Shown: one piece after another, positions 1-64,000 of the stretch
Position numbering within the stretch: the stretch's first letter is position 1
Layout of the letters: the number at the start of each line of letters is the position of its first letter
IMG/VR virus record: IMGVR_UViG_3300025437_000010
Coordinates: 32,001 to 96,000 of that record
Strand: one strand, 5' to 3'
Length of the DNA: 64,000 bases
Source: a virus
The notes under the pieces: model-generated
Seen by the model: the letters and a program-made list of their open reading frames with translations, nothing else
What the model was told of the DNA's origin: nothing
Database searches by the model: none
Translations under genes and position numbers: made by a program

Positions 1-1046
1 GTGGTCGCGACAATAATACTAATACTATATATCTCAGATATACCAAACAAGTAAGTAATGGGACAGAAGCATTATCTGCCGCTCAAAAATTATATCCAAA
101 AATATTTAATAAAAATAATGTTCAAAATACCACAGTTCAGAGATATAAAATTGATATTGATCCAGATTTAAAACTTTATAGAGTATATTATGGTTACTTG
201 AACACTGACGTTGTTGCCAAGTCTGAACAGGAAGCAGAAAAGTTAGTTAAGATCATTGATGCTAGGCAAATTTCTCAATTTGGTGGTGACCCACGACTTA
301 AGGCTGAAGAACTTGTGTCAGCTACTAAAAGAGCCATGAAAAATATGCTAATCATACAAAATAATAAGTTTGAAGAAGGTAAACATTGGCTTGAAAGTGA
401 CAAAATTTATATTATTAGAGGCAATTTAGAATATGACATACCCATCAAATATATTGCCGCTAAAACAGAGCAAGAAGCCGAAGTGATCGCCAAACTAATG
501 TATCCTCAATTTGATGATGATGCTAATAATTGGTATATTGTTCGTGGTTCGGGCAATATTCTCTATCCAGAAGAATCTGCAACATATAGAAAAGCACAAG
601 AAGAATTAATTAAAAATAATCAAACCAATCGTCAGTCAACAGATGACACGCATGCCACAGATATGTCAGATATTAAAATGTATCGCGTTCATAATATAAT
701 TGGATATGATTATGTAATGGCTAAATCGGAGGAAGAGGCGGAGGCGCTGGCCACTAAGATTAATTATGTAAAATTCCCCGCTGGTTCAGTGACTGCAGTT
801 AGGGCAGAATTAGACCCAAGCAATACCGAGGAATTCGTTAGAAGACAAAATCTTAGATTAGCAAATGCACCTAAACCTTATCATATTATTGACACAAGAA
901 CTAATCAGCCTGTGCCTGATTCTACATTCCCGGTGATTAATGATCATGATGCAGTTTTGAGATTGCGTGATTATGCAAGTTTTGGAAGACATGGTTTATC
1001 ATCAGCCCGAGCGCGCGAAGTGTTTGCGGTTCGTCCAGTGTCTTGA
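1..1046 (+). CDS. 5'-partial protein made of repeated ~50-aa modules (YRV...V.AKSE.EAE.LA)
   Basis: Frame is open from position 3 into the 198..1046 ORF. Modules VVAKSEQEAE, IAAKTEQEAE and VMAKSEEEAE resemble those in the C-terminus of the next gene. Confidence 0.7.
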   Translation, partial: GRDNNTNTIYLRYTKQVSNGTEALSAAQKLYPKIFNKNNVQNTTVQRYKIDIDPDLKLYRVYYGYLNTDVVAKSEQEAEKLVKIIDARQISQFGGDPRLKAEELVSATKRAMKNMLIIQNNKFEEGKHWLESDKIYIIRGNLEYDIPIKYIAAKTEQEAEVIAKLMYPQFDDDANNWYIVRGSGNILYPEESATYRKAQEELIKNNQTNRQSTDDTHATDMSDIKMYRVHNIIGYDYVMAKSEEEAEALATKINYVKFPAGSVTAVRAELDPSNTEEFVRRQNLRLANAPKPYHIIDTRTNQPVPDSTFPVINDHDAVLRLRDYASFGRHGLSSARAREVFAVRPVS

Positions 1047-1052
1047 TAAATA
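1047..1052 (+). promoter_or_regulatory. T4-like late promoter core TAAATA
   Basis: Same hexamer precedes genes at 7227, 13355, 15976, 28194, 29131, 35467, 38662, 60127, 61268, 62297 (+) and 40753, 56700 (-). It resembles T4 TATAAATA. Confidence 0.7.
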
Positions 1053-1072
1053 CTAATTAATATGAGAGCAGT

Positions 1073-3718
1073 ATGAGAGCAAAACAATTTCTTGAACTTT
1101 ACGAAGCACAGCAGCAATTATTTGAAGTGGAAATGTCTCCTTCAAATTTAAGAAAACTTGCCAAAGGCATTGAAGGTGCCAAAGTTGGTATTGAATTTGA
1201 AATGGTTGTTCCAAACGTAAGTATAGAAAACAATGACGATGATGATGATGAAGTGAATTTTCCGGAACCAGAAATGAATAACCTATATGAACCTGCAAGA
1301 AGCATAGATGACATTGTTGAGTTCTTTGATAACCCTGGTTACAATGACTCACGCACAATCACCAGACTTAGAAACATATTAGAGACTAAATACCGAGAAT
1401 GGGCTAAGCAGTTCGTTGATAAACAATGGGACAAGAATGGAAAAGAATATCTTCTAAATTGGATTAGAAAAAATGTTAGCCCAAACAAAATTGCTGATTA
1501 TTTAGATTTACCCGAAGATTTGTTAGGTGATCGCATTCCTTCTAAGGAAGATTATGAAGAAGTAGCGTATGAAGAATGGATGCGCCCCGGCAATGCGGCT
1601 GGACATAATTATTATGATGCGGCATATGAATCATTTCGCGACGGTGATGTATTGCCTAATTATTATTATGATGAAGATGATGAAGACTCTGATCCGGACG
1701 AAAATAAAGAATATATATTTGGTTTTGACAGCGATGATGCCGATGATGCTGATGAAGAAACATTCTTAGAAAGTCTCGGAATCAATGATATGGAAGATGT
1801 GTATCATAACTCATTGAATAGCAATCATGTATTATCATGGCCAAGCTGGACTGATCCACAACCTGAATATAACAGTAGTAGTAGTTCTTCTTCTGGCGGA
1901 TCAGAATCAATACAAGATACCGCATTAGGGTTCATGAAGGCTCTCGGCTATGATTCAATTGCATATTCTACTTCATATCACGGAACATATTATAAATGGG
2001 ACGGTAACGATTGGGAATATTATGGTAATAAAAAACCAAATGATTGTTATGCGGTTGAGCCGGATACCAGCATAACAAAAAAGTCCGATGAGGCAGGTTT
2101 GGAGTTTGTGAGTCCACCACTTCCTCCAGAACAAATTATGGCAGATATTAAAAATATAAAAACATGGGCTAATCGCATTGGAGCCTATACTAATAAATCT
2201 ACTGCCATTCATACTAATGTTAGCGTTCCTAATTATGATATAGGAAAAGTTGACTATGTTAAACTTGCTCTATTATCTGGCGACAAATATGTCTTAGATC
2301 AGTTTGGTCGGACATTTAATGATTATACCAGTTCTTCACTAGATATTATCAAAAATAGATCATCTCGGTTATCTAATGAACAAGTAGAAAAGTTGTTGGA
2401 TAAACTAAAAAACAACGTGGAAGAAATAGCCAGCAATGAAATTCATGGACCATATTCAATGAAAAAAATGGTATCTGTTAATACCGGCGATCCGGCTGGT
2501 TACAATAAGAAAAGCGGTTATGTAGAGTTTCGTGCTCCGGGTGGCGATTGGCTTGGGACTAACTATGAAAAAATTGAGAATACGATTCTAAGATATATCG
2601 TCGCTCTTGATGCTGCCGGTAATCCTGAAAAATACAAACGTGAATATACTAAAGCGTTGTATAAAATACTAAAACCCAAGACTGCCACAGATAACATGAG
2701 TCTATTTGCTCAATATATGGCTGGTAATATTACCAAAGAAGCATTAGTAAGTAAACTTAAGGTTAAGAAAAAACCTTCACAAACAAACGATAAAATTGCT
2801 TCCACACAGTCAGGTGAAGATGAAACTATGTATAGATTCAGCACTCGTGATGGTTCAGTTGCGCCTGCTTATGCATCTGGTTCTGATCCAATGGAAGCAT
2901 TTGATAGATTAACTGCACGTAATGCTGTATGGAGAACTATGCCTATTAGTAATGTTCTTACTCATGTTGCTGAACCCAGTCGAAGACAAACTCCTCCTGA
3001 TGTTCAACAATTATCATCACCTGAACCTGATTCAATACCTGAATTAACCCGTGAATATCAACAGTGGTGTGAGCAACAAGGTCTTCCATATGTGGCAACA
3101 GAATATCAGGACTTTGATGAACTAACCGATGCGCAACGTGATTGGATAATGCGCTTTAATGTTCGCTGGTCGGCTGCAGAAGAAGCGCGTGATGCGCCCC
3201 AACAACAATCATCTTCCGAAAGAAGATTGTATTCAGTAAGAAATACAGACACAGGTGACGTAATGCAAGTTTTTGCAGATAGCCCCCTTAACGCAATGAT
3301 CGGTGCAAGAAGTGAAAATCCCGACTTCCGTAATGCTTCTCTTCATGCAGCAATAACTGCACCTGAACCAGATCAAACTCCCCGCCACACAGAAGGCGAA
3401 TCATTATATCGGGTGACCAATAATAACACTGGTGAGCAAATAACTATTGCCGCAGGTTCATTACAAACTGCATATGGCAGAGCGCAAAGAAACAATCCAT
3501 CATGGCAAGGCTCCATACTGACTGCCCGTCAGATTGGCTCTGATGAAATTAGTCCAGAATCTCCGACATATGATGTGCGTGATACAGCAGGAACAATACA
3601 TACATTACAAATACAAGCCAACAACGCCGATGAAGCCAGAAGAATAGCAAGATTACGTTATCCCGAACTTGACAGTCTTCCGGACACCAGACTTCTTGCA
3701 ACAAGAAGATCATCATAA
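1073..3718 (+). CDS. Putative amidoligase (COOH-NH2 ligase type 2) with acidic insertion and C-terminal repeated modules
   Basis: Motifs GIEFE, EPDTS, GLEFVSPP, STAIHTNVS and VEFR; C-terminal LY.V.N..TG....A.S...A modules. Confidence 0.75.
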   Translation: MRAKQFLELYEAQQQLFEVEMSPSNLRKLAKGIEGAKVGIEFEMVVPNVSIENNDDDDDEVNFPEPEMNNLYEPARSIDDIVEFFDNPGYNDSRTITRLRNILETKYREWAKQFVDKQWDKNGKEYLLNWIRKNVSPNKIADYLDLPEDLLGDRIPSKEDYEEVAYEEWMRPGNAAGHNYYDAAYESFRDGDVLPNYYYDEDDEDSDPDENKEYIFGFDSDDADDADEETFLESLGINDMEDVYHNSLNSNHVLSWPSWTDPQPEYNSSSSSSSGGSESIQDTALGFMKALGYDSIAYSTSYHGTYYKWDGNDWEYYGNKKPNDCYAVEPDTSITKKSDEAGLEFVSPPLPPEQIMADIKNIKTWANRIGAYTNKSTAIHTNVSVPNYDIGKVDYVKLALLSGDKYVLDQFGRTFNDYTSSSLDIIKNRSSRLSNEQVEKLLDKLKNNVEEIASNEIHGPYSMKKMVSVNTGDPAGYNKKSGYVEFRAPGGDWLGTNYEKIENTILRYIVALDAAGNPEKYKREYTKALYKILKPKTATDNMSLFAQYMAGNITKEALVSKLKVKKKPSQTNDKIASTQSGEDETMYRFSTRDGSVAPAYASGSDPMEAFDRLTARNAVWRTMPISNVLTHVAEPSRRQTPPDVQQLSSPEPDSIPELTREYQQWCEQQGLPYVATEYQDFDELTDAQRDWIMRFNVRWSAAEEARDAPQQQSSSERRLYSVRNTDTGDVMQVFADSPLNAMIGARSENPDFRNASLHAAITAPEPDQTPRHTEGESLYRVTNNNTGEQITIAAGSLQTAYGRAQRNNPSWQGSILTARQIGSDEISPESPTYDVRDTAGTIHTLQIQANNADEARRIARLRYPELDSLPDTRLLATRRSS

Positions 3719-5919
3719 TGAGAGCAAATGAATTCATAACAGAGTCATCGGGAGTAAGACTCAAAGATTTAGCCACTGTGAAAACTAATTTTCCGGATGC
3801 CGATTTCTGGCTTCAGCGCAAAGGTAGCGAGAAGTCTGTAGGCACACCAACCAAAGAGTTTTCACCAGAAAATATCGGCATCAAGGTAACGGCTACTGAT
3901 GTTCTTGATGCAAGATATCTGTATTACATGATGCAGCATATTCACAACATTGGATATTGGAAACAGTTTGCGAGTGGTGCATTGAGACTAGTCAATCTTC
4001 CATTACAACATGTTGCCAATCTTCCTCTTGGTATGAATGAATCTTTAAATGAAGATGAAAATGTTCAAATAAAAACTGACCTAACTTATACCGATAGCTA
4101 TCAGGGACAGGCAGACGGATTCATACTTGCATCTGCTAACGGTAAATCACCATGGGCGGATGAAGGAAATGGCTATTGTCCTAATGCAGTTGGTGGATTG
4201 GATTTTAGTATCTACGAAGGCAAGGCATTAATCAAAATGGTGCAGGTTAAGCCCGAATATCAACGCATGGGAATCGGATTGGCTTTAGTAAAAAGACTTG
4301 AACAAGAAGTTGGTAAGGGAAACATTGACTGGGGGATGATGACCGACACCGGAAAAGTATTACATGATAAGTATCAGAATTTAGATGAGGCGTTGCCAAC
4401 TTGGGCTAAAAAAGGTGAGTTTATAATTGAGTCAATCGGACCTGATACGATCTTTAATCAGGTGAAAAAAATTCACCATACCTTCCGAGATATAGAAGAA
4501 GGTGATTTACCTGACCGTATCTATTGGTTTAGTGAGTACAAGAAAAGTGAACTCCCGCTATCACTGCTTTATTTACATGAATTTTTTGTTGATGAGCAAT
4601 TGGTAGATGATTATGTAAAACTAATCCAATCTTCACCCAATACAATGCCGCCTATTGTATATGATCCTATCGCTGGTTCAATCATTGACGGTAATCATAG
4701 AGCCAATGCTTATGCTAAATTAGGCTATGACACTATACCCGCATACGTTGGGTTAACAAAATCTGACAGTTACGGTGAGCGTGAAAACGAAATTGACGAA
4801 GCATTTCCTTCTTGGGCTAAAAAAGGTGCATTGGCAGCAGGCGGCGCGGCTGCATTGGCGGCTGGTGGTGTAGCACTAAGGCATGCACAAGACGATAAGC
4901 CTCAAGTCAGATTTGAACTCCCAAATGCTAAATCAGCAGAGAACGCACTCCGCCAAGATGCAAAAATTCTCGCTCATACTATGTGGGGAGAAGCAAGAGA
5001 CCAAGGCATTGATGGTATGATTGCCATCGGCAACGTCATAAATAATCGTGCCAAGGATACGAAACATGCAAGAATGTTTGGACAAGGCATCAAAAATATT
5101 GCAACCAAACACAAGCAATTTAGTTGCTGGAATCCCAATGATCCAAACTTTAAGTATGCTAAAGAAATGGAAAAAATTGATCACATCGTCAACACAAAGC
5201 GCGCGCCGAACAACGAAGACTTCAATAAATGGTTATCAGAGTTTAAAAATACCGGAGAGTTTCTAGATTATAAAAAATGGCGTAAGAGTTTAGAACTGGC
5301 AACTAAAATTCTGTCTGGTCAACTTCCTGATCCAACTCATGGAGCAGTGTATTATCACACTAAAAACGTTCATCCTGAATGGGCAAAGAGTATGAAAAAA
5401 ATAGGCTCACTTGGTCAGCACGTTTTTTATTCTTTACCTACGGCTATAAAAGAAACTCATGAATTAGACGAATACAAAGTGGACAATGAAAATGGTTTGG
5501 GTCAAGTTCCATACAATGCTAATGTGGATTATATGGGATTACGAGTTTTAATGAAACCGAGTATATTTTTGAAACTTGCTCACAAATTAGAAAATCCCAG
5601 AAGCGTTGATCATATCGTGAATCACATTAAACAAGGTGGCGCATTGGGTTCTCCATTTTTGTCCATAGACATTCCCCGTGAATGGGAAGAGGGCGATTTC
5701 AAACATGATGCCAGAGTAAGCGGACACGAAGGACGCAATCGCATGATGGCTATTCAGCAAGTTGAAGGCGATGATCCAGTTGAAGTTCACCTATTTCCGC
5801 GTGGAGGAATGAGAGCCAGACATCTTACGTCAGAAATTATCAAGCATTTACAAGATAGTATGTTTGGACAAGACGGAAACTATGTGTGTGGAAATTTATT
5901 CCAATTAATGCAAAAATAA
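3718..5919 (+). CDS. Multidomain protein: HsdS-TRD-like fragment, GNAT, ParB/Srx-like, SleB/Hydrolase_2 cell-wall hydrolase, second ParB-like domain
   Basis: VKPEYQRMGIG (GNAT); IIDGNHR (ParB); LAHTMWGEAR...QFSCWN...DPTHGAVYYH...HVFY (SleB); GHEGRNR. Domains are separated by LNE/LDE/IDE linkers. Confidence 0.75.
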   Translation: MRANEFITESSGVRLKDLATVKTNFPDADFWLQRKGSEKSVGTPTKEFSPENIGIKVTATDVLDARYLYYMMQHIHNIGYWKQFASGALRLVNLPLQHVANLPLGMNESLNEDENVQIKTDLTYTDSYQGQADGFILASANGKSPWADEGNGYCPNAVGGLDFSIYEGKALIKMVQVKPEYQRMGIGLALVKRLEQEVGKGNIDWGMMTDTGKVLHDKYQNLDEALPTWAKKGEFIIESIGPDTIFNQVKKIHHTFRDIEEGDLPDRIYWFSEYKKSELPLSLLYLHEFFVDEQLVDDYVKLIQSSPNTMPPIVYDPIAGSIIDGNHRANAYAKLGYDTIPAYVGLTKSDSYGERENEIDEAFPSWAKKGALAAGGAAALAAGGVALRHAQDDKPQVRFELPNAKSAENALRQDAKILAHTMWGEARDQGIDGMIAIGNVINNRAKDTKHARMFGQGIKNIATKHKQFSCWNPNDPNFKYAKEMEKIDHIVNTKRAPNNEDFNKWLSEFKNTGEFLDYKKWRKSLELATKILSGQLPDPTHGAVYYHTKNVHPEWAKSMKKIGSLGQHVFYSLPTAIKETHELDEYKVDNENGLGQVPYNANVDYMGLRVLMKPSIFLKLAHKLENPRSVDHIVNHIKQGGALGSPFLSIDIPREWEEGDFKHDARVSGHEGRNRMMAIQQVEGDDPVEVHLFPRGGMRARHLTSEIIKHLQDSMFGQDGNYVCGNLFQLMQK
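4400..4828 (+). repeat. 18-bp exact direct repeat CTTGGGCTAAAAAAGGTG (4400-4417, 4811-4828) flanking the ParB-like domain
   Basis: Read directly from the sequence. Confidence 0.9.
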
Positions 5920-5922
5920 CTG

Positions 5923-5951
5923 TTGACACGTTTATTCTCCCATCTTATAAG
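5923..5951 (+). promoter_or_regulatory. sigma70-like early promoter TTGACA-N17-TATAAG
   Basis: Consensus and spacing. Similar elements at 13968, 26089, 29448, 43629, 46133, 55926, 56715 and 59556. Confidence 0.7.
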
Positions 5952-5983
5952 TCATCCATCATAAACAAAGAGCGAGATGTAAC

Positions 5984-6334
5984 GTGACTTTCAAACTTAG
6001 TAATTCCGGTGTGGTTGCAGTTGTTACCATGGACCGTCTCGAATCTATTCGCGTGTCCAATATTATTCGTAGGGCAGGTATTCCGCGCGAAACTTATTTC
6101 ACTGGCAACATCAAAAAGCAGATGAAGAAGTCTTCTGATTTGGAAGCAGTGATCCTTGTTCAGGATGGTGCTATCTTCATTAAGGACATGCTTACTGGCA
6201 TTCAGCGTGAGGTCACCGGTGATCTCGTGAAATCTGTGGAATATGTTCTTTATTATGGCTATCATGAAGATGACGTTTGTGTCCGAGACAATGCTTACGA
6301 TTTTGGTGATTTTTCGTTGTATGGCATCGTTTAA
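5984..6334 (+). CDS. Hypothetical protein
   Basis: ORF directly downstream of the promoter. Confidence 0.6.
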   Translation: MTFKLSNSGVVAVVTMDRLESIRVSNIIRRAGIPRETYFTGNIKKQMKKSSDLEAVILVQDGAIFIKDMLTGIQREVTGDLVKSVEYVLYYGYHEDDVCVRDNAYDFGDFSLYGIV

Positions 6335-6370
6335 AATTAAACACTACATGAAACATGAGGAAATTCCATA

Positions 6371-6844
6371 ATGTCTAATAAACCCACTATGACCATTGAC
6401 CAAGATGGACATAAAGAATGGCGTCTGGATGGCAAACTCCATCGCGAAGATGGACCTGCTTTTGAATATGCAGATGGTACTAAGAAATGGTATCTGAATG
6501 GCAAACTCCATCGTGAAGATGGGCCTGCTGTTGAATATACAAATGGCGAGAAGCAATGGTATCTAAATGGAAAACTCCATCGCGAAAATGGACCCGCTAT
6601 TGAATATGCAAATGGCACCAAGATATGGTACCTGAATGGCAAACGCCATCGCGAAGATGGACCTGCTGTTGAATATGCAGATGGTTCCAAGCGTTGGTAT
6701 TTAAATGACAAACGCCATCGCGAAGATGGACCTGCTGTTGAATATGCAGATGGTTCCAAGTGGTGGTATCTAAATGGAGAAAAAATAGATCAATTGGTTT
6801 TCTGGGTTACCACTAAAGAGCGCGAGCAACAGAAAACTTCTTGA
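6371..6844 (+). CDS. 23-aa repeat (WYLNGKLHREDGPA.EYA.G.K.) protein, copy A, 5 repeats
   Basis: 69-bp tandem units; C-terminal DQLVFWVTTKER. Confidence 0.85.
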   Translation: MSNKPTMTIDQDGHKEWRLDGKLHREDGPAFEYADGTKKWYLNGKLHREDGPAVEYTNGEKQWYLNGKLHRENGPAIEYANGTKIWYLNGKRHREDGPAVEYADGSKRWYLNDKRHREDGPAVEYADGSKWWYLNGEKIDQLVFWVTTKEREQQKTS

Positions 6845-6900
6845 CATACGATATCGCACGTATTATAAGCTTTTACACAATTACAAAAGGATATTTCAAA

Positions 6901-7203
6901 ATGGCCAAGACCCTCCAAGAAAACGATGTTGTCAATGATGCTGATAATGATCGCATTCCCGTTCTTCCGATGCAACTTCGCAAAAGCATTGATGTTGGTG
7001 GTAATCGCGAAATCATTTTCCAAGACGGTGACAGGGTAAAGATTCCCCTTCGCACCATTGACGCGTTTTTTGACATTTATAATCGTCTTAAGCCCATTGA
7101 TCGTGAAGCTATGCAAAATAAGGCGAGCAAGAGTGCGATGGACTTTGTTGATGCACTGATTGACTTTGCCCAAAAAGAGAAGATGCCGCGCAGTATCTAC
7201 TGA
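6901..7203 (+). CDS. Hypothetical protein
   Basis: ATG with AAGGA RBS after TTGACA promoter at 6841. Confidence 0.6.
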   Translation: MAKTLQENDVVNDADNDRIPVLPMQLRKSIDVGGNREIIFQDGDRVKIPLRTIDAFFDIYNRLKPIDREAMQNKASKSAMDFVDALIDFAQKEKMPRSIY

Positions 7204-7291
7204 TATTAAAAATTTCCCATAATAGCTAAATAATAGTGCCTTGGTGTAAGAAAAACTTACACTTGGGCATTGTTGTTTAAGGTGAGGATTT

Positions 7292-7573
7292 ATGGGAGAT
7301 ATCTTTAAAGTTATTGGTGACGTAGGATTTCCCATTGCCGCTGCATTTGGTGCCGGATATTTTGTATTCCTAACTCTCAAATTTATTCTTGCAGGAGTTA
7401 CCAGTAGCGTTAAGAACATGGCTGGTATTATTACTGCACTTGATAACCGCGTAAAAACTATGAATCATGATGTCATTCGTATTGACACGGTTGTTTCAAA
7501 CGCGCTTGGGCTAAGTCCTGACGTTGAGCGTATTGGTCGTTCTGACGGAAAAAATGATGCCAGGAGAGATTGA
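7292..7573 (+). CDS. Small membrane protein (GFPI motif, YvrJ/holin-like)
   Basis: GFPIAAAFGAGYFVF transmembrane segment plus coiled coil; paralogue of the next ORF. Confidence 0.65.
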   Translation: MGDIFKVIGDVGFPIAAAFGAGYFVFLTLKFILAGVTSSVKNMAGIITALDNRVKTMNHDVIRIDTVVSNALGLSPDVERIGRSDGKNDARRD

Positions 7574-7660
7574 TAAAAATACACTTAGCAATTAAATAAC
7601 GATCCACTTTACAGTCCATACTCGCAATAAAAAAGATGTATTAAATAAGAAGAAAAATAA

Positions 7661-7999
7661 ATGAGCATAGAAATAGCAGAATTGGTCAACAAGTATGGGT
7701 TTCCTATCATTGCCGCTGGTGGAATGGGCTATTTTGTATTTCATGTATGGGAATGGGCAACTAAAGAAGTTAAACCAGTTCTCAGTGAGACAAATACTGT
7801 CCTGATTGCGTTAATTGATCGTATACGTATGTTGGATAACGATCTAATACGTCTCAATCAAAAAGTCAATACCGTATTGCATTTGCGCGGAAAAACGATT
7901 GAGCATGAACGTGTTGAGGCTGAAAAAATTATTAATCAGCCACGAGTTCGCCATAAAGACACGGAAGAATCTCAAGAAGCAGCATCAGGCAATAGTTAG
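7661..7999 (+). CDS. Small membrane protein (GFPI motif), paralogue of 7292..7573
   Basis: GFPIIAAGGMGYFVF; ALIDRIRMLDNDLIR resembles ALDNRVKTMNHDVIR. Confidence 0.65.
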   Translation: MSIEIAELVNKYGFPIIAAGGMGYFVFHVWEWATKEVKPVLSETNTVLIALIDRIRMLDNDLIRLNQKVNTVLHLRGKTIEHERVEAEKIINQPRVRHKDTEESQEAASGNS

Positions 8000-8007
8000 G
8001 TAAAATA

Positions 8008-8463
8008 ATGAAAACCATAACAACACTAATGCTTTTTGGTATGCTGTTTATGAGTGAAACTGCGCATGCTGATCAAATAGTTCAGCAATTCAAAGACCCA
8101 TCATTCAATGGTATTAACTGGTCTAACCATGTTTTATCAATTGAATCAATAGAGGCGTCCAATAAATCAGCAAATACGAATGCACTTGCATCTGCACAGG
8201 CGGCTGCGGCAAATGCGGCTGCTAACACACCTCTTGCAAAATTTGTGTCTCTATTTGAATCTCAGGTATATTCACAATTGGCAACGCAATTATCAAATAA
8301 TCTGTTTTCAACAAGTGGACCATCATCAAATGCTGGAACATTTAACTTGGCTGGAAATAGTATTAGTTACGTAAAAACAAACAATGATGTTACATTGACT
8401 GTAGTAGATACTTCCGGAAACAAAACTATAGTTACAGTTCCGATAGCAACATTTGCATTTTGA
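8008..8463 (+). CDS. csgF: CsgF-like curli assembly protein
   Basis: Signal peptide (AHA), FKDPSFNG motif, F...ESQVYSQLATQL; adjacent to csgG. Confidence 0.75.
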   Translation: MKTITTLMLFGMLFMSETAHADQIVQQFKDPSFNGINWSNHVLSIESIEASNKSANTNALASAQAAAANAAANTPLAKFVSLFESQVYSQLATQLSNNLFSTSGPSSNAGTFNLAGNSISYVKTNNDVTLTVVDTSGNKTIVTVPIATFAF

Positions 8464-8474
8464 AGGAATAGAGT

Positions 8475-9320
8475 GTGAATAAACAGATTGCTTTACCATT
8501 ATTAATTCTATCAGCTTTATCCCTTTCTGGATGTATTGGTGCTATTAGTCCACGACTAAACAAAGACGTTGAAATCATGCGTGAGAAGGCAAGAATAGAA
8601 GGTTTCGCAAATCCAAAAATATTTGTTAATTTACCTGAATTGGATGGTCCTGCTATTCCTATTGCAGTATATAGTTTTACAGATAAAACTGGCCAACGTA
8701 AAAATTCATCCAGTGTTAGTAGTTTTAGCACGGCAGTTACTCAAGGTGCAGATGCATACTTAGTAAAAACTCTCTCAGATGTAGGAAACGGAAAATGGTT
8801 TAAGCCTGTTGAGCGCGTGGGCATTGAAAGCCTTATAAAAGAGCGTCAGCTTATACGTCAAATGCGTGAATTGGAATTCGGTGATAAGGCACCTCCATTG
8901 CCACCTCTTATGGTGTCAGGTCTTATTATTGAAGGTGGAATTATTGATTATAATAGTGACACCAAAACTGGAGGGAACGGGGTTCGCTACCTTGGTATAG
9001 GTCCGAATACTCAATATAGCCAAGATATGGTTGTCATAAATATGCGTCTCGTGTCTACGCAAACTGGGGAAGTCTTAGATAGCGTAACCGTAACAAAAAC
9101 TATTATCTCAACATCAGAAGGTTTAACTGCATTTAAATTTTTTGATTTAGGAACGCATGCTTTTGAACTTGACGCTCAACAGACAGCGAATGAACCGGGA
9201 AGTTATGCTATTCGTTCAGCAATTGAAGTTGGTGTAGTAGAACTAATCAAACATGGTGAAAAGAAAAAATTATGGCACTATAAAACTAATACGTTACCAA
9301 CCAATAAGGAATTAAAATAA
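8475..9320 (+). CDS. csgG: CsgG-family outer-membrane secretion lipoprotein
   Basis: Lipobox LSGC; AVYSFTDKTGQRK, STAVTQGA, WF..VER.G, ERQLIR, EGGII.Y. Confidence 0.9.
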   Translation: MNKQIALPLLILSALSLSGCIGAISPRLNKDVEIMREKARIEGFANPKIFVNLPELDGPAIPIAVYSFTDKTGQRKNSSSVSSFSTAVTQGADAYLVKTLSDVGNGKWFKPVERVGIESLIKERQLIRQMRELEFGDKAPPLPPLMVSGLIIEGGIIDYNSDTKTGGNGVRYLGIGPNTQYSQDMVVINMRLVSTQTGEVLDSVTVTKTIISTSEGLTAFKFFDLGTHAFELDAQQTANEPGSYAIRSAIEVGVVELIKHGEKKKLWHYKTNTLPTNKELK

Positions 9321-10141
9321 TGAAAGCAATAAAAATAATAAAATACGCATTAATTCTTAGTTCGCTATTTGTATCCGATGCTACATTTGCTCAGTCACTT
9401 ACGGCGGAATCTAATCCAACAAGTGTCCCATCTGCCGTTTTACCAACTCTACCAAATCCTCCTGCAATTATCGCCTCATCTCCTAATGAGCAGGCAGCAT
9501 CTACGTTGGACACAACTAACCAAGTATATATCAACCAGTCAGGATTTAATGTCAATGTTAATATCCAACAAACTGGTGTATCAGACTTGATTGGAAGCCT
9601 ATCATATCCAACTTTTCTACGTGGAGACAATCAAGTATTAACCGTGATTCAGACTGGAAACACAAACAATCTACAGTTAGGAATTATTGGTAACATTGGC
9701 GCAGGTGCCGGAACTACAGCAACTATTCAACAACTCGGCAATGGCAACTATGCTAATATTCAATGCGGAACTGGCAAAAACGATCCAAATTGTAATGGAT
9801 TAAATTTGAATGATAAATTTAATGGTAATTTCAATACTCTTAACTTTCATGGATCAGCCGCAAATATCACTCAAACAGTTGATATTGAAGGTAACAACAA
9901 CTACACTAATATCTTTTCCAACTCTCCAAATTCTTCACAGACATTATTGTTCAATGGTGAAAACAACACAATTAACGTAAATCAGACTGATGCAGGTGGA
10001 AACTATGGTCACAGTTTATTTGCAAATGTCATCGGAAGCAATAATACGCTTACTGTTCAACAATATGGTGCTTCAGAAACCGTAATCAATATTCAAAGCA
10101 CTGGCTCAAATGGCATCTTTAATATTAAAACCGGTCATTAA
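9320..10141 (+). CDS. Secreted curlin-like Q-x-G-x-x-N repeat protein
   Basis: Signal peptide; repeated Q.G..N strands; N/G/Q/T-rich. Confidence 0.65.
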   Translation: MKAIKIIKYALILSSLFVSDATFAQSLTAESNPTSVPSAVLPTLPNPPAIIASSPNEQAASTLDTTNQVYINQSGFNVNVNIQQTGVSDLIGSLSYPTFLRGDNQVLTVIQTGNTNNLQLGIIGNIGAGAGTTATIQQLGNGNYANIQCGTGKNDPNCNGLNLNDKFNGNFNTLNFHGSAANITQTVDIEGNNNYTNIFSNSPNSSQTLLFNGENNTINVNQTDAGGNYGHSLFANVIGSNNTLTVQQYGASETVINIQSTGSNGIFNIKTGH

Positions 10142-11279
10142 TTTAATTGGATTACTATGCTTGCTAATTGCCACCCCGGCGTTAGCAAGCATAGGGTCTA
10201 TTACCAATTTCAAAGGTGCTGGACAAATTAAACGTGGTTCCGCATCCATTCCTGCTAATCAAAATTCTGGCATTGAGAAAATGGACATTGTATCTACTAA
10301 CTCGCAAGGTAAGATAAAAATAACATTCATTGATGCAACTACTGTCAACATTACTGAAAACAGTAGACTCGTGATTGATGATTTTGTGTTTGATAGTAAA
10401 AATTCATCAAAGGGTAAATTGGGTCTTAAAGTGGCGTTAGGAACTATAAGATATACATCCGGCGCGCTGGCTCATGGAAATCCATCAGGCATTAACATAC
10501 GCACTCCTACGGCAACTATAGCGGTTCGTGGAACAGATTTTGTGATGTCCGTTGACGAAACTGGAGAATCTACGGTTATTCTTGTTCCAAATTGCTACGA
10601 TGATAAAGACATAACAAAAACTGAGTTTGATTGCTCATCCGGTGTTATTGAAGTCATAACTGCGGCTGGAATAGTAACTTTGAACAAGCCATTTCAGGCT
10701 ACTGTAGTCCAGAATTCATTTATACCACCATCACCTCCTATAAAAATTACTACTGCACTAAAAGTAATGAATAATAATATACAGATTTCTCCGCTTGCAA
10801 CTGATGATGGAAAAAGTTTAATTAAATTTGCAAAGAATGCAGCCACAAAATATGCCAACCCATCTAAGGCAATAGCAGATTCAAATAAAGACCCCACAAC
10901 AAATTCAAATGATAGCGCCGAAGAAGCAGAACTCGCCGTGCAACAAAAATCTTCAAGTCAAATCAATGATCAAAAAGATACACTTATACCCAAAATTACT
11001 GTTTCTGGTAGAGTGATATATACGAATGTATCACCTACCTATGTCAAACAGGTTCAGGAGGGGTGGGCATATGCGCGTATGTCAAGTGATAAAAATCAAG
11101 TCGTTGCAATATGGGTTGATCTTAAAACCGATACACAAATTATTTCGTCACAAGAAGGATTAATTGACTTCTACGATTTTGTGAATGCTAAGTATCCAAC
11201 TTCGGGATCAGGTAAAGCAACTGGTAACATAAATATAATACAAAATGGAGCAGTTCCACCAACTAATAGCGGAAAATAA
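10110..11279 (+). CDS. FecR-domain secreted protein
   Basis: Signal peptide; TPTATIAVRGTDF and ITENSRLVID motifs. Confidence 0.8.
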   Translation: MASLILKPVINLIGLLCLLIATPALASIGSITNFKGAGQIKRGSASIPANQNSGIEKMDIVSTNSQGKIKITFIDATTVNITENSRLVIDDFVFDSKNSSKGKLGLKVALGTIRYTSGALAHGNPSGINIRTPTATIAVRGTDFVMSVDETGESTVILVPNCYDDKDITKTEFDCSSGVIEVITAAGIVTLNKPFQATVVQNSFIPPSPPIKITTALKVMNNNIQISPLATDDGKSLIKFAKNAATKYANPSKAIADSNKDPTTNSNDSAEEAELAVQQKSSSQINDQKDTLIPKITVSGRVIYTNVSPTYVKQVQEGWAYARMSSDKNQVVAIWVDLKTDTQIISSQEGLIDFYDFVNAKYPTSGSGKATGNINIIQNGAVPPTNSGK

Positions 11280-11293
11280 TAAAGGATAGAGTC

Positions 11294-13351
11294 ATGAAAA
11301 AATTAAAAAAAATACTAATAAATCCGTGGTTGGCTCTCCTGACATTTGCAATATTGCTTATAGTTAAACTATCAAATCCATATTTAATAGATGCAATGAA
11401 ACTTAAATTTTATGACTATCTAATGTTAAGTAAACCAATTCACAGTGATCAGATTGTAATTGCAAATATTGGTGAAAGGGCATTAGAGAAATACGGACAA
11501 TATCCATTTCCCAGAGATACATATGCAAAAATCGTCAACAATCTATATGATAATCATCATGCTGGTTTAGTTGGCAGCACCATAATGTTTCCAGAAAAGG
11601 ATAGGTTTGGCGGAGATGATGTGTTTGCTAAGTCGCTTACAGAGCATCCAGTGGTTCTAAGTCAAACTGTTTCTGCCGATTGCACACGCAACAATAGTTC
11701 AACCCGTAAAACTGGCGTTGCAATAGTAGGTGATGGCAAGCCAACAGAATTTTTACCAAATTATCCATGTGTTCTTGATAATATTTCAGTGTTGCAAGAG
11801 TCTGCTGTAGGTGTTGGTATAACATCAACGCTTCCTGAAACCGATGGTGTTGTTCGTCGCGTTCCTATGCTGGCAACATCAAAAGGAGATTATTATCCTT
11901 CGTTTGCATTAGAAATGCTACGTGCTGCTACAGGTGATCCAAGTTATCAGGCAAAAATAAATGAGACCGGCATTGAGGCAGTTCGTATTCCACAGTTTGG
12001 TAAAATTTCCACTGACGAATATGGTCGCGTGTTTGTTAATCCGAATTATGTATTCTCATCGTTTGAAGTAGGCGGGAATATTCCGCATCTCGGTGGTAAG
12101 ATCGTTCTACTCGGTGTGACTGCGAACGGTGTTGCAAACCCTGTAGCAACGCCGTCTGGTGCCCGAATGCCCCATCAGGTTCAGGCCAGCATTCTTCAGA
12201 CTCTGATAAATCAGGATTCTGTATCAATTCCGAATTGGGTTGAATTGGTTGATCTTCTGGCATTTTTTATTCTTTCAGTTGCTGTTATTGGAATGTCAAA
12301 CTTACGTTATTCTATTATATGGATCGCAATATTATTAACTGGATATATTTATGCTCCCTTCTATATGTATATACATAATAAAATATTATTTGATGTGTCA
12401 TTCAATGTACTGGCAGTTCTGATCATTTATATACATGTTTATTCAGTAAAGTTCATCAGTGAATTTCTACAGAAACAACAAATCAAGAAACAGTTCGGCA
12501 CATATCTAAGTCCTGATCTGGTTGCCCAATTGCAACGTCAGCCTGAATTGCTGCAATTGGGTGGCACTGAACAAGAACTTTCAATCATGTTTACGGATGT
12601 TCGTGGATTCACGACGATTTCAGAACATTATGGTAAGAACGTGCAGGGCTTGACAAAAATTATGAATCGGTATATGACTGCTATGACCAAAGCAATTTTA
12701 GAAAATAAAGGCACTTTGGACAAATACATCGGAGACGCTCAGATGGCGTTTTGGAATGCGCCGGTCAGCAATGAACAACATGCTCTGGATGCCGTGCGTA
12801 CTGCCTTTCAGATGTTAAAATCTCTTGAGGAATTTAATTATGAAGTCACCAAAGAAGGAGTCCCTGCTTTTGGAATGGGTCTGGGAATCAATACTGATAC
12901 CGTTGTTGTTGGTAATATGGGAAGTGATCAGCGTTTTGACTATACTTGCTTGGGAGACGGTGTTAATCTTGCGTCACGGTTGGAAGGGCAGTCAAAGCCT
13001 TATGGAGTCAGAATCATCATTGGTCCAAAGACCGCACAATATGTCAAAGACCGATACCAAATCGTAGAACTTGATCTTATTGCCGTTAAAGGTAAAACTG
13101 AGCCAGTAAGAATATATACGGTTTTGGAACAATTTAAAAAGATTGATGAAAATGCACATAATATGATTTTAAGTGCTTATAGGCTCGGTGCATGGAAAAG
13201 AGCACTGGTCATGATACAAACGCGTGGAAACATGTGGAATGGGCAACTGGATAATTATTACAAGATGCTTGAAGAGCGGATTTTAGAAATTCAAAAAAAT
13301 CCGCCCGCTCCCAAAGATTGGGACGGGGTATATCGCGCTACATCAAAATAA
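11294..13351 (+). CDS. CHASE2-domain class III adenylate cyclase (membrane-bound)
   Basis: GQYPFPR and DGVVRRVP (CHASE2); 3 TM segments; FTDVRGFT, DKYIGDA, GDGVNLASRLE, VKGK. Confidence 0.92.
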   Translation: MKKLKKILINPWLALLTFAILLIVKLSNPYLIDAMKLKFYDYLMLSKPIHSDQIVIANIGERALEKYGQYPFPRDTYAKIVNNLYDNHHAGLVGSTIMFPEKDRFGGDDVFAKSLTEHPVVLSQTVSADCTRNNSSTRKTGVAIVGDGKPTEFLPNYPCVLDNISVLQESAVGVGITSTLPETDGVVRRVPMLATSKGDYYPSFALEMLRAATGDPSYQAKINETGIEAVRIPQFGKISTDEYGRVFVNPNYVFSSFEVGGNIPHLGGKIVLLGVTANGVANPVATPSGARMPHQVQASILQTLINQDSVSIPNWVELVDLLAFFILSVAVIGMSNLRYSIIWIAILLTGYIYAPFYMYIHNKILFDVSFNVLAVLIIYIHVYSVKFISEFLQKQQIKKQFGTYLSPDLVAQLQRQPELLQLGGTEQELSIMFTDVRGFTTISEHYGKNVQGLTKIMNRYMTAMTKAILENKGTLDKYIGDAQMAFWNAPVSNEQHALDAVRTAFQMLKSLEEFNYEVTKEGVPAFGMGLGINTDTVVVGNMGSDQRFDYTCLGDGVNLASRLEGQSKPYGVRIIIGPKTAQYVKDRYQIVELDLIAVKGKTEPVRIYTVLEQFKKIDENAHNMILSAYRLGAWKRALVMIQTRGNMWNGQLDNYYKMLEERILEIQKNPPAPKDWDGVYRATSK

Positions 13352-13365
13352 AGATAAATATATTC

Positions 13366-13953
13366 ATGATAACAACCGAAATCATCCATGAATCTGCCGC
13401 TGATGTGCTGGCGAAGAAATTGCCTTCATTTGAAAAGCATGACTATGATACTATTGACAAATTAGTTCGTAATGTTGCTGATAAACATAGCATTACCAGT
13501 GATGCATTGCATGATATATTTGTCAAAAAATATCATAAAACTCCCAAGGCTTGGATTGAAGACCTCAAAGATTTGGATGAAACCAGCGGTAATCCTTCTG
13601 ATGATATTGGTGAAGAGGTAAAGAAATTTGCTGAATGGACCGGTCGCCGCCTCAACCTCAACCATCTTCCCAAAATTGAACTTAGTCATGACAGCGATGA
13701 TGCACAAAATAACCATCATACTGGTGGACACATGCCCGGTTCAGGATCGGTATGGGTTTATGCAAAAAATAGAAATCTTGTAGACATACTGAGAACCGTA
13801 GCACACGAACTTACCCATGTACGACAAGAAGAACTCGGAATGATCAAACCAGGATCAAGCTATCCCGGAAGTCCAATAGAATTACTAGCCGATATGGTAG
13901 CTGGAAAACTGATTAAGATTTATGGCGAAAAGAATCATCACATCTTTCAATAA
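13366..13953 (+). CDS. Two-domain protein with C-terminal HExxH zincin-like domain
   Basis: VAHELTH with downstream E; ATG 5 nt after TAAATA. Confidence 0.65.
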   Translation: MITTEIIHESAADVLAKKLPSFEKHDYDTIDKLVRNVADKHSITSDALHDIFVKKYHKTPKAWIEDLKDLDETSGNPSDDIGEEVKKFAEWTGRRLNLNHLPKIELSHDSDDAQNNHHTGGHMPGSGSVWVYAKNRNLVDILRTVAHELTHVRQEELGMIKPGSSYPGSPIELLADMVAGKLIKIYGEKNHHIFQ

Positions 13954-14018
13954 ATTGGACAAAAACATTGACTTATCTGCGTAGTGTGTTATAATAACTA
14001 GACTAATAAGGAGATAAT

Positions 14019-14279
14019 ATGTCTAACAGAACTTTTAACGCAGAAGCCACTCTTAAATTGAAGCAGTTGATCAACGAAGGACTAAATGTCCTACAGGAAG
14101 TTGAAACTCTCAACGAAGGTCTAAATGACACCGTTAAGTCTATTGCTGAGGAATTGGAAATCAAATCGTCAATTCTCAAGAAGGCGATCAAAGTTGCCCA
14201 CAAGCAGCGCCTTGAACAAACTAATGAAGAAAATGAAGCACTCAACCATATTCTACAGGTAGTCGGGAAAGCCAACTAA
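14019..14279 (+). CDS. T4 DsbA/GapR-like dsDNA-binding protein
   Basis: Helical 86-aa pattern LKQLINEG...IAEELEIK..ILKKAIK; located before the polymerase. Confidence 0.55.
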   Translation: MSNRTFNAEATLKLKQLINEGLNVLQEVETLNEGLNDTVKSIAEELEIKSSILKKAIKVAHKQRLEQTNEENEALNHILQVVGKAN

Positions 14280-15971
14280 GTGTCATATGTTGATGCCATC
14301 CTTTCAATAAAGGATGATAAAATACATGTGGTAGAGCGAAGCCCTGAAGGCAATCGGATATACAAAGAATATCCAACAAATTATGTTTTTTATTACCCTG
14401 ACCCAAAGGGAAAGCATCGTTCTATTTTTGGTAATCCACTTAGTAGATTTTCAACTCGCAAGAGAAATGAGTTTGAAAAGGAAAAGCGGATTCATGGTAA
14501 CAAAAAACTATTTGAAAGTGATGTTAATGCGGTATTTAGATGCTTGGCAGACAACTATCTCAATGTAGAACCTCCCAAGTTACATACTTGCTTTTTTGAT
14601 ATTGAGACGGACTTTGATCCTGAAAAGGGTTTCAGTCCGACAGACGATCCATTTAATCCAGTCACGGCGATTTCTTTGTATTTGGATTGGAAAGATCAGT
14701 TAATCACTCTTGCTATTCCACCAAAACACATGACCGATGAAACGGCGCAAGAGTTAGTGCGTGACTTTCCTAACACGTTTCTGTTTCGTTCTGAAATTGA
14801 AATGTTTGAGACATTCTTCCAACTGATTGAAGATGCCGATATTCTCACTGGGTGGAACTCAGAGGGATACGATATTCCTTATTGTGTAAATCGGGTAACC
14901 CGAATTATGTCTAAGGATGATACACGTAAGTTCTGCCTTCTTGGTCAACTTCCGAAGATTCGCACATATGAACGATTTGGTAAAGAAGAAACTACCTACG
15001 ATTTAGTCGGGCGAGTTCATATGGACTATTTGCAGTTATATAAAAAGTATAACTACGAATCGCGCCATAGTTATTCTCTTGATGCAATTGGTGAAATGGA
15101 AGTAGGTGAACGTAAGACTCAATATGAGGGTTCACTTGACCAGTTATACAATCAAGATTTCAAAACCTTTATTGAATATAACCGACAGGATACTATGCTT
15201 ATGGTGAAGATTCATCGTAAGACTAAGTTTCTTGAATTAGCAAACGCACTGGCACATGAAAACACAGTGTTGTTACCAACGGCTATGGGTTCGGTGGCGA
15301 TGATCGAAATGGCGGTCATCAATGACGCACATTCTCGTGGATTTGTCGTTCCCGATAAGAATAGGAAAGATGGACCAAGCGATGACCAACAGGCGGCTGG
15401 TGCATATGTTGCCACACCACAGGTTGGAATGCACGAATGGGTGGGAGCAGTGGATATTAACTCACTGTATCCTTCTGACATTCGTGCATTGAACATGTCA
15501 CCAGAAACCATCGTTGCTCAGGTTCGTCAGACTCTTACCGAACAGTATATGGCTGACAAAACCAAAAAAATCAAGCAAAGCAAAAAACAGAGCAAAAGAA
15601 AGGATAGCACTACTGACAAAGAAATAACTGCTGCTTTGTTATGGGAAAATCTTTTTGGATCGCTTGAATATACTGCGATCATGAATCAGGAACGTGGCAC
15701 TATATTGATCGTTGACTATGAAGACGGAAGATCAGTAGAAATGTCTGCTGCTGAAATCTGGAAGATGATATTTGACAGCAATAATCCATATATTCTCTCT
15801 GCGAATGGCACGATCTTTACCTATGAAAGGGAAGGAGTCATCCCCGGTTTGCTATCAAGATGGTATTCAGAACGTAAGGCTACACAAAAGCAAGCCAAGA
15901 CGGTCAGAACTTTAAACTCTGGTATTGAAATCAATTCAAAATTAGCCGAAAAACTTAAAAAAATACTTTAA
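14280..15971 (+). CDS. Family B DNA polymerase, N-terminal subunit (exonuclease, motif A, first finger helix)
   Basis: FFDIETD, GWNSEGYDIPY, YNRQD, DINSLYPS, WYSERK. Confidence 0.92.
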   Translation: MSYVDAILSIKDDKIHVVERSPEGNRIYKEYPTNYVFYYPDPKGKHRSIFGNPLSRFSTRKRNEFEKEKRIHGNKKLFESDVNAVFRCLADNYLNVEPPKLHTCFFDIETDFDPEKGFSPTDDPFNPVTAISLYLDWKDQLITLAIPPKHMTDETAQELVRDFPNTFLFRSEIEMFETFFQLIEDADILTGWNSEGYDIPYCVNRVTRIMSKDDTRKFCLLGQLPKIRTYERFGKEETTYDLVGRVHMDYLQLYKKYNYESRHSYSLDAIGEMEVGERKTQYEGSLDQLYNQDFKTFIEYNRQDTMLMVKIHRKTKFLELANALAHENTVLLPTAMGSVAMIEMAVINDAHSRGFVVPDKNRKDGPSDDQQAAGAYVATPQVGMHEWVGAVDINSLYPSDIRALNMSPETIVAQVRQTLTEQYMADKTKKIKQSKKQSKRKDSTTDKEITAALLWENLFGSLEYTAIMNQERGTILIVDYEDGRSVEMSAAEIWKMIFDSNNPYILSANGTIFTYEREGVIPGLLSRWYSERKATQKQAKTVRTLNSGIEINSKLAEKLKKIL

Positions 15972-15975
15972 GTGA

Positions 15976-15998
15976 TAAATACCCTATACGGAGGTATT
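15976..15998 (+). promoter_or_regulatory. Late promoter overlapping an RBS-sequestering hairpin for the HNH gene
   Basis: TAAATA at 15976-15981; AATACC (15978-83) pairs with GGTATT (15993-98) over GGAGG. Confidence 0.6.
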
Positions 15999-17177
15999 AT
16001 GAACTTAATTGATATAGAAACCATTATGAGAGACATGTGCAGTATAAAACATGAACACTCATTTAAACGATACCTAAAATTGATTGAAATTTACAGAAAA
16101 TTAAATTTATCCAAGAAAAGTTTTGGAAAAGGTGAGATTGAAGCGCATCACATTCTTCCAAGTAAAATATGGCAAGAATATAAAAAAGAAAAATGGAATA
16201 TAGTGAACCTACCCGTCCGTGCTCATGTTATCGCGCATTATCTACTTTATAAATTTTTACCAAAATCGGAGTGTGTGTTTGCGTTTAATCAGATGCACAG
16301 AGTTTCCGTAAAAACAGGAAAGTTAAACGCCAGATTATATGCCAAAGCGAGAATTGAATTGGCGCAGTTGGTAAGCAAAGTCAATTCCGGCAGAAAATGG
16401 TCAGATGAACAGCACAAATTGCATAGAAAAATTCATTGTGGTAAAAACACATATCGCAATATCACATCTGGAGAGTGTAAAAAGTTTATAGTAGGAGATG
16501 AACCGGCAGGATGGGAGCCGTTCCAGACTGGTCGGACAAAGAGTATTGCAGCAAAAGAAAAAATGGGAGAGTCAATGTCTGGAAGAATATGGCAATATCA
16601 TTCGGAATCTAAAGAGGTTAAATTTGCAAACTTTTTAATAGATGGGTTTACGAAGGGAATACCGCCATGGTTTGTCTATGATCATGCAGAAATTACGAAA
16701 ACCTACAAATGGGCATATAATCCGGATACAAACGAAGTTATTCGGTGCGCAGAAATTGATATTCCCGTTGGGTTTGAATTGGGGCGGGACCCGTCTTATG
16801 TTAACAAAGGATTTGAAAAAATAAATCAGTCCGGTTTATGTAGGATGCTGGACATTGAAGACAAATGTTATACGCTAGTATCAGAAGATATTTTACCTAA
16901 CCCACGATATGTTAAACATGGTGCTTGTGTTGACGATATTTATGTGATATTATACAAAGACAGTATTTATTATTCTTGGGTTGATGTAGAACGAGAACAC
17001 CCAGAATTGCCGAAAATGAACAAAAAGAGAGATATCTCTCTACTTGACTACGTTGTGCCTAAAAAGCATTTTAACCAAACACCAGATAGGCAACGTTTTT
17101 GTGAAATGCATCATGGTAAAACATTTGGAGAAATTGGAATATCTATGCGAAAACTAAAGGAAAATGACAATGATTGA
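15999..17177 (+). CDS. Free-standing HNH homing endonuclease
   Basis: EAHHILP...NIVNLPVRAHVIAHYLL; NUMOD-like repeats ending GWEP and GFELGR. Confidence 0.8.
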   Translation: MNLIDIETIMRDMCSIKHEHSFKRYLKLIEIYRKLNLSKKSFGKGEIEAHHILPSKIWQEYKKEKWNIVNLPVRAHVIAHYLLYKFLPKSECVFAFNQMHRVSVKTGKLNARLYAKARIELAQLVSKVNSGRKWSDEQHKLHRKIHCGKNTYRNITSGECKKFIVGDEPAGWEPFQTGRTKSIAAKEKMGESMSGRIWQYHSESKEVKFANFLIDGFTKGIPPWFVYDHAEITKTYKWAYNPDTNEVIRCAEIDIPVGFELGRDPSYVNKGFEKINQSGLCRMLDIEDKCYTLVSEDILPNPRYVKHGACVDDIYVILYKDSIYYSWVDVEREHPELPKMNKKRDISLLDYVVPKKHFNQTPDRQRFCEMHHGKTFGEIGISMRKLKENDND

Positions 17178-17362
17178 TACAGAATATATCAACACCCTAA
17201 TAAAGACAGAAGACGTTGATGGTCTTGCCGCGTATATGAAAAAATATAAATTGCGATTATCCGCAGACAACAAAATTATTGGTGATGCGGATGTTGTTGC
17301 TGAATCTTATGCTTACTGGGATAAAAGACAACTCGTGCGAAAAATTCTCCTAAACTCTGCGT
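17164..17362 (+). CDS. DNA polymerase C-terminal subunit, exon 1
   Basis: Own AAGGA RBS and ATG; YWDKRQLVRKILLNSA (motif B). Confidence 0.85.
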
Positions 17363-17642
17363 TAATTCCTAGCGCCCTTGTGTAGTGATACACACTGAAT
17401 AACCCGTCTAATTGCTGGAAACTCTCATTGCGTAATGGCAGAGACAATCAGCAGCCAAGTAGAAATAGATTATTTCTAAAGGTTCAACGACTAGCCCATA
17501 GTGGCGTAAGCAATAAGCCAATGATTGCTGAAACGGCGGGGGTCTATACTTAATAGATCGTGATATAGTCTGTTCTAATATGAAAATATTAGCAGCATTT
17601 TAAATGCGGATGTGAAATTGCTAATCACATTGAACACTAAAG
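17363..17642 (+). ncRNA. Group I intron (IA-like), ORF-less, 280 nt
   Basis: Exon-terminal U pairs with G in P1 (GCGU/GCGC). P AATTGCTGGAAA, Q AATCAGCAG, R GTTCAACGACTA, S GATATAGTC. P3 CCCGTC/GGCGGG; terminal G. Splicing restores LNSA-Y-GALLN. Confidence 0.92.
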
Positions 17643-18700
17643 ATGGTGCACTTCTAAACGAACACTGCCGATTCTATGATAAACGAATCGGTCAGTCAGT
17701 AACTCTTTCTGGTCGTCAAATTGTTCGCCACATGATGAGCAAGATCAATGAGATTATTGAAGGGACTTATTCTCACGAAGGAAGTTCAATCGTATATGGA
17801 GATACTGACTCCTGCTATTTCTCTGCATATCCAATTCTTAAGAGTCAAATTGATTCTGGTGAAGTTGAATGGGACAAAGACACCTGCGTTGCATTGTATG
17901 ATAACATAGCAGAACAGACCAATGAAAGTTTTCCTGCATTCATGGAGAAAGCATTTCATTGTCCACGCAAGAATGGTGCAGTCATTAAGGCTGGTCGCGA
18001 ATTGATTGGTGATCGTGCTATCTTTATTGCCAAGAAGATTTATGCCATCAATATTTTTGATCTTGAAGGCGATAGACTTGATCTGATTATTGACGAGAAT
18101 GATGCTATCAAAAAAGGCGTAAATATCGGTTACGGTAAGGTAAAGGCTATGGGTGTCGCATTGAAGCGGTCGGATACGCCAAAATACATTCAAGAGTTTT
18201 TAATGGATGTATTGTGTATGGTAATTCAACAAGGCAAACAGCGCGAGGAAGTTATTCAAAAAATAAAAACGTTTAAAACCTATCTTTCTGGTCAAGATAG
18301 TTGGACCAAAGGTAATCCCAAGTCTGTAAATAAACTAACGTATCATACTGCAAAATTTGAAAAAACTGGACAGTGTGGAGTTGGTCATGCCAAGGCAGCA
18401 ATCAATTACAATTATCTGCGTAGAATGCACGGTGATAACTACAGCCAAAAAATTGTTGATGGCATGAAGGTAATTGTATGTTCACTTAAACCCAATCCTC
18501 TCGGATTTACATCTATTGCATACCCAACCGATGAATTAAGATTGCCTCAATGGTTTTTGGATTTGCCATTTGATGACAAGGACATGGAACGCAAATTGAT
18601 AGATGAAAAAATTGAGAACTTGCTCGGCGTCCTAAAATGGGACTTACGAATTGATACTGATACAAACAGCACCTTCGCAGATTTGTTCAATTTTGGTTAA
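17643..18700 (+). CDS. DNA polymerase C-terminal subunit, exon 2
   Basis: GALLN, GQSVTLSG, YGDTDS, KKIYA, KRSDTP. Confidence 0.92.
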
Positions 18701-18763
18701 CAGGCTTGTTGACTTATATCACAAATTCATGTAATATAGACATTATATAACAAAGGAAATACA

Positions 18764-19495
18764 ATGAAAGATTATCTTCTTGATATCATTCAACACACCC
18801 ATGGTTTAGGTGGAGTTGATTTAGTTAAGGTTGTCGGAACGGATGCCGATACTCAAGTTACTGCCTCTTCGGAAGACCGAACGGTTATCGTATATGGAAA
18901 CTTTAAGGCTCCATTAGCAGATTTCATCGGCACGTTTGGAATGCCAAATTTGTCTAAGTTAAAGACTATCGTAAGTTTTGATGACTACGATGACGATTCC
19001 ATTATCAATGTTACCCGAGGAACACACTCTGATGCGACTGCACCATCAGCCATTCACTTTGAAACTAAGTCGGGTGACTTCATCAATGACTATCGTTTAA
19101 TGGCTAAGACAATCGTTGAGGATAAAGTTAAGAATGTTACATTCAAAGGAACTACTTGGGATGTGGAATTTGAACCTTCAATGAACAGCATTCAGCGATT
19201 GAAGAATCAGGCACAGGCCAACAGTGAAGAACTTTATTTCAAGACCAAGACTGACAACGGCGACTTGAAGATTTATTTTGGGGATGCGTCAACGCACTCC
19301 GGTAATTTCGTGTTCCAATCAAATATTACTGGAAACTTAAGCAAGCCGTGGAATTGGCCAGTCAAGGTTTTCCTTGCAATCATGGGGCTTCCGGGCGACA
19401 AGACAGTCCGCATCGCGGATGCAGGTGTCACTGAAATTACAGTTGACAGTGGTCTTGCCATATGGCGTTATCTACTCCCAGCACAGGCTAAGTAA
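18764..19495 (+). CDS. Sliding clamp (gp45-like)
   Basis: 243 aa, beta-rich two-domain pattern, directly after a polymerase ending in a hydrophobic clamp-binding-like tail (FADLFNF). Confidence 0.6.
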   Translation: MKDYLLDIIQHTHGLGGVDLVKVVGTDADTQVTASSEDRTVIVYGNFKAPLADFIGTFGMPNLSKLKTIVSFDDYDDDSIINVTRGTHSDATAPSAIHFETKSGDFINDYRLMAKTIVEDKVKNVTFKGTTWDVEFEPSMNSIQRLKNQAQANSEELYFKTKTDNGDLKIYFGDASTHSGNFVFQSNITGNLSKPWNWPVKVFLAIMGLPGDKTVRIADAGVTEITVDSGLAIWRYLLPAQAK

Positions 19496-19496
19496 T

Positions 19497-19874
19497 ATGA
19501 TCAATGGAATTAGTTCAAGCAGTAAACATATAGTGACATATGGCACGACTTCAAACAAGCCATATATAAATTCTTCGTATAACACATTGCTGGGCATTGG
19601 TAATCTTCGCTATAATCCATCTACAGTCATGTTTGAAGTATACGATGGAAATTCATGGCTTCCTTTTCCCGAGTCAATCACCAGTATTGGTATTACTACA
19701 CAGGCGGAATCAGCACTTGATTGGGTAATACAAAAAATGAATGAAGAGAAGCAGATTGAAGAACTCGCAAAAACAAGCCCTGTCATTCAAGATTTGATTA
19801 ATCAAATCAATGAAAAGAAAGAGCAGATCAAGGTAGTTCAAACTCTGCTCAAGGAAGAGTCTAAAATTGCATGA
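19497..19874 (+). CDS. Hypothetical protein
   Basis: ATG immediately after the clamp stop codon. Confidence 0.6.
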   Translation: MINGISSSSKHIVTYGTTSNKPYINSSYNTLLGIGNLRYNPSTVMFEVYDGNSWLPFPESITSIGITTQAESALDWVIQKMNEEKQIEELAKTSPVIQDLINQINEKKEQIKVVQTLLKEESKIA

Positions 19875-20211
19875 CATGCAGCGGCAGATGATTCTGTCTG
19901 ACAATAGAAATATGATTAAAGATAGGGCGGCGCGTATTTTATGGGTTTCTCTATCTTTACCACTCCATAAAATTAATGCTGGCATTCGGGTGCATGGCAG
20001 CGATAATGAATTTAATTTTGAAGAGTTCAAGAGTTTTGTAAAAAACTTTATTAATAGTGAAGCTCTTGAATTTACCCAAAAATCTTGCATTTTGATTAGT
20101 GATGAGGTATATGAGTATATAGCAACTCGCTATCCTAATCGCATGATTGAAATTACCGTTTCAACTAATGACGACAATGACGGTTCAACCATTTACTATC
20201 ACACCCTTTAG
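19867..20211 (+). CDS. Degenerate QueD/PTPS (T-fold)-like protein
   Basis: KSC.LISD..Y..I..RYPNR.I.I.VS pattern; His ligands absent. Confidence 0.4.
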   Translation: MHDMQRQMILSDNRNMIKDRAARILWVSLSLPLHKINAGIRVHGSDNEFNFEEFKSFVKNFINSEALEFTQKSCILISDEVYEYIATRYPNRMIEITVSTNDDNDGSTIYYHTL

Positions 20212-20227
20212 ACACAAGGAATATAAA

Positions 20228-20464
20228 ATGACTAAGAATATCAAATCCAATCCCAAGGTTCAACAGATTTTTGACGATCTGGAAAAGTATCGTGAATTTT
20301 GCAGTAGCCATGGTTATATTTTTGATGAGGCAGAACTCTACAATAGCAAGAGTTTTTCGTATCGCCAGTTCCAAAGACATGTCACAGGCAAGCCCGCCAA
20401 GGATCAGTGGGAAGCCGACTACATTAGATTCAAAGAACAAGATTCTACAAATCTGTATATGTGA
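20228..20464 (+). CDS. Hypothetical protein
   Basis: AAGGA RBS and ATG. Confidence 0.6.
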
Positions 20465-20469
20465 TAATC

Positions 20470-21492
20470 ATGAGAATTGAAAACGAAATTTTGCTTGACT
20501 TCAATGACGTATTGATTCGTCCAAAACGGTCTACTCTTAATAGCCGTAAGGATGTCAACTTAGGGCGTTCATACACGTTTAAGCATAGCAAATATATTTG
20601 GTATGGCATTCCGATTATGGCTGCAAATATGGATTTTGTTGGCACTACTGAAATGGCAAAAGTATTGTCAACATTCAGTATGTTCACTTGCTTGACAAAA
20701 GATACTGCTCCACTTGGTATCTCAGATTTGAAGGGTGTCAGTACTAATTCCTACGCCATCAGTGCAGGAACAAGTGATATTGATTTCATGAGAATCAAAG
20801 AAACACTGAATGTTTTTCCAGATATCCAATTTATTTGTATTGATGTTGCTAATGGATATAGTGAGCATTTTGGTAATTTTGTTGCAAAAGTTCGCGAACT
20901 GTATCCAGATAAAACTATCATTGCCGGAAATGTCGTTACAGCAGATATGACACAGGAGTTAATTTTACGTGGTGCTGATATTATTAAGGTGGGCATTGGA
21001 CCTGGGTCTGTTTGTACTACTCGTATACAGACCGGTGTTGGTTATCCTCAACTCTCGGCCATCATTGAATGTGCTGATGCTGCTCATGGGCTGGGTGCTC
21101 ATATCATTGCTGACGGTGGTTGCACTTGTCCTGGCGACGTAGCTAAGGCATTTGGTGCAGGTGCTGACTTTGTAATGCTTGGTGGAATGTTTGCTGGACA
21201 TAAAGAAGGTGGCGGAGAAGTTGATGCAATTAACAATACCGTTACTTTTTATGGAATGAGCAGTGACACTGCCATGAAAAAACATCATGGTGGCGTTGCT
21301 GATTATCGGTCAAGTGAGGGGAGGACCGTAGAGATTCCATACAAAGGCAATGTAGCATTTACTATCCAAGACCTCCTTGGCGGGCTGCGTAGCACTTGCA
21401 CATATGTTGGTGCCTCTGAATTGAAACATTTGAGCAAATGCACAACATTTGTTCGGGTAAATAACCAATTCAATCGCGTATTCAGTAAGTAA
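20470..21492 (+). CDS. guaC: GMP reductase
   Basis: [47 protein letters not shown]. Confidence 0.93.
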
Positions 21493-21498
21493 TCAATT

Positions 21499-21852
21499 AT
21501 GACTCAGAACGAAAATATTTCCAACACTGATTATGAATTGTATACGCATTTTAATCATGGTGGTAATCAAGAGGGCATCATTCATATGGGTGGCATTGGT
21601 TACCATCATGATTTACAGGAGCGATGGCAAAAGACGATTAACTATAAATTTAATATTTTTCACATAAACGGCCCGACAATTGATTCTGATGGGCACTGTT
21701 TGTATGTGCATACGCCATACAACTATCCAAAAAGTGCCAGAGATTTATATCCTAATGCTGTTAGAATAGAGAGTTATAACGGCAACTCTGGTATTTTATA
21801 TCGCGTGTTTGAATCAGACGAAGATTTGCTTTGGAACATATTAAAAAACTAA
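21499..21852 (+). CDS. Hypothetical protein with C-terminal F-E-x-x-x-D...LK motif
   Basis: ORF ending FESDEDLLWNILKN. Confidence 0.55.
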   Translation: MTQNENISNTDYELYTHFNHGGNQEGIIHMGGIGYHHDLQERWQKTINYKFNIFHINGPTIDSDGHCLYVHTPYNYPKSARDLYPNAVRIESYNGNSGILYRVFESDEDLLWNILKN

Positions 21853-21882
21853 AATGACATGGTTTTTGATGAGGTGGGCATA

Positions 21883-22155
21883 ATGAATATACCCGATTTT
21901 ATTAATGGTAGTTTTGAAGCGTTTGGTGCGGTGGCAGCAACTATCAACATATTCACTCTTCGCAATCATAAAACTGTAAGGGGCACTTTCTGGCCCTCTA
22001 GTTTTTTTTGGGCTATTTGGGGATTTTGGAACGTGTATTTCTATTGGCATCTGCATCAATGGTTTTCATTGTTTGCGGGTGCCACTCTTGCTGTGATGAC
22101 AAGCATTTGGTTGGTGATGGCTATCTACTATGTGAGAAAAGACAATGACACTTGA
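21883..22155 (+). CDS. 3-TM PQ-loop/SemiSWEET-like membrane protein
   Basis: Three hydrophobic helices with K.V.G motif; GAGG RBS. Confidence 0.45.
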   Translation: MNIPDFINGSFEAFGAVAATINIFTLRNHKTVRGTFWPSSFFWAIWGFWNVYFYWHLHQWFSLFAGATLAVMTSIWLVMAIYYVRKDNDT

Positions 22156-22354
22156 CCTTCATGGCGTAAGGCACCAAGATGTTGATATGTTAGTGGAAAA
22201 CTTTGTTTTGATGAACCAGAACAGTTTTCCATTGACAATTGTTTGCGGAAATAGTATAAGAATGATTAATATTGCCGAAAATGTGCTAAAGCGCATCGGC
22301 TGTGAAACTACCTCTTTAAGATATGGGGTATTAACAATAAGAAAGTTTAAATAA
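22145..22354 (+). CDS. Smr-domain-like protein
   Basis: LDLHG...IVCGNS. Confidence 0.6.
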   Translation: MTLDLHGVRHQDVDMLVENFVLMNQNSFPLTIVCGNSIRMINIAENVLKRIGCETTSLRYGVLTIRKFK

Positions 22355-22801
22355 ATGTTTTATCTCGCATACGGAATGAATTCCAATACCAATCAGATGT
22401 CTAATCGTTGTCCAAAGGCAATGAGTTTTGGTAGATACGATTTGAAAGATCATCGCATTGTGTTTCGCGGAGTTGCCGATATTGAAGTCAGTGAAGGAAG
22501 TGTCGCACAATGCGTTTTGTGGGATATCACTCCGGAATGCGAGGTAGAACTGGATATTCTTGAGGGATATCCATTCTTTTATGATAAGAAATATATTACC
22601 GTTTCTGTTAATGGCAGAGAATATGAGGCCATGTTTTACCAGATGACAGAAGGTCATGTAAATTACTATCCTCCAAATACATATTATCAGCAGATGCTGG
22701 AAGAAGGTTATTCCGAACATGGTTTGGAATTGGATCAGATATATACAGCAGAAGGGTTTACTTACGATGACTTGTGGATGGAAGAATATGCGAATGGATA
22801 A
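22355..22801 (+). CDS. Gamma-glutamylcyclotransferase-family protein
   Basis: YLAYGMN...RCP...LD.LEGYP..Y. Confidence 0.85.
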   Translation: MFYLAYGMNSNTNQMSNRCPKAMSFGRYDLKDHRIVFRGVADIEVSEGSVAQCVLWDITPECEVELDILEGYPFFYDKKYITVSVNGREYEAMFYQMTEGHVNYYPPNTYYQQMLEEGYSEHGLELDQIYTAEGFTYDDLWMEEYANG

Positions 22802-22920
22802 GAAAATCAACAAAAAGGCACTATATCCGATGGTTATTGGCATGAGTATTCTTTTGCCATTAGGTTCACTGATTCCTTTGTCAATAATGGCATGGAATTA
22901 TTATCGGTCAAGAAAAGCCG

Positions 22921-23157
22921 ATGATGTGGATTATTCTTCTGATGTTTGATTTACCAACGCAAGTTGAGCTTAACTTTATTAGGCGCGCGCAAGTCGTTAT
23001 GTTTTTTTGTTTCTGGCCGCGCCGATCTAGTATCTCAAATAAATGGATATGGTTGACGAGGGGATATCGCGCTAGATCATGGTATAACCATGAGCAGTGT
23101 CCTTGTGATCATTGGTATAGTGAACAGGAATATATTATACTAAAATTAAAAGGATGA
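22921..23157 (+). CDS. Small aromatic-rich protein (F.FWPR...W.W...Y family)
   Basis: Paralogue of the 31159 and 33004 regions. Confidence 0.55.
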   Translation: MMWIILLMFDLPTQVELNFIRRAQVVMFFCFWPRRSSISNKWIWLTRGYRARSWYNHEQCPCDHWYSEQEYIILKLKG

Positions 23158-23696
23158 ATTGTGAATAATCAAGAAATAAAAAATTAAAGGGACGAAAATG
23201 TCCGAGAACGGCTGAACACCAGACTAAGATTATTGATTCCAAAAGAAAAAACGGAACACTAAATCACACGCAATCCGCTAAAGATAATATCAGAAAAGGC
23301 GTTAACAAAGTTTACCAATCGGACAATCCTCCTTGTACTATTTCATCTGGATCACCTAAGGGATATATTACGGGTAATATTAATGGAATTTTTTATCGTT
23401 CAAGTTACGAATTGAAATTCTTGGAATATTGCCATGCTAATAATATTCCTGTAGAAACAGCAAGTACCAAAGAATTTAGAGTACGTTATATAGCGGATGA
23501 CGGGAAGCAACATTATTATTATCCGGATTTCTATCTACCAGATTATGACTGTATTATTGAAATAAAACCACTTGACAGGATAACTGATTTGGTGCATACT
23601 AAAAATCACGCAGGCGCAATGGAATATAATTTCTTGTTAGTAACTGAAGAAGAACTAAACAATCTGTCTGAATTTTTCAAATATCTTAAGGAGTAA
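23154..23696 (+). pseudogene. TnsA-like PD-(D/E)xK endonuclease with an early in-frame TAA
   Basis: ATG AAT TGT GAA TAA, then an open frame containing YRSSYE, YYPDF and IEIKP. Confidence 0.55.
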
Positions 23697-23699
23697 TCC

Positions 23700-24305
23700 A
23701 TGAATATCTTTGTGATTGAGCAATGTCCCATAATATCAGCAATGGGTCTGGTAGATAAGCATGTAACTAAAATGTGCGTTGAATCGGCACAATTGCTTTC
23801 AACTGCTCATCGCGTTCTTGATGGCGTAGAAGTGACTAACATATCTCCTACTGGACGTAAGAAAAAAGAGTGGAAATTCAATGATGTTCGTGATGAGTTA
23901 CTTTACGCTAATACTCACATCAATCATCCTAGTGCTATTTGGGCGCGAGCAACTAGTGAAAACTATTTGTGGTTGTATAATCATTTTGTGGCTCTTGGTG
24001 CAGAGTATACTCATCGCTACGGGAAACAACATCTGTCCTGCATTAAACTTGAATCTATCCTCAAATCACCACCATCTAATATACCCTTTGCACCTATAAC
24101 TTTGATGCCATCTTGCATGGATGATAAGTATAAGGTCGGAGACGATCCGATAGAGAATTATCGCAACTATTACGCTGTAGGCAAGGCAAGTCTGCATCAG
24201 TGGTCTAATCGTCTCCCTCCACTGTGGATGCAGGGTGAAGTCGTTATTGTTCCTCGTGATGACGATACTGAAAGCAGCAGGATAGTGTACACAATTAAAA
24301 GGTAA
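23700..24305 (+). CDS. Pyrimidine-dimer DNA glycosylase (DenV-like family)
   Basis: MNIF...DKHVTKM..ESAQLLST...HINHPS..W...EYT.RYGK.H. Confidence 0.75.
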   Translation: MNIFVIEQCPIISAMGLVDKHVTKMCVESAQLLSTAHRVLDGVEVTNISPTGRKKKEWKFNDVRDELLYANTHINHPSAIWARATSENYLWLYNHFVALGAEYTHRYGKQHLSCIKLESILKSPPSNIPFAPITLMPSCMDDKYKVGDDPIENYRNYYAVGKASLHQWSNRLPPLWMQGEVVIVPRDDDTESSRIVYTIKR

Positions 24306-24308
24306 AAT

Positions 24309-24761
24309 ATGCTAAAGAAATTTATAAAATGGTTAACGATGGAAGATGTTCTGTCAGGGAAAGTAGTACCTGAAACCCAACTTGAATCCCCAATGCCTCC
24401 GGTAAAGGCTCCACGTAAGCCTAAAGCGGCTCCCCTAGAGTTAACACCCAAGGAGCTTGCAACATCAAAGGGTGAGCCTTATATTGCCATCCTTAGTGTA
24501 GACCTTGATCCTTCCGATATTAATAATGGGTCGTTTGATCTTGATTGGAATGACAAGTTCATAATCAATCTGATCAAACAGGGATACAAATACAGCAAGA
24601 ACGATACAGATCAAATGATCGTTGATCGTTGGTTTCAAACCGTATGTCGTAATATCGCTCTTGAAGTATATGAACAAGAAATTGCCGATCCAGACAAGCG
24701 CGATGATGTTCGCATTATTCAGCAGCGTGATTTGGGCGGTGGGTTCACCGAAGTAAGTTAA
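24309..24761 (+). CDS. Hypothetical protein
   Basis: ORF with RBS. Confidence 0.65.
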   Translation: MLKKFIKWLTMEDVLSGKVVPETQLESPMPPVKAPRKPKAAPLELTPKELATSKGEPYIAILSVDLDPSDINNGSFDLDWNDKFIINLIKQGYKYSKNDTDQMIVDRWFQTVCRNIALEVYEQEIADPDKRDDVRIIQQRDLGGGFTEVS

Positions 24762-24784
24762 ATCAATAAAGGAAAAAATATTTA

Positions 24785-25336
24785 ATGATTAAAAATGCAC
24801 TTTCTCGTCCTGAAGCACAAATGATTTTAAAGAAAGCTACGGTTGATCCATTTAAAGGAACCGTATTAGAAGGCTACAAAGCGATAGGACCAAAACAAAA
24901 GGGCGGATATGGAGAATACGTCATTTCTGATATGCTCAAAACGGATTATGGTTTTACTGTAGAAAAACCACAAAATGCAAGCCATGACCGGATTGTTCAA
25001 GGCCATAAAACTGAAATGAAGTTTTCTGTTGCGCTTACGGACCATGGAACTGGCGGATGTAAGGAAGACAGTTTCATATTTAATCATATTGCTATCTCTA
25101 AGGATTGGGATAGGATTATATTTTGCGGAATCAATTTGGAATTAGACAACTCGCATGTTGTTTGGATGTCCAAAGAAGATTTTATTGGCGCTCGTGATTC
25201 AGGAGAACTTCAAAAATATTTTACTCCCCAGCAAGGTGGTAAAAATGGCGGAAATGATGATTATATGCTCAATGGAGTTGAAACCTTTAAGCAGTTTTTA
25301 AATTCTGGATTGGCCAGAGATATCTCAACATGGTAA
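24785..25336 (+). CDS. Putative type II restriction endonuclease
   Basis: KG.YGE...HD....K.EMKFS PD-(D/E)xK pattern; overlaps the MTase. Confidence 0.55.
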   Translation: MIKNALSRPEAQMILKKATVDPFKGTVLEGYKAIGPKQKGGYGEYVISDMLKTDYGFTVEKPQNASHDRIVQGHKTEMKFSVALTDHGTGGCKEDSFIFNHIAISKDWDRIIFCGINLELDNSHVVWMSKEDFIGARDSGELQKYFTPQQGGKNGGNDDYMLNGVETFKQFLNSGLARDISTW

Positions 25337-26085
25337 ACTTTGATCTAAGACAAGGCGATTGCTTAGATATTCTAAAGACTTTAGACGAAGATTCGGTTGA
25401 TTTGCTCCTTGTTGATCTTCCGTATGGAACTACTGCCTGTAAGTGGGATAGCGTATTGCCTCTTGATGAATTGTGGAAAGAATACTACCGAGTCTGTAAA
25501 AAGTCTGCAGCGATGGTATTCACCGCTGCACAGCCATTTACCACTACACTGATAGCTTCCAATCTCAAGCACTTCAAGTATGAGTGGATTTGGGAGAAGC
25601 CGCAGGGAACAAATCCTATGTGTGCTAAGTCTATGCCTCTTAAATCACATGAAAACATTGTTGTGTTTTGTAGGCAGAAAACGATATACAATCCACAAAT
25701 GACACAGGGAACACCATACAAAGGATTTTCCAGCGATAGCTCTAAGATTGGTGAGGTATACGGCAGCGCCAATTCTGTGCATAGAGATAACCCTGATGGA
25801 ACACGTTACCCCAAAACGGTCTTGCGTTTTAAACAGGAAAAGGGATTTCATCCCACTCAAAAGCCAGTTGCTCTTATGGAATACCTAATCAACACCTACA
25901 GCAATCCGAACGATGTTGTTTTGGACAATACTATGGGTTCCGGAACAACCGGAGTTGCTTGTAAAAATCTTGGAAGAAGCTTCATCGGGATAGAGAAGGA
26001 AGAAAAGTATTTTGAGATTGCAAAATCTCGTATTTTTCCGCCGCCCGTCCTCAACTCTGAATTGTTTGATGAAAGTTCAACGTAA
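25330..26085 (+). CDS. N4-cytosine/N6-adenine DNA methyltransferase (beta class)
   Basis: GDCL, DLPYG, HPTQKP, VLDNTMGSGTT. Confidence 0.92.
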   Translation: MVNFDLRQGDCLDILKTLDEDSVDLLLVDLPYGTTACKWDSVLPLDELWKEYYRVCKKSAAMVFTAAQPFTTTLIASNLKHFKYEWIWEKPQGTNPMCAKSMPLKSHENIVVFCRQKTIYNPQMTQGTPYKGFSSDSSKIGEVYGSANSVHRDNPDGTRYPKTVLRFKQEKGFHPTQKPVALMEYLINTYSNPNDVVLDNTMGSGTTGVACKNLGRSFIGIEKEEKYFEIAKSRIFPPPVLNSELFDESST

Positions 26086-26142
26086 ATCTTGACATATAAG
26101 CATATTATGTGTATAATGTTTGTATATTAATGAAGGAATCAT

Positions 26143-27144
26143 ATGAACTACGCCCTGATCGATACTGCCAATACTTTTTTCCGTGCGCGACATGTCGCTT
26201 CTAAAAGTCATGACACGTGGGAAAAAATTGGCATGGCAATGCACCTTACGTTATCTTCGGTAAATCAGATGGTGCGTAAATTTGGTATTGATCATGTGAT
26301 TTTTTGTCTTGAAGGACGTTCTTGGCGTAAGGAATTCTACAAGCCATATAAGGCTAACCGCTCGGTTGATCCTAAAACGCTGACTCAAGCCCAAATTGAA
26401 GAAGACAAAATGTTCTGGGAAACCTACGAACATTTTGTAACTTTTCTTCGTGAAAAGACTAATGCATCTGTTCTTCGTTGCTCAACCGCCGAAGCAGATG
26501 ATTTGATTGCAAGATTCATTCATTTACATCCTCATGACCAGCATTTTATTATCTCTTCTGACACTGATTTTGTTCAATTGATCAGTGAAAACGTCCATCA
26601 ATATAATGGTGTTGCTGGGCAGTTGATCAAACTTGATGGGTATTACGATGATCGTGATCGTCCGGTAAAGGACAAAAAAACCAAGGAACATAAGTTGCTT
26701 GAGGACCCTGAGTATCTTCTGTTTAAGAAGTGTATCAGGGGAGATGCTACTGACAATGTGTTCAGTGCTTATCCCGGCGTTCGCGAGAAAGGAACTAAAA
26801 ATTCTGTTGGTATCAAAGAGGCGTTTGATGATCGGACCAAACAGGGGTTCAACTGGAATAACTTGATGCTGCAAAAGTGGGTAGATCACAATGATGTTGA
26901 ACACCGAGTCAAAGATGATTATGAACGCAATCGCACTCTGATTGACCTGACTGCGCAACCACAAGAAATTAAAGATGCAGTTGATGATATCATTCGTTCA
27001 GAAATCAGGACCACAATAACTCCTCAAGTTGGAATTCACTTGATGAAATTTTGTGGAAAGTATGAACTTAATAAAATTTCAGAATCCGCAGACATTTATG
27101 CAAAATGGCTGAATTCTCCGTATAAGGGGGTGCTTCATGGGTGA
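26143..27144 (+). CDS. 5'-3' exonuclease / T4 RNase H-like
   Basis: LIDTAN, SWRK...YKANR, EADD, SSDTDF.QL, GDATDNV. Confidence 0.9.
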   Translation: MNYALIDTANTFFRARHVASKSHDTWEKIGMAMHLTLSSVNQMVRKFGIDHVIFCLEGRSWRKEFYKPYKANRSVDPKTLTQAQIEEDKMFWETYEHFVTFLREKTNASVLRCSTAEADDLIARFIHLHPHDQHFIISSDTDFVQLISENVHQYNGVAGQLIKLDGYYDDRDRPVKDKKTKEHKLLEDPEYLLFKKCIRGDATDNVFSAYPGVREKGTKNSVGIKEAFDDRTKQGFNWNNLMLQKWVDHNDVEHRVKDDYERNRTLIDLTAQPQEIKDAVDDIIRSEIRTTITPQVGIHLMKFCGKYELNKISESADIYAKWLNSPYKGVLHG

Positions 27145-27343
27145 TTATGAACTCAATAAATGTGTTTGCGGTAAAACTCCCATTTTGTGCGAGCCTAACT
27201 ATGCAGATGACAGTGATACTATGGTAGTGTGCGAGTATTGTGACCGGCACACAGATGGTTTCATTTTCGGAGAGTATAGAGAGGGGTCTGAACTGGCAGT
27301 TGAAGCATGGAATCGCGGGGAGATTAATCAATATCATGACTAA
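27137..27343 (+). CDS. Lar-like restriction alleviation protein
   Basis: CVCG...VCEYC...AVEAWN. Confidence 0.6.
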   Translation: MGDYELNKCVCGKTPILCEPNYADDSDTMVVCEYCDRHTDGFIFGEYREGSELAVEAWNRGEINQYHD

Positions 27344-29103
27344 TTGGGTTAAAATGTCTGACTGGTTGAACGATTTCCAAAGTGGAAACAGAGGTTTTCG
27401 TCCGGGAATGGAAGTTAAACTTGTTACTAGTGTCCGACAACAAGGCAAGTCTGTAATTATGGACATACAATCCGACACGTTTACTGATTGGGAGCATGTT
27501 TTACGTCCACATTACGTAGAAATGTATAATGAATCTGATCAACTACAGTGGTACAGATATCCTAAGAAGCCAAATATGAGCGTCATATATGAAGCTACCA
27601 CAGTTGTTCGTCAGAATTCTGATGGCTCATTTGAGTACACCAAGAATCGCGCTGGCACTGGTATAAGAGTCCTTAATGAAGAGGAAGAAAAGGAATTTCT
27701 GTTTATCATTCTGAAAGCAAAACCTATGCATCTTGGGGCAAAATTTACATGACCGGATTAGTAGCAAAACCAATCATCAAGAACCAATTCTGGATTGTCA
27801 CGGACGGAGAAAAGAAAGTTGGCAACATTGAAGCCAATAATGCTGGTTACGGTGTACAGCTTAATGGTAACTTCCTTCAGTTTGATAATGCAAACGAATT
27901 GAAGAAGACGACTCAAATTCGGTTTGAGCCACTTAAGTCAAATAATACCAAAGTGGCAATGCCATATCCACAGTATCCGACGCCACCAAAGATTTATAAT
28001 TCTATCTTTGATGTTCAGCGTGGGCTTCATTTATTTACTACTTCTAAAAAGAGCAAATGTCTGCATGCCGCAGGATGGTTTGCGATAAATCAAAATGATG
28101 TTAAACAAGTAGTTTTTTGTCCAAAATATATATTCATTCAACGCTATTCTTATGATGGTCCATACAAAACCCAAGAAGAAGCACAGAGCATGATAAATAC
28201 TCAATGAACCATATTCACATCAAAAAATTTATAGATAAATTAGCAGTCATGGAGACAAAACAATCACGAGATGTTGTTTTATCTGCTGCTGATGCTCGTG
28301 GATTACGCGATGAGATTTCAAAATTATTGTCAGATTTGTATGAGTTGAGTAATGCAAGGACGAACGAAAAATTAAATGAAGTGATACAGGTAGAAATTAA
28401 AGGCGGTTCGTTTAAATGAGCAGAACACAACCAAAAATTTTATTGGAACATGTAGATAAAAAAACATATAAAAATGATCAGATCGTAGAAGCTGCCGGAA
28501 TATGGGCTGTATTTTATGATGATCAGCCCATCAATCTCAAATCGTCACATTATCTTGCAAACGATGCTGCTCCGAAATACAAGAAAACCAGTTTTTCTAA
28601 TCCCGGACATGCTCGTAATTTATGTCGCAAATTAAATGCACAGTTTCATACTGATAAGTTTACTGTTGTTTTCCTAAATTCTGGTCGCACCGTATATCCA
28701 GATGACTTATCATAAAACTAAGAAAGAGATAACAGAAAAAATCCTTTCAGAATTTTCTGATGTTGAAGAAAATATCTGGGGTGAGTTACCAATTGATAAG
28801 CTCATATTTCGTTGGTGGACTACGGGTAGAGGTGGAAGTGGTCTCAGGCTGTCAGAAGAAGGTATGAGAGCCTTTGAAATTGCTAAAATAGCCCACTATG
28901 AATTTCCTTTGGGCGACCTTGATAGAAAAATATGGGATTCTTTTATAAAAGATTTAACAAAAAAGCTTGACTGTCCCTACTATCTTGGTGTATACAGAGA
29001 AGGTGATAGTAAGGGTCCCTATATCAGAATATATGACCATAAGATCGCAATGATGTTGACACTCTACGGAAATCTGAAAGAATATTTAGAATCTCGTAAG
29101 TAA
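27336..29103 (+). CDS. Five overlapping hypothetical ORFs (27336-27752, 27749-28207, 28204-28419, 28416-28715, 28702-29103)
   Basis: Overlapping start/stop junctions, mostly ATGA. Confidence 0.6.
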
Positions 29104-29176
29104 CTTGTGTTTTTGTGTAGCATCATAATATAAATATGACCGTGGGTTTTCCACTACAACCAAAAGGGAAAGTAAA

Positions 29177-29302
29177 ATGAGTAATTACTCAAATGCATCA
29201 TATTTGACCAAAACTCCTATGGTAATCAAGGTTTCCAGAGTAGCAGGTCTAATTATTGTAAGTTTGTGCTTGGCAACACTGTACAACGTTTTAGGTCTAT
29301 AA
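29177..29302 (+). CDS. 41-aa single-TM peptide
   Basis: TATAAATA at 29129, AAGGG RBS; MSNYSNASYLTKTPMVIKVSRVAGLIIVSLCLATLYNVLGL. Confidence 0.55.
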   Translation: MSNYSNASYLTKTPMVIKVSRVAGLIIVSLCLATLYNVLGL

Positions 29303-29313
29303 GGAAGTTAGAT

Positions 29314-29376
29314 ATGTTTCCATATACAGAAGAAGAATGGGAATATATTTCTAAAGTCAAAATCATGAGTTTGTAA
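29314..29376 (+). CDS. 20-aa peptide MFPYTEEEWEYISKVKIMSL
   Basis: AAGGA RBS; lies before a terminator. Confidence 0.45.
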   Translation: MFPYTEEEWEYISKVKIMSL

Positions 29377-29410
29377 CAATCTAACTGGGACAAAATTTTT
29401 AATATTCCAG

Positions 29411-29447
29411 CAACGATTGCCCGAAGGAAACTTCGGGCATTTTGTTG
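29411..29447 (+). terminator. Rho-independent terminator
   Basis: TGCCCGAAG-GAAA-CTTCGGGCA followed by TTTTGTT. Confidence 0.8.
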
Positions 29448-29500
29448 TTGACAGGATATATAAATGTGGGTATAAGTAAAGCATTCAACGGAGAAGTGTC

Positions 29501-29650
29501 ATGAAGAAGGAAGTAATTCAATTTCAGGCGGGTCGTCCCAAAACTCGTGCACACCATGTGTTGTACGGTGATACTCCGTTTAAGCCTAAAATCGTTGAAA
29601 ACAAGACGCGCTACAAGCGTAAGCCTAAACATCCGAAAGGGGATTGGTAA
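29501..29650 (+). CDS. ArfA-like basic peptide (49 aa)
   Basis: Promoter at 29448 and GGAG RBS; PFKPKIVENKTRYKRKPKH resembles ArfA LF.QR.......Y.RK.KH. Confidence 0.5.
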   Translation: MKKEVIQFQAGRPKTRAHHVLYGDTPFKPKIVENKTRYKRKPKHPKGDW

Positions 29651-29651
29651 C

Positions 29652-30360
29652 ATGAAAGATAAAATCATCAAATTTAAAATTTTGATCCTCGGGGCAGCAC
29701 TTATTGCCGCAATTATTTCGTGTTACGTTATATACAAATATGTCATATACAAACCGTTGATTAATGATCATATTCCAAAACAAATTGATAAGTGCAGTGA
29801 TCAAACAGTAGTTGCCGTGGTTTATTCTCTTCGCACAGACCCGCAATCATGGACATCTGATTCATATAATTTGAGTTATGGAAATGCCGTTAAGATATGG
29901 GTGGCAAACGAAGATTATGGGCTTAATATCGGTCTTGGCAGTGATATATCCAATGGTGCGAAATATGATATGTCTGATGAATGCCGCGCTTTGTTGTATT
30001 CTGCAACGCAGGATTGGCGCACAAATTACGTCACCACAAAATTGAAGGAAGAGTAACATGCCCTACGGCATTGAAGACGCTATTCAAGATGAAATTGTGC
30101 TGCTTGATGATCTGATTATATGGGCAACCAAAAATGATAAGATTTTTTTGGAAAAAATTTACACCGTCAAGCGCCAAAGTCTAAATCATATTATTGAACG
30201 AATGAAAGGATATGATTTTAAGCTGTCTGTTAATAATGACGGAAAGGTGTTTGTTGGAGGATCACAATCTAACCGCAAAACTCTTGAAGAAGAATATCCT
30301 GCTTTGAAAAAAGTAGCAGAAGAATATGATATTATAAAAAATCTCGTAAAAAGCAGTTGA
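29652..30360 (+). CDS. Two hypothetical ORFs (29652-30056 membrane-anchored; 30058-30360)
   Basis: ORFs with RBS; N-terminal TM in the first. Confidence 0.55.
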
Positions 30361-30416
30361 CAGCCGGGTCATACAAAGCTATGCATTGCTCATAGGTTCT
30401 AATAAAGGATTTCAAA

Positions 30417-31082
30417 ATGGGTTCTTATCGCAATAACTATGCTCGCAAGGTCGCTGATACTGCTCGCTTCAACACTCGCGAAGCGTTTGCTGCTGCATGT
30501 GCTGCTCAGCGCGTTAACGGTGACTATCTCAAGCTTTCCGAAACCGATCATCAAGGTGATCGGGTGCGTATCGCCAATAAGCATCTTACTCGCGATTTTA
30601 TTGACAGTAAGTTTGACATTCGCGAAGAAGACCGTGCGCAAGCCGAAAACGTGATTCTCCATTTTCAGGGGCTGACTTTCAAAATTCTTCAAGGCAAGGT
30701 CCTCAGTGATTTTGAGACTAAGGCCATGGAATGCGCAACTTGCGAAGAAGTTGGTGTTTTTGAACTCGCTGTGATTTCTTCACTTCCTTCTTGTTACATT
30801 CGCGCCAAGGCTCGTCAAGACACTGATTCTCGTCTTCGTGACACTGACGGTTATATCGGTAACGTTGGTGATAAGGTTGATATTTACGATTTTGAAATTG
30901 TGCGCTGCCGCTATTCTGAAAATTGGAACACCTACTTTGTTACGGGTATCACACCCGATAATAAGGCGGTGTTCTTTTCCTACCGCAACAATATTGATGT
31001 TGGGGCCATCGTCAACCTGTCTGGTAAGGTCAAGGCACACAAAGAAAATCAGACACAACTTAATTATGTAAAGGGCATTTGA
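30417..31082 (+). CDS. Early protein with C-terminal OB-fold-like domain
   Basis: Promoter at 30357; YIGNVGDK...GKVKAH...QTQLNYVK. Confidence 0.55.
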   Translation: MGSYRNNYARKVADTARFNTREAFAAACAAQRVNGDYLKLSETDHQGDRVRIANKHLTRDFIDSKFDIREEDRAQAENVILHFQGLTFKILQGKVLSDFETKAMECATCEEVGVFELAVISSLPSCYIRAKARQDTDSRLRDTDGYIGNVGDKVDIYDFEIVRCRYSENWNTYFVTGITPDNKAVFFSYRNNIDVGAIVNLSGKVKAHKENQTQLNYVKGI

Positions 31083-31158
31083 TGTGACCTTCGGAGCACG
31101 TAATGCCTTCATTAAAGAGATATGCAATGCTGGCATTGGTGACTCCGAGAAGACATAT

Positions 31159-33001
31159 ATGAAATGGGAGCCAATAATTGCTTGGCTCCCTATTAAAATT
31201 AAAAATAGATACGTTTGGCTTAAAAAAATCTACCGTAGAACAATTTATTATAGGTTTAATGAGGAAGGCGTTCTGGAATATGAATATGGTGATTTGTTTA
31301 CTATATTAGAGAAGGGAACAGAAAATGAATGATACACGAAGGGTTTATGCATGGGCAGTTGTAGTCGCGGACGCTATTTTTATGCTTATGTCGGGCGGCT
31401 GTATCGCATATGATTATATTCATTCTGTTCGCTGGGATACTGTGCTACTGAATATCATTATGTTCGGTTTGTGGACATACTGGCTCATTCAAGATACCAA
31501 AAAGCTGCGGCAGAGACACCTTATGTATATGTCAGATCAGGCATTTGACAATCTGAAGGATTGGTTGCTTGATAATAAATGTGATTGGAAGAAAGTTGGT
31601 ATCAGTAACACGTATATCAACAACTTCCTCGTGCCTGCTGCCGGTCTGTATCTTGTAGATTGGACAAGTCGTCAGTTTGCAATCGTTGATAAGAAACGAT
31701 ATGTAGAATTTTCGTTGAGGTATCTATGACTTGTGTTTGGACACTGAAAAAACAGGGGGTTCGCTTCACCTACCAACCTTCAGTTAAAACCTTTTTTTGG
31801 GTTGACGAAAAGTTTTACACTGCTAATAAAGAAGAGATTCTTGAATGGGCTGAGCGATATAACTGTGAGGTTCCTTCAAAAACTTATGGTTGGGTAACTT
31901 GTCCCGATGACGATGTTGCATTGCTTTTTAGGATGATGTGGTCGTGACTGCTGAATATCTCGTTAGATTCAGTGCCAATCGACTTGTGGTGCGGGAATGG
32001 TGTGTCAAGAATTTTCCAACTGATGGGTTATCTTTTTATAGCGGATGGGATAACGATAGAGGAAGAAAAATGTGGCGATGGAGATTTAATCTACAGGACA
32101 AGAACGAACTACTCCTGAACAGAGAAGCAGATGCCGCATGGTTTCTGTTGAGGTGGTCATGAAACTTTATTTTAAAGATACCAATCTATCCTATGGACAG
32201 ATAAGTGATTTAATGAAAACTCATATCGGTCCTTCTGGTCCTGATACGTGGGAAAATGGGACTGAAATAGGATTTGAAACGGGAATGAGTGGTGCTGGAT
32301 ATATTGAAATTTATGATGATAATCATCCCCATCTACCGTTTGTGGTCTTGAAATGGTGAATAACGTGGAAGCAAAAATATATACCATGTCATCAGATTTG
32401 TGGGTTGAGATTGACAAACATTATGACGAAACGGGACTAAAGCCTGTCGAATTCACTGATGAATGTATTTATGCGGATTTCGGTCTTCAGTATACATCTC
32501 ACATTACGTTTGCATATAACTACAAAATTACTGACGAAGAAAAATTTACTTTGTTTTTATTGAGGTGGCTATGATGGGAAAATATTATATTTCATTAGAG
32601 GACTTTGATGCTCTTGGAGACTGGTTAGACGAAAATAGAAAGAAATCACGATCTTCTTTCTTAGAGTACCAGACAGTCGATAGGTGGTTGCGGATTAAAG
32701 CTGGAATATCGGCATTGTCATCCAATTCAGAAGATGATAAGGGCTATCCTTATGAAATCATTGATGAACATAAATTGACGGTATTTTTGTTGAAATATCT
32801 ATGATTAGGCTGTTCATGAGAGAAACTAAAATGCGTTACGGAGAGATCAGTGGCTTGCTGAATCGTTCGCTTGGCCCTGCTGGTCCTGACACGTGGCAAA
32901 TTACTAGCGCATATGTTGAAGATATGGGATTTGCTAGTTTTGTTGAAATTTATGACATTGATAATCCTAATGTTACTTTTGTAGTTTTGAATTGGTCATA
33001 A
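31159..33001 (+). CDS. Array of eight small, tightly packed or overlapping ORFs, most ending in an F-x-L-[RK]-[WY]-like motif
   Basis: Ends FSLRYL, FRMMWS, FLLRWS, FVVLKW, FLLRWL, FLLKYL, FVVLNWS. Confidence 0.7.
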
Positions 33002-33003
33002 TA

Positions 33004-33223
33004 GTGTTTTTTTAATTATCACCACGATCATAGTGATTATCACTATAAGACAATTCGTTGGCAACGTAAATTTTCATTTTTCCCGAGAAAATCCTATCGC
33101 AGCAACAACTCTCTATGGTTTAAATGGGGATATAAAGCGATAGATAACTATTCTTATGGGAATTCAAGATCGTTTTGGATTTCCGAACAAGAATATATGT
33201 GGATGTTACTCAAGCAGGATTGA
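33004..33223 (+). pseudogene. Paralogue of the 22921 ORF, frameshifted in a T7 run
   Basis: GTG followed by 7 T puts FSFFPRKS...WISEQEYMWMLLK out of frame by 1 nt. Confidence 0.5.
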
Positions 33224-33271
33224 CATTTGTGGCATATTGGTGTAGAGTCCAATTTACTAAGGAGACATTAC

Positions 33272-34606
33272 ATGAGTGCAAGTTGGATTAAACTACTAAA
33301 TCAGTCAGAGTCGCGTCTCCACAAAGAGGATGTTATCAGACAAGCATATGAAGCTGCTATTCTTGGAAATGTAATTTCCGATAGGTTTCTTATTGGTCTT
33401 CGTGTATGTTACAACCCATTTCTGACCTTTGGAATCAAGCAGATTCCAGAGTCGGCGGGCATTGCTAATGCTGAGAATCCTTGGGAAGAACTTTCCAATT
33501 TGTTTGTCAAACTGACGCAACGCGAATTGACTGGCCATGCCGCACGTGATGCCATTCAGGATATGATGTGGCGGTTTGCCAGCGATGAATGGAATGACTT
33601 TATCGCCCCTATCCTTCGGCGCGACATGCGTTCTGGAATCAGTGAGAAGACCATCAATAAGATTGTCAAAAATACAAAATATGAAGTTCCAACTTTTGGT
33701 TGCCAACTTGCCACCAACTGCGAAGATCGTCCCGAAATGCGTGGTATTAAGAGACTTGAACCAAAGTTGGATGGCGTTCGTGTGCTGATGATCATTGACA
33801 ACAACGGTGGCATGACTAGCAGTGTGGCTTCGTTTAGTCGCAACGGCAAAATTTTTGAAAATTTTCCACACATAGAACATCAATTACTGAATAAGGTTGA
33901 ACATATCCTGAAATATCTTGGGAAAGAATTTTCTTCTGGTATTGTGTTTGATGGTGAAGTGGTGGGAAATTCCTTTCAGGAATTGATGCGTCAGGCTCGT
34001 CGTAAGACTGATGTCCAGAACGACGATAGTGTATTCCATATCTTTGATATTCTTCCTCTTGATGATTTCAAGCGGGGATACTGGAATGCTCAACTCGTTA
34101 AGCGTATTCACTTTCTAAACAAGCTGAGTCCAATTATTGATAATTTGCAAAATGTAGAGCTTCTTCCTCACATTATGGTAGACCTTGATAATTCTACCGG
34201 CGTTGCTGAGTTTAATAAGTATTGCAATGACATGGTTGAGGCAGGCTTCGAAGGCGCAATGATCAAAGAACTTGATGCACCCTACGAATGCAAGCGCAAT
34301 AAGTTCTGGTTAAAGTATAAGCCAACCATCACGGTTGATTTGCAAGTTATTGGTGTTGAAGCTGGCACTGGACGCAACAAAGGGCGTTTGGGTGCACTTA
34401 TCTGTAATGGTGTTGATAATGATAAGGAAATTACCGTTAACGTTGGTAGTGGGTTTAGCGATTCGGAGCGTGATAGCCTTTGGGCTGACAGAGAATTGGT
34501 GATTGGTAGCACGGCTGAGATTCTCGCAGATGCTGTAACTCAGAACAAGGATGGGACTTACTCACTGCGGTTTCCACGTTTTGTTCGTTTTAGGGATGAT
34601 AAGTGA
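33272..34606 (+). CDS. ATP-dependent DNA ligase
   Basis: EPKLDGVR, FDGE, FDIL, EGAMIK, WLKYKP, SLRFPRF..FR.DK. Confidence 0.93.
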   Translation: MSASWIKLLNQSESRLHKEDVIRQAYEAAILGNVISDRFLIGLRVCYNPFLTFGIKQIPESAGIANAENPWEELSNLFVKLTQRELTGHAARDAIQDMMWRFASDEWNDFIAPILRRDMRSGISEKTINKIVKNTKYEVPTFGCQLATNCEDRPEMRGIKRLEPKLDGVRVLMIIDNNGGMTSSVASFSRNGKIFENFPHIEHQLLNKVEHILKYLGKEFSSGIVFDGEVVGNSFQELMRQARRKTDVQNDDSVFHIFDILPLDDFKRGYWNAQLVKRIHFLNKLSPIIDNLQNVELLPHIMVDLDNSTGVAEFNKYCNDMVEAGFEGAMIKELDAPYECKRNKFWLKYKPTITVDLQVIGVEAGTGRNKGRLGALICNGVDNDKEITVNVGSGFSDSERDSLWADRELVIGSTAEILADAVTQNKDGTYSLRFPRFVRFRDDK

Positions 34607-35460
34607 TGAGCGAAGATACACCCTCCAAAGAAGAACAAATCTTGGAATTATTCAATTGGCTTGAAGAACGTGCAGCAGCACTAGGTGGATGCTCTGACGG
34701 AAACTGTGTCATTCACAAACCAAAAGGTATGCACACTAACGGTGGATGCAAATGTGCATATGATAGAAACAAAATTAACATATACACTCAATATGTTGCA
34801 TATTTTCGCAGCAAAGTTCGTAAAATACGGGATGAAAACTAATGATAAATGCTATGTTTGGTCGCGTTACTAAGATGAAGACTGAGTTTAGACTTGCAAG
34901 GCGCGGCAGCAATTATTATCTGCAATATCGTCATATTGAACAGAAGTTCAAGAAGAAATGGTTTTGGCAGAAACCCGAGGTTGACGAACTCATCAAAGGC
35001 GATTGGATCACTACAGACACTGCTATATTGGAGAATTTTTAAACATGAATATATATGATATGAATGAAGAACACGATATCCAGCGGTGCGAACTGTGTGG
35101 TATTATTGAAAGCACTCGTCCCTATGGTCTTAATCATGAGGAAATCTGCCTTGAATGTGCAAAGATGGATGAAGCCGTTACCATAATCCGTATGAAGGAA
35201 TGTATTTATATTTCGGACACTGATCAGTAATGTATAGCGATGACGATGATGGTCCTAAGATAGCAGACTTCATGTGGATTGTTGGGAAAACTTGCGTTTT
35301 CCCAGATGGTGATAGCATTGAAGTTATCCAAATTAAACGCAGAGAGACTGGACCATGGGTGACTTTCCACATTAAACAAGGGCCGGGTATTCCCCGTAAG
35401 CTTTTGCTCTCACTGGAAGAGTTTAACTCTGCCTATGGACATCTGTTCAAACGTGATTAA
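34603..35460 (+). CDS. Four small hypothetical ORFs
   Basis: Tightly packed ORFs in the track. Confidence 0.5.
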
Positions 35461-35477
35461 TTTGGCTAAATAGATAA

Positions 35478-36968
35478 ATGTTAAATATCAAAAAAATATT
35501 CAGTTTTGCAACTCTTACTTTATTTGTTGCACTCATTTTAAGTAGTATTTCTGCGTGGTATTCCATTCTAGGACTGACCGCTATTTTTTCTGCTGCGGTC
35601 GTTCCAATTATGATTATGGGCTGCTCACTTGAATTTGCAAAAGTAGTTACTACAGTCTGGCTGCACAAATACTGGAGTCGTGCCGGATGGAAACTTAAAT
35701 TATATCTTGTTCCTGCGGTTATTGCGTTAATGCTAATAACATCAATGGGCACATACGGCTATCTTTCAAAGGCACACAGTGATCAATCTCTTGTTAGCGG
35801 TGATGTTCAAGCAAAGATTGCATTATACGATCAAAAAATTCAGATAGCAAAAGACAGTATTGATGCTGACCGCAAAGCACTTCAGCAGATGGATTCTGCT
35901 GTTGATCAAGTTATGGGACGTTCAAATGATGTCAAGGGTGCTCAACAATCTGTAAATATTCGTAAAGCACAAGCCTCCGAAAGAAATAGACTTAATCAAG
36001 AAATAATGACACGACAGGCTACTATTAGTAAACTTAATGAAGATGCTGCTCCTACCAGAGCGCAAGTTCGCAAGGTTGAGGCAGAAGTTGGTCCTATTAA
36101 ATATATTGCTGCATTGATTTACGGTGATAATCCAGATAACAACCTGTTAGAACGTGCTGTTCGTTGGGTAATTATTATTATTGTTCTTGTGTTTGATCCT
36201 CTTGCTCTTATGCTCGTTTTGGCTGCACAAAGTAGTTATAAGTGGCTTGAAGAAGACCTCAAGGAAGAAGAAGAGAAGAAAAAGTCTACTGACAATTCTT
36301 ATTGTGCAGAAAAGGGAGACCTGTTTTGTATCCATGACCATCCATGTGCAGTAACAGAAATACTTGACAGTGCTTCCGAAGAAAATGATGTTCCCAAAGA
36401 ACAACTTGATGAAAAAATTGACGTTGTAATTGATGATTCGGTTGAACGTCAATTACAAGAATATATACCAGAACAGGCAACATCAAATGTGCGTGAAATG
36501 GTTGAGGGTGATATCAATTTTGCTCCTGAGCCTCACTCTCCGGAAGAAAAATCACATATTGAAACCGAAGGTGTAACAATTCATGAAATGGAGCATGGAT
36601 ATATTGAGCACGAAGGTAAGCAAATCAGCAAAACGGCATTCTTGAGCCAGCATCCTCATGTTTTCGCAGCAACACCAGATAATGAAAAAACTGGTCCAAA
36701 TTTTGGCACATCATTTCCTGTATTTGCTGCAAAGGGAGATGTTTTTGTGAGAGTTGATACTCTTCCAAACCGCGTCTACAAGTTTGATGGCAGCAGATGG
36801 ATGGAAATTAATAAGGATATATCTGATTCTTATCTGTATGATGAGGAATATTTAAGACACTTGGTATCCAAACTGGAATCAGGAGAATATGATGTTGAAC
36901 TTTTGTCTGAGAACGAAAGATCGCAAATAGAAGATTATCTTCAAAGTATAAGTAATGTGAGTAACTAA
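35478..36968 (+). CDS. Multi-TM coiled-coil membrane protein
   Basis: 3 N-terminal TM segments, coiled coil, EVGPIKYIA, further TM, acidic tail. Confidence 0.7.
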   Translation: MLNIKKIFSFATLTLFVALILSSISAWYSILGLTAIFSAAVVPIMIMGCSLEFAKVVTTVWLHKYWSRAGWKLKLYLVPAVIALMLITSMGTYGYLSKAHSDQSLVSGDVQAKIALYDQKIQIAKDSIDADRKALQQMDSAVDQVMGRSNDVKGAQQSVNIRKAQASERNRLNQEIMTRQATISKLNEDAAPTRAQVRKVEAEVGPIKYIAALIYGDNPDNNLLERAVRWVIIIIVLVFDPLALMLVLAAQSSYKWLEEDLKEEEEKKKSTDNSYCAEKGDLFCIHDHPCAVTEILDSASEENDVPKEQLDEKIDVVIDDSVERQLQEYIPEQATSNVREMVEGDINFAPEPHSPEEKSHIETEGVTIHEMEHGYIEHEGKQISKTAFLSQHPHVFAATPDNEKTGPNFGTSFPVFAAKGDVFVRVDTLPNRVYKFDGSRWMEINKDISDSYLYDEEYLRHLVSKLESGEYDVELLSENERSQIEDYLQSISNVSN

Positions 36969-36969
36969 C

Positions 36970-38169
36970 ATGTCCGATAAGAAACTACACACCTGCTCAT
37001 TTTGCGGTAACCACAAGGATCAGGTAACCAAATTAATAGTTGGCGAAGATGTCGCTATTTGTAGCGAATGCGTTGATTTGTGCAATCAACTTATCGTAAA
37101 GGAAAAGATAATAGAACCCGAGGCTAATCAACAGAATCCAAAGTTTGATGCATATGCCATCAAGGAACATTTGGACAAATATGTTATTGGACAGAGTGCT
37201 GCAAAAGAAGTTCTTGCTGTAGCAATTTCTAATCATTACAAAAGAATCAATCATCCACCTAAAAATTTAGAAATTCAAAAAGGGAATGTGTTGCTCGTTG
37301 GACCGACAGGTTCAGGAAAAACTTTGCTTGCAAAATCAGTTGCCAAATACCTTAATGTCCCATTCGTAGTGGCTGATGCAACTAACTTAACCGAAGCAGG
37401 ATACGTTGGTGAAGACGTTGAATCCATGATCGGATTGCTTCTTGCAAATGCCGATTATGATGTTAGCCTTGCAGAAAGAGGGATTGTGTTTATTGATGAA
37501 GTAGACAAAATTGCCAGAAAAAGTGAAAGTGCCAGTATTACGCGAGATGTGTCCGGAGAAGGTGTGCAGCAAGCATTGCTTAAGTTAGTAGAAGGCACTA
37601 AATGTCGCGTGAGTCCAGCGGGCAAGCGTAAGCACCCACAAGGTGAATTTATTGAGGTTGACACAAAAAACATACTGTTCATTGCGGGCGGTGCTTTTGT
37701 TGGATTAGAGGAAATAATTCGCAACAGAACTGGAGTGTCAGCCATTGGATTTGGATCAGTGGTGCGATCCAAAAACGATCCAATTGATTTGAAAAAAATA
37801 ACACCAGAAGATTTGACACGTTTTGGAATGATTCCAGAATTTATCGGGCGTTTTACAACCACAATTGCGCTTGAAGAACTTACCTTGACAGAATTGATTA
37901 AAATTCTAACCGAAATCAAAAACAGTTTCATTCAGCAGTATCAATATCTTTTTGAAATTGACGAGATAAAACTTACCTTTACTGATGACGCCATTCATAA
38001 AATTGCTCAAAACTGTATTGATTTAAAGACGGGCGCGCGGGGATTACATACTGAAATTGAACGAGTGCTGATGTGTCATATGTTTCACATTAATCGTTAC
38101 AAAGAAAATGATATAGTGGAACTGATCATTGACGTTGATCAAATTGATAAACCAGAACCTTTAATTTAA
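36970..38169 (+). CDS. clpX: ATP-dependent Clp protease ATPase ClpX
   Basis: CSFC...CSEC zinc domain, GPTGSGKT, EAGYVGED, DEVDK, RKH, IGF loop, GARGL. Confidence 0.95.
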   Translation: MSDKKLHTCSFCGNHKDQVTKLIVGEDVAICSECVDLCNQLIVKEKIIEPEANQQNPKFDAYAIKEHLDKYVIGQSAAKEVLAVAISNHYKRINHPPKNLEIQKGNVLLVGPTGSGKTLLAKSVAKYLNVPFVVADATNLTEAGYVGEDVESMIGLLLANADYDVSLAERGIVFIDEVDKIARKSESASITRDVSGEGVQQALLKLVEGTKCRVSPAGKRKHPQGEFIEVDTKNILFIAGGAFVGLEEIIRNRTGVSAIGFGSVVRSKNDPIDLKKITPEDLTRFGMIPEFIGRFTTTIALEELTLTELIKILTEIKNSFIQQYQYLFEIDEIKLTFTDDAIHKIAQNCIDLKTGARGLHTEIERVLMCHMFHINRYKENDIVELIIDVDQIDKPEPLI

Positions 38170-38222
38170 GATTGACATTTTCATCACACATCATTATTCT
38201 AACGTTAGAAAGGATTTTGTAA

Positions 38223-38624
38223 ATGTCTGAACAGCCAATTATGCATGAACGTGCAAATGGTACCAAGTATTGGTATTTAAATGGAAAAATTCATCGCGAA
38301 GATGGACCTGCGGTCGTCATCGCGGCTGGCGACAATTATTGGTATCTGAATGGTAAACTCCATCGCGAAGATGGACCTGCTATTGAACGTGCGGATGGTT
38401 CCAAGTTCTGGTATCTAAATGACAAACGCCATCGCGAAGATGGACCTGCTATTGAATATGCAAATGGCACCAAGCACTGGTTTCTGAATGATCAACGCCA
38501 TCGCGAAGATGGACCTGCTATTGAACGTGCAGATGGTACTAAATATTGGTATCTGAATAATATGGAAATAGACCAACTTGTTTTCTGGGTTACCACTAAA
38601 GAACGTCAAAAAGAATGTTTTTGA
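38223..38624 (+). CDS. 23-aa repeat protein, copy B, 4 repeats
   Basis: HREDGPA x4; DQLVFWVTTKER. Confidence 0.85.
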   Translation: MSEQPIMHERANGTKYWYLNGKIHREDGPAVVIAAGDNYWYLNGKLHREDGPAIERADGSKFWYLNDKRHREDGPAIEYANGTKHWFLNDQRHREDGPAIERADGTKYWYLNNMEIDQLVFWVTTKERQKECF

Positions 38625-38666
38625 CACAAAATACTTGATTTTTTTACGCAATAGTGTATGATAAAT

Positions 38667-38725
38667 ATTATTGTAGATGCTTATACAGGTCTACAATAAT
38701 AGTCTTGCTATAAAGGAGATAAAAC
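38667..38725 (+). promoter_or_regulatory. ROSE-like RNA thermometer leader of hsp20
   Basis: 5' hairpin at 38667-38700, then TCTTGCT (38703-09) opposite AGGAGA SD (38714-19). Confidence 0.6.
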
Positions 38726-39199
38726 ATGACTAAATTAACTACTAACGGTAACCTAACACTTCGCGCCCTTGACATTCCGTCACTGCATCGTTTCTCGGTA
38801 GGGTTTGATAACGTCTTTGACGAATTAATGCGAGTAAATTCCCAACAAGCATCTGGTCCAAATTATCCACCATACAATATTGTAAAATATGATGATGATA
38901 ATTTTACCATTGAACTTGCGGTTGCAGGTTTCAATGATGGTGATATTAATATCACGCTTGAAAAAAACATTCTTACTATTGCGGGTGAACAAACACAAAC
39001 GCTTGATGAACTTGATAAGGAAGTTGAGTATTTACATCGTGGCATTTCTGCGCGCAGTTTTACTCGCAACTTTACTCTTGCGGATCATGTGGAAGTTGCC
39101 AAGGCATATTCAGAAAATGGCATCCTAAAGATTGAACTCGTTCGGAACGTTCCCGAGGAATCTAAGCCAAAAAAGATTGACATTTCATACAAAAAGTAA
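38726..39199 (+). CDS. Small heat-shock protein (Hsp20/IbpA family)
   Basis: YPPYNI, IELAVAGF, YLHRGI..R.F.R.F.LA, NGIL. Confidence 0.93.
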   Translation: MTKLTTNGNLTLRALDIPSLHRFSVGFDNVFDELMRVNSQQASGPNYPPYNIVKYDDDNFTIELAVAGFNDGDINITLEKNILTIAGEQTQTLDELDKEVEYLHRGISARSFTRNFTLADHVEVAKAYSENGILKIELVRNVPEESKPKKIDISYKK

Positions 39200-39213
39200 T
39201 ATAGGTAGAACTA

Positions 39214-39243
39214 ATGCTTGCGGGTAATGGTGCCCGCAAGCAT
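39214..39243. other. Strong intergenic hairpin between hsp20 and clpS
   Basis: ATGCTTGCGGG...CCCGCAAGCAT with no U-tract. Confidence 0.6.
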
Positions 39244-39265
39244 CCAAACAAGGATTAATTATATA

Positions 39266-39571
39266 ATGGCAAATGCAGAACCAACCAATAAGATCAAGCC
39301 TAACTTGGCTTTGAAGGAACCCTCAATGTTTCGGGTTATTTACATGAATGATGACTTTACTCCAATGGAGTTTGTGGTTAGTTCGCTGATTGAATACTTC
39401 AATTATAATGACGATACGGCAACCAAGATTACGGTTGACGTTCATGAACAGGGAAGTGCCGTTGTCGCCGTTCTTCCCTACGAGATTGCTGAGCAGCGTG
39501 GGATTGAAGTAACTCTTGATGCACGTGCACGTGGATTTCCGCTTCAGATCAAGGTTGAAGCAGACGATTAA
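39266..39571 (+). CDS. clpS: Clp adaptor ClpS
   Basis: NDDFTPMEFV, VHEQG.A, EIAE, FPL. Confidence 0.92.
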   Translation: MANAEPTNKIKPNLALKEPSMFRVIYMNDDFTPMEFVVSSLIEYFNYNDDTATKITVDVHEQGSAVVAVLPYEIAEQRGIEVTLDARARGFPLQIKVEADD

Positions 39572-39572
39572 T

Positions 39573-40274
39573 TTATACTGATATAGTGATCCTTTTAGCC
39601 CAATATGGCTTTTGGTGTAAATATGGGTTGTTGATATAGTTGATTTCTTCAATACAGGTATCAACCATTTTTTCATAAGTCCCAAATGCCCAGTGCGTTA
39701 CTTTATTTTCAGTATCATTTGCTAAAGTAACGCACATTGGGGTCTGATCATCCGAAATGATTGGGCGTTCTCCAAAGTATAGTTCTTCGCGTGGGACTGC
39801 ATTTGACATTATAATAACTTTTGTTATATCCATGTGCTTTTGCAGTTTTCCCAATGAATTATACAGATAGTTAAAATCGTCATGTCTGGATGCAGTTTCA
39901 AACAAATTTTCCATGGTAAAGGTATCACCCACCGTGCTCCACCCATTTATTCCTATAACTGCAATGCCATCAATGACTGCCACATTTTGATGAAGGAAGC
40001 ATACATTTTTTATATTTTGTAACATTTCAGAAATTTCATCAGTTCTTTCTGTTATTTTATCTGCAGTTTCATATTCTAAATAGCCGGGAACATAAAACAC
40101 ACCTTGGTAAAACCTACTAAGATGTGCCAGTGTTTGAAAAACGGTATTTAGATTAGAACTTATGTTTCCTGCCACAAGGCAATACAAACTTGTTGCTTTG
40201 TTTTCCCAATTGAAGCTTTCATCGGGAGAAAGAAAAAGATCGCTAATTAAATCAAAGCCAATTTCTGTTTTCAT
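39573..40274 (-). CDS. Metallophosphoesterase-fold protein with degenerate metal ligands
   Basis: SDLFL, AGNI, PGYLEY and FGTYE occupy the DxH, GD, GNH and GHxH positions. Confidence 0.65.
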   Translation of the reverse strand: MKTEIGFDLISDLFLSPDESFNWENKATSLYCLVAGNISSNLNTVFQTLAHLSRFYQGVFYVPGYLEYETADKITERTDEISEMLQNIKNVCFLHQNVAVIDGIAVIGINGWSTVGDTFTMENLFETASRHDDFNYLYNSLGKLQKHMDITKVIIMSNAVPREELYFGERPIISDDQTPMCVTLANDTENKVTHWAFGTYEKMVDTCIEEINYINNPYLHQKPYWAKRITISV

Positions 40275-40279
40275 TTAAA

Positions 40280-40720
40280 TTATTTTGCTACATTTAACTT
40301 TGGTTTGCGAGGTGCGCGCACTTTTTTAACTTCTTTTTTTACTTCCTCTATTATGGTGTCAGCATCAGCAGTCACTTCTTCTTCAATTTTAACTGCGGCT
40401 TTTTTTGCCTTTGATACGGTAGCCTTTACCACTGGTACAACAGTTTCAATATCAGCGATAGTCTTCTCGGCATCGGTAACAGTCTTCTCTACATTGGCGA
40501 TGTCCGCTACAACATTTAATGGTGCTATCTCTGCTTCGGAAACGGTTTTTGTTACATCAGCAATGTTGGTTTCTACATCAGAAACTATTGTGGTGGCTTC
40601 TGGTTCAATCGTGTTTACTTCATTAATTGCAGTATCAATTGTGCTCTTTCCAAGTTTGGTATATACAAGATATACGCCATATAATGCTACTGCGCTCGTC
40701 GCTATAATTAGAAATTCCAT
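40280..40720 (-). CDS. Membrane-anchored low-complexity protein
   Basis: N-terminal TM, T/V/E/A-rich body, basic tail; late promoter at 40753-40758 (-). Confidence 0.65.
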   Translation of the reverse strand: MEFLIIATSAVALYGVYLVYTKLGKSTIDTAINEVNTIEPEATTIVSDVETNIADVTKTVSEAEIAPLNVVADIANVEKTVTDAEKTIADIETVVPVVKATVSKAKKAAVKIEEEVTADADTIIEEVKKEVKKVRAPRKPKLNVAK

Positions 40721-40870
40721 ACTTTTCTCCTATGTGTTTGGTTTTTCATTATTATTTATGAGATATTAAACATATACACAATAAACCCATAATTTTGTTA
40801 CAAAAACATCTTGCATTTTATATCAATCTGATATAGAGTTAAACTCTCTCTAACAATAAAAGGAAATTTA

Positions 40871-41491
40871 ATGAGTCTCGTTCCTATCGTTCTTGAACAA
40901 ACTTCTCGTGGTGAGAGGTCGTATGATATTTTTTCACGACTCCTACGCGATAGAGTAATTATGCTTGATGGCGAAGTCCATGATCATATGGCAAATATCA
41001 TTGTCGCGCAATTACTCTTTCTTGAGTCTGAAGACCCTAATGCTGACATCTCATTGTATATTAACTCAAATGGTGGATCAGTGACCGCAGGAATGTCCAT
41101 ATACAATACCATGTCTTTCATCAAACCTGATGTATCCACTATCGTTACCGGACAGGCTGCATCAATGGGATCGTTCCTTGCTCAGGCAGGTGCTGCCGGT
41201 AAGCGTTATGTTCTTAGTGAAGCACGTACAATGATCCATCGTGTAAGTTCTGGAACTCGTGGAACCAGTGGTTCTGTTCATGTTCAGGAACTTGAGTTTG
41301 AAGATGCTCGTCGCCACTTGGAAGAATCAAAGCGCCTCAATGAACGCCTGACTCAGTTGTATGTACAACATAACACTGCTGGAAAGACTTATGAAGAAAT
41401 GTTTGAGGACATGAAGTTTGATACTTTCCTATCTGCTGAGCAGGCGGTTGAATATGGGCTTGCCGACGAGGTACTCACTAAGCGTCCTTAA
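40871..41491 (+). CDS. clpP: Clp protease proteolytic subunit
   Basis: [33 protein letters not shown]. Confidence 0.95.
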
Positions 41492-41526
41492 TATATGTTG
41501 ACGTGCTTTCATCACTGTAGTATGTA

Positions 41527-42051
41527 ATGGGCATGGAAACCGTATTTGAACATCTCAAAGGTCGTCACCTAAACGTTGATCTTCATCGTCCCATGATTGA
41601 TGAAGTTGGGCGGGTGGCGACCTTTTATCTGTATGACCTTACTGGCCGTGCAGTCGGCTATCATCAATATCGTCCGGAAGGCGAGAAGAAACTACCCAAC
41701 GATTTCAAGAGTGGTAAATATTTCACTTGGCGTAAGGGTTACGCTCCATGGGGTGTAGAAAGCCTTTCGCTGACCCCGCATGTGGTTTTTCTTACCGAAG
41801 GTATCTTTGACGCGGCCCGTCTGACAGAGCACGGGTATAGCGCACTTGCAACACTTTCTAACGATCCACAGCCAGACTTCAAAAACTGGTTGCATTTTCT
41901 TGGTCGTCGTGTTATAGCAGTGTGTGATAATGATAATGCAGGTCGTCGCCTTGCTAAGTTTGGTGATGTTGCCGTGGTCACCAAAGACAAAGACTTAGGT
42001 GATGCAGATGATTCTTATGTTGATTGGTTGTTGAAAGAGTATGGTCAGTGA
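41527..42051 (+). CDS. Stand-alone TOPRIM (primase-like) protein
   Basis: LTEGIFDA, DNDNAG, KDLGD. Confidence 0.7.
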   Translation: MGMETVFEHLKGRHLNVDLHRPMIDEVGRVATFYLYDLTGRAVGYHQYRPEGEKKLPNDFKSGKYFTWRKGYAPWGVESLSLTPHVVFLTEGIFDAARLTEHGYSALATLSNDPQPDFKNWLHFLGRRVIAVCDNDNAGRRLAKFGDVAVVTKDKDLGDADDSYVDWLLKEYGQ

Positions 42052-42677
42052 AAACCCTATCCGAACTTGAGCTTATTGCGGGTAATTATAGCATCGTAAA
42101 GGATGATGATGGTACTTATGCTATTCACCGTGATGGCGTATCAATTCATGGCGTATGCGATGGAGATGCTGTAATTGCTTGGATGGCTAATTGTTTGTTT
42201 AATTATGACTGTCTACTAAGGAAAGTACAAAATGAAACTATGGGATAATGAATCTAATCTTTGGTTGCTGACTCCCGAGGAATTTACCGAAGTTCCTGAT
42301 GGAATAGTATTGCTTGGTATTAACGATAATACTAAGGTGAAGGGTAAAGACTACATTGACGATCATACCCGAGGAGGATGTCTTGCTTACGGTCTTACGC
42401 CAGTCATGGCAGAGTCGCAGGGCTTGATGCCGCAGTTTATTATTTGGAAGCTGAGAAGCTGATGGCTAAAACCATTAACTTTGGAAGGGTGCCCGGAGAA
42501 AAAGACCTTGAATGGTTTGCGAAGAACATTGGGCCTCGTACTCATTATACAAAATACAACATCGGTGGCGAGGGGTGGCGCTTTACCCTTTTGTCAGATA
42601 ACCCATGGTCCAAAAAAGATTGGGTGCTGACAGTTGAAGACGATCAAATGATGACATATTATTTGCTGACTCATTGA
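42048..42677 (+). CDS. Three small hypothetical ORFs
   Basis: Coupled ORFs; two end IIWKLRS and YYLLTH. Confidence 0.5.
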
Positions 42678-42750
42678 TTTTTTATGTTGACAGCACATTT
42701 TGATACGCCTAAGACAAGTCATCGCAACCGATTAGTCACGGAGATTTCAA

Positions 42751-43476
42751 ATGAACATCGACCTTACGAAGATCAAAGCACGTATCCTTGCTCTCTCAGC
42801 AAAGACCATTCAAAATGGGTGCACCGAAGAAGAAGCCATGGCTGCTATCACGATGGTTGGCAAGTTGTTGCAACAGTATAACTTGTCCATGGATGAAGTT
42901 GAGCTTCGTGCTGAAAAATGTGCTACTCTCAAGATCGATAGTGGAAGCAAGATGCGTGGAGGTGTTTACTTTGCTGCTTCGGCTATCGGGGCCTTTACTG
43001 GCTGCAAAGTTTGGGTTAGTCGTGCCGGAAATCTGACGTATTGCTTCTTTGGTCAAGAAAGTGATCTTTTGATGGCAAAGTATCTTTATGATGTCATCAC
43101 CTGCGCGATTGATACCGAAACCTCAAAATTCAAAAAGACGCCTGAATATCAAATGTCCCTTTCTAAAAAGGGTGCGACGAGTTCTTTTACCATTGGCATG
43201 GGGTCGCGTATCTCTGTTCGTCTCATGCAGATGAAAAAGGAAAATGATGGTGAAGTTGCTGCTGCTCGCGGTGGGAGTAATGCGCTGGTGGTATTGAAGA
43301 ACCAGATTGTTGCAAATGCCTACGGTGAACTTGCACTCCGCTTGAAGAAAAACTACAATAAGACCTCTATTACCGATGGCACCGCATATCGCAATGGACA
43401 GTCTGCTGGTGATCGCGTTAATCTCTCGCGCCCTGTTAATGGGACTGTGGGTAAAGTTTTGCAAATTACTGCTTAA
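42751..43476 (+). CDS. DUF2786-like protein
   Basis: KIKARILAL...GCTEEEA.AA....KLL.QYNL; C-terminal AY..G...G..VNL. Confidence 0.65.
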   Translation: MNIDLTKIKARILALSAKTIQNGCTEEEAMAAITMVGKLLQQYNLSMDEVELRAEKCATLKIDSGSKMRGGVYFAASAIGAFTGCKVWVSRAGNLTYCFFGQESDLLMAKYLYDVITCAIDTETSKFKKTPEYQMSLSKKGATSSFTIGMGSRISVRLMQMKKENDGEVAAARGGSNALVVLKNQIVANAYGELALRLKKNYNKTSITDGTAYRNGQSAGDRVNLSRPVNGTVGKVLQITA

Positions 43477-43866
43477 TTTTTATAATATGAAGGGAAATTA
43501 AAATGCGTACTTTGATTCTTTCTATCGGCTGTCTTCCTGTTTTGATCTATCTCAGATTTTGGATTGGAGTTGCCTACATTGCGCTACATTTCCTCAGTAA
43601 ATTCTGGTAAAAATTTATAAATTGCCCGTTGACATCAATTCAGAAATTGATATAGTGATTGCATAGTCACTAAGGAGATATGAAAATGCTTCCCAATATC
43701 TATCAAGTTGTTCTCGTCAATGTTGCGGGTATGACCATTTATAGTGGTTTTATGGAGGATATTGCATTTGGCATTGCTGAGAACTCTGGCTTTGAATGTA
43801 ACATTTTGCTTGACGGTAAGTTGATCGCATCATATTCTCCGATTTCTGGTTTTAAAGAATTTACAA

Positions 43867-44067
43867 ATGACTAAAACCTCAACTATGCATATTAGGTCGA
43901 ACGGAGCCAAGGAATGGTATCTGAATGACAAACGCCATCGCGAAGATGGACCTGCTATTGAATATGCAAATGGTACTAAGAAATGGTATCTGAATGGCAA
44001 GGAAGTAGATCAACTGGTTTTCTGGGTTACTACCAAGGAACGAATGAAGGAATATCATAATGTCTAA
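43867..44067 (+). CDS. 23-aa repeat protein, copy C, 1 repeat
   Basis: HREDGPA x1; DQLVFWVTTKER. Confidence 0.8.
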   Translation: MTKTSTMHIRSNGAKEWYLNDKRHREDGPAIEYANGTKKWYLNGKEVDQLVFWVTTKERMKEYHNV

Positions 44068-44272
44068 TTATGACACGCGACATGGCGGTCCATGGGATCG
44101 AGGCTCCGCAGATAGTTATTATCGCCGGGGATTTACTCCCCACTATTATACTGGTGCCACTGGGTTTGGTAAGAAGATTGAACGGGAAGACATGACTCCC
44201 GAGGAAATCGCAGCCTATACTGCTGGTTATGACGATAACAATGATGATGGCGATTTCAAGGACTGGGGATAA
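44060..44272 (+). CDS. Phage hypothetical protein (HGGP.DRG.ADSYY.R)
   Basis: Recognisable motif; coupled to the upstream ORF. Confidence 0.65.
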   Translation: MSNYDTRHGGPWDRGSADSYYRRGFTPHYYTGATGFGKKIEREDMTPEEIAAYTAGYDDNNDDGDFKDWG

Positions 44273-44273
44273 T

Positions 44274-44345
44274 ATGAGCAACTGGCTTTATCTTGCAGGG
44301 AGTGCCTGCTTCGCACTCGGCACTATTCTCAACATGTTGAAGTGA
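44274..44345 (+). CDS. 23-aa hydrophobic micropeptide, copy 1
   Basis: MSNWLYLAGSACFALGTILNMLK; paralogue at 45181 differs only synonymously over 18 codons. Confidence 0.8.
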   Translation: MSNWLYLAGSACFALGTILNMLK

Positions 44346-44525
44346 TATGCATTACCTTCATCTATTTTTTGCCATTTCCTGTAGCTCGCTTTGCGTGGCG
44401 AATATTGTAGCTATCGTATATTACTTTCGCAAGTTTCCGCTCATACTCATTACCAGTGGGTTTGCTGCTGTACTTACTGCGATTGCCACATTAATTAACT
44501 GCGTACAACTTTAAAGGAAAGTAAT

Positions 44526-47500
44526 ATGGAACTTCTTAATGTATTCGTGTCTAGCAAACGTGCAGTATTCGTCAATGGCACCCGAATCACTAGTCGTGGA
44601 ACAAAGTGGGGGAATCATTGGCATCTTGACGAATTTACATGCACTGCTGATCAGGTTCGTCAACGCCTTCGTGAACGAGGTCCGGCAAATGGTTATGCTG
44701 GTATAGAAATTGATGACGAGTATGCCGCTGAATTTGGAATTTAACAAGGAAGATTGTTGTGATTAAGAACTGTAAAACTATGGAGCAAGCCAAGGCAGAG
44801 GCGCGACGTCTTTCCAGCGAAACTGGTGACATTTATTGTTCCATGAAGTGGAAGGGTGAATGGATCATTTATGCACTGGGTTTCAGTCCTATTAAAAATG
44901 AAGAAGAGGAAAACGAAAATGCCTAAGTATTTGGTGGAAACTGTTTCTATTTTTCGCATTCGGTATCTCATTGATACTGAGAACCCAGAGTTTGCTCAAG
45001 ACACCGTGGTAATGAACGAGGCCGAAGAATTCGGTCAGAAGCACATTGATGAAAACATCATCGGGTGTCGTGAAGTTACTGACGATGAGATTCCGAAGTT
45101 GTTTTTTGAAGACCACCCATACTTGGAAAATTGGGGTCCTGAAAAGGCATTTGAATATGTTCATAAGGTTGTGACACCAAATGAGTAACTGGCTATATCT
45201 TGCCGGGAGTGCATGTTTTGCTCTCGGAACTATCATTAACATGTTTAACAAATAAGGAAATTTAAAATGGGATATTACACGAACTATTCTTTGGATATTG
45301 ACAAGTCTGCCACTGAATTTACTCCCGTGACTGGAGTAGATGAAAATGGAAATCCAGCCACGGTGTATGTCAAGCGTACAATTGATCTGGATCAAATGCA
45401 GCGGGAATTGGCAAATGATTGTGGCTATGAACGTGGCACTCTGTTTGGCGATGGTGTCAAATGGTATGAACATGAAAAAGATATGCGGGAGTTTTCCAAG
45501 AAGTATCCTGATGTCTTGTTTATTCTTTCTGGAGAGGGAGAAGATAATGAGGATATCTGGCGCGCATATTTCAAGAATGGAAAGATGCAGAAATGCAAGG
45601 CAATCGTTTCCTTTGATCCATTTGATGAAGAAAAACTTATTTAAAGGAATTTAGCATGGGACTCGACATGCAGCTTTATGCTGAACGTTATTTCTGGAAT
45701 TTTGGCGAAGAGGCCGACAAAGCACTGGCTATTGACATTGCTCAGTTGATTGGTGTTAATAATACTGCAATGCCAATTAAGACCATTCGTCTTGAAGCTG
45801 GTCGCTGGAGAAAGGCAAACCACATTCATAAATGGTTTGTTGACAACGTTCAGAATGGAAAGGATGAGTGCCAAGAATGTCCTGTAGCGCGCGGTAACTT
45901 GGTCGATCTGCGCGAGGCGTGTCGGGAAGTGCTGTCCGACAATACGAAAGCACCACTCCTGCTTCCTACCACTGATGGGTTTTTCTTTGGCGGAAAAGAT
46001 TATAATCAATGGTACTTTGCTGATCTTGATGATACCATCAAAATTATTGACAATGCACTTTCTCTTCCCGGTAGCTGGGATTTTACTTACCGATCTTCTT
46101 GGTAATTTTTTTTGATGAAGGTGTTTTTCTTGTTGACAGTATCTTTATGCCTCGGTATAAGAGGACACCAAGACGAACAGGAGACTTCAAATGGCTTACA
46201 TCGTTTACAACATCGCAACGACTCGTATTGAAGAAACTTATGAAAATGAAACCGCTGCAAAGCGGACTCGCACTCGCCTGAACAACAAGGCTGGCGAAGT
46301 TAAGTTTGCAATTGCCCCGAGTGATGTCTATTACGCTGGAATTGAGCAGATGGTTGAACGCACGAACCTCATGACTGGCAAGACCTTTATGGAGAGCGTG
46401 AACACCCCCTACTACTGCTCGCCCTCGAGTGAGTCTTATTGGAGCGCGTAAACGGCTGGCATTCTTTTTGAAACTATACGCAGATAGATTGGAAATTAAC
46501 ATGTCGGAAGAACTTGAATTGAAGTGGGGAACGATTAAGGGATGGAATCTCAATGAGGGTGGTCCCGTGCATGTTCTTATGGAACAGTATCTCAATGAAG
46601 GGTCCTCAATGTCGGCAATGTTTCAACGCGATACTGAAAACCAAAAGCGTCTGATTCTTAAAATCATTGATGCCGTTGATACTGATCAAATCTATCTTGA
46701 CTGGGATGGAAAGTATGTCAGCAAGGACGAGGCCAAAGAATACGTCTTGAACTACGATAAGGACCGTTAAAATGCATAGCGACGACCAGTTTCCTCCTAT
46801 TGAAGGTAACACAAATAACTATGGTATCACTCCTGTCTTTCTTATTTGTTTGACAGCGATTGTATTTGGTGTTACTATTGTTCATTGCATTTGAATAAGG
46901 ATATAAGTTATGGACCTTGACCGCGCAACTCGCATCGTCAATAAGATGGTAAGGGAACGGTTTTCTACCGTTGACAAGGTTCTTGCTGAATTTAACAAGT
47001 ATCAGGTTGGCGGTGAATGCTCGCATTTCTGGCCAGATGAAAATACTGCATGTAAGATGTTGATTGATAATCTTGAAGGGAACTGATCATGGGTTATTAT
47101 GTACAAGACGGAATCCGTAACTTCAAACCCGACAACACGGAAAGCGTGTTCTATTTTCCTGCATATGGAGAATACACCTTTACCGAACTCGTTGATGCTG
47201 CTAATGAGCATTTTGGTTTGGAACTGACAATTGACGATTATCGTGTTGGTATTGAGTATATCCATACTGAGGCTGTTGGTTATGATCGCTATGACTCGTC
47301 TGATTACACCAACTATTTTGTAATCACTCGACGTATTATTAAGTAAAATGGAGATCGATAATGAGCAAACGTAACACATTTCTGTTCGGAGTGGCTGTGG
47401 GCGCCTGGCTGAATATTTGGCCAGCCCCTATCCTCCACTATCCGTTTGCAGCGTTTATCTTTGCCTACATCCTGGTATTCTATGCACTGTTCAGTATGAC

Positions 47501-48943
47501 CATGGAGAAACGATGATGACCGATATTGCTCGGCAGGCTCTGGCGGACATTCTTGATGAAATCAAAGACAAGACTGTTAATCATAATCTCATCATGTCAA
47601 TCTCAAAGGTAAGGCGGATTGCCCATGATGCCCTTGAACATCCCGCATACAAGAGCACGGGGATGAACACCATTGAATACTGGGAAGTCAACGAGTCCTA
47701 TGACCGGGACATGACTGCTATCGCCAACTTCACCAATGAGGAGGAGGCCAAGAAACTGGCAGGCGGGAGCATGTATCGAGGTGTGTGGAAGAAATCCACC
47801 ACCATCTTTGACACCGTGGAAGACTATGAGAACAACACTCGGGAAAAACTTCGCGAACGGGCATTGAATAAACTCACTTCCGAAGAAAAAATTGCATTGG
47901 GACTTGACCATATCAAATGATGCTGCTATAAGCGGCTATCATCAGCAAGGTGCAGAGACGTATTTGGCATGGGCAAAAGAACATACCTCTGGAATGGAAA
48001 ATGATTCTTGGTAGGATGGTGATTTGGAAGAGGATTGGTTGCATATGCACGATAGACCAAGAGATTTTTACGGACCAGAAGATTGGGACGGACACACGGA
48101 CCCGCAAGAGCAAGAAGATGATGTGAAGAAGCGTCAAGCAGCGTGGGATGCCCAACGCGCCATGCTTCCTTGGTGGCGCAAGCTATTCAAATGAACATAG
48201 AAGGAGTTTAATAATGTCTGATTTTGAAGTTCATCCTATTGGAACCGCCAGCCGCATTAAGAGAATGGAAGACGGGTTACGTTTTCTTGATGAGGTGATT
48301 GATAACAATATTATTCACACCGAGAATCCCATTAATCGGGTTCATTGGAAGGGTGAATGGCTTGAAGGCGCGGCAGCAGACTGCCTAATTCATCACCTTC
48401 GCCTAATTCAGAAAGTAGTCAAATTTGCTTTGGAGGAAAATCGGTGACTCTTCTTTCTGGATGGACACTTGATTACACAGAAGAAAAGACCCATGAAGAT
48501 GGTCCCTATACTTCTTCGGTCTACAAAAACGATCAAAATGATATTCTTGGCGTCACGGTTGATCCAGACGATCCGGACTGGGTTCATTGGTATTTCATTC
48601 CATCAGGTGAGGTTTACCCTACCATGAGTGGGAATGATTTAATTGAAACTTTTATGGAAGAATTTGAAGTATAGTGAATTATATAATTCCCGACAACCCA
48701 TCTAATCAAAAGGATAATCAAATGGATAAAATTGTTAATGTTTTTAGTGAGATTGTGGTCGGCATTTTTGTCATTACTCTTGCCGGTCTAATGTTCGCAT
48801 TGCCTGTATATTTTCTGTGGAATAGTTGTCTTGTGGATGCTGTATCTGGCCTTCATCAGATTGGATTGTTTCAGGCATGGGGTTTGAACATTCTGTTTGG
48901 TGTTCTTTTCAATAAGAGCATTTCGCAAAAGACAGAGGCGTAA
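44526..48943 (+). CDS. Run of small hypothetical early ORFs (e.g. 44526, 44919, 45267, 45656, 46191, 46501, 47089, 47513, 48213, 48444, 48722)
   Basis: Dense + strand ORFs with RBS; sigma70-like promoter at 46133. Confidence 0.55.
45181..45255 (+). CDS. 24-aa hydrophobic micropeptide, copy 2
   Basis: MSNWLYLAGSACFALGTIINMFNK. Confidence 0.8.
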   Translation: MSNWLYLAGSACFALGTIINMFNK

Positions 48944-48983
48944 AGTTTATTTTCTCTCACTTTTTGGCGAATAAGTATGCATA

Positions 48984-49007
48984 AGGGATGTGATTAATCA
49001 CATCCCT
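48984..49007. repeat. Perfect 24-bp palindrome AGGGATGTGATTAATCACATCCCT
   Basis: Read directly; lies upstream of the glycosyltransferase. Confidence 0.9.
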
Positions 49008-49030
49008 ATTGCTATTTAATGAGGAATGTT

Positions 49031-49825
49031 ATGAAATTTAGCGTACTATTACCGACGCGTGGTAGAAAAGAATTACTATTAAAATCCATTCAAAGTCTAC
49101 TTGAACAAGCAGATACCCCTGACCAAATTGAAGTTCTTTTGGGAATGGACAATGATGATACAGATTCAGTAGAGTATGTCAAGTCAGTAATTCTTCCGAG
49201 ATATTCTAATATTAAGTTATATATGTTTCCATCATATGGTTATGGAAAACTGAATATATATGCCAATTCACTTGCTGCGCTTAGTGTCGGAAACTGGATT
49301 ATGCTGTGGAATGATGATGCCTTCATTCGGACTCCACATTGGGATACTGTCATTGATAAGTATGATAATCATCCTATGCCACTCTTACGTATGCAGGTAG
49401 AAAAAATGAGCCATCCATTTGCATTGTTTCCAATTGTGAAGCGTAAGTGGTTTGAAACTGTTGGAACTCTTAGTTCATATTCACATATTGATCGCTTTAT
49501 TTACAATGTAAACAGCAATATAGATTGGCAAAATAAGCATCTGTGGGTAGTTGATGTCCCTGTCAATGTATTACATGATCGCTATGACATTACTGGAAAC
49601 AACAATGACGAGACCTTTCAAAGAGCAATAACAAGCTATAACGAAGGTCAACCCGATAATCCATGTTCAGATGATTACCAGCCATCATTTACTGCAGTGT
49701 TAACATCAACGAATAAACTCATTCATTATATCAATACTGAGTTGGGCGGAAACATGCGTTATTTGCCTATTGATACGCTTAAGGAAGTTCAGAAAGTTTC
49801 TACACAAAGTCATGGTGCTCATTAA
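49031..49825 (+). CDS. GT2-family glycosyltransferase
   Basis: SVLLPTRGR, DNDD, G.WIMLWNDD. Confidence 0.8.
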   Translation: MKFSVLLPTRGRKELLLKSIQSLLEQADTPDQIEVLLGMDNDDTDSVEYVKSVILPRYSNIKLYMFPSYGYGKLNIYANSLAALSVGNWIMLWNDDAFIRTPHWDTVIDKYDNHPMPLLRMQVEKMSHPFALFPIVKRKWFETVGTLSSYSHIDRFIYNVNSNIDWQNKHLWVVDVPVNVLHDRYDITGNNNDETFQRAITSYNEGQPDNPCSDDYQPSFTAVLTSTNKLIHYINTELGGNMRYLPIDTLKEVQKVSTQSHGAH

Positions 49826-50053
49826 TGAGATATGAACTGAGACGGTGGACTGATGAAGCTAAAACAGAATTTGTGGTCAGACAGTGCTCTGATGATTTTA
49901 ATTCAATTAACGCACAATATGATAGAGCATTATCTGCCACCACAGCGCCACATCTTATTCACATCGTAGATACCGACTCCGAAAAAAAGAGTTGACTTTT
50001 CATTCAATATCAAGCATTGTGAATCATCGGAAATTTCCAAAAGGAGTAATAAG

Positions 50054-51575
50054 ATGGATCGCGTTGTTGAAAATGGAAAAGTTGCAGTTCTGATTTCCAC
50101 GGAATTCGGGACTGGTTGGTTTTCTTGGCACGGAATTGATGACCTTATTTTTGATCCTGTGCTTGTTGAGATGGTTCGCAATGATCGTCGCGATGAAATC
50201 AAGTCGTATGTGTCTCGTGCATATCCGGGCGCTGATATTTCTGAATGTGGCATTTCTGATCTGCAAGTAGAAATGGTTCCGGAAGGATCGGTGTTTCGTA
50301 TTAATGAATGCGGTGGTGCAGAAACTATCGTGTTTTCCGAAGATGATTATTGGATTGAGGTGTAACATGCAAATTGCAATCGCAACGCCAGATGGAAAGG
50401 TTAGCCTTTGGTGTGACGTTACTGGTATCAACGAAGATGGTTCAATTGACTTCTATGTTTTCAACGGTGCTTGGAGAGGTAGATACAATAACGGTGAAAT
50501 CTACGTAGAATATACCAAGGCTACTTATCCTGGTATGCTTGTGTGGGTTGGCAATGCTCCCAGTAACTACAATCATGCTATACCTTGGATTCAGGAACAA
50601 ATTGACGATCCCGAATATGTAATGATGCGGCCTGATCAGTATGTTGCCCCCGTATTGGAAAAAAATGATGATGAAGAATCGGATGATATTCCGTTTTGAT
50701 TGAGGAGTTTTATTATGCTTATTTTTTTTAATCTGTTTCTCGCAGCAATTAATACCATTTGTTTTGTATTTTTCACCCTGCCACAGACTCCGACACGGGG
50801 TGGAAAAATTGCGGGATTTATTAATGGTTTGGCCGCTGGTTTTTGTTTGTCTACCGCATTCTCTGCTCTGTTACTGCATTAAGCAAAATGAAAATTATTC
50901 ATGTTAATAGGCAACATGTTGCCATGAATGCCAAAGATGGTGGGAATCGTCCTGTCTATACCATTAAGGATAGCGGCAAAACCCGTTATGCCCTAGAAGT
51001 TGTAATTGACGGACCTTCTCGTTTAGTGTATAATAGCACTCATTTGAGTTGTGGTGCTCGTGCTTGGCTTGAAACTGATGCAGAACTTCAACTTATTGAT
51101 GAAATGACTTTTAAGGAAGCAAGAGAATATGAAAATTGAGTATCATTTACTTCGTAAGGCGTTGCTGCAGGCAATCTTAATAGTAGGTTCTATTTTTTTG
51201 GCGATTGCCGCTATTGTCGGTATTATTTTTGCAATCATTTGGTCAGCATTTAATATTGGACCATTGATGATTCCAGTATGGGCTTTTGTCTGTTTTGTTA
51301 TAGTACTGACTAGTCAGTTTTATTCTGATTACCATAAAGAATTCATGGAGGAACGAAAGAAGATTGTTGATACGTTGCGGCGATAAATCATGACCGAAGA
51401 TGAAGCACGAAAAAAATGGTGCCCACAGATTCCAAACCGTGAAGCAAGGTGTATTGGCTCAGATTGTGCTGCGTATAGATTCGTTCATGATGAGTTGACA
51501 AGTTTCATCGCCAATGGTAAGACAGTAGTAACACCAAGTGAACATGGTTACTGCGGTCTCGCTGGAAAACTTTGA
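50054..51575 (+). CDS. Six small hypothetical ORFs
   Basis: ORF track; promoter at 49992. Confidence 0.5.
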
Positions 51576-51586
51576 GGATTTTGTAA

Positions 51587-51850
51587 ATGTCTGAACAGCC
51601 AATTATGCATGAACGCGACGATGGCAACAAGCGTTGGTATTTAAATGGAAAAATTCATCGCGAAGATGGGCCTGCTATTGAATATGCAAATGGCACCAAG
51701 GAATGGTACCTAAATGACAAACGCCATCGCGAAGATGGTCCTGCTGTTGAACGTGCAGATGGTTCCAAGTTCTGGTATCTAAATGGCAAAGAAATAGATC
51801 AATTGGTTTTCTGGGTTACTACTAAAGAGCGAATGGAGGAAGTGTCATGA
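51587..51850 (+). CDS. 23-aa repeat protein, copy D, 2 repeats
   Basis: HREDGPA x2; 41 bp including RBS identical to copy B. Confidence 0.85.
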   Translation: MSEQPIMHERDDGNKRWYLNGKIHREDGPAIEYANGTKEWYLNDKRHREDGPAVERADGSKFWYLNGKEIDQLVFWVTTKERMEEVS

Positions 51851-52260
51851 CTATGCATCTTCTTGGCCCCGCTTTCTCTACAATTTCCAACAAGAAACAA
51901 AAGAAAAAAAACATAAACGTCAATGCTAAGTTTACACAAGAGTTCAATGCTTACAATAAGCAAATGAAACGTCTTGGGCTTAAGACAAAAACTATTGCTG
52001 AATATGTTTCGTATCGTCAAGGAAAATCTAAAACCGAACCCAAGATGATCAAAGAACCAATGAAAGCGGCTACATATATTCGTCCGAGTCCAGTTGTCCC
52101 ATCATCTGGTGATCAAGTAGGACATATTCCTGCTAAACCCGCAATGTCGTATTCCGGTGAACGAAAGCTGATTGGTATTGGGACGATGCACAAGTCCAAT
52201 TCGATCCCTATTTTTGAACAAAGTGATGCTGAAGATATCGCTAAGATGAGGAGAAATTAA
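51847..52260 (+). CDS. Phage hypothetical protein (GIGTMHKSN.IP motif)
   Basis: Motif typical of T4-like phage hypotheticals. Confidence 0.6.
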   Translation: MTMHLLGPAFSTISNKKQKKKNINVNAKFTQEFNAYNKQMKRLGLKTKTIAEYVSYRQGKSKTEPKMIKEPMKAATYIRPSPVVPSSGDQVGHIPAKPAMSYSGERKLIGIGTMHKSNSIPIFEQSDAEDIAKMRRN

Positions 52261-52449
52261 TATGAATGCTTTGATTGGTGCAGTAACAGGAAGTATTTTG
52301 TTTCTCGTTTTCACGGTTGTTGCCCAGCCCGGAAAATGGATGTTTGTAAATTATTCGGAAGGAACCGCAATTTTCCTTTATTTTGGTGTCGCATTGTTAT
52401 TTGTGGCAGCAGGAGTAATAGGCGGATTGTTGATTGACCATTCCAATAC

Positions 52450-52737
52450 ATGAAACTTCCAGTTAACTACAATAACCTAACTCCTCAGCAACGAAAGGCA
52501 GTTAGAGAACAGTATTGCCAACTACAAGACTGGAAGTGCAGTCATTGTAACAATAATTTGATGGAAGATGCAGCCGATTTCATTCAAAAAATGAAAATTA
52601 ATTTCAGCCTATTTCCGGGTGGAATCGGTTTTCTAAAATTCCCCATTCATTTACATCATGATCACAAAACAGGCTTGACAATAGGTGCTGTTCATAGTAG
52701 ATGTAATGCTGTGCTTTGGCAATATCATGGAGAGTAA
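52450..52737 (+). CDS. Endonuclease VII-like (His-Me finger) protein
   Basis: Q..KCSHC...HLHHDHKTG...GAVH.RCN. Confidence 0.65.
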   Translation: MKLPVNYNNLTPQQRKAVREQYCQLQDWKCSHCNNNLMEDAADFIQKMKINFSLFPGGIGFLKFPIHLHHDHKTGLTIGAVHSRCNAVLWQYHGE

Positions 52738-53008
52738 TTTGTGGCTAACGCGGCGGAAAAAGAAAATACATTCAGAGCATTAAAGGATGAGCCTATGCTG
52801 GCTACACGTTTCTTATGTAGGGTCAATTGGCATCGGTGGACCAAGTATAGTGAACTTCGCAGAGAGCGAAGAACTCCATACGACTATCTTGTTCAATATC
52901 GCAACTGTGATTGTTGCGGAATAATTGCACAAAACATCATACATAAGAATTGACATTCACTCAAACCATCCCCATAGTCTCTTTATTGATTTTTAATATA
53001 GGTGAAAT

Positions 53009-53392
53009 ATGATTCCTGAAGAGCATAAAGCAGCTATCATTACAAGTGGCATTTCTTTCATGCGTTCTATTACGGAATGTTATGGCAGTGAAGATGGTAT
53101 GAAACTGTGGGATGCTATTATCGATACCATTGATCCTTCGGTAAAGGGCGAAATCTTTTTCGCAATGCTGCGAGGTGATTATCAAAATAGTATCGTTCTC
53201 AAAGGCGTCGGACTTAATACTCAAAAAATTCCCGCCATCAAAGAGATTCGTGCCATTTCCGGTCTTGGTCTTCATGAAGCAAAAACTGCCTATGAAGATG
53301 CTGAGCGCGGGTATGGTGTTACTATCTCGTGTGACCCTAAGAAAGTTCATGACGCCATTTTTCATCTTCGCGCTGTCGGAATGATTGTATGA
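53009..53392 (+). CDS. Protein with ribosomal L7/L12 C-terminal-like domain
   Basis: KIPAIKEIRAISGLGLHEAK. Confidence 0.65.
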   Translation: MIPEEHKAAIITSGISFMRSITECYGSEDGMKLWDAIIDTIDPSVKGEIFFAMLRGDYQNSIVLKGVGLNTQKIPAIKEIRAISGLGLHEAKTAYEDAERGYGVTISCDPKKVHDAIFHLRAVGMIV

Positions 53393-54001
53393 TGAAATAT
53401 CACGTTCGCCTTACTTCTGAACAGTGGCATGAAATGTATTATCGTATTCCAGAACACAATCAACATACTGGATTTGATAAGTATTATAACTGTGAGACTG
53501 ATGAAATCAAATGTTTGAACACTGACGGAACCGATCACTATCTTGTGTTTGAAACTGAAAAAGATGCAATCATGTGGGTTTTGAAGTATCTATGATAGAG
53601 GTTCATATTTCTCTGGCAAAATATTTTAGTCTTGCCGATGCAAGCCTTGACACAGATGAATTTGAAAAAAAGTTTAATGCATACCCAAAATTATCACCCA
53701 ATATTGCCGTAATTATATTGGTGTTTAAAAATGAACAAGATGCAATTTGGTTCCAATTGAGGTATTTATGACAAAACAAATCATACTAAAATACAAACTT
53801 GTTCGCCGTGGTGAAAAGTGGTGTGTTCGCGTCAAGGGATTGGTGAATACCACCGATTCATTCGGTTTCTGTCATGAGCGTAATATGAGCTATCACATTA
53901 AACAGCACTGGTCTGGTCGGTCCGTTTATGAATGGGATTACGATTTTATCTTTGACAAGGGCTATGAAGCCACTACATTTATTATGGGATATTTGGTATG
54001 A
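53389..54001 (+). CDS. Three small ORFs of the C-terminal-motif family
   Basis: Ends FETEKDAIMWVLKYL, FKNEQDAIWFQLRYL, FDKGYEATTFIMGYLV. Confidence 0.65.
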
Positions 54002-54263
54002 TTATCTATAAAATTCGCCACAAAGAAACTGGAAAGTTTTTGAAGGGGACTCCTACATATCACAGCTATGATAAGGACGGTCGTATTTTTCCGACTATTG
54101 GCAATCTTCGTACCTTTTTAGCCAACATACTAAGATATGATCATACCCGTGGTCATGTTGCGCTTTGGGACATTATTGAGTATGAAATCACTGAAAATAG
54201 TGTCAAGGGTGTTCATGAAGTTATCAAGCCCGAGCAACTTATCAACATGTTGAAGAAATAATT

Positions 54264-54488
54264 ATGTCTGAGTGGCAACTTATTGATACTGCACCAAAAG
54301 ATGGGACAGAAATAATCTGCTGGCCCGGTTTAAGAAAAAACAATTCTTCCGTAATGGGCGCATGGTTGAATACGAGGGGTGGACCATGTTGGTATGATCT
54401 TGCGGTAGGACATCACAATGGATATTGGAAACCCACACATTGGATGCCGATGCCCGAGCCTCCCTCTTTGGAAAATAATCATGAATAA
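54264..54488 (+). CDS. DUF551-like protein
   Basis: WQ.I.TAPKDGT...PTHWMP.P.PP. Confidence 0.75.
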   Translation: MSEWQLIDTAPKDGTEIICWPGLRKNNSSVMGAWLNTRGGPCWYDLAVGHHNGYWKPTHWMPMPEPPSLENNHE

Positions 54489-55925
54489 ACCATATGATTT
54501 AAATGGAAGTGCATATAAAGACCTTCCTAACCGTCTTGAAAAACAGGCTCAAAATGTTGAAAAAGACGGGTGGCTTAATGCTGCCCGTCTTATGCGTAAT
54601 GCTGCCGATGTCCTGCGTGAACTTCACGAGAATAATATTATTAAACTTGACTTGGATGGAGATGATGATGTATAATATACTTTGCCGTATTGGATTTCAT
54701 AGTTGGGTGATACTTGATAGTGTTGGCATGACCAATCCCTACCGATGCAAAAACTGCGGAAAGAGCACGATGAAATGAACGAAGACAAATACAAAGTTGC
54801 ACTGGAAAAACTGATTTCAGTTCTTGACCGTTGCCCTCAATTTGAATCTGGGGCAGGTGGAATGTCCATTGAAGCACAGATGCGTAGAACCTTTATCAAT
54901 CGTGTTCCTGCTATGGCAGTAGAAGATGCACGTAATGTTTTGTTAGGTATTGATGATTATGAGTCCTGAACTTGATCAACATATTAGAGAGAAGTATCCA
55001 CTTATCTTTCAGAACTCATGTGAAATGAGCATCGGTGATGGCTGGTTTGACATTGTAGACAATGCATGTGGTGGCATTCAAACTCATATTGATTATACTG
55101 AACAACTGATTGTAATGGCTATTCATTGGAATAATCAAGTGAACGATCCTGATTTTGATTGGGATGCACACAAAGGCTCTTTTACCAAGAGAGAAGAACG
55201 AAAAGTTCCAGAGCCGGTTGAACAAGTTGTTGCCACACAGATCAAAGAAAAATTTGGCAATTTTCGTTTCTATTATCAGGGTGGCGACGATTATATTCGC
55301 GGGATCGTCAGTATGGCAGAAGCAATGAGTGCCTTAACATGTGAAGAATGTGGACATCCCGGTAAAAAACGAAATAGAAAACATTGGTTTTTGACACTTT
55401 GTGACAAACATGCAGAAGAACAAGGATTTATTCAAGATGAATTTACGAGTACTACTTAAAGCATTAATCCCATCAAAACGAGATATTAAGTTTGCTGGAC
55501 AAGTTTCACTTTTATGCATAGCCATGATGGTGATCGCACTCCCGGTTATACTTGCTGTAGGGACCGCCTTCCTTGGTATTTGTTACCTTATTACTTTCTT
55601 TTTGGGTAGTTATGTCACAAATGTATTCGTATACGTTTTGGGCATATCGTGGTTTTTGTGGATTATGTTCGGTGATACAGTAATGAACAGATACCAAAAT
55701 AATCTCCAAAAAATTAAGGACAAGTAAATGGCAGAAGATCAAAAATTTATCATGGTTGTGATTAGTGTTGTAGTCTATTTATTCATAGCATTTTCTACAA
55801 CACTGACAAATGCCGGTGAGGACATTCATCCTCTTATGGGTGTCTGGTGGCCAATTCTTCTTGTTAGAGAATTATGGAAGTCATTTTATAAGCATGTCAT
55901 CTGTGAAAAGTGGTATTGAATCTGC

Positions 55926-55994
55926 TTGACAATAGATCGGTTATTTGTTATATTTGTTCTTTAGAAAGGATATAACATGACCCGTATCGCTATC
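55926..55994 (+). pseudogene. Relict promoter, RBS and 5' end (MTRIAI) of the metallophosphoesterase
   Basis: TTGACA-N17-TATATT, AGAAAGGA, ATG at 55977; GCTATCCGAC resembles GCTTCCGAC at 56820. Confidence 0.5.
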
Positions 55995-56637
55995 CGACAT
56001 ATGTCGCAGAATATCCTTTGATTTTAGGATGCTTGGATGTTGTTCCATCACGCAACACACCATATATTAGATGAAATGGTAATCCCAATTCTTTACAAGT
56101 ATGTCTAAGATTCCCAAAACATTCTATTTTTTTGCCTAAAGGATCAACAATAAGTATCCGTCTTGCTCTGGGATTATTTTTTCCAGAGTTATCTTTACCT
56201 TTAAAGTTTGCAGATCGTTTCTTCTTAAGTTCATCGGCTTTTTCTTTACCATATAGTTCTTCGTATGATTTACCTTTAAACCTATCTGTAGCAACTTTTC
56301 CTTGTGCCGCTTTCACCTCATCTGTGTGAGTTTTTCCGTACATACCGTTGCCCTCCCCTCGCGCGCCACCACCGTCGCCGTATTCTTCTTTAAGATTAGC
56401 CCACTCTTTACTTTCTACTACATTCCACAAAGCACTGTAATATAGCCCCCATTCCCTAACTTCTTCGTTAGTTTGACATTCTCGCAGGATTTCCGTAGTG
56501 ACATCATATCCATGTTTTTTTATATGGTTTTGCCATCTTTTGCCGGAACCTTTATATTTATGTGGGTCTTGTGTAGTTTTTCCGAGGTAATTGAGACCGG
56601 TTTTGTTATGGGTCTTCTTGTACAAATAAATAGTCAT
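55990..56637 (-). CDS. GIY-YIG homing endonuclease with NUMOD3-like repeats, antisense insertion
   Basis: IYLY...GLNYLGKT...Y.GSG; NGMYGKTHT; late promoter at 56700-56705 (-). Confidence 0.85.
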   Translation of the reverse strand: MTIYLYKKTHNKTGLNYLGKTTQDPHKYKGSGKRWQNHIKKHGYDVTTEILRECQTNEEVREWGLYYSALWNVVESKEWANLKEEYGDGGGARGEGNGMYGKTHTDEVKAAQGKVATDRFKGKSYEELYGKEKADELKKKRSANFKGKDNSGKNNPRARRILIVDPLGKKIECFGNLRHTCKELGLPFHLIYGVLRDGTTSKHPKIKGYSATYVG

Positions 56638-56714
56638 TGCTGATACTCCTTAACAGTATTAGAGGGGATGGGCATTGCGAGTGCCGCGATCCTCACTTTT
56701 ATTTATCTTTTTCG

Positions 56715-56743
56715 TTGACATCAATTAATTTTGATGTTATAAT
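56715..56743 (+). promoter_or_regulatory. Perfect sigma70 promoter TTGACA-N17-TATAAT with internal inverted repeat
   Basis: Consensus match; ACATCAA...TTGATGT. Confidence 0.8.
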
Positions 56744-56774
56744 CAATCTATCATTTAACAAAGGAATCATAATT

Positions 56775-57656
56775 ATGAATCAGAAAGGAAAAGGTGTCGG
56801 AAGTTTGCGTGTTGCAATTGCTTCCGACCTTTAGCTCCACTTGGAATTTGAAACCATTACTCTTCCAAACACAGAAGGAGCAAAGGTTCTTATCCTTGCA
56901 GGTGATATCGTGACTGCATATGCACTTCATGAGAACCCACACCCTATCATTCCTCCAGCAGAACATGTCATCTGGAAGCCAAGTAAAGGCCAACAATTGG
57001 CTATGCGTTTTCGTGAATTCTTTAACCATGTAAGTGCTGAATATGAACATGTAGTTTACGTTGCTGGAAATCATGAGTTTTATCATGGTAAATATCCCGA
57101 TGCATATGACTGGCTTCGTGAAGAAATGAAAAACTATCCAAACATTCATTTTCTTGATCACGATAAAGTTGAAATTGATGGTATCACTTTCCTTGGCGGC
57201 ACACTTTGGACCGACATGAACAAGCGCGATCCATCTACGCTGCAGTTGATTGAAGGCATGATGAATGACTTTCACATTATTCGTAATAGTCAGCAGAACT
57301 ACCGAAAGTTTCTTCCTGTGGACGCGGTAGCACATCATGCGTCTACTTTGGGATATATCAGACAGACGGTTGATGCTGATCCGAGCAAGCAATATGTCGT
57401 AATAGGACATATGGCTCCTACTCCCTTGAGCATTCATGCAAACTACAAAAACGATTACTATATGAATGGTGGATATCATAGTGATCTGTCTGAATTTATT
57501 CTTGATCGTCCTCAGATTACTCATTGGTTCCATGGACATGTTCATAACCCATTTGATTATATGATGGGTGATACTCGTGTTGTGTGTAATCCGCGTGGGT
57601 ATAAAGGGCACGATCCCAATGCTGATCTGTTTCAATTGAAGTTTTTGGATATTTGA
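56775..57656 (+). CDS. Calcineurin-like metallophosphoesterase interrupted by in-frame CTT-TAG-CTC
   Basis: ASD-L-*-L-HLEF, LAGDI, AGNHE, GHMAP, HGHVH, NPRGY. Confidence 0.8.
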
Positions 57657-57680
57657 TAATTAATATAAAAGGATTTAATT

Positions 57681-58591
57681 ATGCACCAACTCACAGTGTT
57701 AATCACTAATCTGTTAAGTTTTGGTTTGGGCTTTATGATCGCTTCCCGTTTCCTTTATGGGAACGCGGTCAAGCAGGTCAGTAAAGATAAGCAGAGACAA
57801 ATGTTTCCTGTATGTATTGCAGAATATATGGAGGGCAACTATTATCTCTACACAGAAAAGCCTCAAACTTTTTTGTGCCAAGCTCCCACCATTGAAGAGT
57901 TGGCCAAGACCCTGAAGAATAACAAGCACATTTCATTGGCTTTTGTCGTATCCAAAGACGTTAAAACTGAAATGTTCTGGTTTGCTGATGGAGAGGCAAC
58001 TCCTACCTCACCTAACTCCATGTTGCCAAAAATTAATAATTAAGGAAAAAGATGAAGATTAATTTAGGACGATATCCCAGTGGATTCGGTATCCAACGTA
58101 AGATAGACATTAATATTGAGAAGTTTGATACATGGAGCTTGGACAACACGCTTGCGCTGATCATTCTCCCTGCACTCATTCAACTTAAGCAATCTAAACA
58201 TGGTGTTCCAAGCGAATTTGTATCTGCAATTGGCGGAGACATGGATAGAAATTATGTTTTTGATTTCATACACGAGGATGAGCGCGCAGTATTTGATAAA
58301 AACTGTGAAAAATGGGAAGAAACGTTTGACAAGATGATTTGGTCATTTCAGCAAATTGTTGATGGTGATTATGATAGTCGTTATCACCATGGTGAATTTG
58401 TTCTTCATTGGAAAAAATCTGAGATAGTATATCCTAATCCTATTACAGGAAAGGATGAAGAGACTTATGAAATGGTGGATGAAAATCCAAACGGTCACTG
58501 GTATGATTATGTGGGACATAGATTACATGAAGAACGTATCCAAGAAGGGCTTGAATTGTTTGGTCGTTATTTCCGAAGTTTATGGGATTAA
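57681..58591 (+). CDS. Two hypothetical ORFs (57681-58043, 58052-58591)
   Basis: RBS-preceded ORFs. Confidence 0.6.
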
Positions 58592-58594
58592 TTA

Positions 58595-59116
58595 ATGAAG
58601 CCTAAATTTATTGATTACTTTATGAAATTTGCTGCACTTACTAGCACACTTAGTTATGCAAAACGATTGAAAGTTGGAGCAGTTATTGTAAAAAATGATA
58701 CTCAGATTATCGCCACTGGCTATAATGGAATGCCGAGTGGATGGGATAATGACTGTGAGTTTAAAGTTTGGGACAATGGGGCAGGAGGATGGCTTTCTGT
58801 TGAAGAGTTTGAATCCCAATATCCATATGAAATGTGGAATGAGCAATCCAGATGTAATGTTAGATATGGATTAAAGACTCGCCCCGAGGTGCTACATGCA
58901 GAAAGTAACGCACTTATGAAGGTGGCAAAAAGCACGGAGTCATCCGAAGGTGCTACTTTGTTTTGCACTCATGCACCATGCATTGACTGTGCCAAACTTA
59001 TCTATCAAGCAGGAATCTCAACAGTATATTACCAAGAACAGTATCGCGACGATGCTGGATTGCGATTTTTGACACAAGGGGGGATTAATGTCCATAAGTA
59101 TACCGACTGCCCATAG
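58595..59116 (+). CDS. dCMP deaminase
   Basis: VGAVIV, GYNG.P.G, HAESNA, THAPC..C. Confidence 0.9.
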   Translation: MKPKFIDYFMKFAALTSTLSYAKRLKVGAVIVKNDTQIIATGYNGMPSGWDNDCEFKVWDNGAGGWLSVEEFESQYPYEMWNEQSRCNVRYGLKTRPEVLHAESNALMKVAKSTESSEGATLFCTHAPCIDCAKLIYQAGISTVYYQEQYRDDAGLRFLTQGGINVHKYTDCP

Positions 59117-59559
59117 AGCCAACATTACTCTCCCTTACGGACAATTACAGCCCATTGTAGAATGGTGTGAACGTAATTGCACTGGAGACTGGCGGTTTAT
59201 GGAAAACGTTGAAGATCAATTTAACGGTTTTGATTTTCTATTTGAATCCGAACGTGACTACGTAGCATTTTTAATCTGGAACAAATGATATGAAGTTTTT
59301 AATTTTTAATCGTGAATCAAACAACTTTGATGACATCCTACAGGACATCAAGACCAATAAAATTGGTTATAAAATACGGTTTCATAACCATTTGATTGTC
59401 GGTTTTGAGAACAACAAAGATGATATGCAGTCACTATTCACACTGAAATATGGCGATGATATGATTAATTTTAGTCATATCATTCCTGATCGCAGTCCCG
59501 TTATGAACAAAGATTATATTCCTGTCAAAAAAATGACTAACCGTCGCCGCAAATCTTGA
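59088..59559 (+). CDS. Two small ORFs of the C-terminal-motif family
   Basis: FESERDYVAFLIW; FTLKYG. Confidence 0.55.
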
Positions 59560-59590
59560 CAATAGCGACGTTTTTTGATATAATAATCTT

Positions 59591-60133
59591 ATGAAAATAA
59601 ACGATTTAATAGAATCCGAACAAATAGGCAAGCCTATTTGCTATGTTGATATGGATGGCGTTCTTGCAGATTTGTATTCTGATGCCGCAGAATTTAGTGA
59701 TGTGGAACACTATAATGATATGACTAATGATCAATGGGAACGCTTCTTTAAGGATTCAGATGCGTATCATTTGTTTCGCGATGTAAAGCCCTTTTCCACA
59801 GCGAACGCACTTATCCAACTCGTGAAGAAATATGCTGGTGGATATACCATTTTAAGCAGCCCTCTAAGATTTGATGAAGGCGGAAGCATCAAAGGTAAGC
59901 GTGAATGGCTACAAAAACATGTGATCATCAAGCCTGATAATGTTATTTTTGAGCGCGAAAAATACAAATACGCAGTTCAGCCTGACGGAACACCAAATGT
60001 CTTAATTGATGATTGGAAGGGAAATACTATTCCTTGGAGCAATCACGGTGGTGTTGCTATCAAATATCAAGCGGATGAGGATTCTCTGGATAAAGTAACG
60101 AATGTGTTACAAAATGTTTTCTGTGATAAATAA
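59591..60133 (+). CDS. 5'(3')-deoxyribonucleotidase (NT5C, HAD)
   Basis: YVDMDGVLAD, ILSSP, K.EW, LIDD. Confidence 0.85.
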   Translation: MKINDLIESEQIGKPICYVDMDGVLADLYSDAAEFSDVEHYNDMTNDQWERFFKDSDAYHLFRDVKPFSTANALIQLVKKYAGGYTILSSPLRFDEGGSIKGKREWLQKHVIIKPDNVIFEREKYKYAVQPDGTPNVLIDDWKGNTIPWSNHGGVAIKYQADEDSLDKVTNVLQNVFCDK

Positions 60134-60155
60134 TAGATATATTTCGGAGATTACA

Positions 60156-61241
60156 ATGACTGATACCAGAGACCTATACAGACTTATCCGCAGCATGGAA
60201 GAAAACCATGAGAGTGATACTATTCAGCTTCATGACCGTGTTGATATTGAACTCAATGAAAATTTTGTCATTGAAACGGGAGTAGTGGGCTTTACAGAAG
60301 ATGGAATCATTCTTCATCTAGATGAAGACGCTGCTGAGTTTCTTGGTTTCCATGGTATTTTGAATGAATCAGAAAATGTTGATGAATACATGAAAATGGG
60401 TGCAGACTCCGATGCATCATCTGCCGGTTCATACATGATGGGTGAAGACAGTAATGACAGTCATCCTGCAGAAGGCGCTATTCGTTGGAGAATTCTTCGT
60501 CAGCACCCAGAATTAGTTGGTAAGTATGGTCCGGTAAGAATTATGGCAGCAATTGAAGACGTAGCACATGAGGTGGGTGACGTTGAAGAAATTGGAAGTT
60601 CAGATGTTAGTGGTTGGGTGAAAGAAGTTGTTCATGCCCTTGAATCTGGTAACTATGATCATTTAGACTCCGATGCTGATAACGATGAACTTAATGAAAT
60701 TAAAAAACTTGCTCATGGAAAAAATGAAGAAGAGTTGGAAGAAGGCTGGAAGACTTGGGCACTCGGTGGTGCTGCAGCAATTGCAGCAATGCTTGGCATT
60801 AGTCACATGGAATATGAAAATGCTATTAAATCTGATCCGCAGTTAGCTAAACTCAATTCGTATTTGGAACGTGCAATTAAAAGCGGCGACGAATATAAAA
60901 TCAAAGAACTAAAAGATCGTCTACAAAAAACATATGATCATTATTCAACCACTGGCGATGAAATTCGTGACGAAACCGGAAAACCTGTTGATCCCATGTA
61001 TGAAGCAGAGTATCAAGGACGTAAAGTTACGCTTAATAAGCCAATGGCAGGTGATGTCGCCAAAAGTAAAGTCTATGTTAAAAAGCCAAACGGTAAAGTA
61101 GTAAAGGTCAATTTTGGCGATCCAAATATGCGTATAAAGAAAAATAGCCCAGGTCATCGTAAATCATTCAGAGCAAGACATCACTGTGAAAATCCTGGAC
61201 CTAAATGGAAAGCGCGCTATTGGTCATGCCGTGCTTGGTAA
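60156..61241 (+). CDS. Late acidic multi-segment protein with a basic C-terminal domain
   Basis: TAAATA at 60127; LNE/LEE/MYE linkers; KVNFGDPNM...RKSFRARH.C...ARYWSC. Confidence 0.7.
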   Translation: MTDTRDLYRLIRSMEENHESDTIQLHDRVDIELNENFVIETGVVGFTEDGIILHLDEDAAEFLGFHGILNESENVDEYMKMGADSDASSAGSYMMGEDSNDSHPAEGAIRWRILRQHPELVGKYGPVRIMAAIEDVAHEVGDVEEIGSSDVSGWVKEVVHALESGNYDHLDSDADNDELNEIKKLAHGKNEEELEEGWKTWALGGAAAIAAMLGISHMEYENAIKSDPQLAKLNSYLERAIKSGDEYKIKELKDRLQKTYDHYSTTGDEIRDETGKPVDPMYEAEYQGRKVTLNKPMAGDVAKSKVYVKKPNGKVVKVNFGDPNMRIKKNSPGHRKSFRARHHCENPGPKWKARYWSCRAW

Positions 61242-61278
61242 AACAAATCGGTGATTAGTATTCTAACTAAATATTAAT

Positions 61279-61461
61279 ATGTCATCCAAATCCAAAAGAA
61301 GCAAAACGAGATATGAGGTCATCACTCAGGAAGATTCCAATGGTGACATGATCATACCTGTGCCCATTCCACTTCTAAAATATTTAGGCTGGAAAGAGGG
61401 TGATGCCGTTGAAATAGGCATTGATGAGCATGGTGAATTATTTTTAAAAAAGGCAAATTAA
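61279..61461 (+). CDS. AbrB/MazE-like small protein
   Basis: IIP.P..LL..LGWKEGD.VEI. Confidence 0.65.
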   Translation: MSSKSKRSKTRYEVITQEDSNGDMIIPVPIPLLKYLGWKEGDAVEIGIDEHGELFLKKAN

Positions 61462-62033
61462 TGATTGATTCTATTATTATTGATGACGAAGAAATTTATA
61501 TGACAAATGATGATGGTGATATTAAAGAAGAAGACAAAACAGAACAGAATTCTATTGACTGGAATGTCATTAGCGGTTTGGCAAATAGCATGAGCATTTC
61601 AAACAGCATATATAATCACCAGACATCTTATGGTATAAGCAATGGAATTCTTTCTGGAGGTGGGGGCACTGTTTATACTGTTGGAAGTGGCGGTGGATAT
61701 AGCGGTGGCGTTGGCAGTTCCGCAACATGGGCAAATCATGCAATAACTGCAGCTTCTCCTTATAACAGTCCAATTTGGTCCACACCATCTATTGCGCAAA
61801 TCGGTTCATCATTAAATGTGTCTGGTGATACAACAATTAATGGAGAACTTACCGTCAAGGGCGTTAAACTATCTGATAGGTTGGACAAAATTGAAGAACG
61901 TCTTGGTATTCTGAGACCAAACACTAAGTTAGAAGAACGCTGGGATGAATTAAAAGAACTTGGTGATAGATATCGCGAACTTGAAAAAGAAATTAAAGAA
62001 AAAGAAGAAATATGGGATTTGCTAAAAAAGTGA
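61461..62033 (+). CDS. Hypothetical G/S-rich protein with C-terminal coiled coil
   Basis: ORF composition. Confidence 0.6.
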   Translation: MIDSIIIDDEEIYMTNDDGDIKEEDKTEQNSIDWNVISGLANSMSISNSIYNHQTSYGISNGILSGGGGTVYTVGSGGGYSGGVGSSATWANHAITAASPYNSPIWSTPSIAQIGSSLNVSGDTTINGELTVKGVKLSDRLDKIEERLGILRPNTKLEERWDELKELGDRYRELEKEIKEKEEIWDLLKK

Positions 62034-62045
62034 TTAAGAATTAAT

Positions 62046-62261
62046 ATGTCTAAAGAAGACACAATTAAAGTAGAGGGCGAAATCATTGATGTTTTGCCAA
62101 ATACTACCTTCAAAGTTAAACTCGAAAATGATATGACTATTTTAGCATATCTTGCCGGTAAGATGCGTCAACATGAGATTCGTATTCTTATGGGTGATAA
62201 GGTATCAATTGAAATCAGCGCCTATGATGTTTCAAAAGGACGAATAGTCAGAAGACTGTAA
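62046..62261 (+). CDS. infA: Translation initiation factor IF-1
   Basis: MSKED.I..EG.I...LPN..F.V.LEN...LA...GKMR...IRIL.GD.V...YD..KGRI. Confidence 0.95.
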
Positions 62262-62306
62262 AGATATATTTCAAAACACATTTGTGCATGCTTGAATAAA
62301 TACAGT

Positions 62307-62867
62307 ATGCGCGAAATAATAAACCTTTTGGAGGCAAAATCAAAGCCTCAAGACATTGAAATCATCCCACTTAACTTCACTGAACGTGAAGTTAATCCTG
62401 TTATGGGTAAAGATACGCTTGATCTTCACTATAATAAGTTAGCAAAAGGATATGCACAACGCTACAATGATGGTGAAGGTGATCCTGACTTTAACTATGC
62501 TGGTGCATTCCTGCATAATATGTGGTTTCCACAATTTAGAGAAGTCAGAGAAAACAACAAACCAAATGGACCAATGTATACCTTTATAAATAAGCACTTT
62601 GGTAATTTTGATAAATTCAAAAATGATTTTCTTGAAGAAGCAATGAAGGTTCAGGGGTCAGGCTGGGTATATCTTGCCTATGACGGCAAAATTAAAACAA
62701 TCAAAAACCATGAAGTCCGAGACGATATACTGCTTCTTGTTGACTGGTGGGAACACGCATTTTTATTAGATTATGGGTCAGATAAGAAGAAATATCTCAA
62801 AGAACTTTGGAAGATTATCAACTGGAATGTGATGTCAACAAGGCTTGGAAAGTCTTGGAGTTCATAA
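62307..62867 (+). CDS. Fe/Mn superoxide dismutase family protein
   Basis: LHY, LHN, GSGWVYL, DWWEHA. Confidence 0.85.
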   Translation: MREIINLLEAKSKPQDIEIIPLNFTEREVNPVMGKDTLDLHYNKLAKGYAQRYNDGEGDPDFNYAGAFLHNMWFPQFREVRENNKPNGPMYTFINKHFGNFDKFKNDFLEEAMKVQGSGWVYLAYDGKIKTIKNHEVRDDILLLVDWWEHAFLLDYGSDKKKYLKELWKIINWNVMSTRLGKSWSS

Positions 62868-62870
62868 ACA

Positions 62871-64000
62871 ATGAGAGCATCCGACTTTGAAATCCACAAC
62901 TACAAAAAGCTGGACAAAATCCTTCTCAAATTGTGTGAGATGGTCATAGAGGAACACCATGATAATCCCGAGATGGATGGTCTTGTTGGTGCAGCCGTCC
63001 TTGATCCAAAAAACAACATCGTCACTGGCATAAGCACTAAATCAGATGACAAGTGGATTCATGCTGAACGTGAAGCCTTAAATAAATATGAAGCCAAATA
63101 TGGCAAAGTTCCAGAAGGTAGCATTATTGTTACCACATTAAGCCCATGCAATGATACTATGCATGATAGATATAGTGAAAGTTGCACTGATCTAATTAAT
63201 GCGAGTCCTGTTAAAAAAGTATACTGTGGATACACTGATCCAACACAAACTAAAAATCAACGTAAATTTACACAGTTAGAAACTGGAAACAGAAAAATCA
63301 GGGAAATTTGTATGAGGATTTCAGAAATATTTTTGAAAAACAAAAATGACTTTATTAAAGAATCGCCAGAGCTTGATGAAATGGCGTTACAGCAGTTTAC
63401 TCCGTTAGGTGACTTTGAAAAGCCGGGACCATTCAGAGGCGTTGATAAGCGTTTAGTTCCTCATCCAAAAAATCAATTGAAAGCTGTTAAGTTTTTTGAG
63501 AAAACTCCTTATGATTTCAGACTATTCTTTAGTAATATTCCCGGAACTGGTAAATATGCTGAAATTGGCTCAGTAAGCCCCGAACAGCTAAAGAAAATGT
63601 TTGGCGACCAAGCGCAACCAATCTTAGATGGGAGTGTTGATGCTATCACTGTGGTGTTTGTAGGTAACAGTGGTGATGCGAAAGTAATGATGACACCATG
63701 GATTATGGCACATAGATTCGGGCATGCTGTTCAGGCAGGAAGCAGAAATAATAGAAACTGGAACGTTTGGACTGAAGCGGAAAAGCACTTCTTTAGTTCC
63801 GTTAATAACATGCTTGAACAATATTATGGAAAACTTCGTAACAAAAATCTTGATTTTGCAAACCGCTCAGCAGTTAAGTGGGACATGACACCAGAATATA
63901 ATGCCTTGTTTAACGCAATTGGCACTCAACGTAGCAGTCGGACTGGCCAAATTCGTCGTCCATATGAATTCCTGTATGAATTGTTTGCTCAGTATTTAGG
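62871..64000 (+). CDS. 3'-partial protein: CDA-type deaminase domain plus zincin-like (HRxxH) domain
   Basis: My translation, open to the window end: HAE...SPC...C, linker FIKESPELDE, then AHRFGH...E..YE.FAQY. Confidence 0.75.
   Translation, partial: MRASDFEIHNYKKLDKILLKLCEMVIEEHHDNPEMDGLVGAAVLDPKNNIVTGISTKSDDKWIHAEREALNKYEAKYGKVPEGSIIVTTLSPCNDTMHDRYSESCTDLINASPVKKVYCGYTDPTQTKNQRKFTQLETGNRKIREICMRISEIFLKNKNDFIKESPELDEMALQQFTPLGDFEKPGPFRGVDKRLVPHPKNQLKAVKFFEKTPYDFRLFFSNIPGTGKYAEIGSVSPEQLKKMFGDQAQPILDGSVDAITVVFVGNSGDAKVMMTPWIMAHRFGHAVQAGSRNNRNWNVWTEAEKHFFSSVNNMLEQYYGKLRNKNLDFANRSAVKWDMTPEYNALFNAIGTQRSSRTGQIRRPYEFLYELFAQYL

Follow-up and report, generated by a model that had tools for sequence, protein, structure and literature searches.

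Introduction

The capsid-targeting sequence (CTS) of the internal proteins of phage T4 was reportedly described by Mullaney and Black in 1996. This peptide is carried by the internal proteins IPI-III, together with Alt, and is removed by the prohead protease gp21; its 10 residues alone suffice for packaging foreign proteins (PMC3012670, PMC5694885). The internal proteins of T-even phages are diverse and have the CTS alone in common (PMC3012670), while the T4-type prohead proteases cleave after Glu and are active inside the prohead (PMC5694885). In the giant phages SPN3US and phiKZ, head-internal proteins are likewise processed after Glu (x-X-E) by a T4-related protease, and paralogues with conserved N-termini occur among them (PMC5694885). 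A third point of comparison is offered by the polyvalent proteins, for which a MuF-type anchor and cleavage by a zincin domain of their own have been proposed (Iyer et al. 2017, PMC5512222), a paper from which the phrase "capsid targeting" is absent. Here we analyze a window of 64,000 nucleotides (positions 32,001 to 96,000 of IMG/VR record IMGVR_UViG_3300025437_000010), in which unrelated enzymes share a short N-terminal peptide, and compare it with these systems.

Results

A shared N-terminal peptide on unrelated genes

The features under discussion are as follows, in window coordinates unless marked as genome, with a slash denoting the candidate cut.

Upstream of the window, plus strand: tag MRAKQFLELYE of an amidoligase paralogue, in the gene at genome 30449
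1 to 1046, plus strand: C-terminal part of this paralogue (genome 30449-33046; Amidoligase_2 E=1e-7)
1046 to 1052, plus strand: sequence motif ATAAATA, late-promoter-like, 21 nt before gene A
1073 to 3718, plus strand: gene A, 881-aa amidoligase-family protein; tag MRAKQFLELYE/A at nt 1073-1105
3718 to 5919, plus strand: gene B, 733-aa polyvalent protein; canonical tag MRANEFITE/S at nt 3718-3744
13354 to 13360, plus strand: sequence motif ATAAATA, 6 nt before gene C
13366 to 13953, plus strand: gene C, 195-aa zincin-like protein with HELTH at aa 147; variant tag MITTEIIHE/S
36970 to 38169, plus strand: ClpX-like ATPase gene, context for an alternative reading of the tag as a recognition signal
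59556 to 59584, plus strand: TTGACA-17-TATAAT, sigma70-type (early-type) promoter before gene D, read from the sequence
59591 to 60133, plus strand: gene D, NT5C-type 5'-deoxyribonucleotidase; class II tag look-alike MKINDLIE/S
62296 to 62302, plus strand: sequence motif ATAAATA, 5 nt before gene E, with the same placement in the relative G002
62307 to 62867, plus strand: gene E, Fe/Mn superoxide dismutase (SOD); 14-17-residue N-terminal extension MREIINLLE/A
62871 to 64000, continuing to 64208, plus strand: gene F, 445 aa, cytidine/dCMP-deaminase domain and C-terminal module; half tag MRASDFE

The preliminary description had pointed to similar short peptides at the starts of six unrelated enzymes (1073, 3718, 13366, 59591, 62307 and 62871); all six re-read as quoted, and the pattern proved stronger than claimed. 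ORFs starting with M-R-A-x-(E/Q/D)-F, counted as M[RK]A.[EDQ]F, make up 7 of the 189 on the 110-kb contig against 0.008 expected (P ~5e-19), and the full M[RK]A.[EDQ]F[ILV].E opens four against 0.0001 expected. Four further tagged genes lie just beyond the window (genome 27916, 30449, 96242 and 96649). The tag consensus is the nine-residue MRAxEF(I/L/V)TE, and [LI]xE closes the peptide in A (LYE/A), B (ITE/S), C (IHE/S), D (LIE/S) and E (LLE/A), with none in the MRASDFE of F. The tagged proteins differ from one another from about residue 10 onwards, and the DNA upstream of their genes is unrelated among them. A further candidate, MKTNDIE on a GGACT protein (genome 28445), was rejected as a tag because the GGACT family profile already begins at residue 4. 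No description of an MRAxEF-type tag was found in the literature.

A TAAATA promoter had been proposed for every tagged gene or its operon except the gene at 59591. The motif ATAAATA indeed precedes A, C and E, and B follows A and F follows E without a gap, but at C and E the spacing of 5-6 nt leaves too little room for an ordinary 5' leader. Of 79 C orthologues, 56 also have ATAAATA in the 40 nt ahead of the gene, and in G002 the motif stands 16-25 nt before structural (head and tail) genes. We regard the motif before the tagged operons as a putative late-type promoter.

The tag extends well beyond this contig, as a degenerate DNA pattern for its full length found at least 120 loci in IMG/VR, compared with 6 for a control pattern of the same letters. 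Among the matches listed in IMG/VR, all 138 tag matches coincided with an ATG starting an ORF, 130 of these ORFs were complete (66-501 aa), and the tag-bearing proteins belonged to about 18 unrelated families, including GH19, GNAT, DUF6267 and Fe/Mn SOD. The codons of the fixed residues Ala3, Glu5, Phe6, Ile7, Thr8 and Glu9 vary synonymously, roughly as in genome usage, and selection therefore acts on the tag peptide. At Arg2, AGA is used in 81% of tag copies versus about 25% genome-wide; three copies share the identical 11-nt core GAATTCATAAC, and three have a GTG or TTG start codon. Orthologue series tie variant tags to the canonical form, namely MITTEIIHES of the zincin, MREIINLLEA of the SOD and MKIN..xES, and homologue and orthologue sets gathered independently of the tag retain it or exchange variants. 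What persists where a variant replaces the remainder of the tag is the Glu, together with the hydrophobic residue at the second position before it. The generic motif phi-[ILV]-x-E is only about 2-fold enriched at the N-termini of G000 and G002 (p ~0.006) and not significantly so at those of PA5oct. The N-terminal sequence in common is thus a genuine signal, selected at the peptide level, and these sequence comparisons support its placement at the head of GNAT, amidoligase, SleB/GH19 lysin, zincin, SOD and ParB-like polyvalent proteins.

The tag on individual enzymes

The product of E matches Sod_Fe_C (5e-25) and gave 155 matches to solved SODs; these start at query residue 18-22, and the N-terminal extension of E is measured against them. 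Residues H41, H70, D146 and H150, the last two within the DWWEHA motif, are invariant, and we take them to be the SOD metal ligands. All 80 SOD orthologues are tagged, 77 with MR[DE]xIxLLE or a near form and 3 with MLEFIKxLE, and E9 is invariant, also in L078, which carries the canonical MRAVEFLTE. In the AF2 model of E (mean pLDDT 86) the core is confident, while pLDDT is 55 on average over residues 1-10 and below 50 at residues 8-13. The tag of E is an element appended to the SOD fold.

Orthologues of C begin at the same position with MRATEFITES, MRYTEFIIES, MQAKEFITES or MIGNEIILES. Gene A itself misses the cut-off for Amidoligase_2 (PF12224; 1.4e-3), and most of its homologues have precomputed PF12224 assignments. 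In 113 of 120 amidoligase homologues the Glu of an [LI]xE falls at one of residues 5-13, E11 being invariant and A12 nearly so, and the tag abuts the conserved catalytic core directly, without a linker. The N-termini of D orthologues are mixed, many with MRAxE[LF] lacking [LI]xE and others with MKIxELxE or MLIREIISE. D is a doubtful candidate for cargo, and D and the deaminase N-terminus of F are the weakest members of the tag family.

Tag-like motifs at module joints

The internal features of B and F are as follows.

Within 3718 to 5919, plus strand: B modules GNAT (aa 144-200) and ParB-like cassette (aa 232-362)
Within 3718 to 5919, plus strand: B modules SleB-type cell-wall hydrolase (aa 403-574) and C-terminal domain (aa 605-720)
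4381 to 4800, plus strand: repeat LDEALPTWAKKG (aa 222-233) / IDEAFPSWAKKG (aa 359-370), one on either side of the inserted cassette and each with [LI]DE/A
4417 to 4431, plus strand: internal relic tag EFIIE/S (aa 234-238 of B), opening the ParB-like cassette, from the P0009 alignment
5446 to 5472, plus strand: [LI]xE sites IKE (aa 577-579) and LDE (aa 583-585) in the linker between hydrolase and C-terminal domain of B
63351 to 63362, plus strand: junction FIKE/S (aa 161-164) within gene F

Several unrelated effector domains are joined in the single polypeptide B and are shuffled between relatives. Versions of the ParB-like cassette with 60-80% identity occur in proteins to which Pfam PF18760, PF18765 and PF22028 are assigned, and PF02195 is also among the precomputed families of cassette-bearing proteins; the ParBc profile did not reach E=0.01 on B itself. 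B orthologues have or lack the cassette, residues 230-353 being absent from P0005-P0007, and occur in split and fused forms; P0006 begins MKINEVLTES and other orthologues MRAxEFITES. The free-standing homologue P0009 begins MRAKEFIVES and aligns from this start to B residues 234-731, which indicates that the internal EFIIE of B was once an N-terminal tag. The cassette always starts with [FG][IV][IV]E/S[VI][DG]P, and in other relatives a 35-45-residue N-terminal stretch precedes the same IIE/S junction. The I-x-E/S at the cassette start could belong to that domain's fold.

The preliminary description had placed (L/I)-x-E motifs at domain boundaries and read the tagged enzymes as polyproteins with protease linkers. 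The listed motifs all lie in B (LNE112, LDE224, IIE238, IDE361, IKE579 and LDE585), and 5 of the 10 internal [LI]xE of B lie within 10 residues of homology breakpoints in BLAST alignments (permutation p=0.008, in a test designed after that motif list had been seen). In F, the FIKE junction falls at the position where a G005 homologue, a free-standing deaminase about 160 aa long, ends. The polyprotein reading is thus retained for B and the deaminase junction of F but rejected for the amidoligases, where [LI]xE counts are at expectation (7 versus 8.2 and 10 versus 11.4) and none lies at the module border of A near residue 565; there is no general enrichment of [LI]xE. The AF2 model of B is poor (mean pLDDT 49.5, with low values at residues 575-604), so that domain borders beyond the C-terminal domain are not definable from it.

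Likeness to T4 head-processing sites and to cultured relatives

The T4 record (NC_000866) confirmed the CTS MKTYQEFIAE that had been cited for IPIII and revealed the same peptide on IPII, both with A following the Glu. Further T4 sites in this record are GSFLTE65/A66 in gp23, MAKINELLRE/S in gp24, MLKEQLIAE/A in gp22 and MELITE in Alt, and these peptides support a close match of the tag to the T4 CTS and gp21 cut sites. A gp21-type protease (Peptidase_S77) was present in 5/5 large tag-bearing contigs tested. The N-termini of these proteases contain YLKE, VVE/S and LLTE/A, and the capsid proteins of G002 and PA5oct begin ...EALLE/G and ...SALTE/G, respectively; these are presumed processing sites of the clade. 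Neither Peptidase_S77 (PF03420) nor T4 head proteins had a match on the source contig, but this is a fragment about 30% complete, so that their absence from it carries no information.

The relaxed MRAxEF pattern had no match in five cultured relatives (PA5oct, Atu_ph07, Phosso, Vibrio phage 2.275.O and RsoM2USA), nor did a 136-aa tagged protein in a tblastn search of cultured phages. PA5oct does encode two look-alikes, EST35_0150 (MKINDIITEG, between the portal and protease genes) and EST35_0238 (MKIKDILVES), as well as the SOD homologue EST35_0261 (..YISIAE/A), and all three were flagged in particles by ESI-MS/MS, against a background of 93 of 461 proteins (PMC7318152). This particle list is noisy, because it includes plainly non-structural enzymes (ligase, FtsH, QueD and a recombination nuclease). 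The PA5oct genes for ClpX and ClpS adjoin that of the SOD homologue. For RsoM2USA, virion data consist of only 10 gel bands.

Discussion

By its sequence features, the tag system is most likely a variant of the cargo system that T4 builds on its CTS. In both, proteins that are otherwise unrelated begin with a conserved peptide of about 10 residues, an E-F-I-x-E core is followed by a small residue, and the lineage has a gp21-family protease (here found in the relatives). The putative late-type promoters are likewise TATAAATA-like, and tandem small genes encoding about 125-135 aa resemble the T4 IP locus. The consensus MRAxEFITE is, however, one residue shorter than MKTYQEFIAE and has several interchangeable variants, and its bearers are an uncultured jumbo clade near the PA5oct, Phosso and RaK2-like phages. 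The putative cargo also differs, being mostly recognizable enzymes (SOD, GNAT, amidoligase, lysins, zincin, polyvalent) instead of the small basic or anti-restriction proteins of T4, and the system is known from sequence alone. SPN3US and phiKZ share the Glu-directed processing of head-internal proteins, but their propeptides mostly exceed 100 residues, their motif is A/S/G-X-E, their lineage and capsid differ, and their processing was demonstrated by mass spectrometry (PMC5694885). Like the polyvalent proteins, B is a shuffled chain of effector domains (GNAT, ParB-like, cell-wall hydrolase) with predicted delivery alongside DNA; in contrast to that model (PMC5512222), a T4-type tag would here serve as the address, prohead-protease-type Glu motifs stand at the joints, and the zincin is a separate tagged gene (13366).

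The evidence leans towards the approximately nine-residue MRAxEF(I/L/V)TE and its variants (MRAKQFLELYE, MITTEIIHE, MREIINLLE and class II MKIN(D/E)..xE) being a T4-type capsid-targeting propeptide. Given the resemblance to the T4 head-loading peptide, the tagged enzymes are probably packaged in the head, cleaved and injected with the DNA, although docking, cleavage, packaging and injection are all steps that we infer. Tagged proteins would be made from late-promoter operons and docked by the tag on the scaffolding core of the assembling prohead, where a gp21-family protease would cut after the Glu of [I/L]-x-E and free them of the tag; the mature enzymes would remain in the head and reach the host together with the DNA. 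With Glu-ending motifs at their module joints, one of them a fusion-derived relic tag, B and F are probably also cut into pieces there.

The same peptide could instead be an expression cassette that aids translation initiation or nascent-chain handling and has spread by recombination among late genes, with no role in targeting. The excess of AGA at Arg2 suits the known preference for A-rich second codons, several tagged genes are translationally coupled and lack a clear Shine-Dalgarno sequence, the triplicate core could promote recombination, and nucleotidase and deaminase orthologues carry half tags with no cut site. We nevertheless think this very unlikely, since residues 3 and 5-9 are fixed despite synonymous codon variation, the Glu and its hydrophobic partner persist in variant tags, three copies start with GTG or TTG, and the motif recurs at an internal joint of B, where translation initiation plays no part.

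Two further readings accept a peptide-level function but differ on its partner or purpose. Docking to something other than the prohead, either a phage ClpX-like unfoldase (as a degron or remodelling signal) or a cytoplasmic multi-enzyme assembly, would fit the ClpX-like gene in the window, the ClpX/ClpS neighbors of the PA5oct SOD homologue and the short, exposed, low-confidence helix that the tag forms in the model of E, and cytoplasmic action would also be sensible for SOD, nucleotidase and deaminase. This reading is very unlikely, as it leaves the close likeness to the T4 CTS and gp21 sites, and to the clade's own presumed protease and capsid processing sites, unexplained; moreover, delivery by the virion is classic for cell-wall hydrolases and for polyvalent proteins of the ParB-like kind (PMC5512222), and the PA5oct look-alikes are particle-associated. 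It is also unlikely that the tag is purely a protease-removable pro-peptide that holds the enzymes inactive or labels them for maturation, while other determinants would control packaging or, for the single-domain enzymes, packaging would not occur. That the amidoligase tag adjoins the catalytic core, that SPN3US-type giant phages use long propeptides of unsettled role (PMC5694885) and that some relatives have the longer stretch ahead of IIE/S would all agree with such a role. However, a T4-type protease works inside the prohead, so cleavage implies co-localization with the core (PMC5694885), and the T4 CTS packages foreign proteins by itself (PMC3012670, PMC5694885).

More tentatively, and with somewhat greater doubt than confidence, we propose that MRAxEF(I/L/V)TE and its variants form a readable address code for a clade of uncultured 190-520-kb phages, in which polyvalent proteins are fused tagged genes resolved by the head protease at relic tags. 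If so, both the origin of polyvalent proteins by fusion and their resolution, not solely through self-cutting, would be explained, and a genome sequence would suffice to enumerate the injected proteome. This would contain ready-made enzymes that are not known as cargo of phage heads, namely Fe/Mn SOD, amidoligases together with GNATs (which modify proteins or metabolites), zincin and lysins, and the delivered set appears to span oxidative-stress, acetylation, amide-ligation, nucleic-acid and cell-wall enzymes. In the engineering of large-capsid phages, the tag could also be put to use as a transferable signal for packaging. If it works as in T4, the host-delivered proteins of a large and environmentally common group of giant phages would become predictable from sequence.

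Genomic setting

The window covers bases 32001-96000 of an IMG/VR virus contig of 110,198 bp, which CheckV rated about 30% complete. The split DNA polymerase encoded on the contig has 44-47% identity to the polymerases of jumbo phages Phosso, PA5oct and Atu_ph07, and 61 of the 189 contig ORFs are in common with a complete relative of 352,754 bp (G002). The G002 capsid protein in turn shows ~65% identity to its counterparts in PA5oct, Phosso and Vibrio phage 2.275.O, and 62% to that of the group formed by Serratia BF and Yersinia fHe-Yen9. Together, these sequence comparisons place the source phage, which is uncultured, among the jumbo myoviruses of the T4 superfamily. The polymerase belongs to family B and is encoded in two pieces of 563 and 322 aa (window 14280-18700) with an HNH homing-endonuclease gene between them (window 15999-17177). 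Two minus-strand paralogues (window 55990-56637 and genome 15059-15718) both begin MTIYLYKKTHNKTGL and resemble duplicates of a mobile gene of endonuclease type.

Other genes in the window include a ClpX-like ATPase with a zinc-finger-like N-terminal start (MSDKKLHTCSFCGNHK; window 36970-38169); PA5oct also encodes ClpX, together with ClpS, near its superoxide dismutase (SOD) homologue. A CHASE2 and adenylate/guanylate cyclase protein (window 11294-13351), preceded by signal-peptide-like ORFs (window 8008-11279), is 37-38% identical to those of pelagimyophage HTVC008M and Methylophilales phage Melnitz, and in HTVC008M the cyclase gene is directly preceded by the curli genes CsgF, CsgG and CsgB.

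A short N-terminal tag on unrelated proteins

All six N-termini quoted in the preliminary description were found exactly as given, and our own gene call over the whole contig revealed that the pattern of unrelated enzymes with a similar start is larger than first reported. The start M-R-A-x-(E/Q/D)-F opens seven of 189 contig ORFs against 0.008 expected.

Contig ORFs opening with M-R-A-x-(E/Q/D)-F (genome position, product)
27916, GNAT, 173 aa
30449, amidoligase paralogue
33073, amidoligase paralogue (protein A)
35718, 733-aa polyvalent protein (protein B)
94871, deaminase-domain protein (protein F)
96242, 136-aa protein
96649, GNAT-containing protein, 574 aa

The DNA upstream of these ORFs shows no relation from one to another, and the proteins part ways directly after residue 10. 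Three of the seven start with GTG or TTG; such starts (GTG AGA GCA, TTG AGG GCA) lie outside the window, at L004:6242-8373 and L003:7916-8437 on the neighboring stretches, and the conserved tag pins down starts of this kind that gene callers could miss. Within the tagged-gene cluster just upstream of the window lies a Dps/ferritin-like gene that carries no tag (L003:10005-10445, genome 30005-30445) and has its own ATAAATA motif upstream; a G002 copy (51% identity) sits in the equivalent cluster, adjoining three tagged genes. Adjoining the two amidoligase paralogues is a protein of 511 aa that carries two gamma-glutamyl-cyclotransferase (GGACT/AIG2) domains (L003:8445-9980, genome 28445-29980); acting together, these proteins could form an amide-linked modification and take it off again.

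A degenerate DNA pattern for MRAxEF(x)TE matched at least 120 IMG/VR stretches, as opposed to six matches for a control with the same letters in reverse and one extra N. Each of the 138 matches listed in those stretches is an ATG opening an ORF, with 130 ORFs complete (66-501 aa), and clustering of the parts downstream of the tag gave about 18 families among the matches listed. The largest comprises 113-139-aa proteins, often in tandem, and includes the 136-aa protein of the contig; GH19 lysozyme-like proteins, GNATs, DUF6267 and an Fe/Mn SOD make up other families. Synonymous codons are mixed at Ala3, Glu5, Phe6, Ile7, Thr8 and Glu9, roughly matching genome usage, which argues that selection acts at the level of the peptide itself; Arg2 is the sole codon-biased position (AGA, 81%). 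No description of this tag was found in the literature searched.

Conservation and variation of the tag

Homologue sets were assembled without the tag as a search criterion. For amidoligase A, an [LI]xE motif, the type cut by the T4 prohead protease gp21, ends at residues 5-13 in 113 of 120 homologues, with forms including MRAKQFVPIVEA and MKATDIYSLFEA and with E11 invariant. A variant tag is present in all 80 orthologues of the Fe/Mn SOD (protein E, window 62307), being MR(D/E)xIxLLE or near in 77 and MLEFIKxLE in three, and E9 is invariant even when compared with a 55%-identical SOD bearing the canonical MRAVEFLTE. Solved SODs align with protein E only from query residue 18-22 onward, and its AF2 model (mean pLDDT 86) is confident except for residues 1-13, with residues 8-13 below 50. 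Orthologues of the zincin-like protein C (window 13366; HELTH at residue 147) swap MRATEFITES, MRYTEFIIES, MQAKEFITES, MIGNEIILES and MITTEIIHES. A second class of tag, of the MKIN(D/E) type, is tied to the first by one orthologue of protein B, where MKINEVLTES stands at the place of the MRAxEFITES of others.

The preliminary description had treated six proteins as one set, and A, B, C and E are counted here as members of the tag system. The membership of the other two is doubtful: the 5'-nucleotidase D (window 59591) has a sigma70-type promoter and orthologues with mixed N-termini, many being MRAxE(L/F) with no cut site, and [LI]xE was found neither in the N-terminal tag of protein F nor in its G005 homologue.

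The late-promoter-like motif ATAAATA(C) lies ~20-25 nt upstream of several contig operons, tagged operons among them, and upstream of head and tail genes in G002; ATAAATA is found within 40 nt upstream of 56 of 79 zincin C orthologues. In both genomes it precedes the start codon of the SOD gene by just 4-5 nt (window 62296-62307; G002 21764-21775), a conserved spacing that would, if the motif is the promoter, yield a leaderless or nearly leaderless mRNA.

Composite proteins and possible internal cut sites

Protein B belongs to the polyvalent proteins as described by Iyer et al. (PMC5512222). A ParB-like cassette (consensus IDGxHRANA) spans its residues 232-362 and recurs at 60-80% identity in proteins with PF18760, PF18765, PF22028 or PF02195. 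Three B orthologues (P0005-P0007) lack this cassette, and a free-standing protein (P0009) with the N-terminus MRAKEFIVES aligns to B from an internal GEFIIES at residue 234, which argues that B is a fusion of tagged genes, apparently with a relic tag retained at the joint. Five of the ten internal [LI]xE sites of B lie within 10 residues of BLAST-derived breakpoints (112, 231, 357, 395 and 574; permutation p = 0.008, in a test run after the site list of the preliminary description was known). Besides the cut after ITE of the tag, the predicted cut positions in B are residues 112, 224, 238, 361 and 579-585. In protein F, FIKE↓S (the arrow marks a presumed or known cut site) falls exactly at the end point of a stand-alone G005 deaminase. 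The amidoligases, in contrast, have no [LI]xE excess and no such site at their module border, and an internal tag-like core is missing in most polyvalent homologues. The proposal that these enzymes are protease-linker polyproteins thus narrows to B and F, for which cutting into pieces is plausible, and does not extend to a general rule.

Cassette-bearing polyvalent proteins of other contigs (P0014-P0025 and P0075) have other conserved N-termini (MEYIDSLQSE, MTSDLAKLME or MDINELESFK) followed by a 35-45-residue stretch ending EG(I/V)(I/V)E↓S, which may represent longer propeptides of other phage groups.

Likeness to T4 capsid targeting

In T-even phages, diverse internal proteins have only the capsid-targeting sequence in common, by which they are loaded on the scaffolding core (PMC3012670). 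Cleavage after Glu is described for prohead proteases of the T4 type and of giant phages (PMC5694885). Taken directly from the T4 record, IPII and IPIII begin MKTYQEFIAE↓A, with E-F-I-x-E common to the contig tag, and gp23 is cut at GSFLTE65↓A66, with F-L-T-E in common. The record also gives MAKINELLRE↓S for gp24, MLKEQLIAE↓A for gp22 and MELITE for Alt. A Peptidase_S77 protease is encoded on all five large tag-bearing contigs tested, with YLKE, VVE↓S and once LLTE↓A in the protease N-termini, and capsid protein N-termini include ...EALLE↓G in G002 and ...SALTE↓G in PA5oct. The S77 genes of the clade include one at positions 224562-225188 of G002.

The MRA tag was not found in the cultured relative PA5oct. 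Three of its proteins with similar N-termini were flagged in particles by ESI-MS/MS: EST35_0150 (MKINDIITEG; gene between portal and protease), EST35_0238 (MKIKDILVES) and the SOD homologue EST35_0261 (..YISIAE↓A). Because the particle list (93 of 461 proteins; PMC7318152) includes non-structural enzymes too, these look-alikes lend weak support to capsid targeting.

The tag could instead be an expression cassette, serve as a docking tag for ClpX or another partner, or be a pro-peptide with no targeting role; each of these accounts for less of the evidence than capsid targeting does. On balance, the most likely reading is that the tag acts as a capsid-targeting and cleavage signal of the T4 type.

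Follow-up and report, generated by a model that had tools for sequence, protein, structure and literature searches.

A mobile homing-endonuclease cassette in phage metallophosphoesterase genes probably carries a programmed translational stop-hop

We describe a viral metallophosphoesterase gene whose first codons have probably been replaced by a mobile homing-endonuclease cassette that carries both a new 5' end for the gene and a programmed translational stop-hop, a reading to which we assign a probability of roughly 80% on the strength of comparative sequence analysis. The gene lies in a window of 64,000 nucleotides (IMG/VR record IMGVR_UViG_3300025437_000010, positions 32,001 to 96,000) that comes from a 110-kb contig with 39% GC. 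Read linearly, motif I of the encoded enzyme is D-L-stop-L-H, and the D-x-H form is obtained only if the three codons CTT-TAG-CTC are decoded as one leucine. The original prediction for this site was a programmed CUU-UAG-CUN hop that rebuilds S-D-L-H-L-E-F; it is supported by an interruption at the same codon in 21 distinct genes (hereafter hop genes), which we recovered by pattern scans of viral and metagenome contigs, together with matched CTN codons, downstream open reading frames (ORFs) under selection and a hairpin at the take-off codon.

Results

Upstream of the metallophosphoesterase gene, an AAAGGA ribosome-binding site (RBS) at 56760-56765 is followed by an ATG at 56775-56777, from which the ORF1 peptide is MNQKGKGVGSLRVAIASD (Table 1). 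The codons past this peptide are CTT, TAG and CTC, then CAC (56838-40), TTG (56841-43), GAA and TTT, and the frame after CTC 56835 is open up to the stop at 57654-57656. Promoter, RBS, start codon and a CTT-TAG-CTC in frame with an otherwise intact enzyme are thus arranged as originally described. The downstream 271 amino acids match the Pfam family Metallophos (PF00149) at 35.1 bits, with a cut-off of 21.5, and phrog_1649 at 3e-48, and motifs II to V (GD, GNH[ED], H and GHxH) are present in the window protein. Within ORF1, an in-frame TTG at 56805 occupies the site of the native start of relatives, which is an ATG in L082, L098, L107, L111 and L115.

Table 1. Features of the cassette and the interrupted gene (coordinates in the window)
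Feature	Coordinates	Strand	Description
Orphaned original promoter	55926..55954	+	TTGACA-17-TATATT, 11/12; left of the endonuclease gene
Orphaned original gene start	55977..55994	+	AAAGGA RBS, ATG ACC CGT ATC GCT ATC (MTRIAI); runs into the 3' end of the antisense endonuclease gene
Free-standing homing-endonuclease gene, 215 aa	55990..56637	-	phrog_314 homing endonuclease, 2.1e-13
Replacement promoter, cassette-borne	56715..56743	+	TTGACA-17-TATAAT, 12/12 sigma-70, TG extension
ORF1	56775..56831	+	Replacement 5' end, MNQKGKGVGS + LRVAIASDL; last codon is the take-off CTT, 56829-56831
5' stem-loop	56796..56828	+	3' arm formed by the Ala-Ser-Asp codons, its last base directly preceding the take-off codon; -16.6 kcal/mol
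Six extra bases	56832..56837	+	UAG stop (56832-34) and landing Leu codon CTC (56835-37); missing from L001 and 79 other relatives
ORF2, metallophosphoesterase body	56835..57656	+	From the landing codon to the stop at 57654-57656; H-L-E-F, GD, GNHE, GH(M), GHxH, NPRGY

Any in-frame stop raises a prior suspicion of a sequencing or assembly artefact, and nothing beyond that suspicion speaks for one at this site. The window stretch was found in 24 freshwater metagenome runs, none of them listed as an RNA data set, contigs from other, independent runs (X10 and X13) cross the hop site with 0 differences and 0 gaps, and 20 further, diverged genes have the same feature. The six nucleotides, for which confirmation in raw reads had been proposed, are present with the same bases in contigs of independent runs, and we regard the chance of an artefact as negligible.

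Uninterrupted relatives of the gene are numerous. The closest, L001, shares 71% protein identity, reads SD-L-H and has no insert, and its nucleotide alignment with the window (GAC CTT ------ CAC) places exactly six extra bases in the latter. The best 80 relatives in IMG/VR all start with M-K-I-A-L-x-S-D-L-H-L-E-F, uninterrupted, and D-x-H is found exactly in all 65 distinct uninterrupted relatives. Absence of the six nucleotides from relatives had been named beforehand as a sign against a hop. That absence is literally the case in L001 and 79 others, but it does not refute the hop, because the interruption belongs to a mobile endonuclease cassette that is gained and lost (see below). Relaxed selection on the downstream ORF, another sign named against the hop, is absent: complete downstream ORFs are open in 18 of 18 hop genes (263-306 aa), the H-L-E-F, GD, GNHE, H, GHxH and NPRGY columns are retained in all 21, and dN/dS between close hop-bearing pairs is 0.09-0.16 (dS 0.17-1.1), a signal of purifying selection that could in principle be older than independent recent insertions.

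In viral contigs, a degenerate D-L-TAG-L-H-L-E-F pattern returned seven real cases, and a pattern that left both flanking codons free returned the same seven, every one of them CTN-TAG-CTN in a metallophosphoesterase gene. A metagenome scan added 14 real loci, and variable-gap patterns added 10. By comparison, a version of the pattern beginning with TAA or TGA gave no real case in viral contigs (one non-coding chance match), and the free-codon pattern gave none in 596 Gb of prokaryote genomes (four non-coding chance matches). Cultured phage records yielded no match either to a near-identity search or to a distant blastn search with the 81-nt cassette core; protein-level matches in cultured phages were at most 36% identical, and no cultured carrier was found.

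Chance falls far short of explaining the CTN-TAG-CTN configuration. In 21 of 21 hop genes both the take-off and the landing codon are CTN, with TAG as the first stop (Table 2). The two leucine codons are identical in about 7 of the 21, the remainder being CTT/CTA, CTT/CTC and one CTC/CTA. CTT serves as the take-off codon in 17 of the 21, compared with only 4 of 65 uninterrupted relatives that have CTT at this leucine, while TTR (TTA or TTG), which 22 of 60 uninterrupted relatives use there (37%), never occurs at either codon of a hop gene. Conservation of the hop site among related phages, which had been proposed as a check, is therefore borne out by 21 distinct genes with matched CTN codons, a TAG stop and a positioned hairpin. 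A double stop, TAG-TGA, is present in five to seven of the distinct hop genes, and in L118 an 8-nt gap, TAGTGAAA, shifts the frame, with an intact 289-aa ORF going on in the +2 frame. At a loose contig end from run X10 we also observed an extra variant, CTT TAG GGA CTA CAT.

Table 2. Natural variants of the hop site among the 21 distinct genes
Take-off codon	Gap	Landing codon	Distinct genes
CTT	TAG	CTA	10
CTT	TAG	CTC	2 (window included)
CTT	TAG	CTT	1
CTG	TAG	CTG	1
CTA	TAG	CTA	1
CTT	TAGTGA	CTT	2
CTT	TAGTGA	CTC	2
CTC	TAGTGA	CTC	1
CTC	TAGTGAAA	CTA	1 (L118)

A stem closing at the take-off codon had been predicted with arms at 56791-56803 and 56821-56832. The hairpin itself stands, with its coordinates corrected: the core stem in the window has 9 bp, 56796-56804 (GTCGGAAGT) with 56820-56828 (GCTTCCGAC), and the inner stem has 4 bp, TTGC (56805-08) with GCAA (56814-17). 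In an optional 4-bp extension, AAGG pairs with the take-off CUU and the U of UAG. Across the family the hairpin has 9-13 bp; it is present in 21 of 21 hop genes and absent from 63 uninterrupted relatives, and its 3' end coincides with the Asp codon in every hop gene, with a shift of 1 nt upstream in L082. Minimum free energies, taken on a segment of 43 or 51 nt ending at the Asp codon, range from -9.0 to -23.0 kcal/mol in hop genes (median -17.9 for the 16 genes folded at 43 nt), compared with a median of -2.6 and a best value of -6.6 kcal/mol in 63 distinct uninterrupted relatives. The hairpin signal is this contrast with uninterrupted relatives and not single-sequence stability, the RNAfold z-score of the whole 121-nt region being only -1.47.

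In the hairpin alignment, 88.8% of cells pair, compared with 31-48% when the partners are slid, and one pair changes from A-U to G-C in five sequences, a compensatory change. Double changes occur at only two pairs, and the covariation score was equalled in 46 of 500 shuffles; covariation is modest because the cassette copies are related. L098, L103 and L114 depart from the common register but each retains a stem, whose 5' arm is placed in a different register or in the 5' untranslated region (UTR): in L098 that arm falls within the 5' UTR and the hairpin encloses the Shine-Dalgarno (SD) sequence and start codon, and L114 has an 11-bp stem with a different loop. Hop genes encode this Ser with TCC or TCT, relatives mostly with AGT or AGC, which indicates that the 3' arm of the hairpin is cassette sequence.

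By its sequence, the cassette appears to bring along the endonuclease gene, a promoter with an RBS, an N-terminal extension of variable sequence, the stop, and a copy of the codons that were displaced. In L001, a homolog of window positions 54950-55459 directly precedes the phosphoesterase gene; the window is about 1.3 kb longer there, and the endonuclease gene is absent from the syntenic position in L001. An endonuclease homolog lies within 1 kb upstream, on either strand, at 16 of 21 hop loci (two of them decayed remnants) and at 2 of 80 uninterrupted loci (Fisher p 2e-12). Promoters similar to the one at 56715-56743 are found at other hop loci, and orphaned starts stand to the left of the endonuclease in L118 (MKIALCSDL) and, in shorter form, in L116, L085 and L100. 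Local alignment of the orphan promoter region with the L001 upstream region gave no significant similarity, so the left boundary of the cassette cannot be mapped to the base.

The type of endonuclease is suggested by matches below threshold. Against Pfam, the window protein matches NUMOD3 with an E value of 0.017, below the cut-off; its L090 homolog matches GIY-YIG (PF01541) with an E value of 0.0046 and 17.7 bits, below the cut-off of 22.6; and GIY/YIG-like N-terminal motifs are seen by eye only. A sequence search of the PDB with the endonuclease returned nothing meaningful. The endonucleases of the hop loci are 33-83% identical, and their promoters and N-terminal extensions have diverged. 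In six loci (L081, L100, L103, L107, L109 and L120) the endonuclease is decayed or gone and the hop is kept. In a phylogeny of the enzyme bodies, at least 4-5 changes of the hop state are required, and the window groups with the hop-bearing L082 and the hop-less L001 with 100% support.

Discussion

We propose that a ribosome with peptidyl-tRNA-Leu on CUU 56829 finds UAG in its A site, that the tRNA then unpairs and the mRNA advances by 6 nt (9 or 11 nt in the variants), and that the peptidyl-tRNA-Leu re-pairs with CUC 56835, decoding restarting at CAC. The product would read ...A-S-D-L-H-L-E-F..., with an intact D-x-H metal motif and the junction peptide VAIASDLHLEFETITLPNTEGAK. Termination may be slowed by the Asp that precedes the take-off residue and by UAG, a rarely used stop. 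As the ribosome takes off, the 3' arm of the hairpin would be in the E site and exit channel, with the inner 4-bp hairpin and the 5' arm already outside, and every base moved forward would allow one more G-C-rich hairpin pair to form. Judging from the hop genes compared here, a nascent-peptide signal is probably not required: L082, L098 and L111 lack the KGKGVGS-type extension that is common among them, or have it out of frame, and only the Asp before the take-off residue is common to all. The interruption itself would be the 3' edge of a mobile cassette that invaded the first codons of the phosphoesterase gene and orphaned the old start. By analogy with mobA and gene 60, the extra bases may break the DNA target of the endonuclease, which the replacement 5' end would otherwise recreate, and the ribosome hop would keep the phosphoesterase functional.

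Several points temper this proposal. Hops from CUU to CUA (10 genes) and from CUC to CUA (L118) would require a tRNA able to read, or at least tolerate, both third bases, and the Leu-stop-Leu arrangement could partly be a by-product of the homologous 5' end of the cassette meeting its target. The nascent chain would have only 9-19 residues at take-off, which favours drop-off, and the efficiency of the hop could be low.

The main remaining rival is that the cassette is a selfish element that breaks the gene, leaving a null allele with no functional enzyme and ORFs that are intact because the insertions are recent. Such an account fits an interruption that is linked to a homing endonuclease and has a patchy distribution on the tree, and also a gene that is evidently dispensable for the neighbourhoods of some relatives. 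The divergence of the endonucleases, promoters and N-terminal extensions, however, indicates that the cassettes are old, and all 18 complete ORFs have nonetheless stayed open with every catalytic motif kept and a low dN/dS among hop-bearing sisters. The hop also outlasts the decay or loss of the endonuclease in the six loci named above, and plain disruption leaves the matched CTN codons, the exclusive use of TAG and the positioned hairpin unexplained; we consider a null allele improbable. Less probable still, in our estimate, is a pair of separate products, in which translation stops at UAG and the body arises from reinitiation or from an internal start; such a body would be inactive, or the 9-19-residue peptide that bears the Asp would complement it non-covalently. 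A possible start, TTG 56841, does lie two codons past the landing codon. Restart at this TTG was rejected, however, as the codon lacks conservation: in most relatives the position is TTA or CTN, with no start codon nearby. A body made in this way would lose both the D and the H of motif I, and there would be no selection for matched codons or for the position of the hairpin.

Suppression of the stop, with UAG read as an amino acid to give D-L-X-L-H, has in its favour that UAG followed by C is a weak termination context and that TAG is recoded in some phages. There is, however, no tRNA or tmRNA gene in the window or in the 110-kb contig, TAG is an ordinary stop here (9 of 151 long ORFs, including the endonuclease and dCMP deaminase genes), and we saw no genome-wide pattern of TAG-split genes. 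For the hop family as a whole, the TAG-TGA double stop and the 8-nt frame-changing gap of relatives exclude readthrough, and bypassing is the only way to decode these variants; in the window itself, the argument against readthrough comes from the broken D-x-H motif, which all 65 uninterrupted relatives have in exact form. We therefore judge suppression very unlikely, and rate just as low a route in which the ribosome plays no part and the extra bases are cut from the RNA or skipped by the polymerase. Such a route would yield the same protein, and the hairpin could in principle be a processing signal, but no mechanism is known that excises 6-11 nt from bacterial mRNA, there is no homopolymer on which transcription could slip, and the matched-codon rule is the signature of peptidyl-tRNA re-pairing.

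If real, the stop-hop proposed here would be the first natural programmed example. A 2016 review by Atkins and colleagues stated of natural in-frame stop hopping that "no occurences are known" and listed synthetic constructs only (PMC5009743). Our full-text literature search found no later report of a natural stop-hop and nothing that connects bypassing with metallophosphoesterases. Very few systems are known in which translational bypassing is utilised, namely T4 gene 60 with its homologs and the yeast mitochondrial inserts, and the present case would mean that the combination of endonuclease and bypass seen in T4 had at least two origins, in unrelated genes and with different types of endonuclease. 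With a length of about 60 nt and many natural variants, the site would further serve as a very small test bed for the proposal that forward bypassing is driven by pairing of the exiting mRNA (10.1101/2024.12.09.627546). The natural allelic series, with gaps of 3, 6 and 8 nt, four codon pairings and several hairpin registers, would map short-range bypassing. Gene callers will label such enzymes as truncated or as pseudogenes, and similar short hops may therefore hide in many phage genomes.

More tentatively, and at a little short of even odds, we suggest that the cassettes provide a bypass device of natural origin, minimal and perhaps efficient: a hairpin re-zipping behind the ribosome would suffice for a hop of 6-11 nt at a stop codon, with neither a long nascent-peptide signal nor an A-site stem-loop needed. 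On this view, motif I is a hotspot in phage metallophosphoesterases, at which homing-endonuclease elements would repeatedly have evolved such devices as target immunity.

Among known systems, the pair CUU UAG CUA, reportedly the classic construct of the 1987 paper by Weiss, Dunn, Atkins and Gesteland, is the commonest natural pair here (10 of 21 genes). Unlike the synthetic stop-hops in E. coli, in which 9 nt are decoded as one residue (Weiss, Dunn, Atkins and Gesteland 1987; O'Connor 1989; summarised in PMC5009743), the site described here is natural, conserved and accompanied by a positioned hairpin. The mitochondrial bypassing elements of Magnusiomyces capitatus (Lang 2014; Nosek 2015; cited in PMC5009743) resemble the present cassettes in being short mobile coding inserts, present in many natural copies and neutralised by translational bypassing. 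They differ in having an unassigned sense codon in the A site, in residing in a eukaryotic organelle and in having no tie to a homing endonuclease. The Magnusiomyces inserts are 27-55 nt long. The free-standing seg and mob endonucleases of T4-like phages share with the present case a nuclease gene placed beside its presumed target within a conserved gene, a carrier genome whose target site differs from that of naive genomes, and co-conversion of flanking sequence, whereas immunity in the seg and mob systems usually comes from silent polymorphisms or an intron and not from an untranslated insert.

The closest parallel is T4 gene 60, in which a 50-nt bypass lies within a MobA homing-endonuclease element (Huang 1988; Bonocora 2011; 10.1101/2022.08.31.505936; 10.1101/2024.12.09.627546). 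The bypass protects against MobA nicking, in a layout of N-terminal extension, homologous region and bypass (Manning and Atkins, 10.1101/2022.08.31.505936), and pairing of the mRNA leaving the ribosome has been proposed as the driver of forward bypassing (Wills, Parsawar and Atkins, 10.1101/2024.12.09.627546). A likeness to gene 60 had been part of the original prediction. It holds for the matched take-off and landing codons, the UAG directly after take-off, the Asp before the take-off residue, the 5' stem-loop that forms on the mRNA as it exits the ribosome, and the endonuclease cassette; it fails for the take-off/A-site stem-loop and for a required nascent-peptide signal. The two systems also share an interruption inside a conserved metal-binding motif, at the 3' edge of an endonuclease cassette with a unique N-terminal extension and a region homologous to the displaced target, and in both the bypass outlives the endonuclease and the insertions are multiple and scattered.

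The differences lie in the gene (a metallophosphoesterase here, a topoisomerase there), in the endonuclease (phrog_314 with sub-threshold NUMOD3 and GIY-YIG-like matches, as opposed to the HNH enzyme MobA) and in the length of the hop (6-11 nt as opposed to 50 nt). Neither a mini-SD nor an AU-rich gap is present here, nor a take-off/A-site stem-loop, for which the gap is too short. The hairpin directly adjoins the take-off codon, whereas that of gene 60 lies 9 nt upstream; the N-terminal extension is dispensable, given its absence in L082, L098 and L111; and the upstream fragment is an orphan of 6-9 codons and not a functional ORF1. By analogy, the hop in these metallophosphoesterase genes would match the logic of T4 mobA and gene 60 in miniature.

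Variation among loci of the proposed hop

In freshwater metagenome run X10, contig record 2 matches window 56774-56834 and reads CTT TAG GGA CTA CAT TTA GAA TTC (30 loose letters only). The sequence belongs to a different phage from the same lake samples as the window and is a 9-nt variant of the proposed hop, with GGA, a sense codon, occupying the gap where a second stop might stand.

Most hop genes (metallophosphoesterase genes interrupted in motif I, for which hopping is proposed) carry TTG or ATG at the native start position (window 56805-56807; columns 25-27 of alignment A1), just 3' of the 5' arm of the outer stem. Translation of these genes may therefore begin at either of two sites, with take-off then as early as codon 9. 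At three loci, L082, L098, and L111, the start codon at the native position is the sole usable one. The hop-bearing gene of L098 has no endonuclease upstream, its place being taken by a transposase (phrog_506, 7e-94). As both the Shine-Dalgarno sequence and the ATG of L098 are enclosed by its hairpin, the stem-loop abutting the take-off codon, this structure could gate initiation as well.

At L051, endonuclease fragments flank an uninterrupted phosphoesterase gene on both sides. In the tree, this gene is the sister of L118, a hop gene with an 8-nt gap. The hop may have been lost from L051 by "hit and run"; alternatively, the cassette there (endonuclease, promoter, and replacement 5' end) may never have required one.

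Other genes of the window

Comparison with L001, the closest relative, whose gene is uninterrupted, revealed no counterpart of two small hydrophobic ORFs in the window, and neither ORF had family matches. Within the aligned region, the window dCMP deaminase exceeds its homolog in L001 by ~30 residues (171 versus 140 aligned residues), a difference suggestive of an internal insertion. The DNA polymerase gene consists of two ORFs within window 14280-18697, separated by an HNH-type homing endonuclease and a small ORF; from this arrangement, the split polymerase looks like the product of another endonuclease insertion.

Coordinates of features in the window and at related phosphoesterase loci
Feature	Position	Match or context
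DNA polymerase ORF, first part	window 14280-15968	phrog_262 positions 14-486
HNH-type homing endonuclease, 401 aa	window 15972-17174	phrog_655; between both polymerase ORFs
DNA polymerase ORF, second part	window 17612-18697	phrog_262 positions 518-850
Two hydrophobic ORFs of 108 and 63 aa	window 55401-55919	between syntenic upstream gene and orphaned promoter
dCMP deaminase	window 58595-59116	homolog at L001:4665-5102
Hop-bearing gene	L098:235-1179	
Reported L051 loci	2274-2460 and 4275-4520
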